A DNA stretch of 64,000 nt from Pseudomonadota bacterium (GTDB taxonomy: Bacteria > Pseudomonadota > Gammaproteobacteria > Steroidobacterales > Steroidobacteraceae). Below, one piece after another: positions 1-64,000 of the stretch; position 1 is the stretch's first letter, and each line of letters begins with the position of its first letter. The stretch is from contig JANNNQ010000447.1 in the NCBI GenBank assembly GCA_031398625.1, positions 11,520-75,519 on the forward strand, in the 5' to 3' direction. Below the pieces are notes generated by a model that saw nothing but the letters and a program-made list of their open reading frames with translations, was not told the origin of the DNA and did not search any database. A program made the translations under genes and the position numbers.

Positions 1-426
1 AACCTCGCCATTGCGCAGGTGAGCGATCTCGGTGAGGACTACATGCCGGACATCCTCGTGACCAGCTACGCGAACGCCGCGCTGCTCAAGTCGAACCAGA
101 AGATCATCTCGGGGATGCCCCGCGAGGACACCTCGAACCTGACGACCAAGGCGGACTTTGGGATGGTCGCGGGCCTGCACATCTGGGCGGTTCCGGCCGC
201 GCGGATGCCTTCGGGTGTCGGTGCTTTCATCGCCGACTCCAACAGCCTCGGGTTCATGGCATGGGAAGACATCCAGTCCCCCGAGTACGCGGGTGACCCG
301 TCGGGCATCCAGACCTGGACCCGCCGCAACCCGGCAGCGACCGACTCGTGGTTGATCCGGACCCGGCGCATCTTCGCCCCGGCCATCAGTGACCCGGCTG
401 CCGCGATCAAGATCACGGGGGTCTGA
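1..426 (+). CDS. major capsid protein, C-terminal part (5' end outside window)
   Basis: Frame 1 is open from base 1 to TGA 424-426. The C-terminus ...IRTRRIFAPAISDPAAAIKITGV resembles HK97-fold capsid ends. It heads the virion operon. Confidence 0.5.
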   Translation, partial: NLAIAQVSDLGEDYMPDILVTSYANAALLKSNQKIISGMPREDTSNLTTKADFGMVAGLHIWAVPAARMPSGVGAFIADSNSLGFMAWEDIQSPEYAGDPSGIQTWTRRNPAATDSWLIRTRRIFAPAISDPAAAIKITGV

Positions 427-428
427 GG

Positions 429-815
429 ATGGCTGACGACACCAAGGCCGACGAGACCAAGGACGACAAGGACGCTTCGGCCGACAAGCCGAAGCCCCGC
501 GCGAAGCCCCGCACCCGGACCCAGATCGCCCGGGACAAGGCCGCTTCCGAGGCGAAGGCCCGCGAGGCGAGCATCCTTGAGACGTCGCCCCTGTGGCAGG
601 TCATCTACCCGACCGGGATCAGCATCAACCGGCCCGATGACGACGAGATCATCGTCGACGTCAACGGCATCGACACCGACGTCGAGGTCATCAACGGTTT
701 CGCGCACATCCCCATGAACGGGCGGGTCCGTGCGGGCTCGCTCGACGAACTGTCGAACTTCAGTGACCTTGCCGGGCAGGGAATGCTCCGCCAGGTCCTG
801 GAGTCGGCCTCCTGA
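429..815 (+). CDS. hypothetical protein next to capsid gene (possible head accessory)
   Basis: ATG lies 3 nt after the capsid stop. 128 aa with a Lys/Asp/Ala-rich N-terminus. The role is guessed from position only. Confidence 0.55.
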   Translation: MADDTKADETKDDKDASADKPKPRAKPRTRTQIARDKAASEAKAREASILETSPLWQVIYPTGISINRPDDDEIIVDVNGIDTDVEVINGFAHIPMNGRVRAGSLDELSNFSDLAGQGMLRQVLESAS

Positions 816-822
816 TCCCTCC

Positions 823-880
823 CTCGCGCGGGTGCCTGCACTCCCGACCCCAATCGAAAGATTGCAGGTGCCCGCGCGGG
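823..880 (+). terminator. long imperfect GC hairpin (attenuator/terminator-like, no U-tract)
   Basis: Arms 823-840 and 863-880 pair over about 18 bp including G-U wobbles, with a 22-nt loop. It sits in the 133-bp gap between 815 and 949. Confidence 0.25.
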
Positions 881-948
881 GAAGGTACGACCCCCAACCA
901 CACCCTCTCTGGAGGTCCGTAATGCGTGCCTCCACCGAGGACTGATCG

Positions 949-2571
949 ATGGCGTACACACCGCCCTACCCCGACGGGTGGCGTGACCTCCCGAACGAGT
1001 CGACGGAGATCGACGCCCGCGCCCTCGACATCATGGACAAGGGCATCGCTGATGCCCATGCCGCGATCGGATCAGGTGGCGCCTCCACCGGGGCAACCGG
1101 AATCCTGTTCGTGTTCTTCAACGAGGTCAGCAAGAATTGGCCGGCCCGGTCCTCCGTCACATCATCCCCGTTGCAGATCGTCGAGTGGGTCGGCAACGCG
1201 CAACCCCCCACGGATGCGGTCGGTGGCGTCGACCGGTGGTTCGGTCCTCTCGCCGGCTCTGGTGTGACCCCCGAGGATTCCACCCCGCCCCCGGTGTTCC
1301 CTGACCCGGTCACTGGTGTGTCGATGACCGCCCCCTCGGGGTCGGTTTCTGGCTCGGTGATATCCCTATCGGCGAGTCTGACGACCACCTCATCAACGAC
1401 TTTCGCCTTCGCTCAGATCGCGGTCCGTGGACCTGCCGGACAGAAGATCGACACCTCGTTCCACCCCAACGTGACCGTCGATGGCACCCTCGTCATGACG
1501 GGTTCCATCACCGCGACCGCCCCCGGGACATGGACCGCATTCGCCACGCACAACATCACCGGCGGCGCAGATCAAGCTTCGTGGGTGGACGGGCCAGCAA
1601 CGACGTTCACCGTCACCGCCCCGACCCCGACACCCACCACCCCCGGCGGTGTTCCCCTTATCGGAATCAGCGGCCTGGCATGGAATTCGGGGACGTTCCA
1701 GGGCGGCAGGTCAGCCAGCGACATGACCTCCTTTGGCACGTGGCGCGGCAGGCCCTTGGACGCGTTCCTGACGTTCAGCGACAGGTGGTCGTGGGCGGGG
1801 ATGTTCGAAATCCAAGCCGACTGGCCGGCCTGGCCCGGGGTGATCATCATCAGCACCCCGCCCCAACCGGACGGGCAGAACTGTGCGGCGACCGCAGCCG
1901 GCACGAATGACCAGCGGTGGCGGGACTACGGTTCCGCGCTGACGGCGGCCGGACTGAACACCGACAAATTCATCGTCCGGGTGTGGGAAGTCAACGGCAG
2001 CTGGTACTCGTGGTCGCTGACCAACAACTCCGAGGCCACGTTCATCGCCGCCATGAAACGCATGTCTACGGCGTTGAAAAGCACTGCCCCGAACGTCAAA
2101 ATCAGCTTGAACTGGAACCGCGGCTATTCCGGTTGGGGTGGCAGCTGGGAGAACGTCACCGAGGCGCTCATCGGGTCCGGCCCATCCGGGCGGTACATCG
2201 ACGTCGTGGGTATCGACTCCTACGACTGGTACCCGGCCCAAAACAACTTGAGCAATTGGAACAACGCGCAAGGTCAGTACCCGTCGATGAGCGCTATGGC
2301 CACGTGGGTGCGGGCCCGGGGCCTGCAGATGTCCCTCGAAGAGTGGGCACTCATCAGTGCCTCGGGTGGTTCTGGCGGTGGCGCGGTCGGTGATGACCCC
2401 TACTACATCGGCAAGATGTGGGACTTCTTCGTCGACAATGCCGACGTCATCGCGTACGAGGGGTACTACAACCACGATGGCGCACCATCGACCCTGCAGC
2501 ACGTCATCACATCCGGGGTCTACCCGAATGCCGCTGCGGCATACCGGTCTTCGACTAGGTGGGGGTCGTAG
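949..2571 (+). CDS. fibre-like protein with C-terminal glycoside-hydrolase-like (GH26-type) domain
   Basis: 540 aa. The N-terminus DLPNESTEIDARALDIMDKGI matches the conserved N-terminal motif of actinophage minor tail proteins. It has a TAPTPTPTTPGG linker, and the C-terminal half carries IDVVGIDSYDWYP and WEVNGSWYSW motifs. Confidence 0.6.
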   Translation: MAYTPPYPDGWRDLPNESTEIDARALDIMDKGIADAHAAIGSGGASTGATGILFVFFNEVSKNWPARSSVTSSPLQIVEWVGNAQPPTDAVGGVDRWFGPLAGSGVTPEDSTPPPVFPDPVTGVSMTAPSGSVSGSVISLSASLTTTSSTTFAFAQIAVRGPAGQKIDTSFHPNVTVDGTLVMTGSITATAPGTWTAFATHNITGGADQASWVDGPATTFTVTAPTPTPTTPGGVPLIGISGLAWNSGTFQGGRSASDMTSFGTWRGRPLDAFLTFSDRWSWAGMFEIQADWPAWPGVIIISTPPQPDGQNCAATAAGTNDQRWRDYGSALTAAGLNTDKFIVRVWEVNGSWYSWSLTNNSEATFIAAMKRMSTALKSTAPNVKISLNWNRGYSGWGGSWENVTEALIGSGPSGRYIDVVGIDSYDWYPAQNNLSNWNNAQGQYPSMSAMATWVRARGLQMSLEEWALISASGGSGGGAVGDDPYYIGKMWDFFVDNADVIAYEGYYNHDGAPSTLQHVITSGVYPNAAAAYRSSTRWGS

Positions 2572-5345
2572 TGGTAACGGTCGCGACATCGAACCCGTGG
2601 GTTTCCCACCGAATCCGCCCGTCGGGCGCGGTCGAAATCCCCATAGAACTCGACTCGGATGCGATCCTCGGCTTGGTCCTCGACGGTGTCACGGACGACG
2701 GGCCAGCCATCAACGCCGCCCTTGACGCGGTCGAGGATGGGGAGCGTGGCGCGCACCTCCTGATCCATGGTGCCGCCGGCCAGATCTGCTACATCAACTC
2801 GATTGTGCAGATGAAGGCCAGTAACTGCATCTTGGACACGGATGTGCCCATCCTGTTCGGGCCGCTGGGGAAGGTGCAGATTTTCGGGGAGGCCGAGGAA
2901 ACCCCGACCCTCTACTCAGACAAGCCCGCCCTGACGGCGGATGCCCCGTCGGGGTCGACGGTGCTGCACCTCGACAGCGTTTCGTACTTCACGGCAGGGA
3001 ATTACATCGGCCTGCGGGGTCACAGGGACGCGAACGGGAAGCCGACGCAGACGTTCTTCAGCTACATCACGGCGGTGAACGTCGGGGCGTTGACGATCAC
3101 CTTGGAAACCCCGCTCGACGAGACATACAAAGCCTTGAACGTCACGACGTGGAGCAACAAGGAATCTCAGGTCACCAGGGTTGAGCAGTCGGCCCTGACC
3201 GGCACCCCCGACCGTGGTGACGTGGTCATCAACGTCGGTTCCTCAGCGGTGTTCTCGGTGGGCGACATCGTGCAGATCATCGACGACACCCCCACCACTG
3301 ATGGGGACCTGACGGAGCAGCCAGGGAACTACGTCCACAAGGAACTGACCTTCATCGTGGCCATCCCCAACGGCACATCGATTCAGCTATCCCACGGCCT
3401 CTACCACTCGTACAACCCTGCAAGGGATGGGCGGGTCGTGCGGATTCGCTGTGTCAACAACTCCGAGGTGCGGAACTTCGTCTGCCGGTGGACGTCGACA
3501 TCCACCGCTTCCTCGCACGCTTTCGAGCTCCGGTACGGGTACGGCAGCGGGTTCAGGAACTGCCGGGCCAAGGGCGTACCCGGGGCCAGCTGGACTACGC
3601 AGGCTTTCCGGTTGACCGACTCCTACGCCTCCTGGGTGAAGGACTGCCGAGCGTCGGGTGCGGACGACGTCACGCCGGGCCGCGGGTACGGTGCGACGTT
3701 CTACGGGTCAACTGAGTGCTTGATCGAAGGCGGACTCTACGAAAGCTGCCGCCACTCCGTGCTTTGGTACAACGGGGCGACCGCGTGCACGGCGATTGGG
3801 GTCAAGTCCAACGACGCCCGGATCAGTGACTTCGACTGGCACGGCGCGGACTGCAACTACAACCAGGCCATCGGCTGCACCGCGACCGGTGGAGACCAGA
3901 ACACCGGCGACTCGTCGATCCGGACGGCCTTCAAGGTCGGGAACCCGAGCCACGTTCTTCCGGGCGACCACTTCAACACGGTCATCGGGTGCAAGGTCGT
4001 CAACTACCAAGGGGTGGCGTTCGAAGTCATCCCCGACGCGCAGGAGAACGTCTTTCGGGACTGCGAAGTCCACGGCGCAGAGGTGGGCATCAAGTCCGGG
4101 CCCATCGTCGAGACACCAACCCTCCTGTCCATGGGGACAGTAGTCAGCGGCGTCCGGTTCTACGACGTGCCCGTCCCGTTCCAGTTGGACGGAGGCGGAA
4201 GCAAGATCCTCACCAAGTGGGTCATCGAAAACAACACGTGGACGAGGTGCGGGCCCTTCGTCGTAGACAACGCGCCAAAGTTTCGGTTCACCCGGAACCG
4301 GATCATCGACCCGGCGATGGGCTCCAACTACTCATTCACCGCAACGGGATGCACCGGAATCCAGGTGAAGGGCAACGACTTCTCCGATGCCCCAAAGGGC
4401 TTCGCGTTCGGGACCTGCCCGGACTTCCGGGTGACCCAGAACGACCTCCACGACCTCACCGCCTCCACCATCGTGTTCCGCGACAACGGCGGCAACGCGG
4501 GCTACCTGTTCAGAGACAACGACTACATCGGGTACACCCCCACCTCGTCGATCGGGACGGCATCGGTCGGGACCATCGAACTCCTCCGCCCTTCCGCTGG
4601 CGGTGGGGGAACGTACCCGCCCGCCGGTGGCGTCCCGTTCGCGGACCTCGACGCGTCCTTGCAGGGCGTCGTCTCCGGCGCCTACGTGTTCCCCGGCGGG
4701 GGCATCCCCGAAACGGACCTCGCCGCGGCTGTGTCGACATCGCTCGGCAAGGCCGACACCGCGTACCAGAAACCGGGCGGCGGGATCCCCGATACCGACC
4801 TCGCCACCCCTGGTGGTGGCGGTTACTCGGCGGACACTCCGGCCGATCACGGCTACGACGAATGGGCGTACGACCCGACCATCGCCCAATCGTCCGCTGT
4901 CGCAACGGCAGGCCGCCTGGAGATGATCCGTGTCCGGGTCGAGTCGACCGGGACCTCGACGGGCTTGGTGTTCAGCGTTGCCACGGCTGGCACTGGCCTC
5001 ACCGCGGCGTACGGGGTCATCTACGACGCCGCCGGCAACCAGTTGGCAATCACCGGGGACATCTCGTCCAGCTTCACCAGTACCGGGGTTAAGTCGGTCG
5101 CGACGGGCGCGAACTACTCCCGGACGGCGGGAGCGGACTTGTACGTGGCCCTGCTGCAGGTCGGCGGCACCCCTGCCGCGCTGCATCGTGCGGTCACGTC
5201 CGCAGGGCTGAGCAACGCGGGCCTCAACGCTGCGGCCGGCTACCGGTTCATGTCGTCCGGGACCGGCCTCACCACACCTCCTGCGACGGTCACCATCTCC
5301 GGTGGGACGTCGTCGTCCAATACGTACTGGGTGGCCATACGGTGA
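2559..5345 (+). CDS. tailspike/depolymerase-like protein with pectate-lyase-type beta-helix domain
   Basis: 928 aa. It has the GVTDDGPAINAALDAV motif of pectate_lyase_3-type tailspikes and repeated GGGIPxTDLA motifs. The start overlaps the upstream stop and the stop overlaps the next start (GTGA). Confidence 0.65.
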   Translation: MGVVVVTVATSNPWVSHRIRPSGAVEIPIELDSDAILGLVLDGVTDDGPAINAALDAVEDGERGAHLLIHGAAGQICYINSIVQMKASNCILDTDVPILFGPLGKVQIFGEAEETPTLYSDKPALTADAPSGSTVLHLDSVSYFTAGNYIGLRGHRDANGKPTQTFFSYITAVNVGALTITLETPLDETYKALNVTTWSNKESQVTRVEQSALTGTPDRGDVVINVGSSAVFSVGDIVQIIDDTPTTDGDLTEQPGNYVHKELTFIVAIPNGTSIQLSHGLYHSYNPARDGRVVRIRCVNNSEVRNFVCRWTSTSTASSHAFELRYGYGSGFRNCRAKGVPGASWTTQAFRLTDSYASWVKDCRASGADDVTPGRGYGATFYGSTECLIEGGLYESCRHSVLWYNGATACTAIGVKSNDARISDFDWHGADCNYNQAIGCTATGGDQNTGDSSIRTAFKVGNPSHVLPGDHFNTVIGCKVVNYQGVAFEVIPDAQENVFRDCEVHGAEVGIKSGPIVETPTLLSMGTVVSGVRFYDVPVPFQLDGGGSKILTKWVIENNTWTRCGPFVVDNAPKFRFTRNRIIDPAMGSNYSFTATGCTGIQVKGNDFSDAPKGFAFGTCPDFRVTQNDLHDLTASTIVFRDNGGNAGYLFRDNDYIGYTPTSSIGTASVGTIELLRPSAGGGGTYPPAGGVPFADLDASLQGVVSGAYVFPGGGIPETDLAAAVSTSLGKADTAYQKPGGGIPDTDLATPGGGGYSADTPADHGYDEWAYDPTIAQSSAVATAGRLEMIRVRVESTGTSTGLVFSVATAGTGLTAAYGVIYDAAGNQLAITGDISSSFTSTGVKSVATGANYSRTAGADLYVALLQVGGTPAALHRAVTSAGLSNAGLNAAAGYRFMSSGTGLTTPPATVTISGGTSSSNTYWVAIR

Positions 5346-5806
5346 GCATCGACCTGAGCACGATCCCGTGGGCGCCGACGCTGGCGAAGGTCGGCGCTCA
5401 CATCCAGTCGAGGACCCGGCACGTGGAAACCAACATCGCGCTAGGGACGTTCACGGCGAACACGTACCCCACCGATGTGCAGGTGAGCGAGGTCATCCGG
5501 TCGGCAGTAAGCATGGTGCAGGGGAAAGTCGGGACACCGATCGTCGCGGCGGCCTACGACCTGTGCGAGACAGCGGCGGCGCTTTGGTCGGCGTATTGGA
5601 CCGAGTTGACTTTCCCAGAGCGGGATTCTGATGTCACCGTGTACCTGCAGCTCCGGGCCGATGCGCTGTTGTTGATGGAGCAAGCCGAAGCGGTGAACAT
5701 CGGGGCGGGCGGCGGAACTCAGGACCCGCCTGACGAGGACGGGTTGGCGAACAACGAGCTGTCCAGCTACTACTTCCCTGCCGCCCCTGGGGAGTACGTC
5801 CTCTGA
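5342..5806 (+). CDS. head-tail adaptor/connector-like protein
   Basis: 154 aa, GTGA-coupled to the upstream gene. Size and position fit a gp6-type adaptor. No diagnostic motif was seen. Confidence 0.45.
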   Translation: MSIDLSTIPWAPTLAKVGAHIQSRTRHVETNIALGTFTANTYPTDVQVSEVIRSAVSMVQGKVGTPIVAAAYDLCETAAALWSAYWTELTFPERDSDVTVYLQLRADALLLMEQAEAVNIGAGGGTQDPPDEDGLANNELSSYYFPAAPGEYVL

Positions 5807-5813
5807 CGAGAAC

Positions 5814-5826
5814 CGGGCCGTTCGCT
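5814..5826 (+). repeat. 13-nt direct repeat CGGGCCGTTCGCT, copy 1
   Basis: An identical 13-mer recurs at 6049-6061. The pair brackets 235 bp of non-coding, highly structured sequence. Confidence 0.7.
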
Positions 5827-5839
5827 ATTCTCGACTCCG

Positions 5840-5952
5840 GCGCCAGTCATCTAGTGGCCTAGGACGTCGCCGGGAGTAGGGATCGAGGCCCAGCGCTTCG
5901 GCGATAAGTGGCACCCCCGGCGAGAACGCGGGTTCGGATCCCGCCTGGCGTT
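5840..5952 (+). ncRNA. tRNA-like cloverleaf element (not a canonical tRNA)
   Basis: 7-8 bp acceptor-like stem (5840-5846 / 5945-5951). Canonical T-arm GCGGG-TTCGGAT-CCCGC (5928-5944). 5-bp hairpin 5850-5863. 8-bp stem 5867-5874 / 5916-5923 enclosing 41 nt. At 113 nt it is too long for a tRNA. Confidence 0.3.
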
Positions 5953-6048
5953 GGTGCTCTGCCGTGGGAAGCCACGGCACCCGTTGCTCAGCGGCATAGC
6001 GCACCGGTGGACGGCCTGCCGCTTCGAGGCTTGCGCGCCTCGGGGTCG

Positions 6049-6061
6049 CGGGCCGTTCGCT
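6049..6061 (+). repeat. 13-nt direct repeat CGGGCCGTTCGCT, copy 2
   Basis: Identical to 5814-5826. Confidence 0.7.
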
Positions 6062-6209
6062 TGTTCGCTCCAACGCAACGGCCGATTCGTTGGATGGGGG
6101 TCCCGCAGATCCACCGGGAGTTGTATCCCCTTTGCAGGTCCTTCTTAAGTGCTGACCCCTGACGAATCCCCCAGATCTATGTGGTGACGTGTGTCACGGC
6201 GCGCACCGA

Positions 6210-6244
6210 CTACGATTCGTGGCAGACAGCGCTACGAATCATGG
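6210..6244. promoter_or_regulatory. dual palindromic operator pair (CTACG-N3-CGTAG type), cassette 1
   Basis: CTACGATTCGTGG at 6210 and CTACGAATCATGG at 6232, starts 22 bp apart. The second copy contains ATG 6241. Confidence 0.6.
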
Positions 6245-6570
6245 AGGCTCTCATGCCCGTCAGGCCCGAACCCACCCAGCCCAACGTCCCCTCGTTCGCG
6301 GAAGACCTCACCCCCGTGGCCGCACCGAAGGGTGCACCGACCCCGGCGGACTACGCGAAGGAGTGGGGCAGCTACCGGGCGCTCCATGACCTCATGGTCA
6401 ACGGCTCTCTCGCCGTCACCACCGGCAACCCCGTCCCTGCCAGCCACCCGATGCTCCGCGACTCTCACGAGGTCGACGAGAACGGCCGCGGCGGTTGGGG
6501 CGACGGCTGGGTGACCTCGAAGGCCGTGGAGCTCACCGGGGACTACCCGGCCCCAGACGACCTGCGCTGA
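6241..6570 (+). CDS. hypothetical virion-module protein
   Basis: The ORF is open from GTG 6181. ATG 6241 is preferred because it sits inside the operator exactly as ATG 25066 does. 109 aa. Confidence 0.5.
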   Translation: MEALMPVRPEPTQPNVPSFAEDLTPVAAPKGAPTPADYAKEWGSYRALHDLMVNGSLAVTTGNPVPASHPMLRDSHEVDENGRGGWGDGWVTSKAVELTGDYPAPDDLR

Positions 6571-6662
6571 TGTTCCGCGCTCTCGGCTCGGTCGTTCTTG
6601 GCGCGCTCTCCTTCGGGGTCGGCACGCTCATCGGCTATCGCATGGCTCGGCCGATCCGATGA
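6570..6662 (+). CDS. 30-aa single-TM peptide
   Basis: MFRALGSVVLGALSFGVGTLIGYRMARPIR. The start overlaps the upstream stop (TGATG) and the stop overlaps the next start (ATGA). Confidence 0.4.
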   Translation: MFRALGSVVLGALSFGVGTLIGYRMARPIR

Positions 6663-7051
6663 GCGTTGTCGTCGTCCTCGACGATGCAGGAATCGACAGC
6701 CTCTTCGGGCCAGCCGGCCCCGTCGCCGAGTTTCACGCCGACGTCGTCACGACGGTGTACGCGCGGGCTCTGGCGAAAGCGCCAATCGGTTCACCGTCGA
6801 AAACCCCGGAAGGCCACCCGGCTGGTTGGTTGCGCAGCCAGATGCATTGGGAGTTCGCGGGGGAACTGACGGCATGGGTTGTCACCGAAGCCGTCTTGTC
6901 CAAAGCCAGCGGACGACCCGGGGATCCCTACGCAAGGTGGATCGAACGACCCCAAGAACGGCCATGGAAACCACCGCCGTTCGCCCGTGACGACCGGCCA
7001 TACCTTGTGCCGGCGCTCGACGAGATCTTCCAGGAATTGGGACTGACATGA
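6659..7051 (+). CDS. head-tail joining protein (HK97 gp10-like, tentative)
   Basis: 130 aa, ATGA-coupled on both sides, positioned between the adaptor and tail genes. Confidence 0.45.
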   Translation: MSVVVVLDDAGIDSLFGPAGPVAEFHADVVTTVYARALAKAPIGSPSKTPEGHPAGWLRSQMHWEFAGELTAWVVTEAVLSKASGRPGDPYARWIERPQERPWKPPPFARDDRPYLVPALDEIFQELGLT

Positions 7052-7236
7052 GCCTTGGCGCGGTTGGCGGTACCCGGATCACGATCCTGGGTCGCGACTA
7101 CTTCATGTACCCGAACGAGAGTGGCGTGGGTTGCTACGTCCAGCCGGTGCCAGTGTTCCCGACCCTGCGGACGAACCTCTGGGACAACCCGGAGCATGAT
7201 GTCGTCGGCGATCTCGTCTTGGCGATGACCAAGTGA
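7048..7236 (+). CDS. hypothetical protein
   Basis: 62 aa, ATGA overlap upstream and GTGA overlap downstream. Confidence 0.5.
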   Translation: MSLGAVGGTRITILGRDYFMYPNESGVGCYVQPVPVFPTLRTNLWDNPEHDVVGDLVLAMTK

Positions 7237-7409
7237 GCGACCTGAGCGACAGCGACCGGGAGGCACTCAAGGCGTACGCCGCTGCCTACCGAGACTTCAA
7301 TGGCGTCGGGTGGATGTTCGCGGTCCTCGTGTTCCCGATAGTCGCCTTGTACTTGGCTGGTTGGGTCGCGGGCATATTGAGGTTCGTGGTTCCGGGAGGG
7401 GTGCAGTGA
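7233..7409 (+). CDS. 58-aa membrane protein
   Basis: VSDLSDSDREALKAYAAAYRDFNGVGWMFAVLVFPIVALYLAGWVAGILRFVVPGGVQ. GTGA-coupled at both ends with one TM helix. Below the ORF-track length cutoff. Confidence 0.45.
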   Translation: MSDLSDSDREALKAYAAAYRDFNGVGWMFAVLVFPIVALYLAGWVAGILRFVVPGGVQ

Positions 7410-7864
7410 CGATCTCCGGTCCCACCTTCGACGTCGAACGTCTAGCCCAGACCTGGGCGAAGGAGTTCCCCGGCCTCGTCGGTACCAGTGCGCCCCTGAT
7501 TGGCGTGCACCTCGTGGACGATGCGCGCTCCCCCCAGCGGGGCGCCATTGCGTCTCTGGCGGCACGTGGCACCCGGGTTGTGGACATGGAGGGCCTCGGT
7601 GATTCGGCGCGGATCTCGTGGGAGGTCAAGGCGGTCGGCGGTTCGACGGGGGCGAAGAATGAGGCGAAGCGCGGGGCCAATGCTCTGGCGTCCGCACTCC
7701 GCACCCTGGTTGGGACCCCCGTGATCGTGACGTCGCCGGGACCGGACGGGGAGACAGCGAGGCTCAGCAATGCGGAGAACGTGAACGGGCCGACGTGGGT
7801 GGGGAGTCCGGGTGGTCAGGCTACGTACCGGGTGGACGCGACGATGGTGTGGCAGCTTCCTTGA
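7406..7864 (+). CDS. hypothetical virion protein (tail terminator-type position)
   Basis: GTG 7406 overlaps the upstream TGA. 152 aa. It is the last + strand gene before the antisense island, and its 3' end overlaps a convergent gene by 44 nt. Confidence 0.5.
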   Translation: MTISGPTFDVERLAQTWAKEFPGLVGTSAPLIGVHLVDDARSPQRGAIASLAARGTRVVDMEGLGDSARISWEVKAVGGSTGAKNEAKRGANALASALRTLVGTPVIVTSPGPDGETARLSNAENVNGPTWVGSPGGQATYRVDATMVWQLP

Positions 7865-8204
7865 AGCCGCGGCAAAGGCAGTAGAAATCCGCGGAGATGT
7901 CGTCCAGTCCGTGCCAGCATTCATCGCCCTCCGCAGGCGTGGCGTGTTCGCTTCGGGGATGACCGCAGGTGCAGGGCGCGTAGTGGTTCAGCAGGACGTC
8001 GATGGTGTCGCACGGCCAACCGGGGCGTTCTGCTTCGTAGCCGCCGAACTCGTCGCCCCTGCACTCAGGCCACGGCCACCCCTTGCTCGGGTGATGTAGT
8101 TCCACGATGGCCCGAAGCGCAGGGTGGTCGACTTTCGCGAGGAGTTGGCGGTGCTGCTCCTCGGCCGCAGCGAAGCGGGCTGCCTCTTCCTCGGCGATGC
8201 TCAC
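7821..8204 (-). CDS. Cys/His/Trp-rich protein (DUF6221-like, tentative)
   Basis: GTG 8204 overlaps the upstream stop (GTGA). 127 aa with HHPSKGWPWPECRGD...WPCDTIDVLLNHY...CTCGH. Confidence 0.5.
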   Translation of the reverse strand: MSIAEEEAARFAAAEEQHRQLLAKVDHPALRAIVELHHPSKGWPWPECRGDEFGGYEAERPGWPCDTIDVLLNHYAPCTCGHPRSEHATPAEGDECWHGLDDISADFYCLCRGFKEAATPSSRPPGT

Positions 8205-8416
8205 TCTTCCCCACCTCCCGGTAGAGGGCCTAAGGCCCGTTTGAGATTCGCCATGGCCGGCCCAGGGCAGACGGCCCCTTCCCAGGTGTTCTTGTGCGCG
8301 ATGAGCACCCCGTAGCTGGTCTGCTGCTTGCCGCACCAGCGGCAGTCCGTGTGCGGCTCAGCGTGACGCATCCCGTCCAAGATGAACTGAGGGATCGGCG
8401 GGTCGGTGCGGCTCAT
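8201..8416 (-). CDS. hypothetical zinc-finger-like protein
   Basis: 71 aa, ATGA-coupled, with DCRWCGKQQTSYGVLIAHKNTW (C2H2-like). Confidence 0.5.
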   Translation of the reverse strand: MSRTDPPIPQFILDGMRHAEPHTDCRWCGKQQTSYGVLIAHKNTWEGAVCPGPAMANLKRALGPLPGGGEE

Positions 8417-8652
8417 CGCCACCGGGACCAAGAGATCAGGCCCGGGTCTGGCTGGAGTGGTGGTGCATCGGCTGGCACCTCTGAATGCGTATGCCTGGCC
8501 AGAAACCGTTCGCCAGCGGCCTCGACTGCAGCCTCGTCGAGTCCTGACACTTCCAGCCACTCACCGCAGTAACACCGCAGGGTTCGGCCGTAGCGAGTCG
8601 TCGTCTGTGGCGTGAGCCAGCGGCCAAGGATTCCTGAGCCTCGCGTCATCAT
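8413..8652 (-). CDS. hypothetical protein
   Basis: 79 aa, ATGA-coupled at both ends. Confidence 0.5.
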   Translation of the reverse strand: MMTRGSGILGRWLTPQTTTRYGRTLRCYCGEWLEVSGLDEAAVEAAGERFLARHTHSEVPADAPPLQPDPGLISWSRWR

Positions 8653-16658: not shown

Positions 16659-18514
16659 TGGCGTGGCCGGGGGAAGAGACGTTCCCCGGGGAAGAGACAT
16701 TCCCCGGGCACATCGAAGACGTCGCCGTCGTCGAAGGACTCAACGAGGCACACTGCGCACCGCAAGGGGTTTCACCCCGGGACGCGCTGCTGGTGAAATT
16801 CACCCCACCCACGGGGAAAAGCGGTGCGGTGGTACGCGAATGCCCACAAGATCTGATCTTCGACAACACCGCCCCAGGTGGGCACGGATCAATGTCCTGC
16901 ACCATTGATTGGCCCGACGGGCACCCGCCACCCGATGCTCTCGTGACCGCTGCCACAGCTCAGGTCATCGACCGCAGGAACGGGAACATCATCTGGCACG
17001 GGCACGTCGTCGACCCCGGGTACACGAAAACGGGCACCGGGGCGAGTCATCAGGTGTCGAGTCTCGGCTATTTCACCATCCTCGACACCCAAGCCGCGAG
17101 CCTGGCCTACGTGGACCGGGACCTCGGGGCGTGGTTGTCTCTCAACGACTACCCGGGCGGTTCCGCGCAGGTCGTCGACGACATCAGCTTGCCGCAGCAC
17201 ACGGGCGACTGGGTGGAGCCCACCACCTCAGTGATCGAGCAGGTTTTCCCGAACGGGTCACGCCTGGACCAGTCGACCCCATCGCACATGACGATGCAGT
17301 ACCTCCCAGCGAAATACGCCTCCGCCGGTCAGGACATTGTGATGATCCTCGGGACTGTCGCGAGCAAGGGGATGGGCGGCGGGTTCCGGGTCCGGGTCCG
17401 GGTCCGCAACACCTCTGGACTCACCACCCAAACAGTGATGAGCGAGTTCTACGCCGACGTCGACGTCCCGAAGCACTTCATCGCGTTCGAAGGTGCGGCC
17501 GGTTGGACCATGGGAGACGCGAAGGTCGGCGAACTGTATTTCACCTACAACTCAACGGATTCCACGGCGATCCGTGACTGGTGGTTGAGGTGGGGAAACC
17601 TGGCGGTCGTCTATCAGCGGGTCAACCGGGAGGGCGTGGCCACACCCAGCACCACCACTCACGTCGCGGCCTGGCACATCGTCGACGACGTCATCGGCCG
17701 ACTGCTTGCCCCCCACTTGGACATCTCGTCGGCGATCGCCAGTCCTCTGGTCAAAGTGGAGCAGGCGGCCTGGTTCGGTGGGATCACCGCTGCGGAGGTT
17801 TTCGACTTCATCGAAGACTTGGCCCCGAACCATTATTGGGCAGTGTGGGAGCCGCAGGCGGACCCGAGGCAGGCCAGGTTTGAGTACTTGCCGTGGTTGG
17901 TTCACCCGAGGTATCTGATCCCCCGGGAGTCCTGCCGGATGAACCTCGCCGGGGGTGGGGATGAGCTCGCGAACCGGGCTGTCGTGAGCTACCAAACGTC
18001 GTCTGGTGTCCCGGCGTCCGTGATTGTCACTGGCGTCGCTCCGGAACTCTCGGCTGCTGGCGTGACCCGGACGATGGTCGTGGACCTCACCGGGGAGGGT
18101 GCCCTTTCCCGCAACAGCGCGATCAGCAAGGGCGAAGATGCTCTCGCCACGGCGAACATCCAACGTTCCTCAGGGACGGCAACAGTGTTCGGGCCTGTCT
18201 ACGACGTCAAAGCGGGTCGGATGATCGAGCCGTGGGAGATCCGCGCGGGCTGGCCGGTGGTTCTTTCGGGTGGGGTGTTGCGGGCTGACGGCGGGGTCGC
18301 GTACAGCATGAACGGTGGCCGGGATGGGCGGTCAACGTTCCGACTGACTGAGGCGCAGTACTCGGCATCGTCGGCGTCCATGGAACTCACACTGGACGGT
18401 GGTGGGCGAAACCTGTTTAACCGGGTCAAAAAGTCCAAGCCGAAGCTTCGGAAGGCCATCAAGCACCGTGGGCCGAAGCCCAAGCTCGGCGACGCCATCG
18501 GGCACCGGAAATGA
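16658..18514 (+). CDS. minor tail protein (hub/Tal position)
   Basis: 618 aa. It has an in-frame tandem duplication GEETFPGEETFPG near the N-terminus. Confidence 0.5.
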   Translation: MAWPGEETFPGEETFPGHIEDVAVVEGLNEAHCAPQGVSPRDALLVKFTPPTGKSGAVVRECPQDLIFDNTAPGGHGSMSCTIDWPDGHPPPDALVTAATAQVIDRRNGNIIWHGHVVDPGYTKTGTGASHQVSSLGYFTILDTQAASLAYVDRDLGAWLSLNDYPGGSAQVVDDISLPQHTGDWVEPTTSVIEQVFPNGSRLDQSTPSHMTMQYLPAKYASAGQDIVMILGTVASKGMGGGFRVRVRVRNTSGLTTQTVMSEFYADVDVPKHFIAFEGAAGWTMGDAKVGELYFTYNSTDSTAIRDWWLRWGNLAVVYQRVNREGVATPSTTTHVAAWHIVDDVIGRLLAPHLDISSAIASPLVKVEQAAWFGGITAAEVFDFIEDLAPNHYWAVWEPQADPRQARFEYLPWLVHPRYLIPRESCRMNLAGGGDELANRAVVSYQTSSGVPASVIVTGVAPELSAAGVTRTMVVDLTGEGALSRNSAISKGEDALATANIQRSSGTATVFGPVYDVKAGRMIEPWEIRAGWPVVLSGGVLRADGGVAYSMNGGRDGRSTFRLTEAQYSASSASMELTLDGGGRNLFNRVKKSKPKLRKAIKHRGPKPKLGDAIGHRK

Positions 18515-19329
18515 CGGTCGCCGGTGTCCCGGTCGCGTGCCGTCCGAAGAACGACTGGGGCGGCTCGTTCCTCTCCGATCTGTCAGAATGGACTGGGGTC
18601 GGGTGCCATCCGCTAAGCGCGGCTGCACACGTGGTGGGGACGAGCCTGATGGCTTGGAGAGTGGCGCGGGCGCTAGACGTCCTGCTTGCCGAGATCAATG
18701 CGATGGCCCCCCAGCGGGCGAAAGCCGCCGACGGGTCGATCGGGGATGCTGCTCATTCGTCCCGGGCCTCGGATCACAATCCGAATGTCGCCGGCGTGGT
18801 GTGCGCCCGCGATTTCACCCACGACCCCGCGCATGGCTGTGACGCCCCAGCCATCGCCGAATACGTCCGGCGACTCGGCAAATCCGGTGACCGCCGCGTC
18901 AAATACGTCATCAGTAACGCCCGTATCGCCTCGTGGATCGGGGACTGGGCATGGCGCCCGTACACGGGCATCAACGCGCACCGCCACCACGTGCACGTCT
19001 CCGTCTCAACCGAACCCCGCCACTACGACAGCACCGCCCCTTGGGGCATCGACCAGGAGGACGAAGTGAAGGACGCCGACATCAAGGCCATCGCCGCCGA
19101 GGTCGTCAAGCTGATGAACGCGGCGCGGACGGTCCCGAATCAGAAGCTCCACCCTGGCGACAAACCGGCCGCGAACTTTACCCAGCCCGGGGTCCTGTCC
19201 AACATCGAACTGAACCAGGACCAGGAAGCCGAACGGGACCTGGCGGAGATCAAGCTAGATACGGTCACTCGCCGGCTTGTGTCCGAGATCCATGCCGCCG
19301 TGGTGAAGCCCGGGGCGAAAGCCACGTGA
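18511..19329 (+). CDS. endolysin, LAS/M15-type zinc peptidase
   Basis: Has the H..SDH / ARD / HHVHVS metal-ligand pattern (GDAAHSSRASDHNP...CARDF...HRHHVHVS). An alternative start is ATG 18649. Confidence 0.55.
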   Translation: MTVAGVPVACRPKNDWGGSFLSDLSEWTGVGCHPLSAAAHVVGTSLMAWRVARALDVLLAEINAMAPQRAKAADGSIGDAAHSSRASDHNPNVAGVVCARDFTHDPAHGCDAPAIAEYVRRLGKSGDRRVKYVISNARIASWIGDWAWRPYTGINAHRHHVHVSVSTEPRHYDSTAPWGIDQEDEVKDADIKAIAAEVVKLMNAARTVPNQKLHPGDKPAANFTQPGVLSNIELNQDQEAERDLAEIKLDTVTRRLVSEIHAAVVKPGAKAT

Positions 19330-19583
19330 CCCACGCTGCCGCGTCCGCCCCCGCGGAAGGGATAACGCAGACCTTCCTGCAGTTCGGGGTACTGGGTGCG
19401 GTGGCCCTGCTGGGCCTGTGGTTCGTCCTGACTGCCTACAGGCGGGAAGTGGCACGCGGCGACGCAGCCGAGAAGTCCCTGTCCGAACTGAACCGAGAGA
19501 TGCGGGACAAGGTCATCCCCGCCCTGACGGAAGCGACTGGTGCCTTGGTCGAGTGCGCGCACATTCTGCGAGACCGGCGGTGA
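19326..19583 (+). CDS. holin-like single-TM protein
   Basis: GTG 19326 overlaps the endolysin stop. 85 aa with TM segment FLQFGVLGAVALLGLWFVLTAY. Confidence 0.5.
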   Translation: MTHAAASAPAEGITQTFLQFGVLGAVALLGLWFVLTAYRREVARGDAAEKSLSELNREMRDKVIPALTEATGALVECAHILRDRR

Positions 19584-19708
19584 TGGCCGTGGCCGAGCAG
19601 CCCGACACCGAGCAGACAAAAGCCGACGTCACCAAGTGGGTAACGAACCTCGACCGAGCAATCGCGGATCTACGGGCGGAGATCGCCCGCCAGCAAGGAG
19701 CGAAATGA
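19583..19708 (+). CDS. 41-aa hypothetical protein
   Basis: TGATG overlap upstream and ATGA overlap downstream. Confidence 0.4.
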   Translation: MAVAEQPDTEQTKADVTKWVTNLDRAIADLRAEIARQQGAK

Positions 19709-20052
19709 TCACCACGCCGACGACTTTGACCGACCTCACCGAAGCCGTGGACCGTCTCACCGATGAAGCGAAAGACCTGCGTTCGCAGTTGCGGTCACGG
19801 ACCACTGCCCTGTGGGTCGCGATCACCGTCGGTGGAGTGATCCTCCTTGTCGTCATCGCCGCTGCGTACTCGGTGAGCCTGAACAACCGGGACGCCATTG
19901 CGGCCAACAACCTCAGGTGGTGCCCGGTTGTCGAACCTCTCGCGCCAAGGGCTGGCGATCCGCCGCCTGCTGGCAGCCCGGAGCAGGTGGAGCGGGCCAT
20001 TCGGATTCGGAAGGCGTTCTCCAAGCTTGTCGACGATTTCGGGTGCCGATGA
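19705..20052 (+). CDS. membrane protein of lysis cassette
   Basis: 115 aa with one TM (LWVAITVGGVILLVVIAAAYSV). Confidence 0.5.
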   Translation: MITTPTTLTDLTEAVDRLTDEAKDLRSQLRSRTTALWVAITVGGVILLVVIAAAYSVSLNNRDAIAANNLRWCPVVEPLAPRAGDPPPAGSPEQVERAIRIRKAFSKLVDDFGCR

Positions 20053-20108
20053 GACACGCCACCGCCAACTTTTACCCATCAGAGTCACGCCACAAGGAGA
20101 TCAAGACC

Positions 20109-20684
20109 GTGAGTACCGTTACCGTGCAGGCGCAAGTCGTCAGCCAAGCCCGAGATGCTCTGTCCCGGGCCACTCGCCAGGCCATCCAGGCACTCATCCC
20201 CACCCTCCTCGTCATCGCAGGCGGCTCCACCGTCGGCATCAACATCGAAGCGGTCCTGATGCTGGCCGGGGTCGCCGCCCTCGTATCGGTCCTGAAATCC
20301 GCCGTCGGAGTTAAGCTTCCCGCCTCCGCGCCGACATGGGCACGGATCGGCGAACGCGCACTCACTGCAGCCGCAGGAACCGCACTGGGCTTGGTCACCA
20401 CTGACGGCCTCGTTGGGTCGGTGTCTATTCACTGGGAGACGGTGCTGACCGCTTCGGTGGGTGCGGCGCTGACCGCCGTGGCGATGTTCTGGACCAACCC
20501 GCCCGTGGTGGCGTCGGACGACGTCGACGACTTTGGGGATAGCTCCTTCGCCGAGTACCCGAAGATCGACGGCGACCCGTTCCCCCGGCAGCGCGACAGC
20601 GGCAACCTCGACGTCCTCCTGGTCGTCGGCATCGCCATCCTCATCGTCGTCCTGCTGCTCCTGTTCGGCGTCCGCCTCGGATGA
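20109..20684 (+). CDS. holin-like multi-TM protein (r1t-holin-like)
   Basis: GTG 20109 follows an AAGGAG. 191 aa with N-terminus ARDALSRATRQAIQALIPTLL and several TM segments. Confidence 0.5.
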   Translation: MSTVTVQAQVVSQARDALSRATRQAIQALIPTLLVIAGGSTVGINIEAVLMLAGVAALVSVLKSAVGVKLPASAPTWARIGERALTAAAGTALGLVTTDGLVGSVSIHWETVLTASVGAALTAVAMFWTNPPVVASDDVDDFGDSSFAEYPKIDGDPFPRQRDSGNLDVLLVVGIAILIVVLLLLFGVRLG

Positions 20685-21103
20685 GCCTCGGCCGAACCCT
20701 CAAGCACCTGCTCTGCCGCCCCGGCAAGCGGGAACTACTGATCCGCATCTCGGATCGACTCACCAATTTGGAGGCCCTCGTGTCCCAGCTCGACAGCACC
20801 ACTGACGAAATCGTTGCCGCTCTCGACGACCTGATCACCGCCGTGGGCACCGGTCCGGCCGACCTGGCTACCGCCCTGGCTGATATCCAGGTGAAGAACG
20901 CGGAGATCGCCGCGCTGACTGCCGACGACAACGCGGACACCGCAGAGATCGCGAGCCTCACTGCGGACCGGGACCAGCTCGTGACGGACGCGGCGGAGAA
21001 CGTGGCTCGGCTGCAGGAGGCCACCGCTCGTGCCCGTGAGGTTGTGCCGGCCGCACCGGTTACCCCGGTCGATCCCGAGCCGACCGACGGCGACGACCTG
21101 TGA
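20681..21103 (+). CDS. hypothetical coiled-coil protein
   Basis: 140 aa, ATGA-coupled. Confidence 0.55.
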   Translation: MSLGRTLKHLLCRPGKRELLIRISDRLTNLEALVSQLDSTTDEIVAALDDLITAVGTGPADLATALADIQVKNAEIAALTADDNADTAEIASLTADRDQLVTDAAENVARLQEATARAREVVPAAPVTPVDPEPTDGDDL

Positions 21104-21435
21104 TCCCCACCGTCGGCCGCATCGTCCACTACACGCTCTCCGAGCAGGACGCAGAGACGATCAACAAGCGCCGGGATGACGCCGCGGCGAGGCGGAAAAA
21201 TGGCGATGTCGATCCCCTGGGATCGGATTGCATCGGCAACAAGGCCGAGGTCGGTCAGATCTTCCCGCTGATGATCGTCCGGGTTTGGTCCGAGGGTTGC
21301 GTCAACGGTCAGCTGATCCTCGACGGCAACGACACGCTGTGGAAGACCAGCGCGAGCAAGGCAACCGAGGAATCGATCGAGCAGGCGCAGGGCGGTCCCG
21401 TCGTGGGTACCTGGTCCTGGCCTCCGCGCGTCTGA
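21100..21435 (+). CDS. hypothetical protein
   Basis: 111 aa, GTGA-coupled. Confidence 0.55.
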   Translation: MIPTVGRIVHYTLSEQDAETINKRRDDAAARRKNGDVDPLGSDCIGNKAEVGQIFPLMIVRVWSEGCVNGQLILDGNDTLWKTSASKATEESIEQAQGGPVVGTWSWPPRV

Positions 21436-21566
21436 TGCCCGCCTACCCGCCGCCGGATGCCCCTGCTCTGGTCGCTCCGCCGGAACCGGACATGGCTATG
21501 CCGACGGTGATCCCTCCGGATCAGATGCCGGACTGGCCGAAGCCGCCGCCTCCGGTGGAGGGCTAA
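21435..21566 (+). CDS. 43-aa Pro-rich peptide
   Basis: TGATG overlap with the upstream gene. Confidence 0.35.
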   Translation: MPAYPPPDAPALVAPPEPDMAMPTVIPPDQMPDWPKPPPPVEG

Positions 21567-21568
21567 CG

Positions 21569-21748
21569 ATGTCCTGCCACTGCGGGATGCACTCGTACCG
21601 GGCCCGCGCTCTCGACAGAGAGTGGCGGGTCGCGTACAAGCGGACGGGCCGAAGACTGATGGCACTGTTCGGTGTCGTCCTGGCTGCGTGGATTACTGCG
21701 TCGTGGTGGGCGATCATCTGGACCGTCGAGCACGTGCTGCCGCACTGA
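21569..21748 (+). CDS. 59-aa membrane protein
   Basis: MSCHCGMHSYRARALDREWRVAYKRTGRRLMALFGVVLAAWITASWWAIIWTVEHVLPH. Confidence 0.4.
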   Translation: MSCHCGMHSYRARALDREWRVAYKRTGRRLMALFGVVLAAWITASWWAIIWTVEHVLPH

Positions 21749-21783
21749 TCGTCGGTGCCACCGCCACGGGTAATCGACCGTGG

Positions 21784-21803
21784 TAGCTGCACCTGTAGCT
21801 GCA
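21784..21803 (+). repeat. two GTAGCTGCA direct repeats (putative integrase arm-type sites, P arm)
   Basis: GTAGCTGCA at 21784 and 21795. The same 9-mer occurs twice at 22001-22022 on the other side of the core. Confidence 0.5.
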
Positions 21804-21840
21804 ATGCCCCCTCTCAGTGATCTTGAGAGGGGGCATTTTG
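21804..21840 (+). terminator. rho-independent terminator of the late/lysis operon
   Basis: 13-bp perfect stem ATGCCCCCTCTCA / TGAGAGGGGGCAT, 7-nt loop, then TTTT. Confidence 0.8.
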
Positions 21841-21854
21841 CCTGGTCAAACGGG

Positions 21855-21896
21855 TGGGCCCCCGGGGGATCGAACCCCGAACCCGCGGATTAAAAG
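21855..21896 (-). other. attP core: 3' 42 nt of a tRNA-Lys(UUU) gene (anticodon loop to discriminator)
   Basis: The minus strand reads CTTTTAA-TCCGC-GGGTT-CGGGG-TTCGATC-CCCCG-GGGGCCC-A. Sequence 5' of the anticodon loop cannot form the anticodon stem, D arm or acceptor. Confidence 0.7.
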
Positions 21897-22000
21897 ATGC
21901 CCGGAGTGCAACGCACTGAGGTTTTGTGAGCGCATTTTGGCTGGTCAGACGCCCTTTGTATCAACCATTGAGCGCAGTGAGTGCTTGTGAACGCAGTCCC

Positions 22001-22022
22001 GTAGCTGCAACCGTAGCTGCAA
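22001..22022 (+). repeat. two GTAGCTGCAA direct repeats (putative arm-type sites, P' arm)
   Basis: Copies at 22001 and 22013, in the same orientation as the 21784/21795 copies. Confidence 0.5.
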
Positions 22023-22126
22023 CGCACCCGATCAAGACGCCTCGGCCCGGACAACGGGCGTCGGGGCGGAAAGCAGCGGATCTGGAATCCGCGGCGAGGG
22101 GGTCGACCTGCCCCCCGGAACGCAAA

Positions 22127-22166
22127 GGACTGCCCCATCTCCCTCGACCGAGAGATGGGGCAGTCC
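22127..22166 (-). terminator. terminator hairpin downstream of int
   Basis: 15-bp perfect arms GGACTGCCCCATCTC / GAGATGGGGCAGTCC. On the minus strand it is followed by TTTG. Confidence 0.6.
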
Positions 22167-22175
22167 GGTTCGCAG

Positions 22176-23702
22176 CTACTCGCCGATGGCCTTGCCGAGG
22201 AAGAGGGCCGACATCTCCTCGGCAGCTTTCCGCAGCTCTGCGTTCGGGGACCTGGCGTACAGGTTCATCGTCGTCTGAATGTCGGCGTGCCGCAGGAGGG
22301 TCATCGCGATCCGGGGGTGGATCTCGAGGGCAACCATCATCGTCGCCGCCCAATGCCTCGCGGCGTGGGGGCGGATGTGCTCGGCCCCTGCCTCTTCGAG
22401 GATGCTCACCCATTCGTCCCAGTCGTCGCGGGGGTCGATCGGCCGGCCGTTGCGCTGAGAGAACAAAAGCAGCACCTGCTCCCCGTTGATCTCCCAGCCC
22501 TTCCACCGGGGCCCTTCCTCGATCCGCTCCCGCTTCTGCGCTGTCAACCGCGCCTTGAGAAGGTCAGCGATCTGCTTCGGCATCGGCAAAGGCGCGTCGG
22601 AGGCTTTCGTCTTCACGGGCAGCAGGACCAGCCCTCCACCGTCAGAGTTCGGACACCTCGCGGCCTGAGCCTTCCCGCACGGCCACGCGGGACGCTCCAC
22701 CCCACCACCGACGACCACCTTGGGGCACTGCTTCGCCTGACGTTTCCCGCAGGGGAACAGCTTCGGCGGGCGCACCAACTCCGGTGGTTCCTTGTAGCGG
22801 TCCGCGTCCGAGCGGAGAGTCGCGGTTCCCGTTGGCTCCCCGCACCCGTGCGCGTACGTCAGTCGCGACCTCTCCGTTCCTACAGGGTCACCGCACCCAT
22901 GCCCGTCGGGGCGGTCCCGCTGGAGTTGCCAGCGAACGTTCAAGACTCCCGCGTCGAAGTCCAGCGCCGGGACGGTGAACCCCAGCGTCTCCCCCTGGCG
23001 CAGGCCGTACACGATCCGTAGCACCCACTTCGCGCCCAGCCGGCGCTTCTTGGCGACTTCGAGGACGCGGAGCATTTCGTCGAGTTCGACGTCGCGGTCT
23101 TCCTTGGGCTGCGCACCGGCGGGGAGCATGGTGAGGTCGGCGATGTTGCGGGGCATCCGGTTGCGTCGCCAGGCGATGTCGAACGCTACTTTCATCATCG
23201 CGTCGACTTGGTGGATAGAACTGGCGGCCATCCCCGCGTCGGCCATGGCTTGGTAACAGGCTTCGAGGTCTTCGGCTTTGACGGCGTCCATTCGTTTCTT
23301 GCCGATGCGGGGGTAGACGTGGTTTTTCGCGTACCCCTTGTAGGTGGCGAGAGTGGACCTGCGGTTGCCCTTGCGACCCTTGATGGGTTTCTTCGGGGCG
23401 AGGACGGTGAGGTAGTGCTCCATCCATTCCTGCACCGTGAGGGCTTTCGTGGTGGTGAGGGTTCCCGCGTCGCGGGCGTTGATCAGGTCCCGGAGGTTCT
23501 TGTTCGCTTCGGCTTTCGTGGGTGCGGACTTGGAGTATTTCTTCTCCTGTTTGCCACCGACGATGTCGAGGGTGATGTAGCCGCGCCAGGAGACGGTCTC
23601 GACGACGGTCCCGTCTACCCGGGTTTTCTTCCGGACGGTCCGGTAGACGCTGCCTTCACCGTTGGATTTGGTTCTCTTGCGGGGCTTCTGGTCCCCGCCC
23701 AT
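22176..23702 (-). CDS. int: tyrosine integrase
   Basis: Has R (YGLRQGETLG), HAARHWAAT (HxxR) and LLRHADIQTTMNLYARS (H...Y). ATG 23702 abuts the ImmA stop. Adjacent to attP. Confidence 0.9.
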   Translation of the reverse strand: MGGDQKPRKRTKSNGEGSVYRTVRKKTRVDGTVVETVSWRGYITLDIVGGKQEKKYSKSAPTKAEANKNLRDLINARDAGTLTTTKALTVQEWMEHYLTVLAPKKPIKGRKGNRRSTLATYKGYAKNHVYPRIGKKRMDAVKAEDLEACYQAMADAGMAASSIHQVDAMMKVAFDIAWRRNRMPRNIADLTMLPAGAQPKEDRDVELDEMLRVLEVAKKRRLGAKWVLRIVYGLRQGETLGFTVPALDFDAGVLNVRWQLQRDRPDGHGCGDPVGTERSRLTYAHGCGEPTGTATLRSDADRYKEPPELVRPPKLFPCGKRQAKQCPKVVVGGGVERPAWPCGKAQAARCPNSDGGGLVLLPVKTKASDAPLPMPKQIADLLKARLTAQKRERIEEGPRWKGWEINGEQVLLLFSQRNGRPIDPRDDWDEWVSILEEAGAEHIRPHAARHWAATMMVALEIHPRIAMTLLRHADIQTTMNLYARSPNAELRKAAEEMSALFLGKAIGE

Positions 23703-24259
23703 CACAGGGCCGGGGAACCGACGAGGAATAGCCCGGAGTGGCGGACAATCGGGATCGCACCGATCCGAGCATCGAGGGTATTCGGGTCCACTTGGAGCAT
23801 CTCGGCTGCCTCCCGGCGGTCCCTCCCGAAACCCAGTGCCCACGCGAGCATGGTGTCGGTGATGAGCTTCACTGCCGCCCAACGGTCGGCTTCCACTTCC
23901 ATCGCTTCGTCCACGGCCGGATCTCCCGTTGGGGCGTGGCCGAGTTCAATGTGACGCAGCTCGTGCATGAGCGTGCACCGCTGTTCCACTGGTGTCCCAA
24001 TGTTGATTCGGATGCGGCGGGTCAGGAGGTCGCAGTCGCCTGCAATGTTGCCTAGGTCGCAGATTTCGTAAGTGGCGTCGAGGCGGTATAGCTCGGCTTG
24101 GACGATTGGATCCTGCACGTGCAGCCCCCTCTCAGCCAGGCCGCCCGGGGAATATCCCGGCCCTTTGCTACGACCTGTGCTCGAATGTTGACCGTACGTG
24201 CATCTTCTTGATCGATCTAGAACCGACCGGTAGATATGACCGAACAGATGATCAATCAC
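23702..24259 (-). CDS. immA: ImmA/IrrE-family metalloprotease
   Basis: HEXXH motif MHELRHIELGH. ATGA-coupled to the repressor gene upstream and abuts int downstream. Confidence 0.7.
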   Translation of the reverse strand: MIDHLFGHIYRSVLDRSRRCTYGQHSSTGRSKGPGYSPGGLAERGLHVQDPIVQAELYRLDATYEICDLGNIAGDCDLLTRRIRINIGTPVEQRCTLMHELRHIELGHAPTGDPAVDEAMEVEADRWAAVKLITDTMLAWALGFGRDRREAAEMLQVDPNTLDARIGAIPIVRHSGLFLVGSPAL

Positions 24260-24915
24260 CTAGTCCTTGCCCCTCCCCTCGGGCCTCGGGACTCCGTTCC
24301 TGTCGTCTTTCGTGCTGCTCTGAGCTGACGGACAGGCTTTTCGGCTGCTGCTTCTGCTGCTTGCTCCTGCATCTCAGCGAGGGCCACCTGCAGGTCGACG
24401 AACTCGGCGATGAGCTCGAGCAGCAGGTTCTGCTGTCTCTGGCTGAGGGCCGACGTCCGGGCGACCATGCGGGCGAGAAATGGCGATGACCCCGTGTCGA
24501 CATCCAGGCCCATCTCGCGGCCGATGGCCAGCCAGATCCGGCGCTGAGGGACGCGCAGGACACGGGACATGGTGATGACGGTCTCGGGTTTGGGGACCGT
24601 GTTCAAGGCGAAGTTAGGGTCGCCGAGTTGCCGCCAGCGGGACCATCCGAGGCCTTCCCCGGCTTCCGCACCTAGGTCCCGGTAGGACCGGCGGCCCTTG
24701 AACAGTCTGATGAGGGTTGCGAGGGTCTCGACCTCGTCGTCGTTCGGGGCGTCTGTCAACGGAGTCCATTCCTGGCGGGGTACCTCCCAAGCCCCACGAT
24801 CGCCGGGCGCGGCGGTCGGGGCGGTACCTAATCGACATTGTGAACCACGATCCGTGGCTCGCAGTAGGGGTGTGTCGCGCTGATAACGGTGTCTGGAGCG
24901 GTGTTCTGACGGCAT
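24256..24915 (-). CDS. immunity repressor-like HTH protein
   Basis: HTH ETVITMSRVLRVPQRRIWLAIGREMG, and it is the partner of ImmA. The first 52 codons of the ORF have only about 56% GC3 and contain operator-like sites, so the real start may be TTG 24759. Confidence 0.6.
   Translation of the reverse strand: MPSEHRSRHRYQRDTPLLRATDRGSQCRLGTAPTAAPGDRGAWEVPRQEWTPLTDAPNDDEVETLATLIRLFKGRRSYRDLGAEAGEGLGWSRWRQLGDPNFALNTVPKPETVITMSRVLRVPQRRIWLAIGREMGLDVDTGSSPFLARMVARTSALSQRQQNLLLELIAEFVDLQVALAEMQEQAAEAAAEKPVRQLRAARKTTGTESRGPRGGARTR
24845..24857. promoter_or_regulatory. solitary operator-type palindrome CCACGATCCGTGG
   Basis: Same CNACG-N3-CGTNG architecture. It lies in the low-GC3 5' part of the repressor ORF. 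Confidence 0.4.
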
Positions 24916-24920
24916 AGCAA

Positions 24921-24961
24921 CTACGAATCGTAGACGTTATGACTACGGATCGTGTTAGAGT
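24921..24961 (+). promoter_or_regulatory. dual operator pair plus early rightward promoter, cassette 3
   Basis: A perfect CTACGAATCGTAG at 24921 and CTACGGATCGTGT at 24943. TAGACG is -35-like and TAGAGT (24956-24961) is -10-like. Confidence 0.6.
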
Positions 24962-25034
24962 TTAGATCATCGCAATGAGCTGCCCCCCAGCGGGAACGAT
25001 GCAGCATATGCGCGGTTTGCCCTGCCCGAACTGG

Positions 25035-25069
25035 CGATGATCCATAGCCGAAAGGACTACGATCCATGG
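25035..25069. promoter_or_regulatory. dual operator pair, cassette 3b (overlaps start of cro-like gene)
   Basis: A degenerate CGATGATCCATAG at 25035 and CTACGATCCATGG at 25057, 22 bp apart. ATG 25066 lies inside the second site. Confidence 0.5.
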
Positions 25070-25299
25070 CACTTGAACTAGTCCCCGACGACGACACGGA
25101 ACGTCTCTGGACTGTCCCCGAACTCGCAAAAAGTCTCCGCATGTCGCGAGGCAAAGTGACCGCCCTCATCGACGCCGGACGCTTCGGCCCTTACCAGGAC
25201 GTCGCCGAGACCGGGCAACGGGTACAGCGCCGCGTCCCCGAGTCCGGGCGTCTCGCGTACCTCGAATCGGTCACCATCCACCCCCGCCGCAGCGCCTGA
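25066..25299 (+). CDS. HTH DNA-binding protein (Cro/excisionase-like, HTH_17 type)
   Basis: LWTVPELAKSLRMSRGKVTALIDAGRF. Divergent from the repressor. Confidence 0.6.
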   Translation: MALELVPDDDTERLWTVPELAKSLRMSRGKVTALIDAGRFGPYQDVAETGQRVQRRVPESGRLAYLESVTIHPRRSA

Positions 25300-25309
25300 G
25301 GAGAACGAC

Positions 25310-25672
25310 GTGACCGACCAGATCCAGCACGGGACGCCGACGATGCGCGGCGAGTACTGCACCGAGAAGGGGGAGAACAACGAGACCTGCATCTTCGGGC
25401 GCAACCACTCCGTGAACTACCACCTCCGACCGGACGGAAGCCGCTGGGGGACCGACCCCAAGTCGACCGCGCTCCCCGCCGAAATCCTCGGAGCGTTCTC
25501 CGACCTCATCGCGGCAGTGACCGACGCCTACGTTGCCCCGGCCGAGGACATGGACCCGCGTGAACGCTGGTCAAAGCTGAGCCTCGCTCACCAGCGGGCG
25601 GAGATCTACCTGCAGGTCATGGGCATCACGGCCCTTGACGCCGCGCACCGAGCAAGCGGGCGGACCTCATGA
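25310..25672 (+). CDS. hypothetical protein
   Basis: GTG start after GAGGAGAAC. 120 aa. Confidence 0.55.
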   Translation: MTDQIQHGTPTMRGEYCTEKGENNETCIFGRNHSVNYHLRPDGSRWGTDPKSTALPAEILGAFSDLIAAVTDAYVAPAEDMDPRERWSKLSLAHQRAEIYLQVMGITALDAAHRASGRTS

Positions 25673-26061
25673 CCGCCCTCGACACCGCTCCCGCTGGTTT
25701 CCTCTCCCGCGAGGCCGCCCAAGGCGCACGACGCGCGAGACTCGCCGAGATCGACCTGTTCTTCGCTGACATCGCCGACGACATTCGCACCCAGCACGCC
25801 CTCGGCTGGGCTGCCGCCATGGTCGCTTCCTGTAAGCGGATCGAGGCCATCACCGCCCGGGTCAATGTCACCGACACCGGGGTCCTCGTCGGGTCCTGCC
25901 TCCTCGTCCAGATCGCCGTCAAGCACCTCATGGCCGAGTGGGAGAACGTCGCCATCCAACGCATCCGGTTGGACCACGTCCGGGACACGGCGTTGGAGGA
26001 CATGGAAGTGCTGCGGCTGGAACGGCGAAGGACGTTCGACTTTGGCCTGGTGACGTCGTGA
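25669..26061 (+). CDS. hypothetical protein
   Basis: ATGA-coupled, 130 aa, high GC3. Confidence 0.6.
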   Translation: MTALDTAPAGFLSREAAQGARRARLAEIDLFFADIADDIRTQHALGWAAAMVASCKRIEAITARVNVTDTGVLVGSCLLVQIAVKHLMAEWENVAIQRIRLDHVRDTALEDMEVLRLERRRTFDFGLVTS

Positions 26062-26149
26062 GAGTCCCCACCTAGGAGACCGAGATCTACCCCTGCCCCA
26101 CCGCGATTGCCCTCGGCATCGCACCCGATCCGACCAAGGAGAACTGACC

Positions 26150-27127
26150 ATGGCCACGACCTTCACCTTCACCAAGGCCACGAAGAAGGCTTCCAAGGCG
26201 CGAGTCGCCTTCGAAGGCCCGTCCGGCAGCGGCAAGACTTACACAGCCCTGACTACGGCCTGTGCCCTCGGCCAGCGCGTCGCACTCATCGACACCGAGC
26301 ACCGTTCGGCGAGTCTCTACGCCGACGAATTCGACTTCGACACCCTCGAACTCGACAGCTACGACCCACAATTGCTCACCGAAGCCCTCGCGGCAGCCGC
26401 AATGGCGGGCTACGACGCGCTGGTCATCGACAGCCTGTCGCACTTCTGGATGGGCACAGACGGAATGCTGGAGCAGGTCGACCGGGCGGCGCGCCGTTCC
26501 GCCGGAGGGAACACGTTCGGCGGATGGAAGGAGATGCGGCCGACAGAGCGGCGCATGATCGAAGCGATGCTGGCGTACCCCGGTCACCTCATCGCGACGC
26601 TGCGCACGAAGACCGAGTGGGTGGTCGAGGAGAACGACAGGGGCAAGAAGGTCCCGAAGAAGATCGGCTTGAAGGCCGAGCAGCGCGAGGGCCTGGAGTA
26701 CGAGTTCACCCTCGTTGGGACGATGGACCTGGACAACACCCTGGTCGTCACGAAGTCCCGGTGCAAGGCGCTGTCCGGTGCCGTGATCAACCGGCCGGAC
26801 GCAGGGTTCGGGCGGACGCTCGGCGACTGGCTGCAGGACGGCGAGGCCGGTCCTACTGCCGAGGAGATCCGCGACGAGGTCCTGGCCGCCCCGGAAGCCA
26901 CGTACGACGAACTGATCGAGGTGTACCGGAAGGCGGAGCGGCACGGCCTGCTGATGGCCGCGATCGTCACGGGCGACGGTGCCAGCGCCGGGTTGGGTGA
27001 TTTCATTCGGGCGCGTGGTCTGGAGGCGAAGGAGCGGGCTGCGCGTTCAGTGCCGGCGCCGCGGGTTGAGGACCAGATCGCCGACGAATTGGCGGAGCGT
27101 CAGGCCGCTGCGGGGGTGGCTTCGTGA
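26150..27127 (+). CDS. RecA-fold ATPase, Sak4-like (AAA_24)
   Basis: Walker A FEGPSGSGKTYTAL, Walker B ALVIDSLS. Strong AAGGAG upstream. Confidence 0.6.
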   Translation: MATTFTFTKATKKASKARVAFEGPSGSGKTYTALTTACALGQRVALIDTEHRSASLYADEFDFDTLELDSYDPQLLTEALAAAAMAGYDALVIDSLSHFWMGTDGMLEQVDRAARRSAGGNTFGGWKEMRPTERRMIEAMLAYPGHLIATLRTKTEWVVEENDRGKKVPKKIGLKAEQREGLEYEFTLVGTMDLDNTLVVTKSRCKALSGAVINRPDAGFGRTLGDWLQDGEAGPTAEEIRDEVLAAPEATYDELIEVYRKAERHGLLMAAIVTGDGASAGLGDFIRARGLEAKERAARSVPAPRVEDQIADELAERQAAAGVAS

Positions 27128-27720
27128 CCGCCTTGGCTGACGTCCCCGACATCGACACAGAGGACTACGAAGTCCCCGACGCCGAGGAAGCCCGCGAGGC
27201 TTGGTCTATCGACAGCTTGGGCCAGGCTGCTTGGGCGATGGCGAAGAACCGGGAACTCGCGTTGCGGCAGGCCGAGATTCGTCGGATCGCGGACGACAAG
27301 ATCGCCCGGTGGGTGGCATGGCGGGACCGGGAGGTTGCGGCTCTGCAGAACGGTCGCACAGGCCGGGATTTCTTCGAAGCTCACCTCGCGGCGTACGCGC
27401 TGAGGCGACGGGCTGAGGACGAGAAGCGGAACAAGACCCTCACTCTTCCGTTCGGGACGGTGTCCACCAAGGACACGTCGAAGACCCCGAAGTGGGAGGT
27501 GGACGAGGAGACGCTGATTCCGTGGCTAAAGGAGCGGTTCCCGAAGCTGGTGGTCTCAACGACGACGGAGAAGGTGGATCTGAAGGCGGCGAAGACCACG
27601 TTCCCATCCTCAGGCGGTGAGGCGTGGGTTGGGGATTCCGGGGAGACGGTTCCGGGGATCACGGTGACTCCTGGTGGGGTGTCGGCCAGCATCAGCCTCG
27701 ACCTGGGTGGGAAGTCGTGA
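27124..27720 (+). CDS. Mu Gam-like host-nuclease inhibitor
   Basis: 198 aa. The N-terminal coiled coil plus KTLTLPFGTVSTKD...PKWEV...LIPWLKE pattern matches the Gam family. GTGA-coupled. Confidence 0.55.
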   Translation: MTALADVPDIDTEDYEVPDAEEAREAWSIDSLGQAAWAMAKNRELALRQAEIRRIADDKIARWVAWRDREVAALQNGRTGRDFFEAHLAAYALRRRAEDEKRNKTLTLPFGTVSTKDTSKTPKWEVDEETLIPWLKERFPKLVVSTTTEKVDLKAAKTTFPSSGGEAWVGDSGETVPGITVTPGGVSASISLDLGGKS

Positions 27721-27980
27721 CCGGCATGATCCCGGTCCTCGCCCACCACCGTGTGGATGTGTGCCTCGAATGCCTCTGCGGTCAGACGGAGCGACCGTTG
27801 GCCTCGGAGTGCATCCTCGTCCTCCGAAGCGGTCTCCCGTGGGTGTCGTTCCGCTGCACCGATGGACGGCCGATGGCTCTCCCGTTGAACGATCGAACCC
27901 TCGCCCTGATGCTCACCACGCCCGCGGTCCGCTCCCCGGACTTCATGGACTGGTGCGACAACCGAAAGGCCGCACTGTGA
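27717..27980 (+). CDS. hypothetical Cys-containing protein
   Basis: GTG 27717 overlaps the Gam stop. 87 aa. Confidence 0.45.
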   Translation: MTGMIPVLAHHRVDVCLECLCGQTERPLASECILVLRSGLPWVSFRCTDGRPMALPLNDRTLALMLTTPAVRSPDFMDWCDNRKAAL

Positions 27981-28204
27981 CCACCGAACGCAAGCCCCTC
28001 CTGTCGCCGTCCAACGCCGACACCCTCCACCATTTGCGGGCCCTGGCGAAGGACGGGACCGCCCCAACGTTGCAGGAGTTGGCGAAGGCGTGCGGGGTCG
28101 GTTACTCCACCGCCCGCTACCACCTGCTGGAGCTGGAGAAGAAGGGCGCGATCCGACGCATCCCCGGGCAGGCGCGAGGTATCGAGATTGTCGAGTCGGC
28201 ATGA
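27977..28204 (+). CDS. winged-helix protein, LexA N-terminal-domain-like
   Basis: PTLQELAKACGVGYSTARYHLLELEKKGAIRRIPGQARGIEI. Confidence 0.55.
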   Translation: MTTERKPLLSPSNADTLHHLRALAKDGTAPTLQELAKACGVGYSTARYHLLELEKKGAIRRIPGQARGIEIVESA

Positions 28205-28359
28205 GGGCCCGGAAAGAGCGGGCGGTAGCTCACCGGTCCCTGCGGACTCTCTCGGCGCTGACTGCTGCCGCTGGCACCCGGTTGAGTCCGTCGATGCATG
28301 ATCACCTCAGGGCGGCGTTGGAGTTCACTGCCCCTCGGCGCTGGTGGCGATTCTGGTGA
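28201..28359 (+). CDS. 52-aa hypothetical protein
   Basis: ATGA-coupled, about 75% GC3. Confidence 0.35.
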   Translation: MRARKERAVAHRSLRTLSALTAAAGTRLSPSMHDHLRAALEFTAPRRWWRFW

Positions 28360-28838
28360 CTGCCACCGAACTGGACTCCGAGCTGGTTCTGTCGCTGAGG
28401 GTTGTTGGTGTTCCGACAACCCAGGGCAGCAAGAACGGGTTCGTGGTCAAGACGAAGACCGGGAAGCTCCGCGCTCTCGTGGTCGATGTGAAGCGGAAGG
28501 AGCTCCGGTCGTGGCGGGAGGCGATCCGCTCCGATGCTGTTGCTGAACTGGGGGAGGACTGGGTGCCGTTGTCTGGGCCGATCCGGGTGACGTTGCATTT
28601 CACGTTGCCGAAGCCGGCCAGCGCCCCGAAGCGTCGGCGTACGTGGCCGATCGGTGCCAGGTCCGGGGATATCGACAAGTTAGAGCGTGCCGCTTTGGAT
28701 GCCCTCACGGATGCTGCCCTGTGGCGGGATGACGGCCAGGTGGTGGACCTGCATGGGACGAAGGACTACCCGGATCTCAAGGTGACATGCCCTGGTGTTC
28801 TGATCCGCGTCTACCGGGTGGATGTCCTGGCGGTCTGA
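28344..28838 (+). CDS. rusA: RusA-family Holliday junction resolvase
   Basis: GVPTTQGSKNGF...GPIRVTLHFTLPKP...GDIDKLERAALDALT...WRDDGQVVDL. The start may be GTG 28356, which overlaps the upstream stop. Confidence 0.75.
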   Translation: MAILVTATELDSELVLSLRVVGVPTTQGSKNGFVVKTKTGKLRALVVDVKRKELRSWREAIRSDAVAELGEDWVPLSGPIRVTLHFTLPKPASAPKRRRTWPIGARSGDIDKLERAALDALTDAALWRDDGQVVDLHGTKDYPDLKVTCPGVLIRVYRVDVLAV

Positions 28839-28863
28839 GGTTCTTTTGCCATGCCCAACATGA

Positions 28864-28903
28864 CTACGATTCATAGTCATTGCATCTATGGATCGTGTAC
28901 TGT
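28864..28903 (+). promoter_or_regulatory. dual operator pair plus promoter, cassette 4
   Basis: CTACGATTCATAG at 28864 and CTATGGATCGTGT at 28886. TAGTCA is -35-like and TACTGT is -10-like. Confidence 0.55.
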
Positions 28904-28987
28904 CTAAACATTCGCTCGCCCCCCGACGGGGAAGAGGTCGGGGGGCTTCGAGCAGCGGACTCCAGACGCCCCATAGGGAGGCATCCA

Positions 28988-29422
28988 ATGGACGAGAGTA
29001 CGCCCACCGTCGACCGCACCACGGCAGTCCTGTCCATCCGGCCCGTCTACGCCGACCGCATCCTCGACGGGACAAAGACAATCGAGTTCCGACGCAAGCC
29101 GCTCCCCAAGACCGTTGAAACGGTGCTGGTCTGGCGCACTGGCAAGGGCGGCGGGGTGATTGGGCAGTTCAACGTCGTCCGCCAGGTCGACGGCATCGTC
29201 AACGACTTCGTCATCCAGGACTTCGGTGGCACTCTGCGGACGGTCACCGGATCTGGCATCGGATTCAATGCGCTCTACGCCTACGCAGGACACAAGGGTC
29301 GGCTGGCAGGCATCTACATCGGGAACGTCACCCCGACCATCAAGGCCGAACGGTTCGGGTGGAGCGCAGGGCCCCAGGCGTTCCGGTATGCCCCGCTCGG
29401 GTGGCGTGAGGTGGTCTGGTGA
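28988..29422 (+). CDS. ASCH (PUA-like) domain protein
   Basis: LSIRPVYADRILDGTKTIEFRRKPLP. GGGAGG lies upstream of ATG 28988. Confidence 0.6.
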   Translation: MDESTPTVDRTTAVLSIRPVYADRILDGTKTIEFRRKPLPKTVETVLVWRTGKGGGVIGQFNVVRQVDGIVNDFVIQDFGGTLRTVTGSGIGFNALYAYAGHKGRLAGIYIGNVTPTIKAERFGWSAGPQAFRYAPLGWREVVW

Positions 29423-29571
29423 TCCGCTCCATCCTCCGAGTCCTCTTCGCCCCACACCACGACGGGCCGAACGAGTGCGGTCGCGGCCGATGCGATGTGA
29501 ACGGCTGCGGAGCCAAGCGTTCGACGTGCTGCCCTCATTGCCCTGTGGCCTACCGACGGAGGCAGGGGTGA
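29419..29571 (+). CDS. 50-aa Cys-rich zinc-ribbon-like peptide
   Basis: VIRSILRVLFAPHHDGPNECGRGRCDVNGCGAKRSTCCPHCPVAYRRRQG. GTGA-coupled at both ends. Below the ORF-track cutoff. Confidence 0.4.
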   Translation: MIRSILRVLFAPHHDGPNECGRGRCDVNGCGAKRSTCCPHCPVAYRRRQG

Positions 29572-29966
29572 GCACTGACATCCCAGACCGGACCCGGAAG
29601 CTCATCCAGTCCCGCGCCGACAACGCATGCGAGATCTGCCGCAAACCGATGACCGACATCCACCATCGGCAACGCAAAGGCATGGGCGGGACATCGTCTC
29701 TGGTGATCCACAACCCGGAGAACCTCATCGGCCTCTGCCGCTGGCATCACGGGTGGACGCACGCTAACCCCGCCCACGCTGTCCTCGGGGGCTGGATCGT
29801 CCCCACGACCGTCGACCCCGAGTTCTTCCCCGTCTGGGCTCAGAACGTGAACTACGGCTACTCGGCCTGGTTTTCCTTGCTGCCTGATGGATGTGTCCGC
29901 TGGGTCAACGACCTCCACGAACCGCTGAATCTTCCGCCGGGGATGCCCTCCCTGAGCGCCGCTTGA
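29568..29966 (+). CDS. HNH endonuclease
   Basis: CEICRKPMTDIHHRQRKG...NLIGLCRWHHGWTH. GGAGG lies upstream of GTG 29568. Confidence 0.75.
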   Translation: MSTDIPDRTRKLIQSRADNACEICRKPMTDIHHRQRKGMGGTSSLVIHNPENLIGLCRWHHGWTHANPAHAVLGGWIVPTTVDPEFFPVWAQNVNYGYSAWFSLLPDGCVRWVNDLHEPLNLPPGMPSLSAA

Positions 29967-29967
29967 A

Positions 29968-30414
29968 ATGGAGAACCTCGTGTCCCTCACCACAGTCATG
30001 TCCGGACCCACGGCGGACCATGCGCCAGTCGTCCACGAAAAGCCACCCGTCACCCTCTACCCCGTCCTCCCCATCGCCGCCGTCTCCATGCCTACCGCGT
30101 GGGCACCGTCCGATGACGAGTACTGCATGGACGAGAACCACCACGGGGGAACCCTGTTCCACTGCACGAGGCGATCAGGCCACTCCGGAAGACATGCCCA
30201 GATTTGGTGGTGGACGGCCCGTCTCCAGTCCCTCCCACGTGCCCTGGTCCGGGCAGTGTGGGGACAGAAGGCGGTTCCGGTGCCAACCTGGAACTGCCGC
30301 TGCGGTCACCACGTCCGCGTCCGGCCTGGGACGTCGGCGGGGTTCCACAACCTTCCCTGCCCGAACTGCTCAGGCGTCACGATGGTCCTCGTCGACCAGG
30401 CGGTGTCGGCATGA
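29968..30414 (+). CDS. hypothetical Cys/His-rich protein
   Basis: 148 aa with C-terminus WNCRCGHHVRV...LPCPNCSG. The stop overlaps the methylase start. Confidence 0.5.
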   Translation: MENLVSLTTVMSGPTADHAPVVHEKPPVTLYPVLPIAAVSMPTAWAPSDDEYCMDENHHGGTLFHCTRRSGHSGRHAQIWWWTARLQSLPRALVRAVWGQKAVPVPTWNCRCGHHVRVRPGTSAGFHNLPCPNCSGVTMVLVDQAVSA

Positions 30415-32000
30415 CCAAGACACGCACCGCGCAGCACCGCCCCGCCACCAAGCAGCGCAGATTCCAGCACGACGACCTGATCGCCGTCGACCTCTTCAGC
30501 GGCTTTGGTGGCCTAACCCAAGGCATCGAGCGTGCCGGGTTCACAACGATTCTCGCCGCGAACCACAGCCAGTACAAGACCGAGGTCCACGAGACGAACC
30601 ACCCGGAAGCCGAGCACTGGATCGCCGACCTGGTCGACCCGGAATCAGGCGACTATCACGACGTCCGCGACCTCCCTGCCGGCGACCTGCTCAGTGCGGG
30701 CGTGAGCTGCGTCAACCACTCCCCGGCAAACTCGCTGAAGGCCTACGAGGAGCGAGGGACTCTCTTCGACAGGCAGGACGACGAGTACGAGGCCAGGGTC
30801 ACCCGATCCGAACGCGACCGCGCGACGGCGAACTGCGTCCTCCACTACGCCGCGACGCACCATCCGCGGCTGATCCTTGTCGAGTGCACGACGCAGCTGC
30901 TGTCGTGGGGGCCGTTGATCCCCGGCAGCAAAAAGGTCGGCGACGGAACCACGTACCGGTGGTGGCTGAAGCAATTCGACATCATCGGTTACGACCACAA
31001 GGTGCTCTATCTGAACTCGCAGTTCTTCGGCGTCGGCCAGTCCCGGAACCGGGGGTACTGGTGCTTCTGGAAGAAGGGCATCCCAGCACCTGATCTGGAG
31101 CACCGACCGGAAACCTGGTGCGACCGCTGCCAGACGATCGTGCAGGCCCGGCAGTCCTGGAAGACGGGCATCCCGCCAACCGGGACCGTCGACTACGGCA
31201 GGCAGTATCACTACACGTGCCTGTCCTGCCGCCGCGAGGTCATCCCGACGTTCACCCCGTCGTTGTCCGCGCTTGACCTGACGAACCTCGGCACCAAGAT
31301 CGGCGATAGGCCGAACAAGATCCAGCAGGACGGTTCGTTCGGGCCTCTCGCTCTCTCGACCATGGCCAGGGCCGAGAGGTGCCGGCAGAGGTTCGGCGAC
31401 TTCCCGGCCATCCTGATGCCGGCCAAGGCCGAGCGTGGCTCGGAACGTCACTTGTGGCAGCCGATGTCCACCCAGACGAGCCAGCAAGAGACCGCGCTGC
31501 TGGCGGCATCGGGGGCGCTCTCGCTGGCGGTCGACAACTACCAGGGCGCGCCGCGCGGGGTCGATGTCCCGTTCCCCACTCAGGTGGGTTCCGAGACGCT
31601 CGGGATCGTCTCCACGGGGGTCATGCCGTTCCGGAAGCACACCATCCCGACTATGCACGCCGAGCCGATGCCGACGGTCACGGCAGATCAGATCCCGGCC
31701 CTGGTCACGGCAACCGGCTCCGTCAGCGGCGCCGGCCTCCCGGCGGAGATCGCCGCGGAGTGGCGGAAGATGCTCTCCAATACCCCACTGCTGGAGTGCT
31801 ACCTGCGGATGCTCGGTTCGCACGAGATCGGCCGCGGTTGCGGGTTCGATCCCGACTTCGGCGACCACAAGGGGACGTTCAAGGTCTGGGGCAGTGAACG
31901 CGATCGGGTCGACGGCTACGGCAACGCTGTCTCACCGCCGGTCGGTGAGTGGATCAGCGACCGGTTGCGGCGTGCCATTCATGGCGAGGCTGCAGCATGA
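30411..32000 (+). CDS. DNA (cytosine-5) methyltransferase
   Basis: Motif I DLFSGFGGLTQG. Catalytic region SAGVSCVNHSPAN (SC instead of PC). QSRNRGYW. Motif X GNAVSPPVGEWI. ATG 30411 is preferred over the ORF-track start. Confidence 0.75.
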   Translation: MTKTRTAQHRPATKQRRFQHDDLIAVDLFSGFGGLTQGIERAGFTTILAANHSQYKTEVHETNHPEAEHWIADLVDPESGDYHDVRDLPAGDLLSAGVSCVNHSPANSLKAYEERGTLFDRQDDEYEARVTRSERDRATANCVLHYAATHHPRLILVECTTQLLSWGPLIPGSKKVGDGTTYRWWLKQFDIIGYDHKVLYLNSQFFGVGQSRNRGYWCFWKKGIPAPDLEHRPETWCDRCQTIVQARQSWKTGIPPTGTVDYGRQYHYTCLSCRREVIPTFTPSLSALDLTNLGTKIGDRPNKIQQDGSFGPLALSTMARAERCRQRFGDFPAILMPAKAERGSERHLWQPMSTQTSQQETALLAASGALSLAVDNYQGAPRGVDVPFPTQVGSETLGIVSTGVMPFRKHTIPTMHAEPMPTVTADQIPALVTATGSVSGAGLPAEIAAEWRKMLSNTPLLECYLRMLGSHEIGRGCGFDPDFGDHKGTFKVWGSERDRVDGYGNAVSPPVGEWISDRLRRAIHGEAAA

Positions 32001-32239
32001 CCGCCGTCCGCCCGTACTCCACGCGTCCCCATAACGAGGACGCCGTCGTCGATCTCCTCGCCGGGGGCCGACCGGTTCTGACTCCGGCGGACCGGCATGA
32101 GGCGATCCGCCGGCTGTTTGCCAGGGGGTGTCGCGAGGAGTCGATCGCAGCCCGGGTGGGGTGTTCGGTGGCGACGGTGCAGCGTGCGGTGAAGGCGGTT
32201 CCGGCTGCGCGGGTGCGGGAACTGCGGGACCTGCCGTGA
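31997..32239 (+). CDS. small HTH protein
   Basis: ESIAARVGCSVATVQRAVK. ATGA-coupled. Confidence 0.5.
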   Translation: MTAVRPYSTRPHNEDAVVDLLAGGRPVLTPADRHEAIRRLFARGCREESIAARVGCSVATVQRAVKAVPAARVRELRDLP

Positions 32240-32424
32240 TCACCCAGACGGATCTGACTCCTGATGAGGCGAGGTGGGCCCGGTATCGGGTGGAGCTCCC
32301 GGAGATTGTCGCGTCCCGTTTTCCTAGGCCAGTGCCGCCCGAAACGAAGTTCATCCTCGGCTGCCAGATGCGCGGTGATGACCGTGCCGTACATGGCGAA
32401 CCCGAGCACGCAGTCGGTGGTTGA
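32236..32424 (+). CDS. 62-aa hypothetical protein
   Basis: GTGA-coupled with moderate GC3. Confidence 0.35.
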   Translation: MITQTDLTPDEARWARYRVELPEIVASRFPRPVPPETKFILGCQMRGDDRAVHGEPEHAVGG

Positions 32425-32428
32425 CGCT

Positions 32429-33124
32429 ATGTCCGCCGGGCGACTGGGCTGCATCCTCACCCCGAAGCAGGGGAACCGTGTTCCCGAAGACCCCTCGATC
32501 ATGGTCTGTTTGGACAACGGGTGTGGTCCGGGGAAGGACGGGAAGCCGGGCAAGGGATGGCCTAGTGAGGGCAAGTTTCTGGTTTGGCTTCAGAAGATGG
32601 AGCAGTACGGACGGCACGGGGAGGATCGGGTCCTGTTCGCTGTCGCCCCCGACGTTGTTGGTGATGCGGTGGCGACCTTGGAGCGTGCGGTCGAGTGGTT
32701 GCCGATCATCCGTGACCTCGGCTTCCCGACTGCTCTAGCCGCACAGGACGGACTCGAGCACCTCGATATCCCATGGGATGACTTCGACGTGCTGTTCGTC
32801 GGTGGCAGCACTGAATGGAAGCTAGGCCCTGCCGCCCGACGAATCGTGTTGCAGGCCAAGCAGCATGGCAAGCACGTGCACATGGGCCGGGTCAACTCAG
32901 CCAAGCGCCTGGAGTACGCCACCGCTATCGGATGCGACACCGCAGACGGAACCAAAATCACGTTCGGACCTGACATCAACCTGCCCCTCGTCCTCAGCTG
33001 GAACCGGGGCTCTTCACTCTCGCCCAGGAGGCGTCATGAATCTCACCACCGTCCCGGACTCCGGCGAATGCGTCATGGTCACCGCTTCGAGCGACATCGA
33101 ACACCGGTGCCCGCACGTCGATGA
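32429..33124 (+). CDS. dpdA: DpdA-like (TGT-superfamily) DNA transglycosylase, tentative
   Basis: LGCILTPKQGN...FAVAPDVVGDA...LFVGGSTEWKLG...HMGRVNSAKRL...GCDTADGT follows the pattern of actinophage queuine-tRNA-ribosyltransferase-like proteins. Upstream in-frame starts exist at 32378 and 32393. The last 30 or so codons have low GC3. Confidence 0.55.
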   Translation: MSAGRLGCILTPKQGNRVPEDPSIMVCLDNGCGPGKDGKPGKGWPSEGKFLVWLQKMEQYGRHGEDRVLFAVAPDVVGDAVATLERAVEWLPIIRDLGFPTALAAQDGLEHLDIPWDDFDVLFVGGSTEWKLGPAARRIVLQAKQHGKHVHMGRVNSAKRLEYATAIGCDTADGTKITFGPDINLPLVLSWNRGSSLSPRRRHESHHRPGLRRMRHGHRFERHRTPVPARR

Positions 33125-33356
33125 GGTGGACAAGGGAACGGTCACCATCTCGTGGATGGTGACGGAATGCACGATCGAACTGCACTCCCTGGCCGAGTAC
33201 ATCCGTGGCTGGAAGGACGTCCGCGTCTCCCATGAGGAACTGACGGCCACGATCCAGCGGGACGTCCTCCGCGCCGGGGTTGAAGAGGTTCAGGTGCGGG
33301 CGATGTGGCAAACCGCTGGCATGTCCATCGCGACTGACACGAGGTGCCCGTCATGA
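33036..33356 (+). CDS. QueF-like T-fold protein (QueF-L type)
   Basis: HRCPHVDEVDKGTVTISW...CTIELHSLAEYIRGW...SHEELTATIQRDV aligns with B. subtilis QueF SLCPKTGQPDFGTIVIRY...CIELKSLKLYLFSF...FHE. The catalytic Cys is present, but the Lys residues of the NADPH motif are replaced. GGAGG lies upstream. Confidence 0.6.
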   Translation: MNLTTVPDSGECVMVTASSDIEHRCPHVDEVDKGTVTISWMVTECTIELHSLAEYIRGWKDVRVSHEELTATIQRDVLRAGVEEVQVRAMWQTAGMSIATDTRCPS

Positions 33357-33571
33357 CCGTCACCACACCAACGTCCTTTCAGGACGCGGGTTTACAGGAG
33401 CTGGGGGATGTGGCCCGCATGATGCTCGCCAACCGGGAGGCAGAGCGGGAGGCGTTTCGGGCGGCGATGAAGAAGGCGAAGGAGCGACTGGTCGACCCGC
33501 ACGAGGTGGCGGACATCTTCACCGCAGAAGGCGTCGACCTGTGTTCGCTGATGGCGGTTCTCGGACCGTGA
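33353..33571 (+). CDS. hypothetical protein
   Basis: ATGA-coupled, 72 aa. Confidence 0.5.
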   Translation: MTVTTPTSFQDAGLQELGDVARMMLANREAEREAFRAAMKKAKERLVDPHEVADIFTAEGVDLCSLMAVLGP

Positions 33572-33780
33572 ACCAGAGCGTATGCCCTTGGGGCCACCCG
33601 TATGCGGGGAAGAACCTCGGCGCCAACCGACGCAATGGAGCACCGTTCTGCAAGCACTGCCGGAAGGTCTCCTCGCGCGGTACGAGGCGTGGCGGGATGA
33701 CGCTGGCGGAGTGCTACCTGATCTACCCCGAGTGGCTGGGCATGGCCGCCGGACCACTACTACGAGGGAGGACATCGTGA
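33568..33780 (+). CDS. zinc-binding small protein
   Basis: CPWGHPYAGKNL...GAPFCKHCRK. GTGA-coupled. Confidence 0.5.
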   Translation: MNQSVCPWGHPYAGKNLGANRRNGAPFCKHCRKVSSRGTRRGGMTLAECYLIYPEWLGMAAGPLLRGRTS

Positions 33781-34196
33781 GCGAAGTGAAGCTGACACCC
33801 GCTGAGGATCTGCTGATCGAGGTGCTGATCGCACGTCATCGCTTGGGAGAGCCGTTCTGGACGTTCGACTACTGCCAGCGGCCAGTTCTCAAGCGCCTGG
33901 AGGCGAAGGGACTCGTAACCACCAAGGCCGCCCCGCCGCCTCATATTCAAGCCCGCTTGACCCTCACGGCGGTTCGGGCGTTCATGTCGAACCCGTACAC
34001 GCCACAGGGCGCAAAGGTCGAGTGGGCGGTCCAGGCAGCCGACGACGCCAAGCCGATCCACTACGCGATCCGGTCGCACAGCCCGGCCGTGTCGGAGGAG
34101 TACCACCGCAAATACGCGGCCCGCCATGACGGGGACCTGTACCGGCGGTGCGTGGTGGAGATGCCGTGGCAGCTTGTTCCGGAGGAGAAGTCGTGA
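33777..34196 (+). CDS. hypothetical protein
   Basis: GTGA-coupled, 139 aa. Confidence 0.55.
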   Translation: MSEVKLTPAEDLLIEVLIARHRLGEPFWTFDYCQRPVLKRLEAKGLVTTKAAPPPHIQARLTLTAVRAFMSNPYTPQGAKVEWAVQAADDAKPIHYAIRSHSPAVSEEYHRKYAARHDGDLYRRCVVEMPWQLVPEEKS

Positions 34197-34861
34197 GCAT
34201 TCCTGAGGTCATCATCGAACCGTGGACGTACCGGGTGTCACCGTTCCCAGCGGACTCCGAACCCGGCCGGTTCTGGTCGACGTGGATCAAGGCGACTGGC
34301 GATGGCCGTTGGTACGCGATGGACGGCTACAACTCGATGCCCGAGTCGTTCTTGACGGTTCACGGGGAGTGGACGATGGACCGGGAGGCGTCGATCTGTT
34401 TCGTGGACTTCGAGGAGGCGAAACGGATTGCGACGGAGGCAATCCACGACATCACGGTCAACTGGGATCACGTTCGAGCAGGCAGCCGCGCGGTTCAGCC
34501 GGAAGGAGCGGCTATGAGCCCGCAGCGAGTGAAGGTCGAGGGCGACCTGTTCCACGGCCGAGTTCCGGAGGGCGCGGTGTACGTGGGTCGCGCTGCTCCG
34601 GGGCTGAAGGCAAGCGAGTACGCGAACCCGTACCGGATTGGCCACCGGACGACGGACCCGGCAACCGGATACGAAACCATCCCGCTCAACCGCTCGGATG
34701 TCGTTGCCCTCTATGCGGCCTTGCTGGTTGCGAGAGAGAGGACAGCGCCCCAGTGGGTGGCGGAACTGAGGGCTGCGCTCCAAGGCTGGAACCTGGCCTG
34801 CTGGTGCAAACCGGCCGAGCCGTGCCATGCGGATGTCCTGCTGGACTTCGCCTCATCCTGA
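34193..34861 (+). CDS. protein with C-terminal DUF4326 domain
   Basis: C-terminal half GRVPEGAVYVGR...YANPYRIG...LQGWNLACWCKPAEPCHADVL. Confidence 0.55.
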   Translation: MSIPEVIIEPWTYRVSPFPADSEPGRFWSTWIKATGDGRWYAMDGYNSMPESFLTVHGEWTMDREASICFVDFEEAKRIATEAIHDITVNWDHVRAGSRAVQPEGAAMSPQRVKVEGDLFHGRVPEGAVYVGRAAPGLKASEYANPYRIGHRTTDPATGYETIPLNRSDVVALYAALLVARERTAPQWVAELRAALQGWNLACWCKPAEPCHADVLLDFASS

Positions 34862-34948
34862 GCTGCAGGCGGGCAGGCGGGCGGGCGTGGGGTGTGTCCC
34901 TGCGCCCGCTTTCGCTGCTTGGTGGGGTCGCGACTCGAACAGCAATGA

Positions 34949-34989
34949 CTATGGATCGTAGACGTTACGACTACGGATCGTGCTAATAT
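34949..34989 (+). promoter_or_regulatory. dual operator pair plus promoter, cassette 5
   Basis: CTATGGATCGTAG at 34949 and CTACGGATCGTGC at 34971. -35-like TAGACG and -10-like TAATAT. Nearly identical to cassette 3 over about 40 bp. Confidence 0.6.
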
Positions 34990-35094
34990 TTGATCCAGTC
35001 GTCCAGGTAGAACAGCGAGGCCCCCGGCGTCTTCAGCGCCAGGGGCCTCCACCGATCGGCTCCTGACCACTGCAACCCAGGAGGTACGACCAGC

Positions 35095-35325
35095 ATGGGC
35101 AACAAGCCCGAAACCAGTGTAGGCGAAGGCACTAAACGCACCCTTCGACCACGCCAATTCAGCGACGCCATGACCACTCCGGTGCCGATCCTCACCGACG
35201 ACGACCCGCGACACGGGACCATCAACGGTCGGGTCAACTTCAAATGCAAGTGCCCGCCCTGCTACGCCGCTGGTTGCGCCTATTGGGCTGGCCGCCGGGC
35301 CAAGGGCAAGGGGGATGCGGCATGA
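35095..35325 (+). CDS. small Cys-motif protein (HGT.NG...C.C..C type)
   Basis: PRHGTINGRVNFKCKCPPCYAAGCAYW. Confidence 0.5.
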   Translation: MGNKPETSVGEGTKRTLRPRQFSDAMTTPVPILTDDDPRHGTINGRVNFKCKCPPCYAAGCAYWAGRRAKGKGDAA

Positions 35326-36233
35326 GCGCCCCGAGGAAAGACCGCGACCCCAAGGCGACCGAACGCGAGATGCTCGACCTCCTCGAACGGTCCCTTGCGA
35401 AGCACGGCAACGGCGGCTCCGGGGAGTACGCGTTCATGCGGCAAGTCCGCAACTCGTCAGGCTTCAACGCCAACCGCACCTTCGACGGTGTAGCCGTCGG
35501 ACTCTGGCCATCGCGTGGACACGACATCCACGTCTACGAGGTGAAGGTCTCGCGATCCGACTGGCTGCACGAACTCCGTCAGCCGAAGAAGGCCGACGAT
35601 GCCGCTCGGGTCGCTGACCGGTTCTCCATCGTCGCCCCCCGCGATGTCGTCGACCTCGCCGAAGTCCCAGCCACGTGGGGTCTCATTCACGCCACGGGTG
35701 GCACCGAGATCACTGAGGAAGCCGAGCCGCTATTCCCTGGCGAACTGCCGCGCACAATCTCACGGGTCGAGGGTCGCAAGCTGCGCACCGTCCGCGCTGC
35801 CCCACTGCTGCGTCCTGCCGAGGATTGCCGGGGGCCGATTCCCCGAGAGTTCATGGTGCCTCTACTGCGGGCCGCAGGTGCTGTTCCCGATCCGACGCCA
35901 CCTCATCAGCGGCTGATCGACGAAGCCGTGGCGAAGGCGGTGGCAGCAGAACGGCGGCACCACGAGGAGAAGGGCGACAAGCGGCTTGCCCAAGCCGAAG
36001 CCAGAGACGTCATGTGGTCGGCGTTTACCCGCGCGTCCGGCGTCTTCGTCACCAAGAGCACGGCGGAGGAGCGCGGCCATGCGGTTCGCCTGGCCATGGC
36101 CGCGAACGAGGGACCAGCCTTCGCCCGCAACTACATGCGGCGTGCCTTGCAGGAGCTGGAAAGGACCTGCGAGAACTTGCGGTTCCAGTTGGAGCGCGTT
36201 GATGTCGCTGATGCTGAGGACGGTGCGGCATGA
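35322..36233 (+). CDS. MmcB-like PDDEXK-fold protein
   Basis: YAFMRQVRN...FDGVAVGLWPSRGHDIHVYEVKVSRSDWLHELRQPKK...DRFSIVAP...VPATWGLI. Confidence 0.5.
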   Translation: MSAPRKDRDPKATEREMLDLLERSLAKHGNGGSGEYAFMRQVRNSSGFNANRTFDGVAVGLWPSRGHDIHVYEVKVSRSDWLHELRQPKKADDAARVADRFSIVAPRDVVDLAEVPATWGLIHATGGTEITEEAEPLFPGELPRTISRVEGRKLRTVRAAPLLRPAEDCRGPIPREFMVPLLRAAGAVPDPTPPHQRLIDEAVAKAVAAERRHHEEKGDKRLAQAEARDVMWSAFTRASGVFVTKSTAEERGHAVRLAMAANEGPAFARNYMRRALQELERTCENLRFQLERVDVADAEDGAA

Positions 36234-36619
36234 CCGCGCTCCATGCAGTCGAAAGCCTCGGCCTCGTCTCCGATGTGGTGGGTCTGCGCACCCAACTCAG
36301 GGGAATGCTGAGCGACCTCGAGAACGCATCGCCGCTACCCGGACCTACCCGCTACGCCACCGATCACCTCCCTGGTGCTTACTGGGAGACCGGAGTCTCC
36401 ATCGTCAACTGGTCCGCGTCGAAGCCCCTCACGGTCATAGCCCTGGCCGAGGACGTGGGCATGATTGATGCCCCGATCTACCTCACCGATCCGGCTTTCC
36501 CTAGAGACATCCTGTGCCTGACGGCAGAACAGGCGAGGACCGTTGCCCGATCCCTGCTCGCCGCTGCCGACATGGCCGGCAGTCCGCTGATCGCCCGTAG
36601 GTGCGGGGGCATCCGATGA
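36230..36619 (+). CDS. hypothetical protein
   Basis: ATGA-coupled, 129 aa. Confidence 0.55.
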   Translation: MTALHAVESLGLVSDVVGLRTQLRGMLSDLENASPLPGPTRYATDHLPGAYWETGVSIVNWSASKPLTVIALAEDVGMIDAPIYLTDPAFPRDILCLTAEQARTVARSLLAAADMAGSPLIARRCGGIR

Positions 36620-36665
36620 CCGACTCCCTGTTCGACATGGAAACTACGCCCCGGAGGGCCGTCTG

Positions 36666-37406
36666 ATGGCAGACACGGAAATCGGCTGGACCGAGAAGGT
36701 CTGGAACCCAACCACTGGCTGCGATCGCGTATCGCCAGGGTGCGACAACTGCTATGCCCTGACTATGGCCAAGCGCCTGAAGGGGATGGGGTCAGCCAAG
36801 TATCAGACCAATGGCGACCCTCGGACCTCTGGCCCTGGCTTCGGTCTCGCTCTACACCCGGACGCCCTCGACCTCCCGAAGTCGTGGCGCAAGGGTCGCA
36901 AGATATTCGTGAACTCGATGAGCGACCTGTTTCACGCCCGCGTCCCGCTTTCGTTCCAGCAGGACGTGTTTCAGGTGATGGCGGAGACGCCACAGCACAC
37001 CTACCAGGTGCTGACCAAGCGGTCGCTCCTCCTCCGGCGCCGGGCCGAACATCTGGTTTGGCCGTCGAACGTGTGGATGGGCGTCTCGGTCGAAACTGAG
37101 GAGTATCTCGGGCGCATCGACCACCTCCGCGATGTCCCGGCTGCCGTCCGGTTCGTCTCCGCCGAGCCGCTACTTGGTGGCTTACCCGGCCTGAACCTCG
37201 ACGGCATCCATTGGGTCATCACCGGTGGCGAGTCCGGTCCTGGTGCCCGACCCGTTGAGCAGAACTGGGTTCGGGGAATCCGGGACGCCTGCATCTCCTC
37301 CGAGGTGGCGTTCTTCCACAAACAATGGGGAGGCGTCAGGCCGAAAGCCAACGGGCGGACGCTCGACGGGCGGACATGGGATGAGTACCCGGGCGATCGC
37401 CGATGA
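36666..37406 (+). CDS. DUF5131 (phage Gp37/Gp68) family protein
   Basis: N-terminus TEIGWTEKVWNPTTGCDRVSPGCDNCYALTMAKRL is the family signature. Confidence 0.7.
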   Translation: MADTEIGWTEKVWNPTTGCDRVSPGCDNCYALTMAKRLKGMGSAKYQTNGDPRTSGPGFGLALHPDALDLPKSWRKGRKIFVNSMSDLFHARVPLSFQQDVFQVMAETPQHTYQVLTKRSLLLRRRAEHLVWPSNVWMGVSVETEEYLGRIDHLRDVPAAVRFVSAEPLLGGLPGLNLDGIHWVITGGESGPGARPVEQNWVRGIRDACISSEVAFFHKQWGGVRPKANGRTLDGRTWDEYPGDRR

Positions 37407-38059
37407 CCACCGCCATCCTCGAGCCGCCCTTGTCCCGTTCCGGCCCCAGCTTCCTCGCATCGGACCGAACCAGGGTTGCCCTCACCCACGGCCCCCTGCT
37501 GCTCCGGACCCGGGGTATGGGCCGCTGGCACCGCCCCCGCTCCGGATCGTCGTGGACGTCGGGTTACGACGGCGAGGAAATCACCTCCTACTACCTCTGG
37601 TGCGGGCAGCAGGTTGGCAGCGGCAACAAGACCACGACCGGAGAGAAGGGATTTATCACCGCGGCTTCCCTTCCCGACGACGGCGTCCCGATCTGCGGGA
37701 CCTGCGAAGGCCGCGCCATCGGTGCCGGATATCAGGGGATCGCCGCGACCGTGCATTCGCCGGCCGGGCTCCTGTTCCAACCTGAACGGCTTGTCCCGCC
37801 GAAGGTGTGCCCCGGGACCGCGCTGCGGCTCTACGACGTCCTGGCGGGCAACCGGGCCGCGCTGTGCCTTGCGTGCGGGAACACAGAGCCGCTGCGTGGG
37901 TACTCCAACGCGGGCGGGGGATGGGAGAACTTGCAGAGGCATCCACCGGGGCCCCGGCTCGTCCCGCCGTGTGGATTTCATGGCTGGAGAGGGATGGCCC
38001 GGATCGGGGACGCGGTGCGGTGCGAATGCACGGCCGGACCGTCCGAACCCGAGTCCTGA
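37403..38059 (+). CDS. hypothetical Cys-rich protein coupled to DUF5131
   Basis: ATGA-coupled, 218 aa, with four CxxC-like pairs (PICGTCEG, LCLACG, PPCGFHGW, RCEC). Confidence 0.5.
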   Translation: MTTAILEPPLSRSGPSFLASDRTRVALTHGPLLLRTRGMGRWHRPRSGSSWTSGYDGEEITSYYLWCGQQVGSGNKTTTGEKGFITAASLPDDGVPICGTCEGRAIGAGYQGIAATVHSPAGLLFQPERLVPPKVCPGTALRLYDVLAGNRAALCLACGNTEPLRGYSNAGGGWENLQRHPPGPRLVPPCGFHGWRGMARIGDAVRCECTAGPSEPES

Positions 38060-38073
38060 TCTGCCCGTGGCGT

Positions 38074-38114
38074 CTACGATCCATCAACCTGATGACCACG
38101 AGTCGTAGTAGTCT
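38074..38114. promoter_or_regulatory. dual operator pair, cassette 6
   Basis: CTACGATCCATCA at 38074 and CCACGAGTCGTAG at 38096. TAGTCT is -10-like. Confidence 0.5.
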
Positions 38115-38320
38115 CGAACATGACGCACCCCCGAACTTCGATCGGGGGTGCGGACGAAAAGCGAAGAGGCCAGCTCGGCAAAAGCTGACCTCTTCATTCA
38201 CCACCCCAGAACACCGGAAGGGGGTGGGTCCGTCGTGGCCCATTCTGTCATAAGCACTACCCCTCGTGGCCAATCCGAGAGCGCAGCACTAGAAAATCCC
38301 CAGGTTCAGGTGGCGACCCG

Positions 38321-38803
38321 ATGACCATCAGCGCCCCGGGCCACCTCTCCGCCGACGCCAAACCGAACGCCGTCTATCGGTACTTCGACCACCTCGGGCG
38401 GCTAGTTTTCGTCGGCATTGCCATTCGGCACGGGCGACACCACGGCCAGGTCGATCCGCAGCGTCCCGAATGGCTTCAGTACGCCGAGCGATATGACATC
38501 GAGGTGTGTCGGGATAGGGATGCCGCCTTCCGCTGCAAACGCGAAATGGTCGAGGAATTCCGCCCTCCCTTCAACAAGGTCTACAACGCGAACTGGCAGG
38601 AGATCCGATCTGCCTACCTGTCGCTGCGTGCCGCTGAGGATCTCCTGGCGTCCATACAGGCAGGCGGCCCCGAGCCCGCGCCTAGCGAAGACGCCGCCCC
38701 ACAATGTCGCAGCTCGCCGAGGATCGCCGCGCCTGAGACGGCATCGACGCCCGAGTCTTTCGAGTCGATGCTGGCCAACCTGTTCAAGGGTGGTCGGAGC
38801 TGA
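38321..38803 (+). CDS. GIY-YIG-like domain protein
   Basis: VYRYFDHLGRLVFVGIA...EMVEEFRPPFNKVYN. Confidence 0.45.
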   Translation: MTISAPGHLSADAKPNAVYRYFDHLGRLVFVGIAIRHGRHHGQVDPQRPEWLQYAERYDIEVCRDRDAAFRCKREMVEEFRPPFNKVYNANWQEIRSAYLSLRAAEDLLASIQAGGPEPAPSEDAAPQCRSSPRIAAPETASTPESFESMLANLFKGGRS

Positions 38804-38846
38804 TGGGCCACCTCGTGGCCGACCTCGCTGTGGGGGTGCAGTGCCA

Positions 38847-39842
38847 ATGAGCATGGACCCAATCCTGTGGGCCATGAAGGACGCACCGATTGCGGACGCT
38901 GAGGAGTGGGCAATCCTTGTCTGCCTCGCAGAGCGCGCCGACGAAGACGGGTGCTCATCCTTCCCATCGCAGGCCACGATCGCCAAGCGGATCAAGATGG
39001 CCGACCGCACGGTCCGCCGCCGCCTGGAGGCAATGGAATCCCGGGGTCTCATCAGTCGCGGCGACCAGTCCGCAGCGGCCTACCTCAAGGACAAGGCCCC
39101 GGTCGTCTGGGACCTTCTGATCCCTCTCTCGTGGTTCCCGAACCTGGATCGGATTCAGGAGTTCAGGGAACGCAAGGGGCGCGGACCGCTGTCGGTGGCG
39201 GATCGGCCCGACATCAGCGCCTCCCCGGACAAGCTGCGTCGTGTCGACTTTGGGGTACCTCGCCCCCCGGACTGGGGGACCGGGCGGACTTCAAGTCCGG
39301 GGGGACTCTCTGACCGGGCGGACTCTGGGACCAAAGCGACCGGACTTGAAGTCCAAAGCGACCGGACTACAAGTCCGACAACCCTCAAAGAACTAACCCT
39401 CCCCATTAACCCTCCTCTAGTCGGAGCCGAGACGGCACCGACGACAGAGGTTAAGCCGAAGCGGAAGCGTCGGACGGAAGCCGAACTGAACACCGACCGT
39501 CCCGAGCTTGGTCGGCTCTGCGATCACCTCGCAGAGCGCGTTGAGGGACATGGCTTCACTCGGCCCGTTGTGTCTCAGGACTGGCTCACCACCGCCCGCC
39601 GGATGCTCGACATCGACGGGTATACCGAGGATCAGATCCACCGAGCCATCGAGTGGTGTCAGGACAGCGACTTCTGGTACCCGAATGTCCGCTCGATGGA
39701 CAAGCTCCGCGAGCAGTACGAGACCTTGCGAGATCGCGCCATGTCCGAGCAGCGCAAGAAGGCGAAGGCCAAACCGCGCCCGGCCGACGGCAACCAAGAC
39801 CACTGGAACAACCCCAATGCCAGCTTCGGCCTACCCGCCTAA
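38847..39842 (+). CDS. replication initiator/organiser-like wHTH protein
   Basis: The N-terminus EEWAILVCLAERADEDGCSSFPSQATIAKRIKMADRTVRRRLEAMESRGLI is an HTH_36-type wHTH. It lies directly upstream of the loader and helicase genes. Confidence 0.5.
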   Translation: MSMDPILWAMKDAPIADAEEWAILVCLAERADEDGCSSFPSQATIAKRIKMADRTVRRRLEAMESRGLISRGDQSAAAYLKDKAPVVWDLLIPLSWFPNLDRIQEFRERKGRGPLSVADRPDISASPDKLRRVDFGVPRPPDWGTGRTSSPGGLSDRADSGTKATGLEVQSDRTTSPTTLKELTLPINPPLVGAETAPTTEVKPKRKRRTEAELNTDRPELGRLCDHLAERVEGHGFTRPVVSQDWLTTARRMLDIDGYTEDQIHRAIEWCQDSDFWYPNVRSMDKLREQYETLRDRAMSEQRKKAKAKPRPADGNQDHWNNPNASFGLPA

Positions 39843-39855
39843 CCGAAGGATCACC

Positions 39856-40518
39856 ATGACCACGCGCGACCAGTTCGAAGCACGTCTCCTCGCCAGCCTC
39901 GATGACATCGTCGCCGGTTACGAGGACGCCTACCGCAGCGATAACCCCAATGGACTCTGGGAGTCGTGGGCGGAGTCGGAGAAGTACCGGCTGCGATCCT
40001 GCATCCAGCGCTGGGTGGGCTACGTCCCGCCCGTGTTCCGTTCGGCAGACCTCGCCAAGCTCGGGCCCGAGCAGCACGGGGATGCCCTCCGCGGCTACCT
40101 GACGGGGACCACCCGAAACCTGATGCTTGCCGGGCCGATCGGCACCGGGAAGTCGTTCGCCGCTTGGGCTGTCGCCAATGAGGCTGCGGCCCGAGGCTGG
40201 CGCCCCCGGGCGTGGTCGACGCCTCGCCTGCTTCTGGACATGCGCCCCGAGGGCGACCCGCAGGCGTTCACCAACGCCTGCCTCGCGGACCTGCTGATCC
40301 TCGACGACCTCGGGGCCGCCCGACCGACAGATTGGGCGACGGAGCAGATCTACTCGATCGCGGAGGAGCGCTGCAACCAGCAACTGCGCACAATTGTCAC
40401 CACCAACTCGACGTTCGATCAGCTCACCGCCATCTGGGGTGCGCCGACGATGGACCGTCTTCGGCACGCCGGCACGAGTCTCGTCTTCAAGGGCGATTCC
40501 CGCCGGGGCCCGGTATGA
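39856..40518 (+). CDS. DnaC/IstB-like helicase loader ATPase
   Basis: Walker A LMLAGPIGTGKSF, Walker B LLILDDLG. Confidence 0.7.
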   Translation: MTTRDQFEARLLASLDDIVAGYEDAYRSDNPNGLWESWAESEKYRLRSCIQRWVGYVPPVFRSADLAKLGPEQHGDALRGYLTGTTRNLMLAGPIGTGKSFAAWAVANEAAARGWRPRAWSTPRLLLDMRPEGDPQAFTNACLADLLILDDLGAARPTDWATEQIYSIAEERCNQQLRTIVTTNSTFDQLTAIWGAPTMDRLRHAGTSLVFKGDSRRGPV

Positions 40519-43154
40519 GCGCCGCACTGGAGGCCGTCCCGGACGATGGTGGACGTCACGCGCCGCCGAACGACGTCGAGGCCGAGCGGTGCGTACTGGG
40601 GTCGCTGATGCTGTCCGCATCCGTGCTCGACGACGTCGCCCCGCTGATCTCGGGCAGGGACTTCTACCGCCCAGCCCACGAGACCATTTGGGAGGCGATC
40701 ACCGGGCTTGCCAGCGAAGGGAACCCCTTCGACGCCGTAGCTGTGGCCGACCGACTCGACGCCAACGGTGACCTGTTGCGTATCGGTGGACCGGTGTACG
40801 TCCACACTCTCCTCAGCAGTGTCCCAACGGCTGCCAGTGGCGGCTACTACGCCCGGATCGTCGCCGACAAGGCCGTCCGCCGCCGGGTCATCGACGCGGG
40901 AACCCGGATTGCCAGACTCGGCTACACCAGCACGGGCGACGAGGCCCTGAACCTCATGGAGGCCGAGGTGCTGGCCGCGAACGATCGCACCTCCACCGAG
41001 GACTACCGGGCGATCGGAATGCTGCTTGACGAGACCTTCGACGAGATCGAAGCCGCCGGGAAGCGCGAGCAGGGCGTGACCGGGGTGCCCACCGGGTTCA
41101 TCGACCTCGACAAGCTCACCAGCGGCCTCCACGCGGGTCAGTTGATCCTCGTGGCGGGTAGGCCAGCGATGGGCAAGAGCTGCCTCGGAATGGACCTTTG
41201 CAGGTCGGCGTCCATCCACCATGGCCTGACGTCGGTGATGTTCAGTCTCGAGATGGGCCGATCCGACATCACGACGCGGCTCCTGTCGGCCGAGGCGAAG
41301 GTGCAGCTTCAGAACATCCGCAAGGGCAACGTCGACGAAATCGAGTGGGCGGCTCTGGCTCGCGCCCGGACCAGACTCGACGACGCCCCGTTCTTCATCG
41401 ACGACAGCCCGAACCTGACCCTCGCGGACATTCGCAGCAAGGTTCGCCGGCTGAAGCAGAAGAACGACCTGAGGCTGGTTGTCATCGACTACCTCCAGCT
41501 AATGACCAGCGGGAAGAAGGTCGAGTCGCGCCAGCAGGAGGTGAGCGAATTCTCCCGGGCGCTGAAGCTTTTGGCGAAGGAAGTGGAGGTGCCGATCGTT
41601 GCGCTGTCTCAGCTGAACCGAGGGCCGGAGCAGCGGCAAGATAAGACACCGCAAGCATCGGACCTGAGGGAATCGGGATGCCTGACGCGGGAGACGACCT
41701 TGCTCAGAGCGGATACGGGCGCCCCAGTTAGCTTCGGGGAGCTCATGGACAAGGGGTGGGAAGGCGTCTCCGTCTGGTCACTGGACGACGACCGGAAGAT
41801 TGTCGCTGCACCCATAACCAACGTCTTCCCCTCTGGGGTCAAGCAGACGTTCAAAATGCTGATGGCCTCTGGCCGAACAGTGACCGCCACCGACACCCAC
41901 AAATTCAGGACGCTCCACGGTTGGACGGCGCTGGGTGATCTCGTCCCCGGATCGCGGCTTGCCATTCCCCGCGCAATCCCGGCGCCGATGACCGGTGGAC
42001 TGGGGTGGTCAACCTACAGGCTCGGACTGTTGGCCCATCTCCTGGGAGATGGCTGCGTACTGACGAAGCAGCCAGTCCACTACACCAGCGAGGACGAGGA
42101 GAACATTCGGTTCGTCACCGAGGCAGCGGCCGAGTTCGGCATTACTCCCCGTCGCGTGGCCCAAGGGAACTGGTGGCATGTCTATCTCCCCGCTCCAGCC
42201 GCCGGTCGCAATCCGATCAGCAACTGGTTCCGAGAGATGGGCATTGGCAACCTCCGCAGCCACGAGAAGCACCTGCCAGCAGAGCTGTTCGGAATGACGA
42301 ACGCTGAAGTGTGCACCTTTCTTCGCCACCTGTGGGCGACTGACGGCAGAGTGGCCGAGCCCTCGAGCATGGCCAGTGGCATCGCAATCATTTCCTACGC
42401 CACAACCAGTCGACGCCTCGCGGACGACGTGGCGCTCCTCCTGGCCCGCCTCGGAATCGTGGCGAGGATCAAGGTGGTCCCGGAGGAGCGCGGGAGGGTT
42501 GGCTACCGAGTCACTATCGCTGACGCCGGTTCGATGCGGATCTTCTGCGAATCCATTGGAGTGCATGGCGCCAGAGGGGTCAGGGCCGACCGTCTTCTCT
42601 CCGAGCTGGTGGGCAAGAGGCTCAACCCGAACAAGGGCGCCATCCCACGTGAGATGTGGGACGAGATCAGGTCGCTCCGGGCCGAGGCCGGCATGACGGA
42701 GCGCGCGTTCCAGAGTCGGCTCGAAACCAGTTACTGCGGGACCACGCTCTACAAGACGGGGCTGTCGCGTGAGCGGATGGGGAGAGCGGCAGAAATCCTC
42801 AACTCGGATGACCTCCGGGGCTTCGCCAGCGATGACGTGTTCTGGGACGAGGTTGTTTCGATCATCCCTGCGGCTGTCGTCCCGGTCTTCGACGCGACAG
42901 TCAAGGGCACGCACAGCTTCATCGCGGACGGGATCGTCGCGCACAACAGCCTCGAGCAGGACGCCGATCTGATCATCTTGCTGCACCGTCCAGACGTGTA
43001 CGAGAAGGAGTCTCCTCGGGCGGGTGAGGCGGACCTCATCGTTGCCAAGCACCGCAACGGGCCGACGGAAACGCTCAAGATGGTCTTCCAAGGCCACTAC
43101 TCGCGTTTCGCCGACATGGCCGACGACTGGACCCCTCCGGAGCGTGCCTCGTGA
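40515..43154 (+). CDS. dnaB: replicative DNA helicase DnaB, interrupted by an intein
   Basis: PPNDVEAERCVLGSLML, GRPAMGKS, VVIDYLQL and ALSQLNRGPEQRQDK. The exteins join as DLRESG / SLEQDADLIILLHR. Confidence 0.9.
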   Translation: MSAALEAVPDDGGRHAPPNDVEAERCVLGSLMLSASVLDDVAPLISGRDFYRPAHETIWEAITGLASEGNPFDAVAVADRLDANGDLLRIGGPVYVHTLLSSVPTAASGGYYARIVADKAVRRRVIDAGTRIARLGYTSTGDEALNLMEAEVLAANDRTSTEDYRAIGMLLDETFDEIEAAGKREQGVTGVPTGFIDLDKLTSGLHAGQLILVAGRPAMGKSCLGMDLCRSASIHHGLTSVMFSLEMGRSDITTRLLSAEAKVQLQNIRKGNVDEIEWAALARARTRLDDAPFFIDDSPNLTLADIRSKVRRLKQKNDLRLVVIDYLQLMTSGKKVESRQQEVSEFSRALKLLAKEVEVPIVALSQLNRGPEQRQDKTPQASDLRESGCLTRETTLLRADTGAPVSFGELMDKGWEGVSVWSLDDDRKIVAAPITNVFPSGVKQTFKMLMASGRTVTATDTHKFRTLHGWTALGDLVPGSRLAIPRAIPAPMTGGLGWSTYRLGLLAHLLGDGCVLTKQPVHYTSEDEENIRFVTEAAAEFGITPRRVAQGNWWHVYLPAPAAGRNPISNWFREMGIGNLRSHEKHLPAELFGMTNAEVCTFLRHLWATDGRVAEPSSMASGIAIISYATTSRRLADDVALLLARLGIVARIKVVPEERGRVGYRVTIADAGSMRIFCESIGVHGARGVRADRLLSELVGKRLNPNKGAIPREMWDEIRSLRAEAGMTERAFQSRLETSYCGTTLYKTGLSRERMGRAAEILNSDDLRGFASDDVFWDEVVSIIPAAVVPVFDATVKGTHSFIADGIVAHNSLEQDADLIILLHRPDVYEKESPRAGEADLIVAKHRNGPTETLKMVFQGHYSRFADMADDWTPPERAS
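41679..42947 (+). mobile_element. DnaB intein (423 aa) with LAGLIDADG homing endonuclease
   Basis: Starts CLTRET, ends VAHN followed by Ser+1. LAGLIDADG blocks LLAHLLGDGCV and FLRHLWATDGRV. Inserted at the conserved RESG/S(I/L)EQDAD site. Confidence 0.85.
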
Positions 43155-43282
43155 CCCGCGAAGCCCTGGCCGCGGAACTGGCCCTACCTCTCACCAATGA
43201 CGACGGCTGGGGTGACGACCACGTCCTCGTTCGCCGGAAGACGTTGGCCGCGTACCTGGAACTGGCGGAGGCCGAGTCGTGA
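43151..43282 (+). CDS. 43-aa hypothetical protein
   Basis: GTGA-coupled at both ends. Confidence 0.4.
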   Translation: MTREALAAELALPLTNDDGWGDDHVLVRRKTLAAYLELAEAES

Positions 43283-43851
43283 GCGTCCTCAACTTCAGGG
43301 CCCTCAACCATCCTCAGCAGGTCGCCACCCGTGGCGCTCTGGATGAGGTGGATGACCGGGGAACGGATCCCGCGTTCGTTGCTGAGCTGGCTGCCCGGTT
43401 CGGTGGCGACTTCACTCTCGATGTGGCTGCGGCGGCGCATAACGCGAAGTGCGCGCGGTTCTACACGCGCGCCGATGATGGCCTCTCGCAGCCGTGGCCG
43501 GGAAGGGTCTGGTGCAACGCCCCGTATTCGCATCCGAATCTTGCTCTGTGGGTGCGGAAGGCGTGGGTGGAGTGGCAGTCGGGCCGTCCGGAGCTGATTG
43601 TGATGCTTCTGCCGGCGAACCGGGTGGAGCAGGCGTGGTGGCAGGAGTTGGTGGAGCCGTTCCGGGACCGGTCGGGGAGCCCGTTGCGGATCGAGTTCCT
43701 GCCGGGTCGGTTGCGATTCGTAAAGCCGGGGCAGACGCATATCGGGCCGAATGAGCGGCCTCCGTTCGGGTGCTGCCTGGCGATCTGGGAGCGGGTGGGT
43801 CCGAAGCCGCCTTCGGTGCTGGACATGCTCGACTTCGGGGAGGCCCTGTGA
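43279..43851 (+). CDS. phage Dam-type N6-adenine DNA methyltransferase
   Basis: FTLDVAAAAHNAKCARFYT...VWCNAPYS (NPPY variant)...MLLPAN...GRLRF. Confidence 0.65.
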   Translation: MSVLNFRALNHPQQVATRGALDEVDDRGTDPAFVAELAARFGGDFTLDVAAAAHNAKCARFYTRADDGLSQPWPGRVWCNAPYSHPNLALWVRKAWVEWQSGRPELIVMLLPANRVEQAWWQELVEPFRDRSGSPLRIEFLPGRLRFVKPGQTHIGPNERPPFGCCLAIWERVGPKPPSVLDMLDFGEAL

Positions 43852-44006
43852 GCCCCTCTCCCTCCCCCGCTGCCCCTGAGTGCCGGGTGCGTCATGCGAG
43901 CCCGTCAGCGCCCCACCAGCGGTCTGCGGTGCCCGGTTCCCCGTCATCCCTCGCCGTCCCGTTGGCGTCTTCGCCCACCCGCTCCCTTCTCCTATCCCCA
44001 ACACGT

Positions 44007-44052
44007 CCACGATTCGTAGTCACTTGACACACGGATCGTAGACAACTAACTT
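44007..44052 (+). promoter_or_regulatory. dual operator pair plus promoter, cassette 7 (leaderless gene)
   Basis: CCACGATTCGTAG at 44007 and ACACGGATCGTAG at 44029. TTGACA-17 nt-TAACTT. ATG 44059 lies 6 nt after the -10. Confidence 0.6.
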
Positions 44053-44058
44053 CATCTC

Positions 44059-44295
44059 ATGAACACAACGCAGATGGTCACCGCCCCCACCGAGCAGATC
44101 CAGCCGAACCCGATGGTGGCCATCTGCAACACCTGCGAGTGGAGAGGCAACCGGTTCACCGCCGGTCTCCACGAGAGCGACATCCCCGGCCACCGGGTCA
44201 GCGCGTGGGTAACCCTCGGCAGCGAAACCGTCCCGGGGGAGATCTACCCGCGCTTCCTGTGGGATGTCCGGTCGACCTTCCCCCGGGCGTCCTGA
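44059..44295 (+). CDS. hypothetical protein
   Basis: 78 aa, probably leaderless. Confidence 0.55.
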   Translation: MNTTQMVTAPTEQIQPNPMVAICNTCEWRGNRFTAGLHESDIPGHRVSAWVTLGSETVPGEIYPRFLWDVRSTFPRAS

Positions 44296-44325
44296 GCGCC
44301 ACCCTCATCTCTTTGGAGTTCTGAC

Positions 44326-44673
44326 ATGGGCTACAGCACAAGCCTCTCCGGAGGTCTCACCTTCGACCCGCCGCTGTCCGCACTGGAGTACGCCAACAGC
44401 CCGTACCTGTCGTTCGGCGACGCTGGTTCGTGGTCGTTCAAGCTCGACCAGCCGAACACCATCGTCGTGGACGACGAAAGCGCCAAGCACTACGACCTCG
44501 AAGAGGAGCTGCAGGAGTTCATCGACTCCATGCCCGGGGCGACTTTCACCGGGTGCATCGAAGGTGACGGCGAGGAGAGCGGTGACATGTGGCGGCTGTA
44601 CGTCGTCGACGGTCGCGTCGTCAAGGTCAAGCCGGAACTCGTCTGGCCGGACGCGCCTGTCGGTGGCATCTGA
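44326..44673 (+). CDS. hypothetical protein
   Basis: 115 aa. Confidence 0.55.
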   Translation: MGYSTSLSGGLTFDPPLSALEYANSPYLSFGDAGSWSFKLDQPNTIVVDDESAKHYDLEEELQEFIDSMPGATFTGCIEGDGEESGDMWRLYVVDGRVVKVKPELVWPDAPVGGI

Positions 44674-45065
44674 TGCCCACCCTCGACCGTCCCCGCCTTG
44701 AGTCTCTCGCCGCCCACCTGCTGGCGAACGCTGACCGTCACGATCAGGAGCAGTTCGCCGCCCGGACAGCGTGCGGTACCTGGTACTGCGCTGCCGGTTG
44801 GACGCCCATCCTCGACGGCGGGTACGACATCAACTGGTGCGAGTACGACGGTGAGGACAGCACGGACGAGATCGCGGGCCGTCCGATGACCGCCATCGCG
44901 AACACGGCGTACGACCGCCGGGCGCAGCGTTTCGTCGACATCGACGAGGCCGCGACTGAGCTCCTCGGGCTCGACGTCAGCCAGCGGGGACGCCTGTTCT
45001 ACAACTTCGGCGGGACGGACGAGATCGTCTCCGTCATCAAAGGCTTCCTCGACGAAGCCGCATGA
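44673..45065 (+). CDS. hypothetical protein
   Basis: TGATG overlap, 130 aa. Confidence 0.5.
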   Translation: MPTLDRPRLESLAAHLLANADRHDQEQFAARTACGTWYCAAGWTPILDGGYDINWCEYDGEDSTDEIAGRPMTAIANTAYDRRAQRFVDIDEAATELLGLDVSQRGRLFYNFGGTDEIVSVIKGFLDEAA

Positions 45066-45190
45066 ACCGCTGCGTCTGGTGCCACACCCAGTACGACGGC
45101 CCCGACCCCGAATTCTGCACACCCGAACACCGGGAAGCAGACCGGGTTGAGGCCGACCAATTCGATGCGATGGAAGAGGTTCGGGCATGA
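45062..45190 (+). CDS. 42-aa zinc-ribbon-like peptide
   Basis: MNRCVWCHTQYDGPDPEFCTPEHR... ATGA-coupled at both ends. Confidence 0.4.
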   Translation: MNRCVWCHTQYDGPDPEFCTPEHREADRVEADQFDAMEEVRA

Positions 45191-46050
45191 ACGCCTACTA
45201 CCTGGCCGCACCTGACGGGCGGTTCTACTACCCGCTCCCCGAGGACAACGAGTTCGACCGGCGCAGCAGCGGGACATGGGACGGTGAGCTCATCGGCGAC
45301 CCTTCAGCACCCCGATACAGGCCCATCCCGGCATGGCTTGCCGTTCCCGAACCCACCGACAGTCTTATCTTCCGGCCGGCCCCGCGTAGCGAAACTGTCG
45401 GCTACCGGCTGAAGGATCAGAGCGCCGCCTCGGAGAAGTACCCAGCCGAGATCGTGCCGGACCTTTTCAAGGAGCTGGACCAGGAACTGCGGTACGGCTT
45501 GTACGACGCGGTTCAGGTTGACGTTCCGGTCGCCCCGATCATCTACGACGTTTCAGCGATGGTGGAGATGCCCGGGGAGCCGGACCCGCGTCCCGGCATT
45601 GGGTGGGAGCCAAGCAAGGCGCACGTCCTGGTCTACGGGGCAACCGTCGGGCACCTCCTGCCAGGGGTGCTGACGGGAGTAAGGGCCGAGGTCGGGGCGA
45701 GAATCGAAGCCCAATTCGGTGACCGGCACAAGGTGTACACCCACGACTCGTCGAAGATCAGCGTCCATCTGAGCTTCGACTATGACGTCCCCGTTTTCAC
45801 CACCCGGCAGAACACTTCGCGGGCCACCGGGAAACCGCTCCGGGGGACGACGAAGGTTCGTATCAAGGTCACCTCCATGGTCGACATTCACCCGCCGTGG
45901 ACGATCGAGGCCCCCACCAAGGCTGAAGCAGTGGCGAAGCTCGACGCGCTATGCGCGGAGTACGTGGACCTCCTGAACTCCTACCAGCCGGTTGCCTGCT
46001 CGCACTGCAAGGGCAACGGGTACGTCGCCGAGCGGGAGGTGCAGTCGTGA
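45187..46050 (+). CDS. hypothetical protein
   Basis: 287 aa with C-terminal CSHCKGNGY. Confidence 0.6.
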   Translation: MNAYYLAAPDGRFYYPLPEDNEFDRRSSGTWDGELIGDPSAPRYRPIPAWLAVPEPTDSLIFRPAPRSETVGYRLKDQSAASEKYPAEIVPDLFKELDQELRYGLYDAVQVDVPVAPIIYDVSAMVEMPGEPDPRPGIGWEPSKAHVLVYGATVGHLLPGVLTGVRAEVGARIEAQFGDRHKVYTHDSSKISVHLSFDYDVPVFTTRQNTSRATGKPLRGTTKVRIKVTSMVDIHPPWTIEAPTKAEAVAKLDALCAEYVDLLNSYQPVACSHCKGNGYVAEREVQS

Positions 46051-46358
46051 CTGATCTGGTCAACCGAGTCGCCCTGACCGCCGCGAACGCCATTGCCTGG
46101 CCTTATCAGGACGACCCGAAGTCGAACATCGACGACGAGGACGACCTACAGCGGGTCCTCGAAGCCGCAGCCCCGCACATCATCGGCCCCGTCCTGGCAG
46201 CCCTTCATGAGCGAATGGTCAAGCTCAACACCGAACTGGTCGCAGGCGGCGACAACGACGCGTTCCCTGATTCATGGAGATTGCATCTGCGTTCCGTGGC
46301 TAAGGGTGTCCGCGATTGCATCGGCTGCGTCGACGAGACCATCCGAGGGCTGTCGTGA
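46047..46358 (+). CDS. hypothetical protein
   Basis: GTGA-coupled, 103 aa. Confidence 0.5.
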   Translation: MTDLVNRVALTAANAIAWPYQDDPKSNIDDEDDLQRVLEAAAPHIIGPVLAALHERMVKLNTELVAGGDNDAFPDSWRLHLRSVAKGVRDCIGCVDETIRGLS

Positions 46359-46588
46359 ACCCGCTCTGGTCCTGGGCACTGACCGCCGTCGGCGTCCTCG
46401 GCATCTACCTCGCGGGGAAGAAGAACAAGGCTGGGTGGGCCGTAGGTATCGGCGCCCAAGGGCTGTGGCTGGTCTACGCCATCACGACCCGACAGTGGGG
46501 CTTCGTCGTCTCCGTGGCCGTTTACGGCTCCGTGTATTGCCGGAACTGGCTCGCCTGGCGCCGCGACGAGCAGGAGGCGGCCAAGTGA
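46355..46588 (+). CDS. 3-TM membrane protein (PnuC-repeat-like, tentative)
   Basis: GTGA-coupled, 77 aa, Trp-rich TM segments. Confidence 0.45.
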   Translation: MNPLWSWALTAVGVLGIYLAGKKNKAGWAVGIGAQGLWLVYAITTRQWGFVVSVAVYGSVYCRNWLAWRRDEQEAAK

Positions 46589-46731
46589 TCCTCGCCCTCC
46601 TTCTCTGGCTGGCCTTTCTCGCCGGCGCCTGCCTCATCGGTGGACTACTCACCGACAGCACCAACCTCGGGGCGGGTCTCGCAGCCGGGGTCAAGGGACG
46701 GCCTTTCGTCCCCATCGACACACAGGAGTGA
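46585..46731 (+). CDS. 48-aa membrane peptide
   Basis: VILALLLWLAFLAGACLIGGLL... GTGA-coupled. Confidence 0.4.
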   Translation: MILALLLWLAFLAGACLIGGLLTDSTNLGAGLAAGVKGRPFVPIDTQE

Positions 46732-47183
46732 ACATGGAAATCATCGTGAACGGGCAGCGAATCACCGTCGCCGACGGGGCCAACGTCGTCATTGGCAATG
46801 GAGGGTCGATGACCTCCGTCTTCGGATCGGGTGGGTCATCGACCGTCACCATCGGCAAGAGCGAGCCGCCCCGCAAGCACGGGAACGGTGGGGGGCTAGT
46901 CGGAGACAACGCGACCGTCGCCGCAGGCGCTTATATCGGCCCCGACGCCTCGGTCACGGGGAACGCCACCGTTGGTCCGAACGCCCGCGTCGAGTCCGGT
47001 GGCCGGGTTTCGGGCAACGCCTCGGTGACTGGTCATGCCGTCGTCTCGGGCAGCGTCTCCGGGAACGCCCAGATTTCGGGCCACGCCGTGATTGCTGGTT
47101 CCGTCAGTGGCAATGCCAGCGTCTCGGGCAATGCTCAGGTCGGGGTGGGGAGTTCGCTCTCCGGGAACTCGCGGCTGTCATGA
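46728..47183 (+). CDS. hexapeptide-repeat (beta-helix) protein
   Basis: Six-residue periodicity SGNASV/TGHAVV/SGNAQI/SGHAVI over about 90 aa. ATG 46734 with an AGGAG is the likely start. Confidence 0.55.
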   Translation: MNMEIIVNGQRITVADGANVVIGNGGSMTSVFGSGGSSTVTIGKSEPPRKHGNGGGLVGDNATVAAGAYIGPDASVTGNATVGPNARVESGGRVSGNASVTGHAVVSGSVSGNAQISGHAVIAGSVSGNASVSGNAQVGVGSSLSGNSRLS

Positions 47184-47446
47184 CCGCCAAGGTGATCGAG
47201 CTTCACCCGTCCGGCTACGGCGGCCTCACTTACGAGGCCCGCCGGATGCGCGACACCCACCGTTGGGCTGTCGTGGGCCGCCCACCCGGTCGCCCGAACG
47301 CCGTCGCTGTGGTGATCGAGGTGAAGAAGTTGGCCCCGATGGCGGGGGAGGAGAAGGCGTTCGTCGAGGAACTCACCCGTCTGCTGAGTGCCGGGTTCGG
47401 GCCAATCGAGATCAACGCACCGAAGGAAGGGGGCACCTGCACGTGA
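47180..47446 (+). CDS. hypothetical protein
   Basis: ATGA-coupled, 88 aa. Confidence 0.5.
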   Translation: MTAKVIELHPSGYGGLTYEARRMRDTHRWAVVGRPPGRPNAVAVVIEVKKLAPMAGEEKAFVEELTRLLSAGFGPIEINAPKEGGTCT

Positions 47447-47868
47447 GTTCGGGACGGAACGCCGCCCCCACCGTCAAGTCTGGGCCGGTCCAACTCTGGA
47501 CGGCCCTACTCGACACAGCACCTGCCGAGTGGGTTCCAATGGCTTCTCTCTCGTCCGGTGCGGGCCGCTCGACTGTGTCGGTTGCGATAGCCCGCTGGGA
47601 GTCCCGTGGATGGGTTGAGAGGTGCAGGGTCAGCCGCAATGGGAAGTCGTCGGTCGATGTCCGCCTGACGTCCAGTGGTCGGGTGTGGGTCCGAGAATGG
47701 CTCGCCGAAATCCACGCGGAGGCCACCACCCCTACTCCTGCCGAGATCCGCACGTGGGCCGCATCTCTTGGGCTCCCAGACAGTCGAGGCAGAATCCCCC
47801 GACTGCTGGCCGACAGGTGGAACCGAGAACACCCCGAACGCCCGTACCCAGTTAAGGAGTGCCGATGA
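47443..47868 (+). CDS. wHTH protein with Lsr2-type C-terminal DNA-binding domain
   Basis: The C-terminus AEIRTWAASLGLPDSRGRIPRLLADRW matches the Lsr2 IRxWA...RGRIP AT-hook-like motif. The N-terminus is MarR-like. Confidence 0.6.
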   Translation: MSSGRNAAPTVKSGPVQLWTALLDTAPAEWVPMASLSSGAGRSTVSVAIARWESRGWVERCRVSRNGKSSVDVRLTSSGRVWVREWLAEIHAEATTPTPAEIRTWAASLGLPDSRGRIPRLLADRWNREHPERPYPVKECR

Positions 47869-48224
47869 CCGAACAGGAGGCGCACCCCGTCGACCACACC
47901 CCGGTCACGATGGTGCAGGAAATTCAGCAGGCCCTCGTTAGTGCTGGGATCGACATCAGACTCGTGGCCGTCAACATCCACCGGGATGCGTACCCGAGTG
48001 CTTCGATCCTCCTCGCGGCACCAGGTGCCTACACCAGTCCCGAGTCCGACCGGCTCGGCCACTACCTCCTCGTGGAACCGCGATACCGGGAGCAGGGGGA
48101 CCCGGGAGAACGCATCGGGATCTTGGAGGGTACGACTCGCAGTGGCTTCCGGGTCTCCATCCACTGCGCGCCGCGCATGACCGCTGAGGAAGTCGCGGCA
48201 GAGATCGCACAGGAGGAGAAGTGA
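47865..48224 (+). CDS. hypothetical protein
   Basis: ATGA-coupled with AAGGAG upstream. 119 aa. Confidence 0.55.
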   Translation: MTEQEAHPVDHTPVTMVQEIQQALVSAGIDIRLVAVNIHRDAYPSASILLAAPGAYTSPESDRLGHYLLVEPRYREQGDPGERIGILEGTTRSGFRVSIHCAPRMTAEEVAAEIAQEEK

Positions 48225-48745
48225 GCAAGCTCTACGCCTACGAGATCACCGCCAGTTCGGTCGAGTCCGTACCCGTCGGCGGTTGCGTCGTCGACATCGC
48301 AGAAGGTGCCGATTCTGAACGGACATGGCCGATCTGGTCCACCGCCACCGGGGACTGGTCGTCCCGATTCTCGGGGGAACGCCGGGACCGGCTGTGCCTG
48401 ATCTGCTTCCGCCGGCCCGAACGGTTCATCCGGGTGGACGCCCATCCGGGGATGCACGGCGCGGGGGACGCGTACGAACCGTCATGGATTCGCATCGGGG
48501 GTGATGTCGTGAGCGTCGGCATCGCAGCCGAGGCCATCCTGGCGGTCCGGAAAGCCGCAGCCCTGAGCCGGATCCGCTGGCTCAGACGTCAGCACGAGGA
48601 AGCGATGCTCCGGGCGCAGGCTCTCCGGTCGGAGATACATGAGGCGATGGAAGGTGCGGCGGGGGTGGCTTCGCCGGAGGAGATCGCCGAAGCGGGTGCG
48701 GCTGCGTTCGTTCGGGAACGAGCCGCACCCCTTGAGGGCCAGTGA
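48221..48745 (+). CDS. hypothetical protein
   Basis: GTGA-coupled, 174 aa. Confidence 0.55.
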   Translation: MSKLYAYEITASSVESVPVGGCVVDIAEGADSERTWPIWSTATGDWSSRFSGERRDRLCLICFRRPERFIRVDAHPGMHGAGDAYEPSWIRIGGDVVSVGIAAEAILAVRKAAALSRIRWLRRQHEEAMLRAQALRSEIHEAMEGAAGVASPEEIAEAGAAAFVRERAAPLEGQ

Positions 48746-48972
48746 CTCACCCCATCAGCCGCTGGGCTGGCACCTGCCACCTCACCGGGAAACGGTGCTT
48801 CGCGTCCAGGAAAGACGTCAAGGCCGCGGCCCGCCGCTTCGGTGGGGGCATGTCCGCGTACCGGTGCCAACCCGACCCGGACCTTGACCCGCATTGGCAC
48901 ATGGGCCGACTTCCGAAACCGGTGGTGGCCGGTGAACTGACCCGCGACGACATTCGCCGCAGGTATCCGTGA
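48742..48972 (+). CDS. hypothetical protein
   Basis: GTGA-coupled, 76 aa. Confidence 0.5.
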   Translation: MTHPISRWAGTCHLTGKRCFASRKDVKAAARRFGGGMSAYRCQPDPDLDPHWHMGRLPKPVVAGELTRDDIRRRYP

Positions 48973-49247
48973 CCGACTACACGGAGATCGACAAACAGAT
49001 CGAAGCCGATCTCCGGGGACGTCTGGAGGCTGTCACCTGCACCCTCTGCCTCGCTGAGATCGGCGCACCCTGCACTTCCTCTGGTCGCCCTGTTCCGGGC
49101 CCGAGGGTTTACCACCGCACCAGGTATGCCGCAGCCGATGTGCTCGACACGTCGAACGCGGTCATCCTCCGAAGCTTCGGCGCTTCACCCGCGCGAAACC
49201 GTGAGTCTCGCGTGCCAACCCAACCCAGCAAGGGAGAACAAGAGTGA
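48969..49247 (+). CDS. hypothetical protein
   Basis: GTGA-coupled, 92 aa. Confidence 0.5.
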   Translation: MTDYTEIDKQIEADLRGRLEAVTCTLCLAEIGAPCTSSGRPVPGPRVYHRTRYAAADVLDTSNAVILRSFGASPARNRESRVPTQPSKGEQE

Positions 49248-49540
49248 AGGCCCCAGCAAGCTTCCGTAAGAAGCCCGTCATCGTTGACGCCATCCTGTTC
49301 GACGGCAAGAACGTTGATGCGGTGCAGGCGTTCACCGGTTTCGCGACGTTCGGCCTCGTCGCCCCCACCGACCGCACTGAGGACCCGGACATCACGGCCG
49401 AAGTCTTCGACAAGCTCCACTCGACCTGGGTGGGTGTCAAGGACGGACAGTGGATCATCAAGGGCGTTCAGGCCGAGTTTTATCCCTGCGATGCCTCCGT
49501 TTTCGCCGCCACGTACGAACCCACCGCGAAGGAGAACTGA
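49244..49540 (+). CDS. hypothetical protein
   Basis: GTGA-coupled, 98 aa. It ends in the AAGGAGAACTGA junction. Confidence 0.55.
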   Translation: MKAPASFRKKPVIVDAILFDGKNVDAVQAFTGFATFGLVAPTDRTEDPDITAEVFDKLHSTWVGVKDGQWIIKGVQAEFYPCDASVFAATYEPTAKEN

Positions 49541-49541
49541 C

Positions 49542-49769
49542 ATGGGCTGGGCATCGGCCAACAGCATTTTCGACAATGTCGCCACCTCACTTGTCGACGC
49601 CAACGCGTCCCCCGAACTGAAGCGGTCCACTCTCGGTCGTCTGATCGGCATTCTCCAGCAGGAGGACTGGGACACCGAAGACGAGTCCCTCGACCGCTTC
49701 AAGGACGACCCGGCGATCGTTGCCGCATTCGCGGACAACGACGTCAACATCGATAGCGAGGAGAACTGA
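49542..49769 (+). CDS. hypothetical acidic protein
   Basis: ATG follows AAGGAGAACTGAC. 75 aa. Confidence 0.55.
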   Translation: MGWASANSIFDNVATSLVDANASPELKRSTLGRLIGILQQEDWDTEDESLDRFKDDPAIVAAFADNDVNIDSEEN

Positions 49770-49770
49770 C

Positions 49771-50025
49771 ATGGCACTGACCGTTGGCGAACTGATCGCC
49801 GCGCTGAAGGACGAGGACCCGGCCACTCCGGTGATCCTCCAGAAGGATGCCGAGGGCAACGGGTTCTCCCCGCTCGAAGGCGGAGACCCGGGCATGTACG
49901 CCGCCGAGACCACGTGGTCCGGGGAGTTCTACGACCTCCCCAAGGAGAACCCGGAGGACCACGAACTGGACGACGAGCCGCCCTCCGATGCTGTCCGGGC
50001 GTTCGTTCTCTACCCCGTCAATTGA
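49771..50025 (+). CDS. hypothetical acidic protein
   Basis: ATG follows GAGGAGAACTGAC. 84 aa. Confidence 0.55.
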   Translation: MALTVGELIAALKDEDPATPVILQKDAEGNGFSPLEGGDPGMYAAETTWSGEFYDLPKENPEDHELDDEPPSDAVRAFVLYPVN

Positions 50026-50168
50026 CCTCAGAAACGCTCTCGAAAAGGTCGAACGGGTGTTCGCAAAACAGGGCCTGACCTGCGAGAATAGGGCGCGGCC
50101 CCAAGGTGTCTCTAGCACCGAGGGGCCGCTTACCCACCCACTCGCTTTCACCGAGAAGGGGGCTAGTC

Positions 50169-50762
50169 GTGAAGGCTACCCGCAGGACTCTGCCCACACA
50201 GAGGCGCATCAATTCCCACCCGGCACCCGCCCTAATCGAGGCGCTGGCGGTCACCCGGTTCTGGCGATCAGTTGACGTACGCGGCCCGGACGAGTGCTGG
50301 CCATGGATTGGCGACACAGACCGAGCCGGTTACGGGCGGTTCCGCTACCAGGGACGAATGCGGCAGGCCCACGAACTGGCCCTGTCTTTCAGTACGGGCG
50401 AGATCCGATTGCCGTGGCTGGACACCTGTCACGAGTGCGACAACCCGCCGTGCTGCAATCCCGCCGATCTGCGTTTCGATACAAGGCTTTCCAACGTCGT
50501 CGACAAGATCATGCGTGGTCGGCTGCCGATGGGCGAGGACAGTTCATCGGCCCGCCTCACGAACGACATGGTCAGGGCGATGCGCGATCGGCGTGCGAAT
50601 GGTGCCAGGCAAAAGGATTTGGCTGTGGCCTACGGCATCAGCAATGCGTACGTGAGCGACATCGTGAACGGATTGACCTGGCAAGACGCAGGCGGACCCA
50701 TCACCGGACGCAGCAAGCGGACCCGGCGTTACCCCAACAGCACCCGAGCAAAGGCGAACTGA
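50169..50762 (+). CDS. HNH homing-endonuclease-like protein with C-terminal HTH
   Basis: [29 protein letters not shown]...[16 protein letters not shown] (HNH_3 type). Confidence 0.7.
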
Positions 50763-50763
50763 C

Positions 50764-51243
50764 ATGGCTGGCGACACCGTACTGACCATCATCGGCAACT
50801 GCGTAAACGATCCCGAGCTCAAGTTCACGCCGTCCGGCGCGGCCGTTGTGAACTTCACGGTCGCCAGCACTCCCAGGAGCTTTGACAAGCAAACGAACGA
50901 ATGGAAGGACTCCGAGACTCTTTTCATGAGGTGCTCGGCATGGAAGGACCTGGCGGAAAACATTGCCGAGTCACTTGAGCGCGGCTCCCGCGTCATCGTC
51001 ACGGGCCGCCTGAAATCCCGCTCATTCGAAACCAAGGAAGGCGAAAAGCGCACCGTCATGGAACTGGAGGCCGACGACGTTGCGCCCTCGCTGCTCCGAG
51101 CCACAGCCAAGGTCAACCGCACCCAACGAGGCCAGGGCAACGGCGGGTCCGGCAACGGTGGTGGCCAGTCCCGTACGACCGCATCGAGTGCGCCCGCTGC
51201 TGACCCGTGGGCGACCACGGCGACCGATGAACCTCCCTTCTGA
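50764..51243 (+). CDS. ssb: single-stranded DNA-binding protein
   Basis: OB-fold N-terminus [28 protein letters not shown], a Gly-rich linker, and an acidic DEPPF tip. Confidence 0.9.
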
Positions 51244-51252
51244 GGGGCCGAC

Positions 51253-51711
51253 GTGGCTCTCATCCACCCACCGAGTCCGGTTGGTAGGCAGTGCATCCGT
51301 TGCGGCGTCCCGTTCACCTCGGGCGACACGGTGGTCTACAACAGCGACGGCGAACCAGGGCGCGCCACGACGTGCCAGCCCTCAATCGAGTACGCCACGG
51401 AGCAGATGAGCCGCCTCAGCCGGCACATCTTCGGAACGCCCACCAACGCGAAGGAGAACGACATGTCCGACCGCACACCCATCCCCGTCGAGGATCTCGT
51501 CGATGCCGCCATCAATGACGGATCCGACTATCACGACGGGTTCGACGCCTACCTGTCTCACGAGTTCGATTCAGAGACAGGCGTCCTGACGCTCACGTTC
51601 AAGCGAGACGACGAGATCGGCGACGACGACAACCCCGACGCAGAGCCGTTCGACCCGGACCACGGGGACGCCGTGTACCGGTTCCAGCTCATCGCGGAGG
51701 CTGGCCAGTGA
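51253..51711 (+). CDS. hypothetical protein (start uncertain)
   Basis: 152-aa ORF. The internal ATG 51463 is preceded by AAGGAGAAC and would give 82 aa. Confidence 0.5.
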   Translation: MALIHPPSPVGRQCIRCGVPFTSGDTVVYNSDGEPGRATTCQPSIEYATEQMSRLSRHIFGTPTNAKENDMSDRTPIPVEDLVDAAINDGSDYHDGFDAYLSHEFDSETGVLTLTFKRDDEIGDDDNPDAEPFDPDHGDAVYRFQLIAEAGQ

Positions 51712-52175
51712 GCGGCGACACCAAGCCCATCGGCCCCGGCGCGTTCATCGACGCCAGCGACACGGTCATCAACTACAAAGGCCGGAACTACTACTCCGCC
51801 GAGGGCATCGACGAGAACGCTTCGGACGGGTACCACACGTTCAAGGAGCTGTACCAGTACCGCCTCCTGTACAACGCTGCCTTGTTCAACGAGTGGTTTC
51901 ACCGGAATGCGTTCGGTGTTCACAAGAGCGAACGCCACTCCGACGGCGAGCCCGCGTTCGGTGGCGGCTGGTTTGTAGTCATGGCCGAACTCCCGACGGG
52001 GCAGATCAGCAATCACTACGAACTCAAGGACTGGGGCCTGTTTCGGATTCCCAACCGGGTGCGCGCTGACGAGTGGGATGGCCACACGCCAGCAGACGTC
52101 ACCGATCGGCTGCTGCGCTTCCTTCGCCCATCCCAGTTGTTCGCCACCCAAATACCCAAGGAGAAGGACGCGTGA
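51708..52175 (+). CDS. hypothetical protein
   Basis: GTGA-coupled, 155 aa. Confidence 0.55.
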   Translation: MSGDTKPIGPGAFIDASDTVINYKGRNYYSAEGIDENASDGYHTFKELYQYRLLYNAALFNEWFHRNAFGVHKSERHSDGEPAFGGGWFVVMAELPTGQISNHYELKDWGLFRIPNRVRADEWDGHTPADVTDRLLRFLRPSQLFATQIPKEKDA

Positions 52176-52483
52176 TCACCATCTACGGCGCCAGCGACGA
52201 CACGGTCGTGGTCTCGGGCGACATCAGCGAGGAGTTCGATGCGCTCAGCTTGAAAGGGCCCGCCATCCTTGCGTTCAGCGATGGGACGGTCCTCTCGATC
52301 GAGTACGCCGACGAGGGCGACGACGGAATCTGGCGGATCAAACCGGTGCACGTCCCCGACTCCGAACTCCTGACGATCTCCCGGTGCCCCGTAAACGGCC
52401 CCGGGTACTCGGATCGGGCGGAACTGCGGGCCGACTGCGACTGGGTCGTCTACGGGTCCGCAGTGGCGTCCAACCGGCACTGA
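52172..52483 (+). CDS. hypothetical protein
   Basis: GTGA-coupled, 103 aa. Confidence 0.5.
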   Translation: MITIYGASDDTVVVSGDISEEFDALSLKGPAILAFSDGTVLSIEYADEGDDGIWRIKPVHVPDSELLTISRCPVNGPGYSDRAELRADCDWVVYGSAVASNRH

Positions 52484-52537
52484 CCTCTCACCCCGACCAA
52501 GTCACGCTCCGGCACACCAACCAGCAGGGGGAACGGC

Positions 52538-53386
52538 ATGACAACAGACACCGCGATCGACAACCCAACCGACGTCGGAACCATCCGCACCGAAGTCATG
52601 GTCTCCACCGGCGACCTACGAAACGCCCTCCGCGCCGTCGTAGTCCACGCAGGCAAGGACGACGAGGTACCGATCCTCCAACGGGTCCGGTTCTACATCC
52701 GCGACGGCAACATCATGATCGCCGCCACCAACCGCTACACCGTGGGTCTCGGCCTCGTCAGCATCTGGAGCGACACCGAAGACGACGACACCGTCGTCGA
52801 CGTAACCCCCGCCCAGGTCGGCGAAATCCTCGCCATGTTCAAGTCGGCGAAGGAGAAGAAGGGCGACGACGCCGGGGACGACGACCTGCGTCTACGGATC
52901 ACCGACCGGTTCCTCGTCGCTACCGACGTCGCCGGATTCTTCCCCGGCAAGGAAGTCACCTGGCCCCGCGTCGCCAACGAGGACAACTACCCGGACCTCC
53001 CGACCCTCGTCGGCCGGATGCTCGCCACCGCCGGCTCTGCCAGCGCCTCGACGATGCACACCAACGGGTCGTTCCTCGCACTGTTTAAGGCGGCATCCAG
53101 CGTCTACGACGAGATCCTGACGGTGGAACCGACTAGCGAAAAGCAGGGCGCCCTGTTCGTGACGGTCGGGGAATCGTTCCTCGGGGCGATCATGCCGATC
53201 AAGCCGTCCGACGAAGCGGTGATCGAACAGGCCGCGCACCGCCGGGCGTGGGACGCCCGGCTCGGGCAGGTCGACATGGGGACCGGGGAACTCGACCCGA
53301 TCGTGCCGCCACCGGTTGCCGATGAACCAGAGGAAGGGCTCAACTCTGGCGGCACCCGCGAGATGGGCTTCTCTGACCAGTCCTGA
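52538..53386 (+). CDS. DNA polymerase III beta (sliding clamp)-like protein, short form
   Basis: LRNALRAVVVHAGKDDEVPILQRVRFYIRDGNIMIAATNRYTVG follows the DnaN N-domain pattern. 282 aa. Confidence 0.45.
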   Translation: MTTDTAIDNPTDVGTIRTEVMVSTGDLRNALRAVVVHAGKDDEVPILQRVRFYIRDGNIMIAATNRYTVGLGLVSIWSDTEDDDTVVDVTPAQVGEILAMFKSAKEKKGDDAGDDDLRLRITDRFLVATDVAGFFPGKEVTWPRVANEDNYPDLPTLVGRMLATAGSASASTMHTNGSFLALFKAASSVYDEILTVEPTSEKQGALFVTVGESFLGAIMPIKPSDEAVIEQAAHRRAWDARLGQVDMGTGELDPIVPPPVADEPEEGLNSGGTREMGFSDQS

Positions 53387-53462
53387 TCCGCTATCTCCCC
53401 GGCCGCGACGCGGTGCGGGTGAACGACTCACGCCACGGAAGGCAGCAACCGGAAGGCAAGCC

Positions 53463-53915
53463 ATGCCCCGCAATCCCTACTACGAGAGCGACAACCCGTC
53501 GACCGTCGTCCGAGGCGCAACCTGGCGCGGCGGAATCTGGGTCCTCGCAGTCGTCCTCATTGCTTTCGCCATCGGCGCAGTCATCCTCGTCATCAACACC
53601 ATCGCCGCATCCCCCCGGGGCCAAGCGCAGGCGTACCAGCAGAAGGAATCCGCGAACAACCGCGTCTTCGCCCAGCAGTACTTCGAGCAAACCTCGGCCG
53701 AGATCATCGCCACCAAGGCGAAAATCAACCGCGCCGGACTCGTCCTGAACCCCACTGAGAAGCAGCAGGCCAACCTCGAAGGACTGCAGAGCTACTGCTC
53801 CACCATCGTCGGCCAGTACAACGCCGCCGGCCGCTCGTACACCACCCAGCAGTTCAAGGCAGCCGACCTTCCCGCCACCTGGGACCCCACCACCGATTGC
53901 GAGCCCACCAAGTGA
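53463..53915 (+). CDS. N-terminally anchored membrane protein
   Basis: TM segment IWVLAVVLIAFAIGAVILVINTI. 150 aa. Confidence 0.55.
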   Translation: MPRNPYYESDNPSTVVRGATWRGGIWVLAVVLIAFAIGAVILVINTIAASPRGQAQAYQQKESANNRVFAQQYFEQTSAEIIATKAKINRAGLVLNPTEKQQANLEGLQSYCSTIVGQYNAAGRSYTTQQFKAADLPATWDPTTDCEPTK

Positions 53916-54436
53916 ACAAGCGCACCCTGACCCTCGGCTCCGCCGGTCTTGTCGCCCTCGTCGTCCTCCTGTCTGCCTGCGAGGACGGATCCAGTAGCAG
54001 CCAGAAGCAGGCCAAGGCCCTCGGTGACCTCGCGTACAAGCAGCAGACCGCCGCCGTCCCGTACCCGGCAGCGCAACTCCGCGACTCGCTTGAGCGACGC
54101 AACCTCTCCGAGCGACTGCTGCGGGAGAACAAGCCCAACCGCATCCAGTACGTGTACCTCCTCGGCGACACCGGCACCTACATCGGGTACTACGTCATCA
54201 AGGGGAAGGTCTCGTCGAATCAGTCGCAGATGCTCCCGCAGGACGAGGAGATCGACCACGGTTCGTACGGGCAGGCGGTAGTGGATGGGCCCGGGGATGA
54301 CGGGTCGTTCGGTGAGGACGCCCAGGGTCAGTTCTTCTTCACCACCGAAGGGACCATGGTCTCCACTGACATGCGCTACATCGTCTCAGACCAGCCGTTG
54401 GACGTGAACGCACCGAAGCTGAACGTCGCGAAGTAG
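53912..54436 (+). CDS. lipoprotein
   Basis: Signal peptide with lipobox LLSAC (VNKRTLTLGSAGLVALVVLLSACEDG). GTGA-coupled. Confidence 0.65.
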   Translation: MNKRTLTLGSAGLVALVVLLSACEDGSSSSQKQAKALGDLAYKQQTAAVPYPAAQLRDSLERRNLSERLLRENKPNRIQYVYLLGDTGTYIGYYVIKGKVSSNQSQMLPQDEEIDHGSYGQAVVDGPGDDGSFGEDAQGQFFFTTEGTMVSTDMRYIVSDQPLDVNAPKLNVAK

Positions 54437-54448
54437 CAGCACCAACGA

Positions 54449-54490
54449 GAACGGCCCGCCGACCTCATCGCGAGGCTTGGCGGGCCGTTC
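54449..54490. terminator. bidirectional terminator hairpin between convergent blocks
   Basis: 12-bp arms GAACGGCCCGCC / GGCGGGCCGTTC, followed by TGGGGTTT on the + strand. Confidence 0.65.
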
Positions 54491-54502
54491 TGGGGTTTGG
54501 CG

Positions 54503-54778
54503 CTACTGCTCCGATCCGGCGGTCCGGTAGTGGTCCTCAACCTGCGACCGCAGTTCGTCGGCGAGCCACCCGGGATCGAACCCCACGTCCACGGGCGCGA
54601 CGTGCCGCAGGTGCGCCGCCAGAGTCCGCACGTCCTTCACGGGCAGCGTGAGCGTCATCGGCGCTTCGTCCGTGGGGGGCCACAGGCCGTCGAGCAGGTC
54701 GCGCAAGCCGCTGGGGATGGCATCCACCTCGGGCCGCTGAATCGACATCTTGAACGGCCAATCCTCGGGCTTGGTCAT
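54503..54778 (-). CDS. hypothetical protein
   Basis: 91 aa, ATGA-coupled to the upstream gene. Confidence 0.5.
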   Translation of the reverse strand: MTKPEDWPFKMSIQRPEVDAIPSGLRDLLDGLWPPTDEAPMTLTLPVKDVRTLAAHLRHVAPVDVGFDPGWLADELRSQVEDHYRTAGSEQ

Positions 54779-55356
54779 GAGCTGATCCCCTTCGGCTCCG
54801 ACAGTTCCTTCGCGACGTCCACCCGTGGGCAGTCCAGGGCGCCCCGTTCGGCGTTCCCGAACTTCAGCAGAGCGGCCTTTCCTTCGGTGGACTCTCCGTC
54901 CCAGGTCTCTCCGGTGAACTCGTTCTGCCACCACCAGTCGGAACCGATGTACCGGGCAGCGGCAGCGCAGGCCATGATCAGGTAGGCGTGCAAGTCCTCG
55001 CAGCCCGCACCATTGTCCGAGGTGCGCTGGTAGCCGTAGGTGGTGTCCCACGTGATGTGGAACGAGGCTCGGGGCCACGTATCCGGCTCATCGTCGTCCT
55101 CTTCTGGCGGGTACGGGTTCTTGAGGTATCCGTCGAGTCCGTAGGTCATCTCGAGGATCGCGGGGAAGCCCTGGCCGATGCTGTTGTGAAAGCTCGGCGC
55201 CCACAGGGTCAGGTCTTCTGGTCGCCAGTGTTCGTCGCCGGGTGTGGCAACGTGCTTCCATTGGCCGTTCTCTGACCCGATGAGTTTCTGCAGGTACCGG
55301 AACATGCGCTGCGGGTCGTAGCTCCGCTCAATCCAGACGCTGGTGTTGAGAGTCAT
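54775..55356 (-). CDS. hypothetical Trp-rich protein
   Basis: 193 aa. Confidence 0.55.
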   Translation of the reverse strand: MTLNTSVWIERSYDPQRMFRYLQKLIGSENGQWKHVATPGDEHWRPEDLTLWAPSFHNSIGQGFPAILEMTYGLDGYLKNPYPPEEDDDEPDTWPRASFHITWDTTYGYQRTSDNGAGCEDLHAYLIMACAAAARYIGSDWWWQNEFTGETWDGESTEGKAALLKFGNAERGALDCPRVDVAKELSEPKGISS

Positions 55357-55369
55357 CGTGTTCCCCTTC

Positions 55370-55678
55370 TCAGGCGTTCAGCTTGGCGGAGATCGCGGGC
55401 GTGTGCGTGGTCGTTGCGGCGATTCCCTGGCTGAGCGCCACGGATACGAGCGTCCCGAGGGAGGCGATGAGTTCCATCGTCTCGGTCAGCGACATGGAGG
55501 AGAGGGCGTGGTCGGCGTTGGTGTCGAGGAAGATCCTCGGTTCGCCTCCGGGGTCGGTGATCCAGGCGGCACCACGGGGTGTGTCGATGAGGTCAGAGGA
55601 GTGGTGCCAGCCGGGGGTGTCGTGGGTTGCGGTGCACCAGGTGGGGCAGGTCTTCGTACGGGTGGCAAGATTGGCCAC
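55370..55678 (-). CDS. hypothetical protein (DUF6907-like, tentative)
   Basis: TKTCPTWCTATHDTPGWHHS motif. GTG start. Confidence 0.5.
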   Translation of the reverse strand: MANLATRTKTCPTWCTATHDTPGWHHSSDLIDTPRGAAWITDPGGEPRIFLDTNADHALSSMSLTETMELIASLGTLVSVALSQGIAATTTHTPAISAKLNA

Positions 55679-55713
55679 GGTTCGATCCTTTGTGAGATGA
55701 GGTTCGGATCAAG

Positions 55714-55747
55714 GGCCCGGCCAGGAGGTGAGATTCCTGGCCGGGCC
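55714..55747. promoter_or_regulatory. 13-bp-arm perfect inverted repeat in divergent promoter region
   Basis: GGCCCGGCCAGGA-8 nt-TCCTGGCCGGGCC, between the starts at 55678 (-) and 55829 (+). Confidence 0.4.
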
Positions 55748-55828
55748 ACCGTCGTTTGGCGGTACCTGAACCTTGCCTCATCACTCAGCGTATTGTCAAC
55801 GTGACCGACACATGCGTAGTGTGGAGTC

Positions 55829-56029
55829 ATGGGAATTGTTGAGGATGAACAGAACGCCGCCAGAGAGGAACTCCTGGCCGCCGTACGCCAACGCACCGAG
55901 GCAGATGCCGCCATCAAGGCCGCCGTGAAGCGATGCCGGGAAGCGCGCCTGCCCGTCGCCGAAATCGCTCGCGTAGCCGACGTCACCCGCGAGACGGTCT
56001 ACCGATGGACGGGACGGCCCGTCAGATGA
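55829..56029 (+). CDS. small HTH protein ending at an in-frame TGA
   Basis: LPVAEIARVADVTRETVYRW. TTGTCA-18 nt-TAGTGT lies upstream. Confidence 0.55.
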   Translation: MGIVEDEQNAAREELLAAVRQRTEADAAIKAAVKRCREARLPVAEIARVADVTRETVYRWTGRPVR

Positions 56030-56269
56030 GCGCGGCTTCACTGGTTCAAGCGCCACGGCATCGACCTCGCGGGTGTCGCGGTCCCGGGCTGGGTCATCTG
56101 CGAAGACGACCCCCTGGACCGGTGCATCTGGTACGACGCCATCCATCTAGCCATGGACGGGAGCGCCGCCCGTGACGGCTTCGGCACCGTGCGGACCAAG
56201 GTCCAGCTCGAGGGACGCGCCCTGCCGCTCCCGGATTTCTGTTCTGACGATTCAAGCAAGAGCGCTTAG
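56030..56269 (+). other. start-less coding-like extension in frame with 55829-56029 (readthrough product or nonsense-disrupted gene)
   Basis: 79 sense codons with about 80% GC3 directly follow TGA 56027-56029. There is no ATG/GTG/TTG before codon 42. It ends at TAG 56267-56269. Confidence 0.4.
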
Positions 56270-56655
56270 GAGAACAAGCCGTCTTTCGCCCAGTCGATTG
56301 CCATCCACTCGGCGTGGCCCTTCCGGATCCCGGCCAACGCGTCGGGGATGGATGCCCACCGCACCCACCTCGTGGGGTTTGTGTTGGTGTCGACGTGATC
56401 ACCGAGGTCCACGGCACCAACGATGACGCTGGCATTCAACTCCACCTGGATTCCGTCGTCTTCGTCGGCCCACTTCCGCCGCTGATCGGTGTCCGGGAAC
56501 GTCAGACTCAGTCCGCCCTCCGAACCCTTCCGGCATTGGTCCGTGGACGTCGCCTCCCAGAACGAATACATCTCGTCGATGAGGTTGCTCATCTCAGCGA
56601 GAGCGGCGAGATCATCCTCATCGAGACGGTAGAAGTCCCGAGCATCAACTGGCAT
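56266..56655 (-). CDS. hypothetical acidic protein
   Basis: 129 aa. Confidence 0.55.
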   Translation of the reverse strand: MPVDARDFYRLDEDDLAALAEMSNLIDEMYSFWEATSTDQCRKGSEGGLSLTFPDTDQRRKWADEDDGIQVELNASVIVGAVDLGDHVDTNTNPTRWVRWASIPDALAGIRKGHAEWMAIDWAKDGLFS

Positions 56656-56674
56656 GGGTCAAGGGTAGAACCGC

Positions 56675-57004
56675 TCACGGTGTTACCGAGCCGTCGTCAT
56701 GCACCACCGCCAACCGCTCCGGGACCACCACCCCATGCGCTTCGCAGGCCGCCTCCAGCTTGTGGACGTCCGCCGTCGCGATCGCCGGGGCCAACTCCTC
56801 CGCTGACGCCCGGATGTCCGCCGACTCTGCCTTCGCCGCGAGGGTCCCAGCACGGAGGATTCCGCCGGCCCGCACGTTCCCGTCAGAGGATTGGTAGATC
56901 TCGACGAGGATCGCGCAGGCCTGCCACCCGTTCGGGTCCGCAGATTCGAACGAGGGGCCACCGCAAGCGGCCAGGAGAAAGACCAGGGCGAGGCATCGGC
57001 GCAT
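56675..57004 (-). CDS. lipoprotein
   Basis: MRRCLALVFLLAACGG lipobox. ATG 57004 is preferred. Confidence 0.6.
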   Translation of the reverse strand: MRRCLALVFLLAACGGPSFESADPNGWQACAILVEIYQSSDGNVRAGGILRAGTLAAKAESADIRASAEELAPAIATADVHKLEAACEAHGVVVPERLAVVHDDGSVTP

Positions 57005-57134
57005 GGCCCGATGCTGCCCACCGAACACCGTTCAGGGCGGCGAATGCGCGATCTCCCGAACTAGCCACACAAACAACCGGTGATCAAGGGCGTCCGACAC
57101 GTACGGTGATCCGATGATTACGGTACGGCTCGCC

Positions 57135-57806
57135 CTAAAGGCCCAAGATCTGAAACTCGTCCGCACCCTCAGCCAGCTTCAGGAGCGGCACCCCAAACAC
57201 CTCGCACAGTTTGCCCAGATCCATCGCGAGCACCTTCCGCTGCCCGGTCTCCAGTTCGGCGACCGTGGTCTTCGACCATCCCAAGTGGGCGGCGAGTTCC
57301 CGTTGCGTCCATCCTCGACGCACCCGTTCCGCCGCAACGTTCCTCGGGAGAATGGCGTCCAGATTCCGGGCCGTTGCGCCCTTGGGCGGGCGAGGCGCGG
57401 GAATCGAGGCGGCGGACCTGCGCGAGACAGTGGCCGCCGACTCTTTGCCCGGCGTCTTGCCCAACGAGGCGGCGAATTGGACGGTGGTGTCGAAATCGTG
57501 CTCGAAGTACTCGTTGGTCCCGGGAGATCGGAACGCGGGCCCTCCTCCAGAGCAATGACGGATCAGTTCCCGCTCATTCTCAACGGCCTCAACGTGCGGA
57601 ATCGACACCCACACCTTGACGACAGGCCGACCGAAGACCCGACCGTTGCGGACATGTTCTCCAATGCGCCTTGCGGGGTGCTTGGCCAGGCCGACCTTGA
57701 TCCCGCCGGAATCGAAGGAGACGACGTAGATGTGCGCCTCGGGGCCAGCTGCAGGTATGCCCGCGTATTCGTACGGGAGGAGAATTGGCGTGGCAGACTT
57801 GCTCAT
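57135..57806 (-). CDS. T5orf172/GIY-YIG-like domain fused to C-terminal XRE HTH
   Basis: N-terminus HIYVVSFDSGGIKVGLAKHPARRIGEH...NEYFEHDF. C-terminus GWTQRELAAHLGWSKTTVAELETGQRKV. AGGAG upstream. Confidence 0.6.
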   Translation of the reverse strand: MSKSATPILLPYEYAGIPAAGPEAHIYVVSFDSGGIKVGLAKHPARRIGEHVRNGRVFGRPVVKVWVSIPHVEAVENERELIRHCSGGGPAFRSPGTNEYFEHDFDTTVQFAASLGKTPGKESAATVSRRSAASIPAPRPPKGATARNLDAILPRNVAAERVRRGWTQRELAAHLGWSKTTVAELETGQRKVLAMDLGKLCEVFGVPLLKLAEGADEFQILGL

Positions 57807-57923
57807 GGGTCACTCCTGGCTTTGCGGTCCGAGTGGCTCTGAGGCGCTACCCCTAGCCGGGTGGCGCCTCGCCGTTTTACCTAGCCAGGATACCGAACAC
57901 TCTTACGAAGAGTGCGCATTCAG

Positions 57924-58160
57924 CTACAGGCCGAGGTCGTCGATCTCGTCCGCGCCTTCAGCGAGCTTCAGCAGGGACACGCCCAGCACCCGACATAGCA
58001 ATCCGAGGTCGTTGGCGAACACCGCACGCTGTCCGGACTCGAACTCGCTCAACGTAGACCGTGCCCAGCCGAGGCGCTCGGCAAGCTCACGCTGCGTCCA
58101 CCTCTTCCGCGCTCGTTCGGCCGCAACGTTTCTCGGGACGACATCACCGAGGGTAGGCAC
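57924..58160 (-). CDS. XRE HTH protein, paralogue of the C-terminus of 57135-57806 (possibly a truncated copy)
   Basis: RWTQRELAERLGWARSTLSEFESGQRAV...LLKLAEGADEIDDLGL is about 60% identical to its neighbour. GTG 58160 is the only usable start and has no clear SD. Confidence 0.45.
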   Translation of the reverse strand: MPTLGDVVPRNVAAERARKRWTQRELAERLGWARSTLSEFESGQRAVFANDLGLLCRVLGVSLLKLAEGADEIDDLGL

Positions 58161-58331
58161 AGAGCCGAACGGTATTGACAGTCTCCGACCATCACACGGC
58201 CGGGGTGAACAGCGTTCGGTGATGATGACGCCATGTCGGCGCTGATGACCTAATTCGGGAAAAACCTTCACCGAACAGAGTTCGCGGCGTACGTTGCAAG
58301 GAGTAGTCCACCCCTCTACAGGAGGTGAACG

Positions 58332-58652
58332 ATGGCAACGCTCCGCGGAGGCCCCGCAGAGGGCCTCCAAATCCCCGACGGTTCCAAAGACATCGAATGG
58401 GTGGCGACCACCCTGGACGACATAGGCAGGCCCATCCCCGACCAACCCGAGCCAGGCCACGCCCTCGTCCTCCCCGACGACGTCACCCCCGCCACCGAAG
58501 CCCTCCTGAACAAGCCCGGCCTTAAGTGGCAGTGCTACCGGAAGGGCGGGGCCATCCTCCCCGAGCTCGGCGAATACGACCCCCACGACGACCTCCCCAT
58601 CCCCACCGAAGGCACCGTCTACCGGTGGGTGTGTCGCAGGAGAGAACCATGA
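58332..58652 (+). CDS. hypothetical protein
   Basis: ATG follows AGGAGG. 106 aa. Confidence 0.55.
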   Translation: MATLRGGPAEGLQIPDGSKDIEWVATTLDDIGRPIPDQPEPGHALVLPDDVTPATEALLNKPGLKWQCYRKGGAILPELGEYDPHDDLPIPTEGTVYRWVCRRREP

Positions 58653-58765
58653 GCGCCACCACGGTCATCTACGCCGTGGACGCCGTCGTCGCTGTCTACG
58701 GCACTGGGTACCTCGCCGTCACCTGCTTCGTGACGAGACGCAAAGAGCGTGACTGCTGGCATTAG
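58649..58765 (+). CDS. 38-aa membrane peptide
   Basis: ATGA-coupled. MSATTVIYAVDAVVAVYGTGYLAVTCFV... Confidence 0.35.
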   Translation: MSATTVIYAVDAVVAVYGTGYLAVTCFVTRRKERDCWH

Positions 58766-58881
58766 AGCCCCTCACGGCGGCCCTAGGCCCTGACCGTCGT
58801 GACACCACACGGCCGCGCCGGTCCGGCACCCCCTCACCGGGCCGACGCGGTTGTAGACCCGGTAGGAGTGCCGGGGAAAGC

Positions 58882-58918
58882 AGAGAGCCCCACCTGAATG
58901 GGTCAGGTGGGGCTCTCT
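58882..58918. terminator. 16-bp perfect hairpin between convergent genes
   Basis: AGAGAGCCCCACCTGA-5 nt-TCAGGTGGGGCTCTCT. No clear U-tract. Confidence 0.5.
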
Positions 58919-58931
58919 CGCGCTTGGAGGG

Positions 58932-59162
58932 CTAGACGTCGATTCCGTCGGGCGGCGTCTCGGGGTCGCGGATCAGCTGACGGCTCTTCCGCTCCGCCCA
59001 CTCCTCGAACTCGTCTTTGTCCCAAACCCTCGTCCGGCGGACCCCGACGTAGTGAGTCTCTGGGAAGTCTGGCGTGAGTATCAACTGCTCGACGCGGGTA
59101 CGGGAAACGCCCAGCATCTTCACGACGTCGGCGAATCCCAGAAGCTCCACGAGGGTCAGCAT
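58932..59162 (-). CDS. HTH protein (excisionase/AlpA/MerR-like)
   Basis: MLTLVELLGFADVVKMLGVSRTRVEQL...RVWDKDEFEEW. The ORF part upstream of ATG 59162 has low GC3. Confidence 0.55.
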   Translation of the reverse strand: MLTLVELLGFADVVKMLGVSRTRVEQLILTPDFPETHYVGVRRTRVWDKDEFEEWAERKSRQLIRDPETPPDGIDV

Positions 59163-59188
59163 ACGGACCAAGGTCCTGTGTACTTGCT

Positions 59189-59206
59189 CCTGTGCATGTG
59201 CACAGG
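59189..59206. promoter_or_regulatory. perfect palindrome CCTGTGCA-TG-TGCACAGG
   Basis: It lies 27 nt upstream of ATG 59162, in the divergent region with 59293 (+). Confidence 0.4.
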
Positions 59207-59292
59207 GTAGCTTCATTGATGAGGCGCTGACCAGCGGCGCACGTCACAAGGAGTGCCGAAATGGCGATCCTCAAGCGGCTACGAGGCAGACA

Positions 59293-59511
59293 GTGAAGAA
59301 CCCAGGACGCACCACGGCCATCACCTGCTTCGCCGCACTCCTGGCCGTCACCCATCTCCTCAACTTCGGCATCTGGTGGAGCCTCGCCGTTTTCATTGCC
59401 GCCGACCTCGCGGTCCTCGCGGTCTGGATGTCGTCACCCCGATCCCAGGGCGTCCGCCCCGCGGAGGAAGTCGAAGCTGAGCCCGTCGAGGAACAGGCAG
59501 TGGCGTCATGA
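59293..59511 (+). CDS. 2-TM membrane protein (Spd-like position)
   Basis: AITCFAALLAVTHLLNFGIWWSLAVFIAADLAVLAVW. GTG start. Confidence 0.5.
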   Translation: MKNPGRTTAITCFAALLAVTHLLNFGIWWSLAVFIAADLAVLAVWMSSPRSQGVRPAEEVEAEPVEEQAVAS

Positions 59512-59693
59512 CGCGCCGCCTGCTGCTCCTCGGTTGGTGGAAGCGGGACTGGGCGCATTGGTCGGGCACGGCACGTCGGCGGATCAGCATCCCACCCGTC
59601 CGCCCATCCAACATCGCGGCGTCCCGCGAACCGCTTGACACCGACCTCCTCCTCTGGGAGCAGGAACTACGACACAAAGGAGTAGGCCGATGA
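59508..59693 (+). CDS. hypothetical basic protein
   Basis: ATGA-coupled, 61 aa. Confidence 0.45.
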   Translation: MTRRLLLLGWWKRDWAHWSGTARRRISIPPVRPSNIAASREPLDTDLLLWEQELRHKGVGR

Positions 59694-59911
59694 TGACCAT
59701 CGGAACTCTCTTCCTCGTCGCCTTCCTCTGGTTCGGCCACCGCCGAGGCTTCCTGGCCATCGGGTCCGTAGTCATCGGCCTACTCGTCGGCCTCGCTGCC
59801 TCCGGAGATGCCGCCGACTCCATCGGCAAGGGCGCCCGCGAATCCGCCGCCGCCATCGGCACAGGAATTCAAACCGCCGCCGTTTCCACCATGGACGCGA
59901 TAGTCAAATGA
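59690..59911 (+). CDS. 2-TM membrane protein (Spd-like position)
   Basis: ATGA-coupled, 73 aa. Confidence 0.5.
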   Translation: MMTIGTLFLVAFLWFGHRRGFLAIGSVVIGLLVGLAASGDAADSIGKGARESAAAIGTGIQTAAVSTMDAIVK

Positions 59912-61674
59912 CCGACATCATCGCGGAACCCACCGCGGAAACCGAAACACCGGAACCCGACCCGGGGCATGGTCTCACCGAGATCACCCCACCCCAGAGC
60001 GACAACGACTCACCGGCCGAGGAGTTCGCTCAGGCCCTCATGTCCGCCCCAGCAGCACTGCTGCTGGCCGGGAACAGTGCGGTGGCCGCCCTCTCTAGTG
60101 CGTTCCAGGTCGCGGGCGTCGCCGGTGTTGTCGGAACCACAGCTGCGGTCGGCGGGACTGCCGCAGTCGGCGCGGTAGTCCGGCGCGCCCACCGGGCCGA
60201 GACCGAACGGAAGGACAAGGCTGCAGGGAAGACCGTTGCCCCGAAACCGGTCAGCGCCCGCCAGGCGCGCAAGCAGGAACGGCAGGCCAAGCGCGCCGCT
60301 CGGGCCGCCAGCAACTCCCGTCGTGCTGCCACCCGCTCTGGCGCCGCGCCTGCTAGGTCGGGTGGCATCCCCTCCGGTGGGCGGCACGCGAAGACCGGCT
60401 CTCATCGTCCTGCCCGAACCCCCGTCCGCTCCGCGTTGGGCGTTGGCAAGGGATCCCCGGCAGGGCGGGGCTCAATTGGCAAGGGCGCAGGAAAGCCGGG
60501 CGCTGGGGTCGGTAGGCCATCAGGCAAGGCCCCGGTGTCCGCTAGCCGGACCTCGGGCATTCCTTCGGCAGGTCGCTCCGCGTCTTCCGGTTCAGCGGGC
60601 AAGCCAAGCAGGATCGCCTCCGCCGCGCGCCGTGGGATGGCTTCCGGGAAACGAACTGCGGGTGGCCCTGCCACTGGTGGTAGCCGGGTGGCCGGTGCTG
60701 CCCGGCGCGCGACCGGCGCTGCTGGACGCCGTGCATCTGGTGCCACCACGAACGCCGCACGCTCCGCCCGCAAGGCCGCAGCGGCAAGTCAGGCCCGACT
60801 CGGCCAGGCCGCCCACTCGGCCACCGGATCCCGCGCCGGCAGAGTCGCATCAGCTGCGGGCCGCCGGGTTGCTACGGGTGGCCGTGCCCTTGGTCGGGGA
60901 CTGCGGTCGGCCAGGAACACCGGCCGGGCAGCAGCGGCCGCAGCACGACAGGCCAGCGGTCCGCGAGGAGTCGCCAGGGCCGTCAGGCAAGCCGTCGCCC
61001 AGTCCCAAGCCGCCCGGAACGCCGCCACCGGCAGGCAGCAGACCGGCCTGCGGCGAGCCCGCCAGCGGGCCATCGCCGCATCCACCGGTGCTGGTGCCGC
61101 CGTCCTGACCGCCGGAGCGACCGGTGCGCGCAGGACCGGCCGGTGGGGATGGTGGCTCATCCGATCCGGCATAGCCCGAGCCACAGGCCAACCCATCCCG
61201 CTCCCACCCGGGCGCACCCCACCACCACAACCACAGACCGGTCACCCACCGGTCGCCGACACCGTCAGCCAGCCCGCCGGGCCAGCCGCACAACACCCAC
61301 CCACCATCAGCACAGGAGCACACACCATGTCACTCGGAAACGTCCTCGAAGAACTGTCCGGCCAGATGATCGCTGCCGCCGCCGGCTACGACCCCGACGG
61401 CATGGCCCAATGGGGACGCGACATGCGATCACTGGAGCAGGTGCTACTGAACATCGGCGGCGTTCTCCAGGCGATCCAGCGCGGCGCTGACGACTTGCCC
61501 GTCAACCAGGTCGTGAAGGAAACCATCGGCGCCGTCGGTGAACTCCAGCAGGCGTGCTCATCTGCGGCTGCGGACATCCACGCCACGTTCCAGGCCGTCC
61601 ACCGGGCCGAGTTGGAGCGGCTCGAGAACCCGCGCGCCAACGAGCACAAGTGGGACGCGGCGGCGAACCGGTGA
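59908..61674 (+). CDS. 588-aa Ala/Arg/Gly/Ser-rich basic low-complexity protein with globular C-terminus
   Basis: ATGA-coupled upstream and GTGA-coupled to the traB-like gene. About 400 aa of A/R/G/S low complexity, then a structured 115-aa C-terminus. Confidence 0.55.
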   Translation: MTDIIAEPTAETETPEPDPGHGLTEITPPQSDNDSPAEEFAQALMSAPAALLLAGNSAVAALSSAFQVAGVAGVVGTTAAVGGTAAVGAVVRRAHRAETERKDKAAGKTVAPKPVSARQARKQERQAKRAARAASNSRRAATRSGAAPARSGGIPSGGRHAKTGSHRPARTPVRSALGVGKGSPAGRGSIGKGAGKPGAGVGRPSGKAPVSASRTSGIPSAGRSASSGSAGKPSRIASAARRGMASGKRTAGGPATGGSRVAGAARRATGAAGRRASGATTNAARSARKAAAASQARLGQAAHSATGSRAGRVASAAGRRVATGGRALGRGLRSARNTGRAAAAAARQASGPRGVARAVRQAVAQSQAARNAATGRQQTGLRRARQRAIAASTGAGAAVLTAGATGARRTGRWGWWLIRSGIARATGQPIPLPPGRTPPPQPQTGHPPVADTVSQPAGPAAQHPPTISTGAHTMSLGNVLEELSGQMIAAAAGYDPDGMAQWGRDMRSLEQVLLNIGGVLQAIQRGADDLPVNQVVKETIGAVGELQQACSSAAADIHATFQAVHRAELERLENPRANEHKWDAAANR

Positions 61675-63758
61675 CTATCACCCCGACCGCCACGGCGAAA
61701 CCTGTCACTGCACCCGCACCGGTCAAACCGCCCCGGGACTGGTCCTGGCGCCACGGCCCGATCATCGGGCCCGTGAACGCCGGACTCGGCCTGTGCGCGG
61801 TGAGCATGGTCGGTGACCTCACCGGTGTGCTCGGCTGGTCGGGTGCGGTTGCCGGGGCAGCCGCAGCGGGCGGGGTGACATTCCGCGCCCACCGTCAGGA
61901 CATCAGCCCCCTCGGTCTCGGCTACCGGGCGGCGTGCTGGATGACAGCAGGGGGGTGGATGTCGTGGGCGCTGGCCACATCCGCATGGTCACCCGATGTC
62001 CTCGCCGGGCTCGCGGCCGGTGTCCTCGCCGCTGGCCTCGCCGCACCGGAGATGGCTGAGCACGAGACACGCGTCAACGACGGTCGGCGAAAGGAGGCCG
62101 ACGCGCTGGCGCAGGCTCAGGCGAGGGACGCCGCAGACAAGCGGCGGATAGCGATCGCCCTCGAATGGGAAGCGCGACTGGCCAAGGCCACCGGATTCAA
62201 AGGCTTCCAAGTGGTCGGAGTTCAGGACTGGCCGGACGCGGGCGGGTACACGATCGAGACCCGCCTGCCCGGCGGCGTCACCAAACGGATGCTGGCCGGC
62301 ATGTCCGAAGCCCTGGCCACCGATGCAGACCTGCCTCTCGGGTGCGGTGTCGAGGTCGGTGGCGGCAAGTCCCGCGGGTTCGTTCTACTGCGGGTCTCCA
62401 CCGTCGACACCACCGCCGAAGCCCAGCCATACCCGACCGACATCACCCCACTGACCCTCACGGGCCCGCTTCCGATCGGGATGCACCGTGCCAGCGTCCC
62501 CGCGACCGTGACGATCCTCGAGGATCCGCTGATGATCGTTGGCCGACGCGGGTCCGGCAAGACGGTGGCACTGCAGACGCTCAACGCCGGGATCGCCCGA
62601 TGTGTCGACGCACTCGTCTGGCACATCGACCTCAACGGCGCCGGGATGAGCTCACCGTGGCTCGACGACTTCCTCGCCGGCCGCATCGACCGCCCGCCCA
62701 TCGACTGGGTCGCCGCAACCCCCGACGAAGCGCTACTGATGGTCACCGTCGCCGTGAACATCGCCAAGGGCCGCAAGGTCGCCTACAAGGCGCTGATGCG
62801 GTCAGTCAACGACGACAAGATCCCCATCTCTGCCGCTGTCCCCGCGATCGTCATCGTTCTCGACGAAGGCGCCGAAGCGGTCGCCGCCAGCCGAGGCTAC
62901 GCCAGCCTCGCCGCCGCACTAGAAGAGCTCATCTCGATCGCCCGCGCGACCCGGCTACAGATCGTGCTGTCCGGCCTGCGCGCGACCAGCGAGACCATCC
63001 CCACCACGCTCAAGAGGCAGGTCGGGATCAAAATCCAGATGCGCCCCGAGGATGTCGAGGAGGTCGCCCAACTCTTCGGCTGGGCTGGTGGCATCACCGT
63101 CGAGGACGCCCCCTATCCCGGGTCCGGCCTGCTCAAGACGCCCGAGTCAAGGGGCATCGCCCCGTACCGCGGGTTCGACCTGCGGCCCGCCGACATCCGG
63201 CGCATCGCAGCTGAGACCGCGGCGTGGCGCCCGTACCTCGACAAGCCGTCCGCCGACATCGGCGGCACCGCGTACGCCAACCGCTGGGCCCGCTACCGGA
63301 CCTGGTACACCGACCAAGGAGGAGACGTCACCACCATGCCCACCACCCCTGCTCAGCCCGAGCCGACCCGCCCGGAACAGAGTGCCGGCCAGGGAATCGC
63401 CGGTCTCGGTGGCGCTAAGGAGAACCTCGACAACAACCTGGCCAAGCTTCGGGCGCTCCGCGAGCAGGCCGAGGGCCCGGTGTCGGCCAGCCCGGACTTC
63501 GATGCCGAGTTCGCCTCGATCATCGCCGGGGAGACCTGGGACGTGCCGGGCAGCACCGAAGAGGCGGATGGCCGGGAGCGGATGGTCGAGATCCTCGGGG
63601 TCGCCGGGCCCGATGGGCTGCACCGCGACACGCTCGCTGCGGCCCTGGCCAAAATCGGGGTGACCCCCTCGCGATCCACGCTCTACCGCTGGCTCGACGC
63701 CTCTGCCCAGAAGATCGAGGGCAAGCCCGGATGGTTCCGGATCCTCCCGTCTCACTGA
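61671..63758 (+). CDS. traB: FtsK/SpoIIIE-family DNA translocase, TraB-like
   Basis: N-terminal TM segments, Walker A VGRRGSGKTVAL, Walker B AIVIVLDEGAE, followed by a short-repeat array. Confidence 0.75.
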   Translation: MTITPTATAKPVTAPAPVKPPRDWSWRHGPIIGPVNAGLGLCAVSMVGDLTGVLGWSGAVAGAAAAGGVTFRAHRQDISPLGLGYRAACWMTAGGWMSWALATSAWSPDVLAGLAAGVLAAGLAAPEMAEHETRVNDGRRKEADALAQAQARDAADKRRIAIALEWEARLAKATGFKGFQVVGVQDWPDAGGYTIETRLPGGVTKRMLAGMSEALATDADLPLGCGVEVGGGKSRGFVLLRVSTVDTTAEAQPYPTDITPLTLTGPLPIGMHRASVPATVTILEDPLMIVGRRGSGKTVALQTLNAGIARCVDALVWHIDLNGAGMSSPWLDDFLAGRIDRPPIDWVAATPDEALLMVTVAVNIAKGRKVAYKALMRSVNDDKIPISAAVPAIVIVLDEGAEAVAASRGYASLAAALEELISIARATRLQIVLSGLRATSETIPTTLKRQVGIKIQMRPEDVEEVAQLFGWAGGITVEDAPYPGSGLLKTPESRGIAPYRGFDLRPADIRRIAAETAAWRPYLDKPSADIGGTAYANRWARYRTWYTDQGGDVTTMPTTPAQPEPTRPEQSAGQGIAGLGGAKENLDNNLAKLRALREQAEGPVSASPDFDAEFASIIAGETWDVPGSTEEADGRERMVEILGVAGPDGLHRDTLAAALAKIGVTPSRSTLYRWLDASAQKIEGKPGWFRILPSH

Positions 63759-63878
63759 GACAACACCCACCCGAACCCCGTTCTTTGTGCTCGTCTCACG
63801 TCTCAGCCCCCGTAAACAGCGGTGAGACGTGAGACGAGACGCCCCATGAGACGCCCGTGAGACACCGATGAGACGGAG
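63745..63878. repeat. array of (A/G)TGAGAC(G/A) repeats incl. a 16-bp perfect inverted repeat (clt/TRS-like)
   Basis: GAGAC occurs 7 times forward (63757, 63824, 63831, 63836, 63848, 63859, 63870) and 3 times reverse (63749, 63793, 63800). CTCGTCTCACGTCTCA (63790-63805) pairs with TGAGACGTGAGACGAG (63823-63838). The last three copies are 11 bp apart. Confidence 0.7.
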
Positions 63879-64000
63879 ATCGCTCGTGCACGCCGACCAG
63901 CCCGCCGACCACACCTGGCGCCGCTTCACCTGGGTCGTGGCCATCCTCGCCGGACTGGCCCTCGCCGTAGGTCTCGCCCTCTCCTACGCCTCCGTGTACC
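63868..64000 (+). CDS. membrane protein, N-terminal part (3' end outside window)
   Basis: MRRRSLVHADQPADHTWRRFTWVVAILAGLALAVGLALSYASVY..., open to the window end. Confidence 0.4.
   Translation, partial: MRRRSLVHADQPADHTWRRFTWVVAILAGLALAVGLALSYASVY

Follow-up and report, generated by a model that had tools for sequence, protein, structure and literature searches.

Dispersed pairs of a 13-bp palindrome as probable operators of one phage-encoded helix-turn-helix repressor

The stretch of 64,000 nucleotides that we analysed (the window) contains eight pairs of a 13-bp dyad-symmetric site, with the two copies of each pair always 22 bp apart (start to start). We propose, with moderate confidence, that these palindromes are the operators of a single dimer-forming helix-turn-helix (HTH) repressor encoded by the phage itself, with the XRE-fold protein of 167 aa at 24256-24759 as the likeliest candidate. 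The sequence is best read as the target of a single oligomeric HTH protein that works at many promoters, because the dyad pairs are non-random and are found across the element, including at its immunity switch, and because in five of them the second site fills the spacer between the -35 and -10 elements. Most likely, the pairs would let one repressor silence many promoters at once. We read the element as a temperate actinobacterial phage.

The eight cassettes (c1 to c8) and three single sites are as follows (window coordinates; strand is given where the feature has one):

6210..6244, no strand: c1, sites at 6210/6232, CTACGATTCGTGG-N9-CTACGAATCATGG, no -10 hexamer; within a 446-bp non-coding gap, overlapping a GGAGG ribosome-binding site, 8 nt before ATG 6253 of the first head-tail gene.
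10458..10492, no strand: c2, sites at 10458/10480, ACATGGATCGTAG-N9-CCACGGATCGTAG, no clear -10 hexamer; divergent region between a leftward XRE-HTH gene, whose ATG (10461) is contained in site 1, and, on its right, a putative major tail gene that reads rightward from 10602 after a leader of 109 nt.
23009, no strand: single site inside the integrase gene.
24845..24857, no strand: single site CCACGATCCGTGG in the leader of the repressor gene, 76 bp left of c3.
24921..24955, + strand: c3, sites at 24921/24943, perfect palindrome CTACGAATCGTAG-N9-CTACGGATCGTGT; putative early rightward promoter-operator of the immunity switch.
24956..24961, + strand: -10-like TAGAGT of c3, directly after site 2; the TGT before it makes an extended -10 (TGn).
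25035..25069, no strand: c4, sites at 25035/25057, CGATGATCCATAG-N9-CTACGATCCATGG, 114 bp downstream of c3, no -10 hexamer; site 2 holds the ATG (25066) of the first rightward gene.
28864..28903, + strand: c5, sites at 28864/28886, with -10 TACTGT (28898-28903); between a RusA gene and an ASCH-domain gene, with an 89-nt leader from the end of site 2 to the start codon.
32837..32849, no strand: single intergenic site CGACGAATCGTGT scoring 14 bits; a possible ATG at 32865 follows after 15 nt, and there is no partner at 22 bp to the left or right.
34949..34989, + strand: c6, sites at 34949/34971, with -10 TAATAT (34984-34989) preceded by TGC; before a DUF5131 block.
38074..38114, + strand: c7, sites at 38074/38096, with -10 TAGTCT (38109-38114); upstream of the replication module.
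44007..44059, + strand: c8, sites at 44007/44029, within a consensus promoter (TTGACA at 44024-44029, 17 nt, TAACTT at 44047-44052); site 2 occupies the spacer, and TAACTT is followed by 6 nt and then ATG 44059.

The replication module that follows c7 comprises an initiator, a DnaC-like loader, and an intein-bearing DnaB.

All 16 sites and all eight pairs listed in the preliminary description are present, each pair with a 9-bp spacer, and every pair lies in non-coding DNA, which makes up 12.5% of the window. The description also singled out a perfect palindrome at 24921, and this is indeed the sole copy of CTACGNNNCGTAG in the window (1 observed versus 0.02 expected). A census of exact palindromes proved too strict for so degenerate a motif. 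The symmetrised consensus of the 16 sites is CTACGAATCGTAG. Four positions (A3, G5, C9, and T11) are unchanged in all 16, and the symmetrised and raw profiles agree, so the sites are dyad-symmetric. The half-site centres marked by these four positions are separated by only about 7 bp, a small distance by the standards of classical HTH dimers. Flanking TGA/TCA bases, a possible extension of the dyad, are weakly conserved. Many sites contain GATC and a C5-methylase gene lies at 30411, but the idea that the sites are methylase targets was dropped because their centre varies (GAATC, GATTC, GGATC, or GAGTC).

A position weight matrix (PWM) scan of the whole replicon and of related phages had been proposed as a check; we ran it on the window, looked for 22-bp pairs in its left flank as well, and compared the immunity regions of relatives. 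With each cassette left out of the matrix in turn, the eight pairs hold ranks 1-8 among the ~64,000 positions of the window. With a PWM built from all 16 sites, which is circular for the eight pairs, they score 27-39 bits (both sites summed) and the next-best position scores 16 bits. When sites scoring 9 bits or more are considered, no spacing but 22 bp recurs (8 pairs); the remaining values separate members of the group of sites in the immunity region. Strong single sites were found at 24845, 32837, 23009, and 54256. The shuffled-sequence control suggested earlier gave the expected contrast: 200 first-order Markov shuffles contained no pair at 22 bp and at most one at any spacing of 13-100 bp.

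The pattern continues beyond the window. In the 9.5 kb to its left, read on a contig that matches the window perfectly where the two overlap, there are three further 22-bp pairs, one of them with a decayed second site, so that at least 11 pairs are known in the element. These three lie near the portal and head genes, including before the portal gene and inside a 525-aa open reading frame (ORF), and have no -10 hexamer. The earlier statement that cassettes precede every multi-gene unit is not supported, as there is no pair in the 20 kb right of 44041 and leftward transcription units are covered only in part. Nor are c3 and c5 the near-identical cassettes, as had been reported: c3 matches c6 at 35 of 44 positions and c5 at 27 of 44.

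All eight cassettes had been described as promoters, and this can be kept for five of them. A TANNNT hexamer follows the second site at 24921, 28864, 34949, and 38074 (offset 0 or 1) and at 44007 (offset 6). All five hexamers point rightward, and none of the eight cassettes has one in reverse orientation. The distal site outscores the proximal site in c3, c5, c6, and c8, and the opposite is seen in c7; a stronger distal site in four of five would fit the pattern seen at cooperatively bound operators. At c8, the promoter geometry and the 6 nt to the ATG predict a leaderless mRNA that would begin exactly at 44059; for the other four, transcription is predicted to begin near 24968, 28910, 34996, and 38121, and none is predicted to begin at 6210, 10458, or 25035. 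The pairs at 6210, 10458, and 25035 lack a -10 hexamer; the latter two overlap start codons and the first is close to an ATG. Overall, six of the eleven pairs in the element have no -10 hexamer and lie over start codons, ribosome-binding regions, or coding sequence. Leaderless transcripts from the site-embedded ATGs at 6241, 25066, and 10461 were ruled out because no TANNNT lies 6-7 nt upstream. The gap before c1 (5807-6209) yielded no tRNA or structured RNA, and no Rfam match was found in the window. A strict sigma-70 scan called no cassette a promoter, and the -35 matches were poor except at 44024, but its threshold (agreement with E. coli at 9 of the 12 consensus positions) is ill-suited to actinobacterial promoters.

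The genes that matter for the choice of binding protein are:

22176..23702, - strand: tyrosine integrase, last gene of the leftward repressor-protease-integrase unit.
23702..24118, - strand: ImmA/IrrE-type M78 metalloprotease (Peptidase_M78, E = 6e-10), immediately downstream of the repressor gene.
24256..24759, - strand: candidate binding protein and immunity repressor, 167 aa, TTG start.
25066..25299, + strand: first rightward gene, 77-aa HTH_17-like protein, a candidate Xis or Cro and a rival binder.
10105..10461, - strand: XRE (HTH_3) protein, 118 aa, heading a leftward block (7821-10461) among the structural genes; a second rival binder.

The repressor gene and the first rightward gene are divergent, and between them lie two pairs and one single site; such a region is the canonical place for immunity operators. 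The preliminary description had already named the repressor as a candidate, with the ORF as 24256-24915. We retain the candidate, but the shorter ORF (24256-24759) is more likely because homology begins at residue 53-61 of the long form. An AlphaFold2 model of the monomer (pLDDT 86.6) has a five-helix XRE-type HTH (residues 13-82), a long helix of 34 residues (107-140) that would be compatible with oligomerisation, and then a conserved disordered tail, AARKTTGTESRGPRGG. The nearest folds are ClgR, C-proteins, CapH, DdrO, SinR, and P22 c2, and TM-scores of the HTH against XRE-family structures are 0.6-0.77 (normalised to the target). By sequence, the protein matches PHROG 12831 ("transcriptional repressor") and is 29-37% identical to annotated immunity repressors of Gordonia and Mycobacterium phages. 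A tblastn search matched 21 phage records, all of Gordonia or Mycobacterium phages, with no Cluster G phage and none named BPs among them. (The listed hosts of these phages include M. smegmatis mc2 155, M. abscessus, and M. chelonae.) The repressor has no Pfam domain and no S24 autopeptidase domain; after the HTH, its model shows only the one long helix and the tail. Neither it nor the HTH_17 protein matched the PDB by sequence. We identified no promoter for the repressor gene. The M78 metalloprotease is a putative inducer that would cleave the repressor.

Relatives of the repressor were compared over the immunity region (contigs < 2 kb). One is L070, a metagenomic relative from sample SRR12983515, whose repressor is 56% identical. 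It keeps the single site, its 76-bp offset, the 22-bp pair, and a -10 hexamer directly after the pair (TAGATT where c3 has TAGAGT), and it has a weaker pair over the ATG of the first gene, 113 bp from its own main pair, equivalent to c4. Another relative, L071 (repressor 62% identical), keeps the single site. In a relative with only 39% identity, a different palindrome stands at the same place, before TACTGT, which would fit co-evolution of operator and repressor. Conservation of the sites in L070 cannot say which protein binds them because both candidate genes flank the sites and have diverged similarly (its HTH_17 protein is 49% identical, its repressor 56%).

HMMER found 128 relatives of the repressor, and contigs (0.7-14 kb) were obtained for five proteins. 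A search for the repressor locus found none in IMG/VR and two ~1-kb contigs in JGI metagenomes, and a word-indexed protein search returned only the repressor itself. Around the repressor gene of phage Whitney, which carries a distant homologue, a test too crude to be informative found no repeated operator-like word. Megablast of 18 kb (24000-30000 and 1-12000) against 50,697 phage records gave no match, and the portal protein is at best 36-38% identical to known ones.

Our proposed mechanism is that each 13-bp dyad would bind one dimer and that two dimers 22 bp apart would bind cooperatively, as a dimer of dimers. The two would be on the same face of the DNA because 22 bp is about two helical turns. 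At the five early rightward promoters, the proximal site lies in the -35/-10 spacer and the distal site over the -35 region, so occupancy would exclude RNA polymerase. The early modules (the switch, the genes after RusA, the module ahead of the DUF5131 block, replication, and the long right-arm operon) would thus be shut off directly, without a cascade. The pairs that lack a promoter (over the beginning of the first rightward gene, upstream of the portal gene, within a protease/scaffold-like ORF, ahead of the head-tail genes, and where the XRE and major tail genes diverge) would be auxiliary operators, acting as roadblocks to elongation or to translation starts or as looping partners. For induction, the adjacent ImmA/IrrE-type metalloprotease would cleave the repressor, as in ICEBs1 (ImmR/ImmA) and Deinococcus (DdrO/IrrE).

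A different HTH protein of the phage could instead occupy the sites, with the repressor acting locally or absent there; we regard this as unlikely. The 77-aa HTH_17-like protein (25066-25299), as a Cro-type lytic regulator, and the 118-aa XRE protein (10105-10461) each have a pair over the ATG of their own gene, which fits autoregulation; the HTH_17 gene is conserved beside the sites in L070, and the XRE protein matches HTH_3 genuinely. However, the HTH_17 match, of the Xis/MerR type, is below the Pfam cut-off (24.1 versus 27 bits). This gene, previously called Cro-like, may be one for Xis and not for Cro. The usual targets of HTH_17/Xis-type proteins are direct repeats, not dyads, and there is no obvious reason why a lytic Cro-type protein would occupy all of the early promoters and the late region. 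As for the XRE protein, its leftward block also carries a transposase-like gene and looks like an insertion, which makes it an unlikely master regulator, and it has no similarity to the repressor, so the idea that the two are paralogues was rejected.

It is improbable that the repeat is instead a promoter module whose dyads are recognised by RNA polymerase with a phage-specific sigma factor or activator, switching the units on. The fixed register of the five -10 hexamers would suit such a module, as would the sites themselves, which often hold TACGAT, another TANNNT match. But the motif has dyad symmetry and comes in two copies spaced by two turns, while promoters are asymmetric; six of the eleven pairs have no hexamer and overlap start codons or coding sequence; the proximal site sits in the spacer, where activators do not bind; and no sigma factor or RNA polymerase gene is among the scanned genes. 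Very improbable, too, is binding by a global regulator of the host, which would couple the phage promoters to host physiology. The cassette pattern (AYGNNTCRTAG-N11-AYGGATCGT) has no match in IMG/VR, and its 67 single matches in 185,579 reference genomes are scattered across unrelated phyla without any clustering, at about the level that we estimated for chance (~100); no obviously related organism is among them, and the pattern pointed to neither relatives nor a host. To our knowledge, the motif resembles no known actinobacterial regulator box, and the operator sequence shifts with repressor divergence in the relatives. Finally, we give next to no credence to chance or a compositional artefact. 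With up to three mismatches to the core pattern there are 292 matches, and shuffles reach 12 pairs at some spacing, but the background of such counts is too high for significance, and PWM and leave-one-out scoring were used instead. These tests, the lack of 22-bp pairs in the shuffles, the exclusively non-coding location, and the conservation in L070 refute it.

If the repressor at 24256-24759 does bind the sites, an uncharacterised phage lineage would gain a regulon cleanly defined by sequence, in which one protein and one 35-bp cassette should explain the lysogenic silencing of five early promoters. The system is easy to test and could possibly supply a tight, modular repressor/operator pair for high-GC Actinobacteria. 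More speculatively, and we think this unlikely, the promoter-less pairs among the head and tail genes would not be decayed promoters. They could instead work like stoperators, though in symmetric and paired form, or could anchor tetramer-to-octamer looping through which the entire prophage is drawn into a repressed rosette. The agent would be an uncharacterised family of XRE repressors that an ImmA-type protease would inactivate; the most conserved feature of this family appears to be its C-terminal AAR[KR][TS]TGTE-RGPRGG tail.

Among known systems, the adjacent dyads of lambda OR1-OR2 resemble the local geometry proposed here: two CI dimers bind about two turns apart, with the stronger site outside and the weaker over the promoter core, in a switch where the repressor and early genes diverge. 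CI differs in having an S24 domain and operators in triplets at two loci; here there is no S24 domain and there are pairs at many loci. In Streptomyces phage phiC31 and with C1 of coliphage P1, one repressor has many operators across the genome, as we propose here; the phiC31 sites are single 17-bp inverted repeats, and the dispersed P1 operators are asymmetric sites bound by a monomer. The gene arrangement resembles ICEBs1 ImmR/ImmA, Deinococcus DdrO/IrrE, and CBASS CapH/CapP, in all of which an XRE-fold repressor is encoded beside a COG2856/M78 metalloprotease. In ICEBs1 the genes run repressor-protease-integrase, and a small xis-type gene points the other way (PMC5812530). The same order is found here, with the integrase in the same leftward unit and the HTH_17-like gene (again, below the Pfam cut-off) as the first divergent gene. 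However, ImmR acts at one divergent promoter region whereas the sites here are dispersed, and the repressor has no detectable sequence similarity to ImmR or DdrO.

The cassettes had been set apart from a lambda-like immunity region and from L5-type stoperators, but dispersed repressor sites are documented for L5 and phiC31 (18-30 sites; PMC4557955). The immunity repressors of Cluster A phages (L5, Bxb1) have more than 20 sites; some are at promoters, and others, in the short gaps between genes of long operons, block elongation (PMC9283540). The promoter-less pairs of the late region (at 6210, before the portal gene, and in the 525-aa ORF) are positioned like these stoperators. L5 sites are single asymmetric 13-mers that act in one orientation only and are bound by a monomer via two domains, whereas ours are dyad-symmetric and paired. 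Cluster O phages have more than 30 copies of 17-bp dyad repeats (TGTTCGG-N3-CCGAACA), often in small intergenic gaps (PMC4351075). Like the sites described here, these are short dyads with a 3-bp centre in many copies, and a leftward gene for a DNA-binding protein lies inside the structural operon; unlike them, they occur singly and hardly vary, are not paired at a fixed distance, and have not been described in connection with an immunity switch.

The nearest precedent for the layout is gp33 of the Cluster G phage BPs, a tetramer in solution, whose full operator is two palindrome-type half-operators a short distance apart and has been shown by experiment in five dispersed regions; these include small intergenic gaps in the structural genes (5-6 and 26-27), and several overlap promoters that are down-regulated in lysogens (PMC4557955). 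In both phages, the same dyad site occurs in several intergenic regions, including that between the repressor and the early genes, as two copies at a near-constant spacing. The layout itself is thus already known from BPs and other phages, and what is uncharacterised is the repressor family. In BPs the palindromes are 12 bp, with 5 or 8 bp between them (starts separated by 17 or 20 bp), and only one of each pair is well conserved; here both 13-bp sites are conserved, at 22 bp, in at least 11 pairs. BPs gp33 has 103 or 136 aa and its immunity depends on integration, whereas the repressor here has 167 aa and an ImmA-type protease partner. The tblastn matches of the repressor include no phage named BPs, and where an integration-dependent system has attP inside the repressor gene, here a protease gene lies between those for the repressor and the integrase. 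Paired palindromes at dispersed promoters, as in BPs, would extend to another repressor family, unrelated to gp33 and linked with an ImmA-type protease, which suggests that dispersed paired palindromes are a recurrent solution among actinophages and not a peculiarity of Cluster G.

All 16 sites, which are putative 13-bp operators, were found where the preliminary description had placed them, as eight pairs (cassettes 1 to 8, starting at 6210, 10458, 24921, 25035, 28864, 34949, 38074, and 44007). Every pair consists of two 13-mers with exactly 9 bp between them, so the claimed start-to-start register of 22 bp holds for 8 of 8. As described, the copy at 24921 is a perfect CTACGNNNCGTAG, and it is the only perfect copy in the window (0.02 expected). 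After symmetrisation, the consensus is CTACGAATCGTAG, which is palindromic over 13 bp (6-bp arms); A3, G5, C9, and T11 are constant across all 16 sites (core nnAYGRWYCRTnn). Because counting matches with up to three mismatches was too noisy (292 hits in the window, a background too high to serve as proof), we used a position weight matrix (PWM) built from the 16 sites. When one cassette at a time was left out, the eight pairs held ranks 1-8 of all window positions by the sum of the two site scores at 22 bp. The matrix from all sites, circular for these eight, gave them 27-39 bits, versus 16 bits for the best other position. Among sites of at least 9 bits in the window, 22 bp was the only recurrent spacing, and the remaining spacings were distances within the site group of the immunity region. 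Shuffling removed the signal: 200 first-order Markov shuffles gave no pairs at 22 bp and at most one pair at any spacing of 13-100 bp. Also, all eight pairs fall within the 12.5% of the window that is non-coding by our gene calls. The paired sites are highly non-random, and they almost certainly mark a dispersed operator regulon.

The PWM scan also found single sites at 24845, 32837, 23009, and 54256. Rightward of 44041, the next 20 kb contained no 22-bp pair. The near-identity reported for the cassettes at 24921 and 28864 is actually between 24921 and 34949 (35 of 44 positions). One further feature may be a decayed ninth cassette, and its spacer (agattgcat) resembles that of cassette 5 (tcattgcat):

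46265-46299, inside a gene: CCCTGATTCATGG-agattgcat-CTGCGTTCCGTGG

The pairs had been described as eight promoter cassettes. This fits five of them (24921, 28864, 34949, 38074, and 44007; class I), which have a TANNNT hexamer beyond the second site, but not 6210, 10458, and 25035, which lack one. The class I hexamers are as follows:

24921, 28864, 34949, and 38074, rightward: TAGAGT, TACTGT, TAATAT, and TAGTCT, at offset 0 or 1
44007, rightward: TAACTT, at offset 6

All five hexamers point rightward, and no cassette has a TANNNT in the reverse orientation. (A chance match at a given position is expected at about 0.5% in a genome of 65% G+C.) At 44007, the sequence reads TTGACA-17-TAACTT, then 6 nt, then an ATG at 44059, with the spacer filled by site 2; the predicted promoter geometry is that of a leaderless mRNA. 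Site 2 of 24921 and 34949 closes with GTGT or GTGC in place of GTAG, which would give an extended -10 (TGn) and may explain why, in cassettes 3 and 6, the proximal site has off-consensus bases and scores below the distal site. Except at 44007, the -35 matches are weak, as is usual in actinobacterial promoters. A strict sigma-70 scan, with the consensus of E. coli rather than an actinobacterial one, called none of the cassettes as a promoter.

The leaders of cassettes 5, 6, and 7 contain strong G+C-rich hairpins with C5-6/G5-6 stems (28914-28953, 35017-35049, 38124-38152, and 38163-38195), located 15-40 nt beyond the predicted start sites, and there is another in the leader past cassette 2 (10514-10601). 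Their Z-scores are -1.7 to -3.95, and none has a clear plus-strand U-tract. They may be 5' stabilisers or targets of attenuation or antitermination.

The other pairs (class II) comprise 6210, 10458, 25035, and three pairs to the left of the window, and a -10 hexamer is present in 0 of 6. The left flank was read from a Logan contig (sample SRR20217204) that is identical to the window where they overlap and adds 9.5 kb leftward, which brings the element's total to at least 11 pairs:

Left-flank pair 1: in a divergent intergenic region
Left-flank pair 2: just upstream of the portal gene, with the second site decayed
Left-flank pair 3: within a 525-aa ORF, where the third-position G+C signal dips

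Judged only by its translation, this ORF has a protease-like N-terminal part and a scaffold-like C-terminal part, and the stretch with the third pair falls between them. In 25035, 10458 (minus-strand reading), and 6210, the site is CTACGAWYCATGK, with an ATG at its positions 10-12. The embedded ATGs at 25066 and 10461 are each the start codon of an HTH gene. Near 6210, position 6253 is the likelier true start: a GGAGG stands ahead of it, and the Logan annotation arrived at it independently. Given the embedded ATGs and the missing hexamers, class II pairs overlap translation starts or fall within long operons, and none is at a recognisable promoter. A second dyad, GTGAC-N4-GTCAC (6186-6199), lies 11 bp upstream of cassette 1 and may be a site for another regulator.

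The replicon is a temperate, tailed-phage-like element of actinobacterial type, with a G+C content of 65%. It has no close relative among deposited phages (megablast of 1-12000 and 24000-30000 against 50,697 phage records), and its portal is at most 36-38% identical to Arthrobacter phage portals. We recognised no terminase gene, either in the window or in the 9.5-kb left flank. The window begins within the 3' end of the major head gene, followed by:

After the major head gene, ahead of the head-tail genes: beta-helix tail-spike-like gene
Between the tail-spike-like gene and the block at 7821-10461: head-tail genes
7821-10461, minus strand: block of seven small genes, an XRE-HTH gene first
Right of this block: tail genes, including a candidate tape-measure ORF (1093 aa; by size and position)
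22176-23702, minus strand: integrase (leftward unit)
23702-24118, minus strand: M78 ImmA/IrrE-type protease (leftward unit)
24256-24759, minus strand: repressor (leftward unit)
24256-24330, minus strand: conserved tail, encoded by the last 25 codons of the repressor gene (seen in alignments A1 and A2)
Long rightward arm: Sak4-like, Gam, RusA, C5-methylase, DUF5131, replication initiator, DnaC-like loader, and DnaB with intein
Within 59908-63758: 588-aa ORF with no family match
Within 59908-63758, after that ORF: 695-aa FtsK/SpoIIIE-like protein (PHROG 31069, E = 7e-103)

The block at 7821-10461 has the tail-terminator gene on one side and the putative major tail gene on the other, and it includes a strong match to PHROG 4285 ("transposase") at 8882-9463; it looks like a moron or mobile module inserted in the structural operon. 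The DnaB-like replicative helicase (40515-43154) is split by an intein with a LAGLIDADG homing-endonuclease domain. Within the replication-initiator (O-like/DnaD-like) gene are three exact GGACT-N3-AGTCC palindromes (39286-39298, 39342-39354, and 39364-39376; the last two are 22 bp apart), which may be origin iterons in the fashion of lambda O. G+C climbs to 69-72% over 59908-63758, which may be phage, a plasmid-like module, or host flank. ARAGORN called a tRNA-Thr (GGT) at 55486-55564, but it overlaps predicted ORFs and scores below the gathering threshold of the Rfam tRNA model, so it is probably spurious or a fragment.

Our candidate for the protein that binds the sites is the repressor. 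In the immunity region, the single site at 24845 and the pairs at 24921 and 25035 lie between its leftward gene and the first rightward gene. The repressor ORF had been given as 24256-24915, but the 167-aa form (24256-24759) is most likely: the longer, ATG-started alternative adds 52 N-terminal residues that are Arg-rich and outside all homology, and an independent gene call also gives 167 aa. The repressor has no Pfam domain. It matches PHROG 12831 ("transcriptional repressor"), is 29-37% identical to annotated immunity repressors of Gordonia and Mycobacterium phages, and has 128 relatives (full HMMER). An AlphaFold2 model (95 of the 128 relatives as input; pLDDT 86.6) places an XRE-type HTH of five helices at residues 13-82 and a 34-residue helix at 107-140; its tail is disordered. 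The closest solved folds are ClgR, restriction-modification controller C-proteins, CapH, DdrO, SinR, and P22 c2. Dimer-of-dimers binding to paired sites is known for several of these, and CapH is inactivated by a COG2856 metalloprotease. IrrE, likewise a COG2856 metalloprotease, inactivates DdrO (PMC6868357). The invariant bases set the half-site centres only about 7 bp from each other, a short distance for a classical HTH dimer. A search for the repressor gene's own promoter found none.

Conservation in the repressor family peaks in the disordered C-terminal tail, AAR[KR][TS]TGTE[SAG]RGPRGG, and not in the HTH; the motif is invariant among relatives that are 38-62% identical overall. It could serve for recognition by the protease, as a minor-groove arm, or as a degron. 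In two relatives (P0002 and P0004), the HTH domain is tandemly duplicated.

Comparison with metagenomic relatives indicates selection on the sites, which change along with protein divergence. L070 (repressor 56% identical, first rightward gene product 49% identical) retains the single site, CCACGATTCGTGT, and, exactly 76 bp from it, a pair ACACGAACAGTAG-N9-CTATGATTCGTGT directly followed by TAGATT. A weak pair over its first-gene ATG is 113 bp further on (114 bp in the window). L071 (repressor 62% identical) retains the single site, beyond which the contig ends. One relative at 39% identity carries another palindrome, GGATCGGC-N6-GCCGATCC, just ahead of a TACTGT hexamer. The divergent control region of L072 (9770-10000; repressor relative 29% identical) repeats a dyad of its own, CGTCTA-N4-TAGACG, alongside related half-sites (GTCTAC), which indicates a different specificity with a similar layout. 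Instead of the repressor, the sites may be bound by the HTH_17 protein (77 aa; 25066-25299, plus strand) or by the XRE protein at 10105 (118 aa; 10105-10461, minus strand). The HTH_17 gene flanks the conserved region in both the window phage and L070, as does the repressor gene, so conservation does not discriminate between these two.

With the repressor as the binder, we propose a mechanism in which the geometry is observed and we infer every other step. One repressor dimer would bind each dyad. Two dimers set 22 bp apart would share approximately one DNA face and touch, perhaps via the long helix. In class I, this assembly would extend from the -35 hexamer as far as the edge of the -10 and keep RNA polymerase out, so that each early module would be silenced directly. 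Class II pairs would be roadblocks at operon and translation starts, stoperator-like in function, or else looping partners of promoter-bound tetramers. Upon induction, the M78 protease would inactivate the repressor.

The preliminary interpretation was partly right. The principle of dispersed paired operators is already documented experimentally in actinophages. The preliminary description drew its contrast with lambda and L5 only, and the closest precedent is mycobacteriophage BPs, whose gp33(103) is a tetramer in solution and whose full operator joins two 12-bp palindrome-type half-operators across a gap of 5 or 8 bp (PMC4557955). BPs has operators at five genome regions, including between structural genes 5-6 and 26-27, and P6, P27, and P55 are down-regulated in the lysogen; L5 and phiC31 have 18-30 dispersed repressor sites (PMC4557955). 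L5-type stoperators are asymmetric, monomer-bound, and orientation-dependent (PMC9283540), and Cluster O phages have over 30 single 17-bp dyads of unknown function (PMC4351075). In contrast to BPs and other dispersed-site phages, the register here is invariably 22 bp, both sites of a pair are well conserved, and there are at least 11 loci. The two arms are also clearly distinct, the early one with promoter-embedded pairs and the late one with promoter-less pairs. Unlike in BPs, the repressor is of an unrelated family and is coupled to an ImmA-type protease; tblastn with the repressor gave no match to BPs or any other named Cluster G phage. In ICEBs1, immR-immA-int lie opposite xis (PMC5812530), and the order here is the same, with repressor-protease-integrase opposite an HTH_17-type gene. 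The repressor is not a member, at the sequence level, of the BPs or the ImmR/ImmA repressor family. Given the BPs precedent and these differences, we classify the system, by analogy, as one that would work like BPs, with a stoperator-like component, and be switched like ImmR/ImmA.

Follow-up and report, generated by a model that had tools for sequence, protein, structure and literature searches.

The window analysed here (the whole stretch of DNA, 64,000 nucleotides) carries on its forward strand two overlapping genes, one whose product resembles the DpdA-type transglycosylases of phages (gene A) and one whose product resembles the T-fold enzyme QueF (gene B), with a small helix-turn-helix gene directly upstream (Table 1). 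Both open reading frames had been recognized in the initial annotation, which placed the start of gene A at 32429. That Met is internal to the gene, as homologues extend about 17 codons further upstream, to a conserved "Y.ANPS" strand in which Pro9 is nearly invariant, and the most likely start is the ATG at 32378, in agreement with a 248-residue database protein (P0009).

Table 1. Features of the locus (positions in the window).
Feature	Position	Strand	Basis or remark
Small helix-turn-helix gene immediately 5′ of gene A	31949..32239	+	Weak HTH Pfam matches
Minimal DpdA-like transglycosylase gene (gene A)	32378..33124	+	248 aa in its present form; core conserved over residues 1-211 (nt 32378-33010)
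7-nt deletion (between 33003 and 33004) and out-of-frame C-terminal tail entering the QueF-like gene	33003..33124	+	DNA alignment with the closest relative, L001
Shine-Dalgarno-like AGGAGG	33026..33031	+	4 nt upstream of the QueF-like ATG; read from the sequence
QueF-like T-fold gene, 106 aa (gene B)	33036..33356	+	Pfam PF14489, model, Foldseek, residue alignments, family conservation

The 3′ end of gene A has been altered. In a DNA alignment with L001, its closest relative, 7 nt are missing from the window, and this deletion shifts the frame of the last 12 codons, so that the conserved C-terminal ending of gene A relatives (...SWNRGPGLFTLAQEAS, also written ...GPGLFTLAQEAS) is lost and replaced by a basic, out-of-frame tail of ∼40 residues. 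The 88-nt overlap between the two genes, which had been noted earlier without the deletion behind it, is present in the open reading frames but non-native for the same reason; in L001 the DpdA-like and QueF-like genes overlap by ATGA only. We rejected two other readings, a programmed frameshift and a fusion of gene A with gene B, because the tail is out of frame with gene B and the deletion relative to L001 explains the extension. A foreign origin of the pair, as judged by low GC3, was likewise rejected, the values of 0.77 and 0.82 being the same as those of the neighbouring genes.

Gene A belongs to a large family. It has more than 2456 homologues, matches PHROG 15826 (E 6e-71), and is 50–55% identical to the "DpdA-like tRNA-guanine transglycosylase" of phages Sonali, Aoka, and GreaseLightnin. 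The profile searches that had been proposed as a check on membership in the TGT/DpdA superfamily gave a divided answer. Gene A had no match in Pfam or NCBIfam and its family profile had none among PDB sequences, but curated libraries are a weak test in this case because a classical phage DpdA, Sonali gp87, likewise has no Pfam match. Profile-profile comparison, on the other hand, matched the gene A family to the classical phage DpdA1 family (that of Sonali gp87) at 96.8% (hhalign; E 3.4e-10, 173 columns), as compared to 0.0–0.9% for reversed and unrelated control families, and aligned five pairs of motifs (DNGC with IDSGAF, APDVVGD with ALDVIGD, GGST with IAIGG, HMGRVNS with LHGLGIT, and GCDSAD with SVDSSSW). 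Asp46 and Asp92 are invariant and Asp187 nearly invariant (≥90%) in 29 sequences of the gene A family, and they align with the Asp residues of the DpdA1 motifs IDSGAF, LDVIGD, and VDSSSW; we take the three to be the equivalents of TGT Asp102, Asp156, and Asp280. The AlphaFold model of gene A (pLDDT 94.6) has an alternating beta/alpha pattern, for which a Foldseek search of the PDB returned TGT (E ∼3e-4, TMq 0.52–0.54) intermixed with PdxJ, pyruvate kinase, DERA, and EAL, a comparison that does not separate TIM barrels from one another; in BFVD, several phage "queuine tRNA-ribosyltransferase" (DpdA) models were within the top 30 structural neighbours. By its profile and motifs, gene A is related, if distantly, to phage DpdA; it is shorter but keeps the Asp-containing motifs, and to this extent its first description as DpdA-like stands.

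Classical DpdA1 and the gene A family share a homologous transglycosylase core and a location in early or DNA-metabolism regions of phages, tied to a supply of 7-deazaguanine, but whereas classical DpdA1 has ∼290 residues, the gene A family has ∼205 and is missing roughly the C-terminal third. The protein ends ∼20 residues past the last motif, and the zinc subdomain of TGT (CxCxxC...H) is absent, with Cys186 the sole invariant Cys in the 29 sequences and a CxxC...CxxC insert seen only in fused Nocardia-type proteins. The DpdA-like protein is roughly neutral (pI 5.9), and because Sonali and L061 each have a classical DpdA alongside it, its role may differ from simple insertion into DNA. Taken with the missing library matches and the mixed TIM-barrel neighbours, these features could be accommodated by an enzyme that exchanges bases on tRNA, RNA, or free nucleotides or nucleosides, or by an unrelated TIM-barrel enzyme. 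We regard this as improbable, since the profile match to DpdA1 is specific, with the Asp motifs in register, and since the gene is almost always accompanied in viral contigs by genes of 7-deazaguanine transport or synthesis (directly adjacent in 70 of 80 related loci). Indeed, in L028, L035, L040, L048, and L080 the DpdA-like protein is the only transglycosylase detected in the fetched flanks and lies beside QueC/E/D, which is the arrangement of known DNA-modifying phages.

The product of gene B exceeds the gathering score of the Pfam QueF family (33 bits as compared to 27.3), as expected from the initial annotation, and its model (pLDDT 91.9) superimposes closely on the unimodular, NADPH-dependent preQ0 reductase of B. 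subtilis (QueF, YkvM; PDB 4f8b; TMq 0.87, rmsd 1.4–1.6) as well as on QueF-L of Pyrobaculum calidifontis (PDB 5jyx; TMq 0.87, TMt 0.89, rmsd 1.1). Gene B residues Cys25, Asp32, His66, and Glu67 align with Cys55, Asp62, His96, and Glu97 of B. subtilis QueF and are conserved in at least 152 of 157 family representatives, and Glu48, the equivalent of B. subtilis Glu78, is also kept. The NADPH motif reads ELHSLAEY, as had been reported for this locus, with both lysines replaced: B. subtilis Lys80 corresponds to His50 and Lys83 to Ala53. These replacements extend through the family, in which the Lys80 position is His in 151 of the 157 representatives and the Lys83 position is Ala in 78, Arg in 51, and Lys in only 3. 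Gene B encodes a T-fold protein of the QueF family that keeps the residues for preQ0 binding and covalent thioimide formation and is missing, along with the rest of its family, the lysines of the NADPH motif.

The suggestion that gene B is of the QueF-L type is not borne out by closer comparison. Archaeal QueF-L (PDB 5jyx/5k0p), an amidinotransferase that makes archaeosine on tRNA, is of the same size and fold, Cys25 and Asp32 have their equivalents in its Cys21 and Asp28, both proteins have the HE pair, and neither has the NADPH-motif lysines. However, gene B is only 17% identical to QueF-L, as compared to ∼21–22% for B. subtilis QueF, and of the eight positions of the QueF motif it retains five, Glu48 and the aromatic residue among them, so that its motif region resembles that of QueF and not that of QueF-L (AIEEFKKM in P. 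calidifontis). Gene B is also more acidic than QueF-L (the median net charge in its family is −7 among the 157 representatives) and is bacterial or phage-borne rather than archaeal, and its partners are a transporter and a predicted DNA transglycosylase rather than arcTGT. Profile searches did not separate the two possibilities: with a 71-sequence profile of the gene B family, the best PDB match was QueF-L 5jyx at 36.5 bits, with V. cholerae QueF at 36.3 bits, and with gene B as a single sequence the best E was 0.9. In sequence, gene B lies equally far from B. subtilis QueF and archaeal QueF-L and does not appear to be a QueF-L orthologue.

Its likeness to QueF in Pfam score, motif positions, and identity could mean that gene B is still a nitrile reductase, binding NADPH differently or using NADH or F420H2 as the donor, and that the DpdA-like enzyme inserts the resulting preQ1 to give dPreQ1 DNA, as in other phage QueF/DpdA pairs. 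There is precedent in that "QueF-L-like" proteins of phages Dp-1 and HVTV-1 proved to give dPreQ1 (PMC6884629), and phage QueFs have complemented E. coli queF (PMC10516641). Yet the validated phage QueFs retain the motif, and in that work all examined phage QueFs did so, none resembling QueF-L (PMC10516641), whereas both lysines are missing throughout the 157 representatives here. Gene B also has the size of QueF-L (109 residues), being ∼60 residues shorter than the 165-residue B. subtilis enzyme and without its terminal extensions, and it scores 32.7 against the NCBIfam equivalog TIGR03139, far below the cutoff of 86.9. We therefore consider a reductase unlikely.

No source of the base was found in the window. 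When all six-frame open reading frames of at least 50 residues in the 64 kb were searched for the preQ0 synthesis genes QueC, QueD, QueE, and FolE, the best E values were ≥0.07 with single sequences and ≥1 with profile HMMs, consistent with the earlier statement that these genes are not in view. Neither a classical DpdA nor a YhhQ/Vut_1-type transporter (phmmer and a profile of 58 phage Vut_1 sequences) was found in the window, no preQ1 riboswitch or other Rfam family was found in the window or in eight related loci, and megablast of positions 31500–34500 against phage records gave no match. The neighbouring genes had been proposed to form a DNA-modification cluster with the pair. The C5-methyltransferase, DUF4326, and DUF5131 genes have Pfam matches, and the "MmcB-like" gene is supported solely by a PHROG match labelled "DNA repair protein"; each occurs in only 2–5 of 93 related loci, and we rejected them as a conserved cluster with the pair. 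Similarly, among the 93 loci only L001 shares the helix-turn-helix gene, there an HTH_23/HTH_28 gene in the same position, and we treat it as context and as a possible regulator of the module.

What does recur next to DpdA-like genes is a transporter. A Vut_1 (YhhQ-type, COG1738) gene, encoding a preQ0/preQ1 transporter and absent from the window, immediately precedes the DpdA-like gene in 58 of 80 related viral contigs, QueC/QueE/QueD genes are adjacent in ∼10, and a QueF-like gene is present in 9; in 51 of the 80 the transporter and the DpdA-like gene stand alone. The phage Vut_1 proteins are short (∼175–185 residues), and those of Aoka (gp38) and GreaseLightnin (gp54) have Pfam Vut_1 matches. 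Unlike classical DpdA, the gene A family is usually paired with a transporter and not with FolE/QueD/QueE/QueC. The DpdA-like gene adjoins the QueF-like gene in all QueF-like loci with enough flank, the QueF-like gene usually sitting between the transporter and DpdA-like genes, and the full module thus has the order Vut_1, optional QueF-like, DpdA-like, as compared to DpdA-like then QueF-like in the window. Two kinds of fusion occur: DpdA-like with QueF-like in P0296, P0351, and a Nocardia open reading frame, and QueF-like with Vut_1 in P0265 and P0337. Arthrobacter phage Aoka has all three genes, Mycobacterium phage GreaseLightnin and its relatives have the transporter and DpdA-like genes, and Sonali combines the DpdA-like gene with a complete classical system. 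Searches of the QueF-like loci turned up no genes for making preQ0 de novo near the QueF-like gene, nor does the complete genome of Aoka contain any. Transport of preQ0 is an established function of YhhQ, which is also encoded in the deazaguanine cluster of CAjan (PMC5372724, PMC7544227); a 2019 survey found YhhQ uncorrelated with any phage group, whereas the gene A family is tightly linked to it. This partnership strongly reinforces the earlier proposal of a base supplied by the host or from outside the window.

Because related contigs link the DpdA-like gene with Vut_1, with QueF-like genes, and with fusions among them, we view the pair as a variant of a salvage-type 7-deazaguanine module. 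Specifically, it is probably a transporter-less form of a module widespread in actinophages and prophages that would insert scavenged 7-deazaguanine bases into DNA. The DpdA-like enzyme would replace guanine in phage DNA with a preQ0-type 7-deazaguanine that is not made by the phage but obtained from the host's own pool or from the cell's surroundings, and here uptake would depend on host functions since the window encodes no transporter. The expected benefit would be protection of phage DNA from restriction. Salvage or host supply has been proposed before for "DpdA-only" phages such as Mycobacterium phage Orion and Salmonella phage 7-11 (PMC6884629), which like the window have a transglycosylase and no phage-encoded preQ0 pathway. 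Orion differs in that its enzyme is of the classical type (∼283 residues), whereas the gene A family has a tight operon link to Vut_1 and sometimes to a QueF-like gene.

Orion also shows that the presence of the gene is no guarantee of modification, as it encodes DpdA only and has no 7-deazaguanine in its DNA (PMC6884629). The copy in the window may be impaired, having neither a transporter nor an intact DpdA-like C-terminus, and one may go further and ask whether the module in this genome is a decaying remnant and the DNA unmodified; the frameshift at the 3′ end, the absence of Vut_1 and QueCDE/FolE from 64 kb, and a host that may lack preQ0 would fit such a state. We consider this rather unlikely. 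Both genes are under purifying selection relative to L001 (dN/dS 0.14 for gene A and 0.26 for gene B), the deletion spares the whole conserved core of gene A, including the last predicted helix, and gene B retains its Shine-Dalgarno sequence and ATG. Moreover, L001 has no Vut_1 either, with its helix-turn-helix gene directly upstream of the pair, so the transporter-less arrangement looks like a lineage and not a one-off, although the L001 contig is only 2974 bp long. The search for supply and transporter genes covered 64 kb of the 93,476-bp source contig.

In the salvage module as we read it, Cys25 of the QueF-like protein would attack the nitrile of preQ0, as in QueF and QueF-L. As the protein is predicted to lack an NADPH site, the thioimide would be resolved without reduction, most likely by ammonia to give an amidine (G+/dG+) or by water to give an amide (ADG/dADG), although the choice of product among amidine, amide, reduction, and simple capture of the base is a guess. 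That it is acidic and can be fused to the transporter speaks for a reaction with the free base, ahead of insertion; it might instead act on dPreQ0 already in DNA, as QueF-L does on tRNA. Capture without turnover is an alternative in its own right, in which the QueF-like protein, at the transporter, would hold incoming preQ0, which is scarce, in a reversible thioimide and then pass it to the DpdA-like enzyme for insertion in unmodified form. The position of the gene between its partners, its fusions to either of them, its acidity (it is not obviously DNA-binding), and its being dispensable in the 51 loci with transporter and DpdA-like genes alone are all compatible with such a role, and the thioimide that QueF-L forms with free preQ0 is stable and does not react with ammonia donors (PMC5485725). 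On the other side, the near invariance of Asp32, His50, His66, and Glu67 suggests catalysis beyond binding, and fusions of adjacent, overlapping genes can arise trivially. To our knowledge there is also no precedent for a carrier in the T-fold family, and we hold this alternative to be rather unlikely.

More tentatively, and with less confidence than we place in salvage itself, we propose that the QueF family has a third functional branch, made up of the ∼105-residue "ELHSL" proteins found in phages and prophages of actinobacteria and in actinobacterial genomes. Such proteins would work on scavenged preQ0 without NADPH. They would either turn its nitrile into an amidine, amide, or other group, whether the base is still free or already inserted, or serve as a covalent relay linking the YhhQ transporter to the minimal DpdA. 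If so, phage DNA modification would depend on environmental 7-deazaguanines and not on a biosynthetic pathway, which would also explain why DpdA-type genes are found in phages whose hosts have no queuosine genes, such as Mycobacterium. Many actinobacteria, Mycobacterium among them, are without a preQ0 pathway, and many phages, especially of actinobacteria lacking the queuosine/preQ0 pathway, encode only a DpdA-type gene, Orion being the one tested (PMC6884629).

Phage 7-deazaguanine DNA modification is an active field, both for its anti-restriction role and as a source of new DNA chemistries. We found no description in the literature consulted of a large minimal DpdA-like family with a YhhQ-type transporter as its standard operon partner, nor of a distinct QueF clade without the NADPH lysines that is attached to this family, sometimes in the same polypeptide; the module appears to be common yet unstudied in actinophages. 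If DNA modification is fed by salvage, as hypothesized here, it should be seen only in cultures supplied with preQ0 or preQ1, and this can be tested with phages already in culture collections, Aoka being a cultivable test case. The locus may in addition lead to a nitrile-tailoring reaction that is new for the T-fold superfamily.

Gene A, the DpdA-like gene, had no match in Pfam or NCBIfam, its PHROG match (15826) is labelled "unknown function", and a 29-sequence gene A profile matched nothing among PDB sequences. Proteins with 50–55% identity, annotated "DpdA-like tRNA-guanine transglycosylase", were found by tblastn in the Arthrobacter phages Sonali and Aoka, ~12 Mycobacterium phages (GreaseLightnin and others) and ReqiPine5; in a large database the family exceeds 2456 members. 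The AlphaFold model (pLDDT 94.6) has an alternating beta/alpha pattern. Against the PDB many TIM barrels score alike, the TGT match (E ~3e-4, TMq 0.52–0.54) being non-discriminating, and against viral models phage "queuine tRNA-ribosyltransferase" proteins, including those of Sonali (gp87), Bella96 and Tinciduntsolum, were near the top. We compared the gene A family (118 sequences) by hhalign with the classical, DpdA1-type phage family centred on Sonali gp87, which adjoins QueC/QueD/QueE/FolE and whose homologues in cluster B mycobacteriophages bear the annotation queuine tRNA-ribosyltransferase. The two align with 96.8% probability (E 3.4e-10), with five motifs in order (gene A family/classical DpdA: DNGC/IDSGAF, APDVVGD/ALDVIGD, GGST/IAIGG, HMGRVNS/LHGLGIT and GCDSAD/SVDSSSW), and controls (reversed alignments and the QueF-like, Vut_1, QueC and QueE families) gave 0.0–0.9%. 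Because of this profile–profile match, we place gene A by sequence in the DpdA lineage as a divergent, shortened member (~205 aa versus ~290) that keeps the Asp-bearing motifs and is without the zinc subdomain; the DpdA/TGT-like assignment of the initial annotation thus holds, although curated libraries miss it. Partial homologues in two non-actinobacterial phages, Roseobacter phage CRP-701 and Erythrobacter phage ZS04, carry the labels "ssDNA-binding protein" and "DarB-like antirestriction protein", probably through misannotation or fusion.

Position 32429, first proposed as the start of gene A, falls on an internal Met. Homologues open with a conserved Y-x-A-N-P-S strand ~17 codons earlier, and the identical database protein, at 248 aa, matches a start at 32378, the likely one. 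Set against the closest relative, L001 (an assembly contig of 2974 bp), a 7-nt deletion falls between 33003 and 33004 of the window and accounts for the 88-nt overlap of genes A and B. Relatives terminate ...SWNRGPGLFTLAQEAS* and share ATGA with the gene that follows, and in the window an unrelated basic tail of ~40 residues replaces that conserved ending. These changes bear on one rival explanation, that the window copy of the module is in decay. The conserved core and last predicted helix of gene A are untouched by the deletion, AGGAGG is retained 4 nt upstream of the QueF-like ATG, and both genes are under purifying selection relative to L001 (dN/dS 0.14 for gene A and 0.26 for gene B).

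Coordinates of features in the window and in related loci
Feature	Sequence	Position	Strand	Basis or remark
Tyrosine integrase	window	22176-23945	-	589 aa
DpdA-like gene A	window	32378-33124	+	ORF; 248-aa identical database protein (P0009)
QueF-like gene B	window	33036-33356	+	ORF
DUF5131 protein	window	36666-37406	+	Pfam E 1.5e-96
DnaB-type replicative helicase	window	40182-43154	+	990 aa; Pfam DnaB, DnaB_C, Intein_splicing, LAGLIDADG_3
tRNA-Thr(GGT) call	window	55486-55564	+	79 nt; ARAGORN
AAA_22 protein	window	61542-63758		738 aa; within high-G+C 60001-64000
Vut_1/YhhQ-family gene directly upstream of DpdA-like	L094 (GreaseLightnin)	2487-3044		Pfam E 2e-11
Vut_1/YhhQ-family gene directly upstream of DpdA-like	L002 (Aoka)	5137-5664		Pfam E 4e-12
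Fused DpdA-like+QueF-like	L004/L005 (Nocardia sp. CA-290969)	9236-10306		also P0296, P0351
DpdA-like + classical DpdA with QueC/QueD/QueE/FolE	L003 (Sonali)	5995-6612 + 8982-12408
DpdA-like + classical DpdA with QueC/QueD/QueE/FolE	L061 (viral contig)	618-4999

Gene B clears the Pfam QueF threshold (33 bits versus 27.3) and falls far under the NCBIfam preQ1-synthase equivalog cutoff (32.7 versus 86.9). Its model (pLDDT 91.9) fits B. subtilis QueF (4f8b) and P. calidifontis QueF-L (5jyx) equally well, at TMq 0.87 for each (TMt 0.89 and rmsd 1.1 for QueF-L), and a 71-sequence gene B profile scores QueF-L (36.5 bits) and V. cholerae QueF (36.3 bits) nearly alike. By residue alignment, Cys25 corresponds to QueF Cys55 and QueF-L Cys21, Asp32 to Asp62 and Asp28, Glu48 to QueF Glu78, and His66-Glu67 to QueF His96-Glu97, while His50 and Ala53 occupy the two NADPH-motif lysine positions. 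The QueF-like core with its catalytic Cys and the replacement of both lysines were therefore read correctly at the outset; the proposed QueF-L type needs correction, as five of eight QueF-motif positions are kept versus AIEEFKKM in QueF-L, and the protein is probably no orthologue of QueF-L. Searching exhaustively with a profile gave 208 cluster representatives at E ≤1e-10, and conservation was counted in 157 aligned representatives. Conserved among them are Cys (155/155), Asp (156/157), Glu48 (156/157), His66 (152/157) and Glu67 (157/157); at the Lys80 position 151 of the 157 have His, and at the Lys83 position 78 have Ala, 51 Arg and 3 Lys. With residues conserved family-wide, degraded QueF was rejected as a description of the clade, which on these alignments is coherent and under selection. 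Homology is established for both proteins, with predicted thioimide and preQ0-binding residues retained and NADPH lysines lost throughout the family. That the QueF-like protein is still a reductase, with preQ1 as its product, is a rival against which the lysine counts speak; a non-catalytic role in capture or relay is another. A 2023 survey of phage QueF proteins found none that aligned with QueF-L and a conserved NADPH motif (PMC10516641), and the present clade appears to have lain outside its set.

The QueF-like clade is obligatorily linked to the DpdA-like family, whose dominant partner is a preQ0-type transporter or QueCDE. The QueF-like profile retrieved 12 loci (9 viral contigs, 2 Nocardia and 1 weak Planctomycetota match), nearly all ordered Vut_1, QueF-like, DpdA-like, and none with QueC/D/E or FolE within 10 kb. 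Of the 80 viral contigs that matched the DpdA-like profile, 51 had Vut_1 directly upstream of the DpdA-like gene; all three genes were present in 7, QueF-like and DpdA-like only in 2, and the DpdA-like gene by itself in 10, and in ~10 QueC/QueE/QueD directly adjoined it (2 of these also with classical DpdA and FolE). Pfam confirmed Vut_1 (PF02592, YhhQ family) for Aoka gp38 and GreaseLightnin gp54, annotated "membrane protein" and "hypothetical"; public annotation of both phages overlooks this identity. Transport of preQ0 by YhhQ has been validated experimentally (PMC5372724), and YhhQ also belongs to the CAjan deazaguanine cluster (PMC7544227). The complete genome of Aoka (36.7 kb), a cultivable phage, carries the triad and no preQ0 synthesis genes. 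Natural fusions join DpdA-like to QueF-like domains in the window gene order (P0296, P0351 and a 357-aa Nocardia ORF), QueF-like to full-length Vut_1 (P0265), and Vut_1 to QueF-like (P0337). The fused DpdA-like domains carry a ~27–30-residue CxxC...CxxC insert in the GGST-WK loop, which resembles a zinc ribbon and is lacking in unfused proteins, and the Nocardia fusion locus is present in two copies, on the chromosome and a 39-kb contig. In Sonali and one viral contig a 205-aa DpdA-like gene accompanies classical DpdA with QueC/QueD/QueE/FolE, and two transglycosylases per deazaguanine cluster suggest non-redundant roles. The pair had also been assigned to a DNA-modification cluster with methyltransferase, DUF4326, MmcB-like and DUF5131 genes; each of these neighbours occurs in only 2–5 of 93 loci, and the assignment was dropped.

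The window (G+C 65%) resembles a temperate phage or prophage of Actinobacteria. Its AAA_24 ATPase is ~50% identical to Gordonia and Mycobacterium phage counterparts, and it also encodes RusA and a C5 methyltransferase. The unusually long integrase lies mid-region, with tail-like genes on one side and early genes on the other, the virion-order layout of a temperate actinophage rather than a prophage end. The DnaB helicase is split by an intein bearing a LAGLIDADG homing-endonuclease domain, and the DUF5131 protein has a sub-threshold NCBIfam match to "radical SAM mobile pair protein A" (60.6 bits versus 355). From 60001 to 64000, G+C climbs from ~0.65 to 0.69–0.72, with short 66–72% DNA matches to Actinomadura, Streptomyces and Kitasatospora plasmids; this segment may be the edge of the phage-like region. 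The Rfam tRNA model had zero window matches at gathering score, including at the tRNA-Thr(GGT) call, which may be a false positive because it lies inside a high-GC3 ORF (55350-55700). The Rfam search, which covered the window and eight related loci, found no riboswitch or other element.

Supply genes were sought in all six-frame window ORFs of ≥50 aa. Single Sonali sequences (QueC, QueD, QueE, FolE, classical DpdA) used as queries gave nothing below E 0.07, and family profiles (3–10 phage sequences each) nothing below E ~1, in agreement with the earlier observation that FolE/QueD/QueE/QueC are missing from the window; a YhhQ/Vut_1 transporter was likewise not found with single sequences or a 58-sequence profile. 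The base for the window pair would thus come from host functions or genes beyond the 64 kb. We propose that the DpdA-like enzyme would exchange DNA guanine for a scavenged rather than phage-made 7-deazaguanine, and that Cys25 of the QueF-like protein would form a thioimide with the preQ0 nitrile. With no predicted NADPH site in this protein, resolution would be non-reductive: ammonia would give the amidine (G+), water the amide (ADG). The near-invariant His50, at QueF's NADPH-binding lysine position, is speculatively a candidate general base. Both the acidity of the QueF-like domain (98.7% of members, median net charge -7; gene B pI 4.8) and the fusions that join it to a membrane transporter would point to the free base as its substrate; by the precedent of QueF-L, the substrate would be polymer-borne preQ0 (PMC5485725). 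The substrate of the DpdA-like enzyme may, as a further rival, be other than DNA. In Orion, DpdA is present and the DNA unmodified (PMC6884629). This case is a warning; it would also fit salvage if laboratory media lacked the precursor.

As predicted from its genes, this is in kind a 7-deazaguanine DNA-modification system. It differs from those described in its minimal DpdA subfamily, annotated by SEA-PHAGES and uncharacterised, in having a transporter as that family's standard partner (a 2019 survey found YhhQ uncorrelated with any phage group), and in a QueF clade that appears distinct from QueF and QueF-L alike. The idea of a salvage module is directly testable with existing phages.

Follow-up and report, generated by a model that had tools for sequence, protein, structure and literature searches.

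The right-hand end of the 64,000-nucleotide stretch of DNA analysed here (the window) raises the question of whether a temperate siphophage can carry, as part of its own genome, a DNA-transfer module of the kind known from actinomycete plasmids and AICEs, and what such a module would do there. The original prediction, drawn from the letters alone, described a Streptomyces-type, TraB/Spd-like module beside a complete phage and entertained a phage-plasmid hybrid with two independent routes of transfer. We give a probability of about 0.58 to the view that a Tra-clt cassette, of the type that serves actinomycete plasmids and AICEs in moving unprocessed double-stranded DNA, is fixed in a temperate siphophage and pumps the phage genome between compartments or hyphae. 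Taken separately, the presence of a homologous Tra-clt cassette in a phage is very probable, and the movement of phage DNA by it between cells or compartments, as judged from sequence, is given slightly better than even odds.

The Tra ATPase and the genes coupled to it

The core of the cassette is a single operon (59293-63758) of five ORFs encoding 72, 61, 73, 588 and 695 aa, in which every junction is a 4-bp overlap, ATGA or GTGA (Table 1). The last gene, whose GTG start overlaps the preceding stop as GTGA, encodes the FtsK/SpoIIIE-type ATPase with N-terminal membrane segments that had been predicted. It bears the Walker A and B motifs GRRGSGKT and VLDE, and no variation is seen among 34 homologues at residues G294, G296, K297, D398 and E399. 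Hydrophobic helices at about 29-71 and 105-129 and then a charged helix precede the motor domain, which a linker joins to an HTH-like C-terminal domain of three helices and a hairpin. Foldseek matches its AlphaFold model (mean pLDDT 83) best to FtsK motor domains (E ~1e-15 over ~400 aligned columns) and to TcpA, a conjugation coupling protein, and a profile search of the PDB likewise returned FtsK (1.8e-12). Alignment to pIJ101 Tra with hhalign gave a probability of 97.4% (E 1.1e-11, ~23% identity over 306 columns), and identity to plasmid, AICE and phage Tra proteins is 29-42%; it is 29% (E 4e-35) to pZL12.71c, which is the one FtsK-like gene in pZL12, a plasmid-phage. The Pfam FtsK_SpoIIIE model scored 16.2 bits, under its 24-bit cut-off, NCBIfam FtsK gave no match, and a structure search with the C-terminal domain reached a best E of 1.9, from which a winged helix could not be demonstrated. 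The 695-aa protein truly belongs with the Tra (TraB/TraA) proteins of actinomycete plasmids and AICEs.

The coupled small proteins upstream (59293-59511 and 59690-59911) have two hydrophobic segments each, as foreseen, with an extra 61-aa ORF between them that has no homologue in the related locus L001; the 73-aa protein is 51% identical to a like-placed 69-aa gene there. The long basic low-complexity protein (59908-61674; 81 K+R versus 32 D+E) is also as described; it is not a spread protein but a conserved partner of this Tra subfamily. From an acidic N-terminus it runs through hydrophobic helices at about 41-92 into an extended basic region of low complexity rich in Ala, Arg, Gly and Ser (Ala 27%, Arg 17% and Gly 16% over residues 86-400), and it ends in a helical C-terminal domain of about 110 aa. 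The protein falls in no Pfam family and is 44% identical to a 605-aa protein of L001, and its C-domain is homologous to P1312_064, pSQ10 RS00015, pZL12.72c, Galactica gp98 and Hiyaa gp101. An HMM of the C-domain does not match pIJ101 but finds 70 of 80 Tra loci; at all except three of these the domain is encoded by the same-strand ORF that immediately precedes Tra. A search of 1.84 billion proteins gave 258 representative clusters.

Downstream of tra, the further membrane protein that had been expected starts at 63886 and runs off the window. Its product is 76% identical to a 300-aa protein of L001, and full-length relatives (300-342 aa; Kin_342 and L001_300 are 45% identical) have an acidic Asp/Thr-rich linker and a C-terminal HTH, HTH_28 and HTH_38 matching proteins of this type weakly. 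It shows no similarity to pIJ101 SpdB, and none to SpdA, SpdB or KilB of pIJ101 was found for the cassette proteins; there are no Spd homologues in the window, and the term Spd-like has no backing from homology.

Table 1. Positions of the cassette genes, the repeat array, neighbouring regulators and the integrase in the window.
Feature	Position	Strand	Basis
int, tyrosine integrase	22176-23882		phage genes on both flanks
XRE-family HTH regulator, 223 aa, with N-terminal T5orf172/GIY-YIG-like region	57135..57806	-	Pfam HTH_3 7.6e-12, HTH_31 2.1e-11; PHROG repressor/regulator families
Second XRE-family HTH regulator (likely short form)	57924..58170	-	HTH_3 1.1e-10 on C-terminal part of ORF 57924-58586
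Acidic protein, 106 aa	58332..58652	+	first plus-strand gene past divergent regulators; GC3 0.82; AGGAGG ribosome-binding site upstream
AlpA/Xis-like HTH_17 protein, 94 aa	58932..59216	-	Pfam Phage_AlpA 22.5 bits (cut-off 21), HTH_17 6.7e-6; phrog_66 excisionase/regulator
72-aa protein, two hydrophobic segments	59293..59511	+	Kyte-Doolittle peaks 1.85 and 2.02; opens operon; stop overlaps next start (ATGA)
61-aa basic ORF between the two small membrane genes	59508..59693	+	ATGA overlaps at both ends; GC3 0.74; coding status uncertain
73-aa protein, two hydrophobic segments	59690..59911	+	hydrophobicity peak 2.2
Tra partner protein, 588 aa	59908..61674	+	composition; homologues
Tra/TraB-type FtsK-fold dsDNA translocase, 695 aa	61671..63758	+	phrog_31069 6.7e-103, full length
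clt-like array, nine TGAGAC(G/A) copies, 128 bp	63748..63875		motif search; same motif in relatives
Perfect 16-nt inverted repeat from TGAGACG copies, 17-nt spacer	63790..63838		repeat search
Multi-pass membrane protein, N-terminus only, cut by window end	63886..64000	+	hydrophobicity peak 2.39

The repeat array at the end of tra

The short-repeat array announced downstream of the ATPase is likewise present, and extends from the last codons of tra to the ribosome-binding site of the next gene. Three of its nine TGAGAC copies are inverted (63749, 63793, 63800) and six direct (63756, 63823, 63830, 63847, 63858, 63869), the last three spaced by 11 bp. The array holds 9 of the 25 copies of TGAGAC in the window and 7 of the 12 copies of TGAGACG; a Poisson estimate expects about 0.03 copies in 128 bp. 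Over the window as a whole the motif shows no enrichment, and it is scarce away from the array, where 16 copies occur against some 38 expected in the whole window. The inverted repeat could be a hairpin, a cruciform or a terminator, the RNA of 63740-63890 folding at -59.4 kcal/mol (z = -5.65).

The motif occurs at the equivalent position in L001 (Tra 64% identical) and in the Kineosporia prophage L026 (45% identical), with a related motif in L027, and is thus kept in relatives down to 45% protein identity as the spacers diverge. More generally, a lineage-specific array of 6-12 bp repeats, one of the motifs being CCCGGAC(A), lies at or just past the Tra stop codon in 16 of the 17 distinct genome loci listed, and also in pSQ10, pFQ12, pTH1 and phage P1312. 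No array adjoins the Tra gene in Hiyaa or Galactica, and only 7 of 48 IMG/VR contigs have a 7-mer occurring at least four times next to Tra; since many phage-borne relatives have no adjacent array, a phage role that needs no clt is possible.

It is known that clt regions hold repeats recognised by the cognate TraB (PMC4447253), and the mapped clt of pWTY27, whose 7-bp repeats TraA binds, comprises 16 bp inside traA and 159 bp on its downstream side (PMC3583192). In common with the array described here, that clt starts in the last tra codons, reaches about 130-160 bp downstream and has direct and inverted repeats, and its binding by TraA was observed in vitro (PMC3583192); its motif, however, is TGACACC rather than TGAGAC. 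By analogy, the TGAGAC array, sitting where the clt of plasmids and AICEs lies, is likely a Tra recognition site, and together with the family of the ATPase this upholds the predicted TraB-type module.

Linkage of the cassette to phage genes

The rest of the window has ordinary siphophage gene content, but the phage is not complete in it, as had been supposed: the window starts inside the major head protein gene and contains neither terminase nor portal. Because phage genes flank int on both sides, the molecule is not integrated at this internal site, as stated from the outset. The window has a GC content of 65% and its nearest named relative is a Kineosporia prophage; the host, a high-GC actinobacterium, need not be Streptomyces. 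There are no plasmid rep or par genes in the window, and a search of 24-58.7 kb for rep, par, GntR or Nudix genes gave none, so the notion of a phage-plasmid hybrid finds no footing.

A chimeric assembly, or an independent element merely lying beside the phage, would make the cassette foreign to the phage genome, and the strand switch and regulators at 54.4-58.3 kb, a tRNA call there and a higher GC content after 60 kb would fit such a joint. Nevertheless, genes from both sides of it (51.8-53.3, 54.5-54.8, 57.1-58.6 and 59.7-64 kb) occur together on three independently assembled JGI contigs that run on into terminase, and no integrase or Rep lies within 54-64 kb. The order of partner, Tra, TGAGAC array, membrane protein and then terminase is common to independent metagenome contigs and the Kineosporia prophage, with terminase 3.2 kb downstream in L001-L003 and 6.4 kb in the prophage; in L031 lysis genes are present and no terminase occurs within 10 kb. 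Because this layout is shared through to terminase, the join is real, a chimera is extremely improbable, and the contiguity with phage genes that had been claimed stands. These comparisons indicate that the cassette is a conserved, fixed part of a temperate siphophage genome in its lineage.

Upstream of the operon lie two XRE-family regulators. The first is homologous to two 80-aa HTH genes of L001 and is a candidate controller of the divergent cassette. In tblastn, these L001 genes match only 57939-58160 of the longer ORF 57924-58586, and the real second regulator, divergent from the gene at 58332, is likely the short form of about 80 aa. The 106-aa acidic protein is 44% identical to the product of L001 4622-4933, at the equivalent relative position, and has no match in Pfam or PHROG. 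ARAGORN calls a tRNA at 55486-55564, which Rfam does not confirm.

Known systems and the possible role of the cassette

A close likeness by published description is pWTY27, whose membrane-anchored FtsK-like TraA has 688 aa and two TM segments, although pWTY27 is a small theta-type Streptomyces plasmid with Rep, Kor, Spd and Int, whereas the cassette here is in a phage (PMC3583192). The TraB of pSVH1 and the Tra of pIJ101 combine a membrane anchor, an FtsK-like motor and a C-terminal domain that reads short clt repeats (PMC4447253), but are only remotely related, and the classical Streptomyces systems do not have the long basic partner. AICE and plasmid cassettes of Streptosporangiales, Streptomyces, Frankia and Nocardiopsis (L004-L020, pSQ10, pFQ12, pTH1) share the pair of partner and Tra (33-41% identity over most of the protein) and an array immediately 3' of tra, with other motifs. 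Unlike the phage, these elements have no virion genes and carry RepAM or a DUF3987 protein, tRNA-adjacent integrases and GntR, Nudix or ParA genes: L004, L016 and L018 are tRNA-integrated AICEs whose tyrosine integrase abuts the tRNA gene and adjoins RepAM (DUF3631) in L004 and a DUF3987 protein in L016 and L018, and a GntR regulator occurs in pSQ10 and pTH1, the latter also with Nudix and ParA. Chromosomal FtsK/SpoIIIE shares the motor fold and a DNA pump steered by short oriented motifs, but at 16-19% identity, with another N-terminus and C-terminal domain, and the gene here is on a mobile element.

Precedents in phages are the pZL12 tra locus and, as the original prediction had rightly noted, the FtsK-like genes annotated in actinophages. 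The latter (phrog_31069; Thermobifida phage P1312 gp063; Streptomyces phages Hiyaa, Galactica, Keanu and Spocter) are 32-42% identical and have the partner or its C-domain upstream, P1312 with a GTGACAC array after the gene and Hiyaa-type phages without an adjacent one; no paper in the literature searched treats them as a Tra-clt system. The tailed-phage genome of pZL12/phage ZL12 (GQ919031) encodes an FtsK-like Tra with the same partner C-domain directly upstream and a homologous terminase 2.5 kb downstream; it differs as a 90-kb plasmid with RepA and ParAB, where the window has a tyrosine integrase, and in lacking both an obvious array of repeats directly behind the tra stop codon and any DNA similarity to the window. 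According to the citing accounts, pZL12 transfer was reported to need the major tra gene, which we infer to be pZL12.71c, and two adjacent genes (Zhong et al. 2010, cited in PMC3583192, PMC4487206); the idea of two transfer routes, hypothetical here, has a published precedent in pZL12. Moreover, Thoma et al. suggested that actinophages with plasmid spread functions might use them to disseminate their DNA (PMC4447253).

In the mechanism that we favour, the 695-aa protein would assemble as an FtsK-like ring held in the membrane by its N-terminal helices. Its HTH-like C-terminal domain would recognise the phased TGAGAC repeats that directly follow its gene on the 3' side, and the ring would pump the circular or replicating phage genome through a hyphal wall or cross-wall to an adjacent compartment or hypha. 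The 588-aa partner and the small membrane proteins would form the envelope part of the machine, and the divergent XRE regulators would probably repress the cassette in a role analogous to kil-kor control. If true, the phage genome may spread between hyphae without particle formation. Against a transfer function, the window has no GntR regulator of the TraR/KorA type and no homologues of Spd.

The motor could instead have a phage-specific role, moving or segregating DNA of the phage or the host inside a mycelium that is sporulating or forming septa (for instance an episomal genome into prespores) or interfering with host FtsK-dependent division, with the array as a loading site. The closest Tra relatives with known context are all phage-borne, and the function may therefore have diverged from that of plasmid Tra proteins; PHROGs files the family under 'moron/host takeover', lytic-looking Hiyaa-type phages retain Tra and the partner domain but have no array next to them, and FtsK/SpoIIIE proteins serve chromosomes likewise (PMC4447253). 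We regard this as unlikely, given that the whole cassette of partner, membrane anchor and array matches that of AICEs and plasmids, for which conjugation is its one known use, although this role is in part a variant of spreading and no observation tells the two apart. A defence, superinfection-exclusion or secretion system on an FtsK/HerA-like ATPase (T7SS-like EccC or HerA-type) is suggested by weaker structural matches to EccC/EssC and HerA defence complexes and by weak NCBIfam EccCb and PADLOC mad8 matches. These sequence matches are confined to the P-loop region, however, no partner gene matches any defence model, the best matches are FtsK and TcpA, the single ATPase domain differs from the multi-domain layout of EccC, and relatives have Rep and Int genes as neighbours in AICEs and plasmids, all of which makes such a system very doubtful.

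Two further alternatives concern the array. That it is a pac/cos or small-terminase binding site, with the ATPase helping packaging, would suit the terminase large subunit lying only 2.5-3.2 kb downstream of Tra in L001 and pZL12, but is barely credible: terminase-free AICEs and plasmids have arrays at the same position, the distances in the Kineosporia prophage and L031 do not fit, five genes lie between array and TerL in L001, and a normal TerL is present. It is also improbable that the cassette is inherited AICE or plasmid cargo with little present function and the array a mere terminator or operator between two operons. The strong fold of the inverted repeat, the ending of the array on a ribosome-binding site and a GC content (0.69-0.72) above that of the rest of the window (0.65), which hints at foreign origin, are consistent with it; yet the catalytic residues are invariant, gene order and motif persist in separate phages whose proteins range from 100% to 45% identity, and a terminator would make the direct copies outside the hairpin, the 11-bp phasing and the genome-wide motif depletion superfluous. 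Furthermore, in AICEs arrays stay at this position even though the genes downstream are different.

The phage arm and the adjoining operon

By its gene layout, the window, with a GC content of 65%, resembles a temperate siphophage. The original prediction took the phage to be complete, which it is not in this stretch: the sequence starts inside the major head gene, and neither terminase nor portal genes lie within the window. The claim that the molecule is not integrated at its attachment site was borne out, since the integrase has phage genes at either side and the window sequence is therefore not the form integrated at the integrase site. When 50 kb of the window was compared with phage and plasmid collections by megablast, no relative came up, and tblastn of a window tail protein against cultured phages gave no match.

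Features of the window (window coordinates)
Feature	Position	Strand	Remarks
Major head protein (phrog_1650)	1-426		window starts inside gene
Head-tail genes	after major head protein		
Two large proteins (540 aa; 928-aa beta-helix)	949-5345	plus	between major head and head-tail/tape-measure genes
Three successive high-GC3 ORFs	8882-9508, 9551-10108, 10105-10479	minus	within plus-strand structural arm
Tape-measure protein	11938-15219		tail proteins and holin-like gene beyond
Tyrosine integrase	22176-23882	minus	phage genes at both sides
Long early region	integrase to ~54 kb	plus	Sak4-like AAA_24, C5 and Dam methylases, Mu Gam, RusA, DUF5131, WDGH protein, intein-bearing DnaB helicase
DnaB-like replicative helicase	40212-43154	plus	split by intein with LAGLIDADG homing endonuclease
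tRNA-Thr(GGT), ARAGORN call	55486-55564	plus	79 nt; probably false
High-GC3 ORF	55370-55678	minus	overlaps tRNA call
Tandem paralogous XRE HTH regulators	57135-57806, 57924-58170	minus	
Operon genes upstream of partner	59293-59511, 59508-59693, 59690-59911	plus	4-bp junction overlaps
Partner, 588-aa basic protein	59908-61674	plus	4-bp junction overlaps
Tra, 695-aa ATPase	61671-63758	plus	4-bp junction overlap with partner
TGAGAC array	63748-63875		ends on ribosome-binding site of next gene
Membrane protein gene	from 63886		3' end beyond window edge

Several features of the phage arm are of interest in their own right. The helicase matches DnaB_C (4.8e-94), LAGLIDADG_3 (2.1e-23) and Intein_splicing (2e-12) in Pfam. 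The 540-aa protein of the structural arm has no family match, and the 928-aa beta-helix protein matches tail-spike PHROGs weakly; a position after the major head protein is unusual for a tailspike-like protein. The three minus-strand ORFs of the structural arm could be morons or mis-called frames.

All five cassette elements that had been predicted are present. The five plus-strand genes ending with the ATPase overlap by 4 bp at their junctions (ATGA or GTGA) and therefore constitute a single translationally coupled operon. Small or multi-pass membrane proteins surround tra, namely the overlap-coupled 72-aa and 73-aa products upstream, with two hydrophobic segments apiece, and a multi-pass protein downstream. 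By analogy these could be regarded as Spd-like. The GC content reaches 0.69-0.72 across 60001-64000 against about 0.65 in the remaining window; the Ala/Gly/Arg-rich partner gene accounts for part of this rise, and a foreign origin of the cassette may also contribute.

Two XRE-type regulators, divergent from the first cassette gene, take the place of a GntR gene, which is found upstream in the Kineosporia prophage relative. The longer of the two has an extra N-terminal region with weak matches to T5orf172/GIY-YIG-like domains and to phrog_23624, and the related metagenome contig L001 has two 80-aa versions. The tRNA called by ARAGORN between the early region and these regulators is absent from an Rfam gathering-threshold scan of the whole window, and its consideration as the attachment site of a second element was set aside, there being neither Rfam support nor an integrase or repeat to go with it.

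The ATPase and its partner

The ATPase is an FtsK/SpoIIIE-type motor (FtsK profile match 1.8e-12) whose Walker A (GRRGSGKT) and Walker B (VLDE) motifs are both invariant across 34 homologues, as are residues G294, G296, K297, D398 and E399. Its AlphaFold model (mean pLDDT 83) shows a globular motor preceded by four helices at the N-terminus and followed by a small helical domain at the C-terminus, and the top Foldseek matches are FtsK motor domains (~400 aligned columns, E ~1e-15, TM 0.60-0.67 on target), followed by TcpA, an FtsK-like conjugation coupling protein. Membrane association of the N-terminus is indicated by predicted helices (32-51, 56-75, 80-102 and 108-174) together with hydrophobic peaks at 29-71 and 105-129. 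In the full model the C-terminus forms helices at 629-648, 652-661 and 668-677 and then short strands (pLDDT 78-92). This domain matches ArgR and Fur DNA-binding domains weakly (E 0.09-0.9), and in isolation it retrieves nothing significant with Foldseek (best E 1.9), several of the top non-significant matches by TM-score being HTH or wHTH regulators. As modelled, the domain looks like an HTH plus hairpin.

Searches with tblastn and genome scans recovered Tra relatives at 29-42% identity in AICEs, plasmids and phages. The AICE proteins are 33-41% identical to the window Tra; in one AICE (L004) RepAM (DUF3631), a tyrosine integrase, a tRNA-Met gene and the host galK come in turn after tra, and in two others (L016, L018) a DUF3987 protein and an integrase adjoin a tRNA gene. 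Plasmid relatives are pSQ10 (with GntR; 34% identity, E 2e-81), pFQ12 (34% over 94% of the query), pTH1 (with GntR, Nudix and ParA) and the plasmid-like contig L032 (41%), while the phage side comprises Thermobifida phage P1312, Hiyaa-type Streptomyces phages, the plasmid-phage pZL12 (pZL12.71c, E 4e-35), a contig with lysis genes (L031, 42%) and 48 IMG/VR contigs. The family profile aligns with pIJ101 Tra at a probability of 97.4% in hhalign, which places the window ATPase in the actinomycete Tra/TraB/TraA family. Curated models of housekeeping FtsK place it outside, below the Pfam PF01580 cut-off (16.2 against 24 bits) and with no NCBIfam FtsK model match. Its subfamily is distinct from the classical pIJ101 type.

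The TraB half of the predicted TraB/Spd-like module is thus upheld. The Spd half found no counterpart: genes at either side of tra in the related loci had no blastp match to pIJ101 SpdA, SpdB or KilB (the downstream membrane gene of the window being represented by its L001 homologue), and the family of the downstream membrane protein aligned with SpdB at a probability of 0.1% in hhalign, on which grounds SpdB homology was rejected.

It had also been proposed to place the ATPase by profiles and phylogeny. The family profile joins it to the pIJ101 Tra protein, and the trees (neighbour-joining on the motor region, bootstrapped) resolve only shallow clades, leaving the backbone unresolved and the distance to the pIJ101 outgroup saturated. 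Within these limits, the window Tra groups with its metagenomic relatives (68% bootstrap), P1312 with Nocardiopsis and Marinactinospora chromosomal loci (100%), and Hiyaa with Galactica (100%); the AICEs form Streptomyces (89%) and Streptosporangiales (95%) groups. Phage copies are spread over several separate lineages of the family, and of two contigs with nearly equal identity to the window Tra, L032 (41%) is plasmid-like and L031 (42%) a phage. Evidently, the cassette has moved more than once between phages on one side and plasmids or AICEs on the other.

The long basic protein encoded immediately upstream is widespread too. It is strongly basic (81 K+R) and consists of N-terminal hydrophobic helices, a 300-residue Ala/Arg/Gly/Ser stretch and a compact helical C-terminal domain for which Pfam has no model. 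An HMM of this domain finds it in 70 of the 80 collected loci, and in all but three of the 70 its ORF has the orientation of tra and stops immediately ahead of it. AICEs, plasmids and phages all show this order, as does pZL12 (gene 72c), the Hiyaa partner consisting of the C-domain alone, and the domain forms 258 representative clusters in 1.84 billion proteins. The protein is an obligate, unannotated partner of this Tra subfamily.

In many of the IMG/VR phage loci (L033-L071), 7-mers recur 7-28 times in 250 bp at some 3-4.5 kb ahead of the stop codon of tra. The partner genes of these phages appear to have tandem repeats inside their coding sequence, and the low-complexity regions therefore look like true peptide repeats.

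The TGAGAC array

The array begins in the last codons of the ATPase gene and holds nine copies of TGAGAC, six direct and three inverted, the final three direct copies at 11-bp spacing. Their clustering is far beyond chance. The longer TGAGACG occurs 12 times in the 64 kb, roughly the expected number, with seven of the 12 inside the array. The remainder of the window is poor in TGAGAC (16 copies, 12 of them on the minus strand, against ~38 +/- 7 expected for the whole window), and this depletion could reflect avoidance of ectopic sites.

Adjacent short direct and inverted repeats, as in clt, the cis site read by plasmid Tra/TraB proteins, are thus present as a sequence feature. The clt of pWTY27 comprises 16 bp inside traA and the adjoining 159 bp, includes four direct repeats of 7 bp as well as inverted repeats, and is bound specifically by TraA (PMC3583192); for pSVH1, reviews describe clt repeats recognised by the cognate TraB via its C-terminal domain (PMC4447253). 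The arrays 3' of tra in the present subfamily agree with these published sites in position and make-up. All but one of the 17 distinct genome loci compared have an array that starts at or just after the tra stop codon, as do pSQ10, pFQ12, pTH1 and phage P1312. Its motif depends on the lineage: CCCGGAC(A) in Nonomuraea and Streptosporangium, GGGGGTCACA and GGGACCCCCAC in further Streptosporangium elements, GCTTGTTGTCGC in Streptomyces, CGTTAC in pSQ10, TGACGCAAGG in pFQ12 and GTGACAC in P1312. Overall, the clt position seems predictable in this Tra subfamily, immediately 3' of tra and with lineage-specific motifs, which would offer a simple way of predicting clt sites in AICEs. Across the AICE and plasmid tra loci (L004-L020, L024, L028, L029), an array of lineage-specific 6-12 bp repeats almost always starts from the stop codon.

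Within the clade of the window, the array of locus L027 has a related motif, TGAGA(A/C)TC. The putative DNA-reading C-terminal helix is alike in Tra proteins that share a motif and unlike where the motif differs, an agreement equally expected from common descent.

Phage linkage, function and rival explanations

Linkage of the cassette to the phage, as originally claimed, is found again in other assemblies, a result that bears directly on the possibility of an assembly chimera. Three independently assembled JGI metagenome contigs (L001-L003, 46-62 kb) encode an ATPase 64% identical to that of the window. With it come the long basic protein (44% identical), the membrane protein downstream of tra (76%), the 73-aa membrane protein, the 106-aa gene and the two XRE regulators, as well as homologues of window genes from 51.8-53.3 kb and from 54.5-54.8 kb; a terminase large subunit follows 3.2 kb beyond the cassette. 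The Kineosporia prophage, on a 247-kb contig, has the order GntR, HTH_17, partner, ATPase (45% identical), membrane protein, YdjM-like and terminase. Given the same gene order in all of these, a chimera is very unlikely as the source of the join, and the cassette is stable in the phage lineage. In L001, twelve small minus-strand genes (16879-20552) stand after the terminase in place of a portal, and one of this block (18452-18715) is 69% identical to the plus-strand early gene at 46355-46597 of the window, which indicates mosaic rearrangement.

The further suggestion of a phage-plasmid hybrid did not find support. Replication and partition genes of the P1, N15 or pZL12 kind were sought in the window, all but roughly 29 kb of a 93,476-bp NCBI/Logan contig on which the exact ATPase is recorded, and none was found; GntR, RepSA, RepAM, Prim-Pol, ParA and Nudix genes are absent from 24-58.7 kb, and the kil-kor combination of a GntR-type TraR/KorA with a plasmid or AICE Rep replicon does not occur in the window.

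The cassette is most likely a Tra-clt system, and its presence in a phage as a homologue of the plasmid and AICE systems carries an estimated probability of about 0.9. A membrane-anchored hexameric pump would load via its C-terminal domain on the phased TGAGAC repeats and drive the phage genome, as double-stranded DNA, across to an adjacent hypha or compartment; the partner and the small membrane proteins would form the envelope part. Family membership, fold, the conservation of both gene pair and array, and the phage linkage are demonstrated here; array binding, DNA pumping and any phenotype are inferred. That the cassette moves phage DNA between cells or compartments has somewhat better than an even chance. 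A wider proposal, against which the odds lie to some degree, is that an integrase-bearing temperate siphophage clade of mycelial actinobacteria (the window, several soil-metagenome phages and the Kineosporia prophage) keeps a working TraB-type pump, partner and cognate TGAGAC clt and that its genome moves as naked dsDNA.

Other functions could be considered for the same genes. The motor might serve a phage-specific segregation or host-manipulation role. It matches phrog_31069, a family of FtsK/SpoIIIE-like phage proteins, over its full length (E 6.7e-103, residues 28-669 against 31-688 of 742), and an array adjoining tra is absent in Hiyaa-type phages and in 41 of the 48 IMG/VR loci, being present in only seven by a k-mer screen; phage tra copies need not all act through an adjacent clt. 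The strongest repeats elsewhere in the IMG/VR loci coincide with the region encoding the low-complexity partner and look like coding repeats, not clt sites. Beside this stands the recurrence of the pump, partner and array in plasmids and AICEs. Alternatively, tra could be an inert cargo gene and the array its terminator, a reading to which the perfect 16-nt inverted repeat in the array, formed by two double copies, might lend itself. Against such a reading could be set the invariant Walker motifs and the TGAGAC motif common to the window, L001 and the Kineosporia prophage, where the sequence between copies has diverged. A packaging site would sit well with the terminase downstream in the related phages, and less well with similar arrays beside the tra genes of AICEs. 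A defence system was rejected, the defence-system models giving no match to the cassette.

FtsK-like genes in actinophages have been published or deposited (bioRxiv 10.1101/2024.02.16.580700), a plasmid-phage carrying a tra locus is already known in pZL12, and the spread functions of plasmids have been suggested as a possible means of spreading phage DNA (PMC4447253). The literature searched yielded no account of clt-type arrays adjoining tra in phages, nor of the conserved partners as a family, nor of the cassette in integrase-type phages that lack plasmid functions. Should the cassette work as in plasmids, this temperate phage could spread both as particles and through conjugation-like pumping of its dsDNA, which would blur the boundary between virus and conjugative element in mycelial bacteria and suggest how a prophage could get to every compartment and spore of a multinucleate mycelium. 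Were the pump kept across the clade, the viral genome could move from hypha to hypha or across cross-walls by a second infection route independent of capsid and receptor, and lysogeny could also establish throughout such a mycelium. The conservation of TGAGAC in the array leaves the phage hypothesis open to direct testing.

Finally, a replicative DNA helicase that matches the window DnaB is encoded close to the Tra cassette in pTH1 (L029, 55 kb) as well as in P1312 (L023, 60 kb), and pTH1 might itself be phage-related.

Follow-up and report, generated by a model that had tools for sequence, protein, structure and literature searches.

A clustered TGAGAC array at the 3′ end of a phage-borne TraB-like translocase gene is a candidate clt-type recognition site

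At the right end of the window (the whole 64,000-nucleotide stretch of DNA analysed here), the gene for a TraB-like translocase is followed, from its last codons onwards, by a dense array of the short word TGAGAC. Our best explanation is that the adjoining phage-encoded translocase recognises this array as its cognate site and loads there, the array being equivalent to a clt of TRS words; judging from sequence comparisons and predicted structures, we put the probability of this reading at roughly two in three. Helix alpha-3 in the winged helix of TraB is known to mediate its binding to the 8-bp TRS repeats of clt (PMC4447253, PMC4170104, PMC3583192), and the array is best filed with this TraB-clt kind, what is new being the word TGAGAC and the temperate-phage setting. 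The original prediction had put forward the same clt/TRS reading, which gains support from the TraB-like domain plan of the modelled protein, the position of the array at the 3′ end of the gene, the conservation of the word and its covariation with the predicted recognition helix.

By gene content, the window is the genome of a temperate tailed phage (an actinobacterial siphophage) rather than of a plasmid, which corrects the setting that had been assumed for the array. It begins within the major head protein gene and continues with genes for a tail assembly chaperone, a tape measure, tail proteins, a holin-like protein, a leftward integrase, a Sak4-like protein, a methyltransferase and a DnaB-like helicase, nearly all genes of the window lying on the plus strand. 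Carriage on a conjugative plasmid or AICE, one of the marks of a Streptomyces-type TraB, is not what we find: the translocase gene lies here in a tailed-phage genome, as part of a module that forms the right end of the window:

59690-59911, plus strand: gene for a small membrane protein (73 aa, one hydrophobic segment), the first conserved gene of the module
59908-61674, plus strand: gene for a partner protein (588 aa), its stop codon overlapping the translocase start
61671-63758, plus strand: gene for the TraB-like dsDNA translocase of the FtsK/SpoIIIE family (695 aa, GTG start; phrog_31069, E 7e-103)
63543-63755, plus strand: C-terminal winged-helix domain of the translocase (modelled alone, pLDDT 87.5, order H-H-H-wing)
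63672-63701, plus strand: predicted recognition helix RSTLYRWLDA, within the C-terminal winged helix
63875-63879, plus strand: GGAGA, likely ribosome-binding site of the downstream gene, 6 nt ahead of GTG 63886
63886-64000, plus strand: start of the gene for a downstream membrane protein, which continues past the window edge

The start previously given for the translocase gene (61671) stands, as a GTG that overlaps the upstream stop. Homologues of the 73-aa membrane protein are found at the same position in the related loci L026, L027 and L028 (50-82% identity). The partner protein, for which Pfam, PHROG and NCBIfam returned no match, has an N-terminal hydrophobic segment, a long basic region rich in Ala, Arg, Gly and Ser, and a conserved C-terminal helical domain; in phage, AICE-like and Hiyaavirus loci alike, the C-terminal ~120 aa recur immediately ahead of the translocase. 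For the downstream gene, alignment with its homologues points to GTG 63886 as the most likely start, the encoded N-terminus being 74-82% identical to those of the L027 and L026 proteins (289-300 aa), which have 3-4 hydrophobic helices and a weak C-terminal HTH. The same alignment speaks against ATG 63868, within the last repeat, as the start. Gene content past 64000 was deduced from the relatives.

Searches of Pfam, NCBIfam and PDB with the translocase as a single sequence gave weak matches or none, and a family profile was therefore needed. This profile retrieved the FtsK motor 2iuu from PDB (1.8e-12), and an AF2 model of the protein (pLDDT 83) matched FtsK and TcpA in Foldseek (E 1e-15 to 1e-16). 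The protein has a RecA-fold motor of the FtsK/SpoIIIE type with Walker A (GRRGSGKT) and Walker B motifs, in which G294, G296, K297, D398 and E399 are invariant. In the model, three Gly/Ala-rich hydrophobic helices (32-102; a simple hydropathy scan flags one segment only) are followed by a coiled coil (108-174), a beta-rich domain, the RecA-type motor and, beyond a disordered linker, a winged three-helix domain at the C-terminus. As modelled, this would be the domain plan published for TraB (PMC4447253, PMC3583192), the sequence relation to characterised TraB proteins being indirect. A tblastn search matched the protein, at 31-39% identity, with translocases from plasmids of Frankia, Thermobifida, Nocardiopsis and Streptomyces (pFQ12 and pSQ10 among the homologues), and no pSVH1-type TraB was recognisable among the plasmid matches; identity to the translocases of some actinophages is 29-42%.

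The C-terminal domain gave as its top Foldseek match the DNA-bound winged helix of ArgR (prob 0.99, TMq 0.67-0.70), followed by Fur, PadR and ScpB, and its profile also retrieved ArgR from PDB (7e-6). FtsK gamma domains were absent from its top 50 Foldseek matches. The predicted fold is that of the winged helix of Streptomyces-type TraB, and it is the covariation of helix and word described below that suggests that this domain also reads the word.

All ten copies of GAGAC counted by the original prediction were located, within 128 bp (63748-63875), seven of them forward (63757, 63824, 63831, 63836, 63848, 63859 and 63870) and three reverse (GTCTC at 63749, 63793 and 63800). Nine of the ten read TGAGAC, the remaining one being CGAGAC (63835-63840); the extended form (A/G)TGAGAC(G/A), proposed for all of them, fits seven copies and fails for the rest, and the informative core of the word is 6 bp with weak flanks, slightly under 8 bp. 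The perfect inverted repeat and the phasing of three copies at 11 bp were found as described, and so was the placement of the array across the last codons of the gene and the following spacer. Indeed, the first copy lies 10 nt inside the translocase gene, the stop codon TGA (63756-63758) provides the first letters of a TGAGAC copy, and the array then runs ~120 bp past the gene end. It consists of three blocks, namely a palindrome over the stop codon, the inverted repeat with CGAGAC, and the phased direct copies:

63748-63762: proximal block, the palindrome cGTCTCA-c-TGAGACa spanning the stop and the two codons before it (core GTCTCA-c-TGAGAC at 63749-63761)
63790-63805 and 63823-63838: perfect 16-bp inverted repeat with a 17-nt loop and two words per arm (arms CTCGTCTCACGTCTCA and TGAGACGTGAGACGAG)
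63835-63840, plus strand: degenerate copy CGAGAC abutting the inverted repeat, kept as GAGACGAGAC in L026, L031 and L032
63846-63876, plus strand: three direct copies, ATGAGACG, GTGAGACA and ATGAGACG, in 11-bp phase (TGAGAC at 63847, 63858 and 63869)

To assess the clustering of the word, we ran 200 order-2 Markov simulations of the window and recorded the densest cluster of any 6-mer per 134 bp. The simulated maxima ranged from 4 to 6 copies, as compared with 9 observed, and the clustering of the array is therefore beyond chance. Over the whole window, TGAGACR is not over-represented (19 observed versus 20.6 expected), and 9 of these 19 occurrences fall inside the 128 bp of the array. Outside the array, TGAGAC occurs as scattered single copies (4 on the plus and 12 on the minus strand, nearly all genes being on the plus strand).

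Both the word and its position are conserved among close relatives, that is, loci recovered by protein search at 45-78% translocase identity. Their contigs are phage-like, and one of them is a prophage in Kineosporia sp. NBRC 101731. The order of the module is conserved, most evidently in the closest loci: the gene for the small membrane protein is followed by those for the ~590-aa partner and the translocase; after a spacer of ~130-190 bp come the genes for a membrane protein of ~300 aa, whose HTH is weak, and for a YdjM-like membrane protein, and the large terminase gene lies 3.3-6.4 kb downstream. The spacers of L026, L027, L028/29, L032 and L031 hold 8-10 copies of GAGAC, of which 8 are TGAGAC. 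In L026, L027 and L028 the offsets of the copies from the stop codon are near those of the window (-9/-14, -1, about +33, +66, +78, +90, +101 and +112), the pair at -9/-14 and -1, which makes up the stop-codon palindrome, being common to all three. Alignment of six loci (45-78% protein identity) over the distal direct copies shows two invariant cores and a third nearly so, separated by bases that vary, at a spacing of 11-12 bp in the relatives. Identity to the window is 68-98% in word columns versus 27-73% in the other spacer columns. Elsewhere in these loci TGAGAC is absent or at background level, and inverted repeats built of the local word are present in most relatives.

At 33-42% identity, many relatives also show an array, built from another word and beginning at the stop codon or across it. 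These distant arrays share a layout, with a hairpin-bearing proximal block of mixed orientation and, distally, direct copies in tight succession. Their words are as follows:

Thermobifida phage P1312 and relatives: GTCAC(A)
L007, L008 and L010/11: CCCGGAC(A)
L015, L018 and L020: GACAAGC
L044: CGACAG
L003: GTGAGAAC
Frankia plasmid pFQ12: TGACGCAAG
Nocardiopsis plasmid pSQ10: CGTTAC, with 11/11 copies of the locus in the array

In L007 and L018 the neighbouring genes are NUDIX, SSB and Prim-Pol, as in AICEs or plasmids. The array thus accompanies the translocase from one context to another, be it phage, plasmid or island.

Across about 30 loci, the word shifts along with the predicted recognition helix of the translocase, in a correlative manner. 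The main pairs are the following, other types of C-terminal domain being paired with other words:

helix S[RK]xT[LV]YR[WD]: word TGAGAC
helix SQATLFRW: word TGAGA[AC]
helix PEATLYRW: word TGAGAAC
helix HRTTISGW (HRTTISGWL): word GACAAGC
helix TRQTIVGW (TRQTIVGWL): word CGACAG

The translocase of L047 is only 33% identical to that of the window, yet this locus has the helix SRATLYRWL and ten TGAGAC copies. Furthermore, L047 and L032 have no homologue of the ~300-aa downstream protein and still carry TGAGAC arrays; the word therefore follows the translocase and not its neighbour. Taken across loci, these comparisons support the view that the word tracks the predicted recognition helix rather than overall protein identity or the downstream gene. 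They also agree with helix alpha-3 of the TraB winged helix setting TRS specificity, as reported in work cited in PMC3583192. The argument is weakened by the fact that the partner proteins, being linked, vary with the locus as well, and these could in principle be the readers of the word.

An array at the 3′ end of the translocase gene is missing from most of the phage-borne relatives surveyed (Hiyaavirus, many IMG/VR loci and the transfer-proficient plasmid-phage pZL12), about 8 of 46 IMG/VR loci bearing one, so that it is not obligatory for the protein family. Clusters of k-mers 1-2 kb upstream of array-less translocase genes were considered as alternative clt sites, and the cluster of L035 turned out to be a coding Ser/Gly/Arg-rich repeat in the partner protein. 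A reverse search of genome and viral collections with ATGAGACN{5,6}TGAGACAN{3,4}ATGAGAC returned 128 loci, none of them beside a translocase; this search is uninformative because the loci inspected are mostly plain 11-12-bp tandem duplications with identical flanks. One such triplet lies beside a Nocardia TetR-HTH_7 gene (helix SRATxYRYL), which looks coincidental, this helix pattern being common.

If the array is the loading site of the translocase, the pump, anchored in the membrane, would assemble an FtsK-type ring, whose C-terminal winged helices would read (G/A)TGAGAC(G/A). With some ten words, oriented either way, packed into 130 bp, such reading would allow high-avidity, element-specific capture of the double-stranded phage genome. 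The captured DNA would then be pumped across a membrane or septum at the expense of ATP, probably with the help of the flanking membrane proteins; ring formation, binding, and the direction and purpose of transport are all inferred.

Other functions have to be weighed against this one. The words could form an operator for a transcription factor controlling the downstream membrane-protein genes, be it the HTH of the downstream protein, a GntR-type Kor repressor or a host response regulator that reads direct repeats in 11-bp phase. Indeed, the three phased copies stop 10 nt short of the downstream start and abut its ribosome-binding site, the downstream protein has its weak C-terminal HTH, and in L026, L031 and L032 the module is preceded by GntR genes. 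We nevertheless regard an operator, which the original prediction had raised as an alternative, as unlikely: the array always starts at or inside the translocase stop codon whatever gene comes next, as the arrays of L047 and L032 with their different downstream gene illustrate; about ten copies in both orientations are too many for a simple operator; and a consensus scan of 63300-64000 yielded no promoter-like site. A GntR operator was rejected, given that no GntR homologue was detected in the window, neighbouring ORFs included, and that the GntR-HTH_17 divergent regions of the relatives, where the promoters would lie, contain no TGAGAC. It is very unlikely that the inverted repeats serve chiefly at the RNA level, their hairpins forming a factor-independent terminator or a stabiliser behind the translocase gene, and that the word is a by-product of hairpin duplication, even though the stem is a perfect 16 bp, the overall fold reaches -58 kcal/mol (z -5.7) and Galactica, an array-less relative, has a plain terminator hairpin at the same place. 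An intrinsic terminator combines a GC-rich hairpin with a U-tract, and here the hairpin is present without a T-run; the consensus scan found neither terminator-like nor promoter-like sites, and both readings of the region were rejected. Moreover, 6 of the 10 copies lie outside the 16-bp inverted repeat, the three direct repeats among them, and since complementarity suffices for a hairpin, the retention of one word across loci of 45-78% identity, in both arms and in the direct copies, would go unexplained. The hairpin could still have a secondary role as a terminator.

Short repeats in two orientations are also typical of replication origins and of binding sites for the small terminase, and the large terminase gene of the relatives lies only a few kilobases downstream of the array, as given above. 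Iterons are direct repeats beside an initiator gene or origin and are typically longer than 6-8 bp, whereas the words of the array are 6-8 bp and of mixed orientation. No replication initiator (rep) gene was identified beside the array, whose neighbours are the translocase and membrane proteins, and a different cluster of repeats and palindromes lies at 39266-39380, upstream of the DnaB-like helicase gene; the iteron alternative offered by the original prediction is weakened accordingly. As to a pac or cos site, an array of this type also goes with the translocase in terminase-less plasmids and AICE-like islands. An origin or packaging site thus seems highly improbable, and recognition by the adjoining translocase remains our preferred reading.

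FtsK-like translocases are annotated in many actinophages, and their roles have so far been guesses, DNA segregation being proposed in one case (PMC4569894) and a link to host development in another (PMC13587820). A pump together with a conserved cognate array would give such a phage a specific and testable function, namely sequence-specific capture and pumping of its own dsDNA, and the phage may in this way pass its DNA from cell to cell, or from one hyphal compartment to the next, without virions. Such capture and pumping would blur transduction and conjugation in mycelial actinobacteria. More tentatively, a temperate siphophage lineage could stably carry a complete Streptomyces-type conjugation module and let phage or prophage dsDNA spread between hyphae or across septa without virions. 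It is conceivable that this lineage comprises the phage of the window, its metagenomic relatives, the Kineosporia prophage and, with another word, Thermobifida phage P1312, and the module would perhaps consist of the TraB-like pump, the partner protein, the membrane proteins and the cognate clt. Equally speculative is the idea that a code of recognition by these pumps can be read from the helix-word pairs (SRxTLYRW with TGAGAC, xRxTIxGW with GACA(A)G, and others). In any case, about 30 natural helix-word pairs make up a data set for decoding, and possibly re-engineering, the specificity of TraB.

Among known systems, FtsK-KOPS and SpoIIIE-SRS are likewise built on a hexameric pump for dsDNA that reads an 8-bp word with its C-terminal winged helix, and the motor fold of the translocase matches that of FtsK. 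KOPS and SRS are dispersed, strand-skewed and over-represented along chromosomes, where they set the direction of pumping. In contrast, TGAGAC is clustered at one locus, in both orientations, and is not enriched elsewhere, the 64-kb window showing neither the over-representation nor the strand skew expected of such words. Streptomyces pZL12 (phage ZL12) is a phage genome with an FtsK-like tra gene after a large partner gene; it differs in that no repeat array lies behind the tra gene, and identity between the proteins is only ~29% in the region of the motor. Thermobifida phage P1312, an isolated, virion-forming phage with an integrase, encodes a related translocase with a motor 42% identical to that of the window (ORF63, a DNA segregation ATPase by annotation); its GTCAC(A) array overlaps the stop codon and has the same bipartite layout, its word and type of C-terminal domain being different from those of the window. 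The published description of P1312 mentions neither the array nor a conjugation-like role (PMC4569894).

The closest likeness is to the clt of Streptomyces plasmids, a local cluster of a 7-9-bp word with direct or inverted repeats, placed in pSVH1 and pWTY27 at the 3′ end of the tra gene. In such plasmids TraB is necessary, and almost enough, for conjugal transfer of dsDNA, and the clt, bound by the translocase, is needed in cis. The array has two palindromic blocks and three direct copies, it lies at this same position, and its word appears, from the correlation across loci, to be specific to the cognate recognition helix. The 3′-end position is typical of clt and not universal, because the clt of pIJ101 is sited elsewhere (PMC3583192). 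As would be the case here, TraB/clt of pSVH1 (Streptomyces venezuelae) combines an FtsK-like membrane translocase and a C-terminal winged helix with a cluster of a ~8-bp word which this domain recognises (PMC4447253), the TRS 5′-GACCCGGA-3′, which the word CCCGGAC(A) of L007, L008 and L010/11 overlaps (PMC5133688). Here the word is TGAGAC, the replicon is a tailed temperate phage and binding is predicted, the likeness being one of description. In the theta-type Streptomyces plasmid pWTY27, the clt recognised by TraA, mapped by EMSA, footprinting and transfer assays, comprises 16 bp inside traA and 159 bp after it, with 7-bp direct repeats (TGACACC) and inverted repeats that TraA footprints (PMC3583192). 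The array of the window differs from it in its word, its number of copies (10 versus 4 DC1), its distal 11-bp phasing and its phage context, and resembles it in that both begin inside the gene and extend beyond it.

Many phage-borne relatives of the translocase (loci L023, L024, L033-L040, L058 and L081) have no array at the 3′ end of the gene, and actinophage translocase loci therefore fall into two classes. Hiyaavirus phages and the plasmid-phage pZL12 are among the array-less loci. In those loci that we inspected, the gene that follows abuts or overlaps the translocase stop codon. Within many of the arrays of relatives, irrespective of the word that is repeated in them, we observed an element that is semi-conserved and resembles CTGACCTGC(N)GTAAC. 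It lies between +18 and +90 relative to the translocase stop codon (L001, L004, L013, L017, L019, L025, L030, L031 and others) and was recovered in 14 of 30 loci, compared with an expectation of approximately 4.7; it is not present in the window.

Directly upstream of the translocase lies the following gene:

59908-61674, partner protein gene, 588 aa

Family searches with this protein gave no match. Its C-terminal ~120 aa are kept beside the translocase in L001, L007, L008, L015, L018, L023, L024 and L033, that is, in phage, AICE-like and Hiyaavirus contexts. Its mid-portion is a variable, basic low-complexity region. We describe it as an uncharacterised, obligate-looking partner of the translocase.

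Copies of the motif also occur away from the array. In the window there are 16 scattered TGAGAC copies outside it, 12 of them on the minus strand, an excess that is not significant and that probably reflects codon usage, because the plus strand carries nearly all genes of the window. In unrelated high-GC bacteria, triplets or longer runs of ATGAGAC spaced by 11-12 bp are found in intergenic DNA with no translocase nearby, and most of these look like simple tandem duplications:

L091, 4143-4172, ATGAGAC triplet or run
L134, 1765-1794, ATGAGAC triplet or run
L164, L178 and others, ATGAGAC triplet or run

In two Nocardia species, the triplet comes after a TetR-HTH_7 gene whose end reads SRATxYRYLK.

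A second repeat cluster of the window, unrelated to the TGAGAC array, lies ~830 bp upstream of the gene for a DnaB-like helicase and may represent a replication origin or an operator:

39266-39380, seven copies of CCGGACT, among them three palindromes of CGGACTnnAAGTCCG type
40212-43154, DnaB-like helicase ORF, 980 aa

Helicase matches cover residues 117-489 of this ORF, with further, separate matches at 871-969, a split suggestive of an inserted element, for example an intein.

The window yielded no GntR homologue and carries only an HTH_17-like ORF (58932-59216, minus strand). In three close, TGAGAC-bearing relatives, a gene of the GntR family lies upstream of the module:

L026, 3-686, GntR-family gene, divergent from an HTH_17 gene
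L031, 3411-4561, GntR-family gene, divergent from an HTH_17 gene
L032, 3066-3389, GntR-family gene

This arrangement is reminiscent of the kil-kor organisation (traR/korA-traB) in Streptomyces plasmids.
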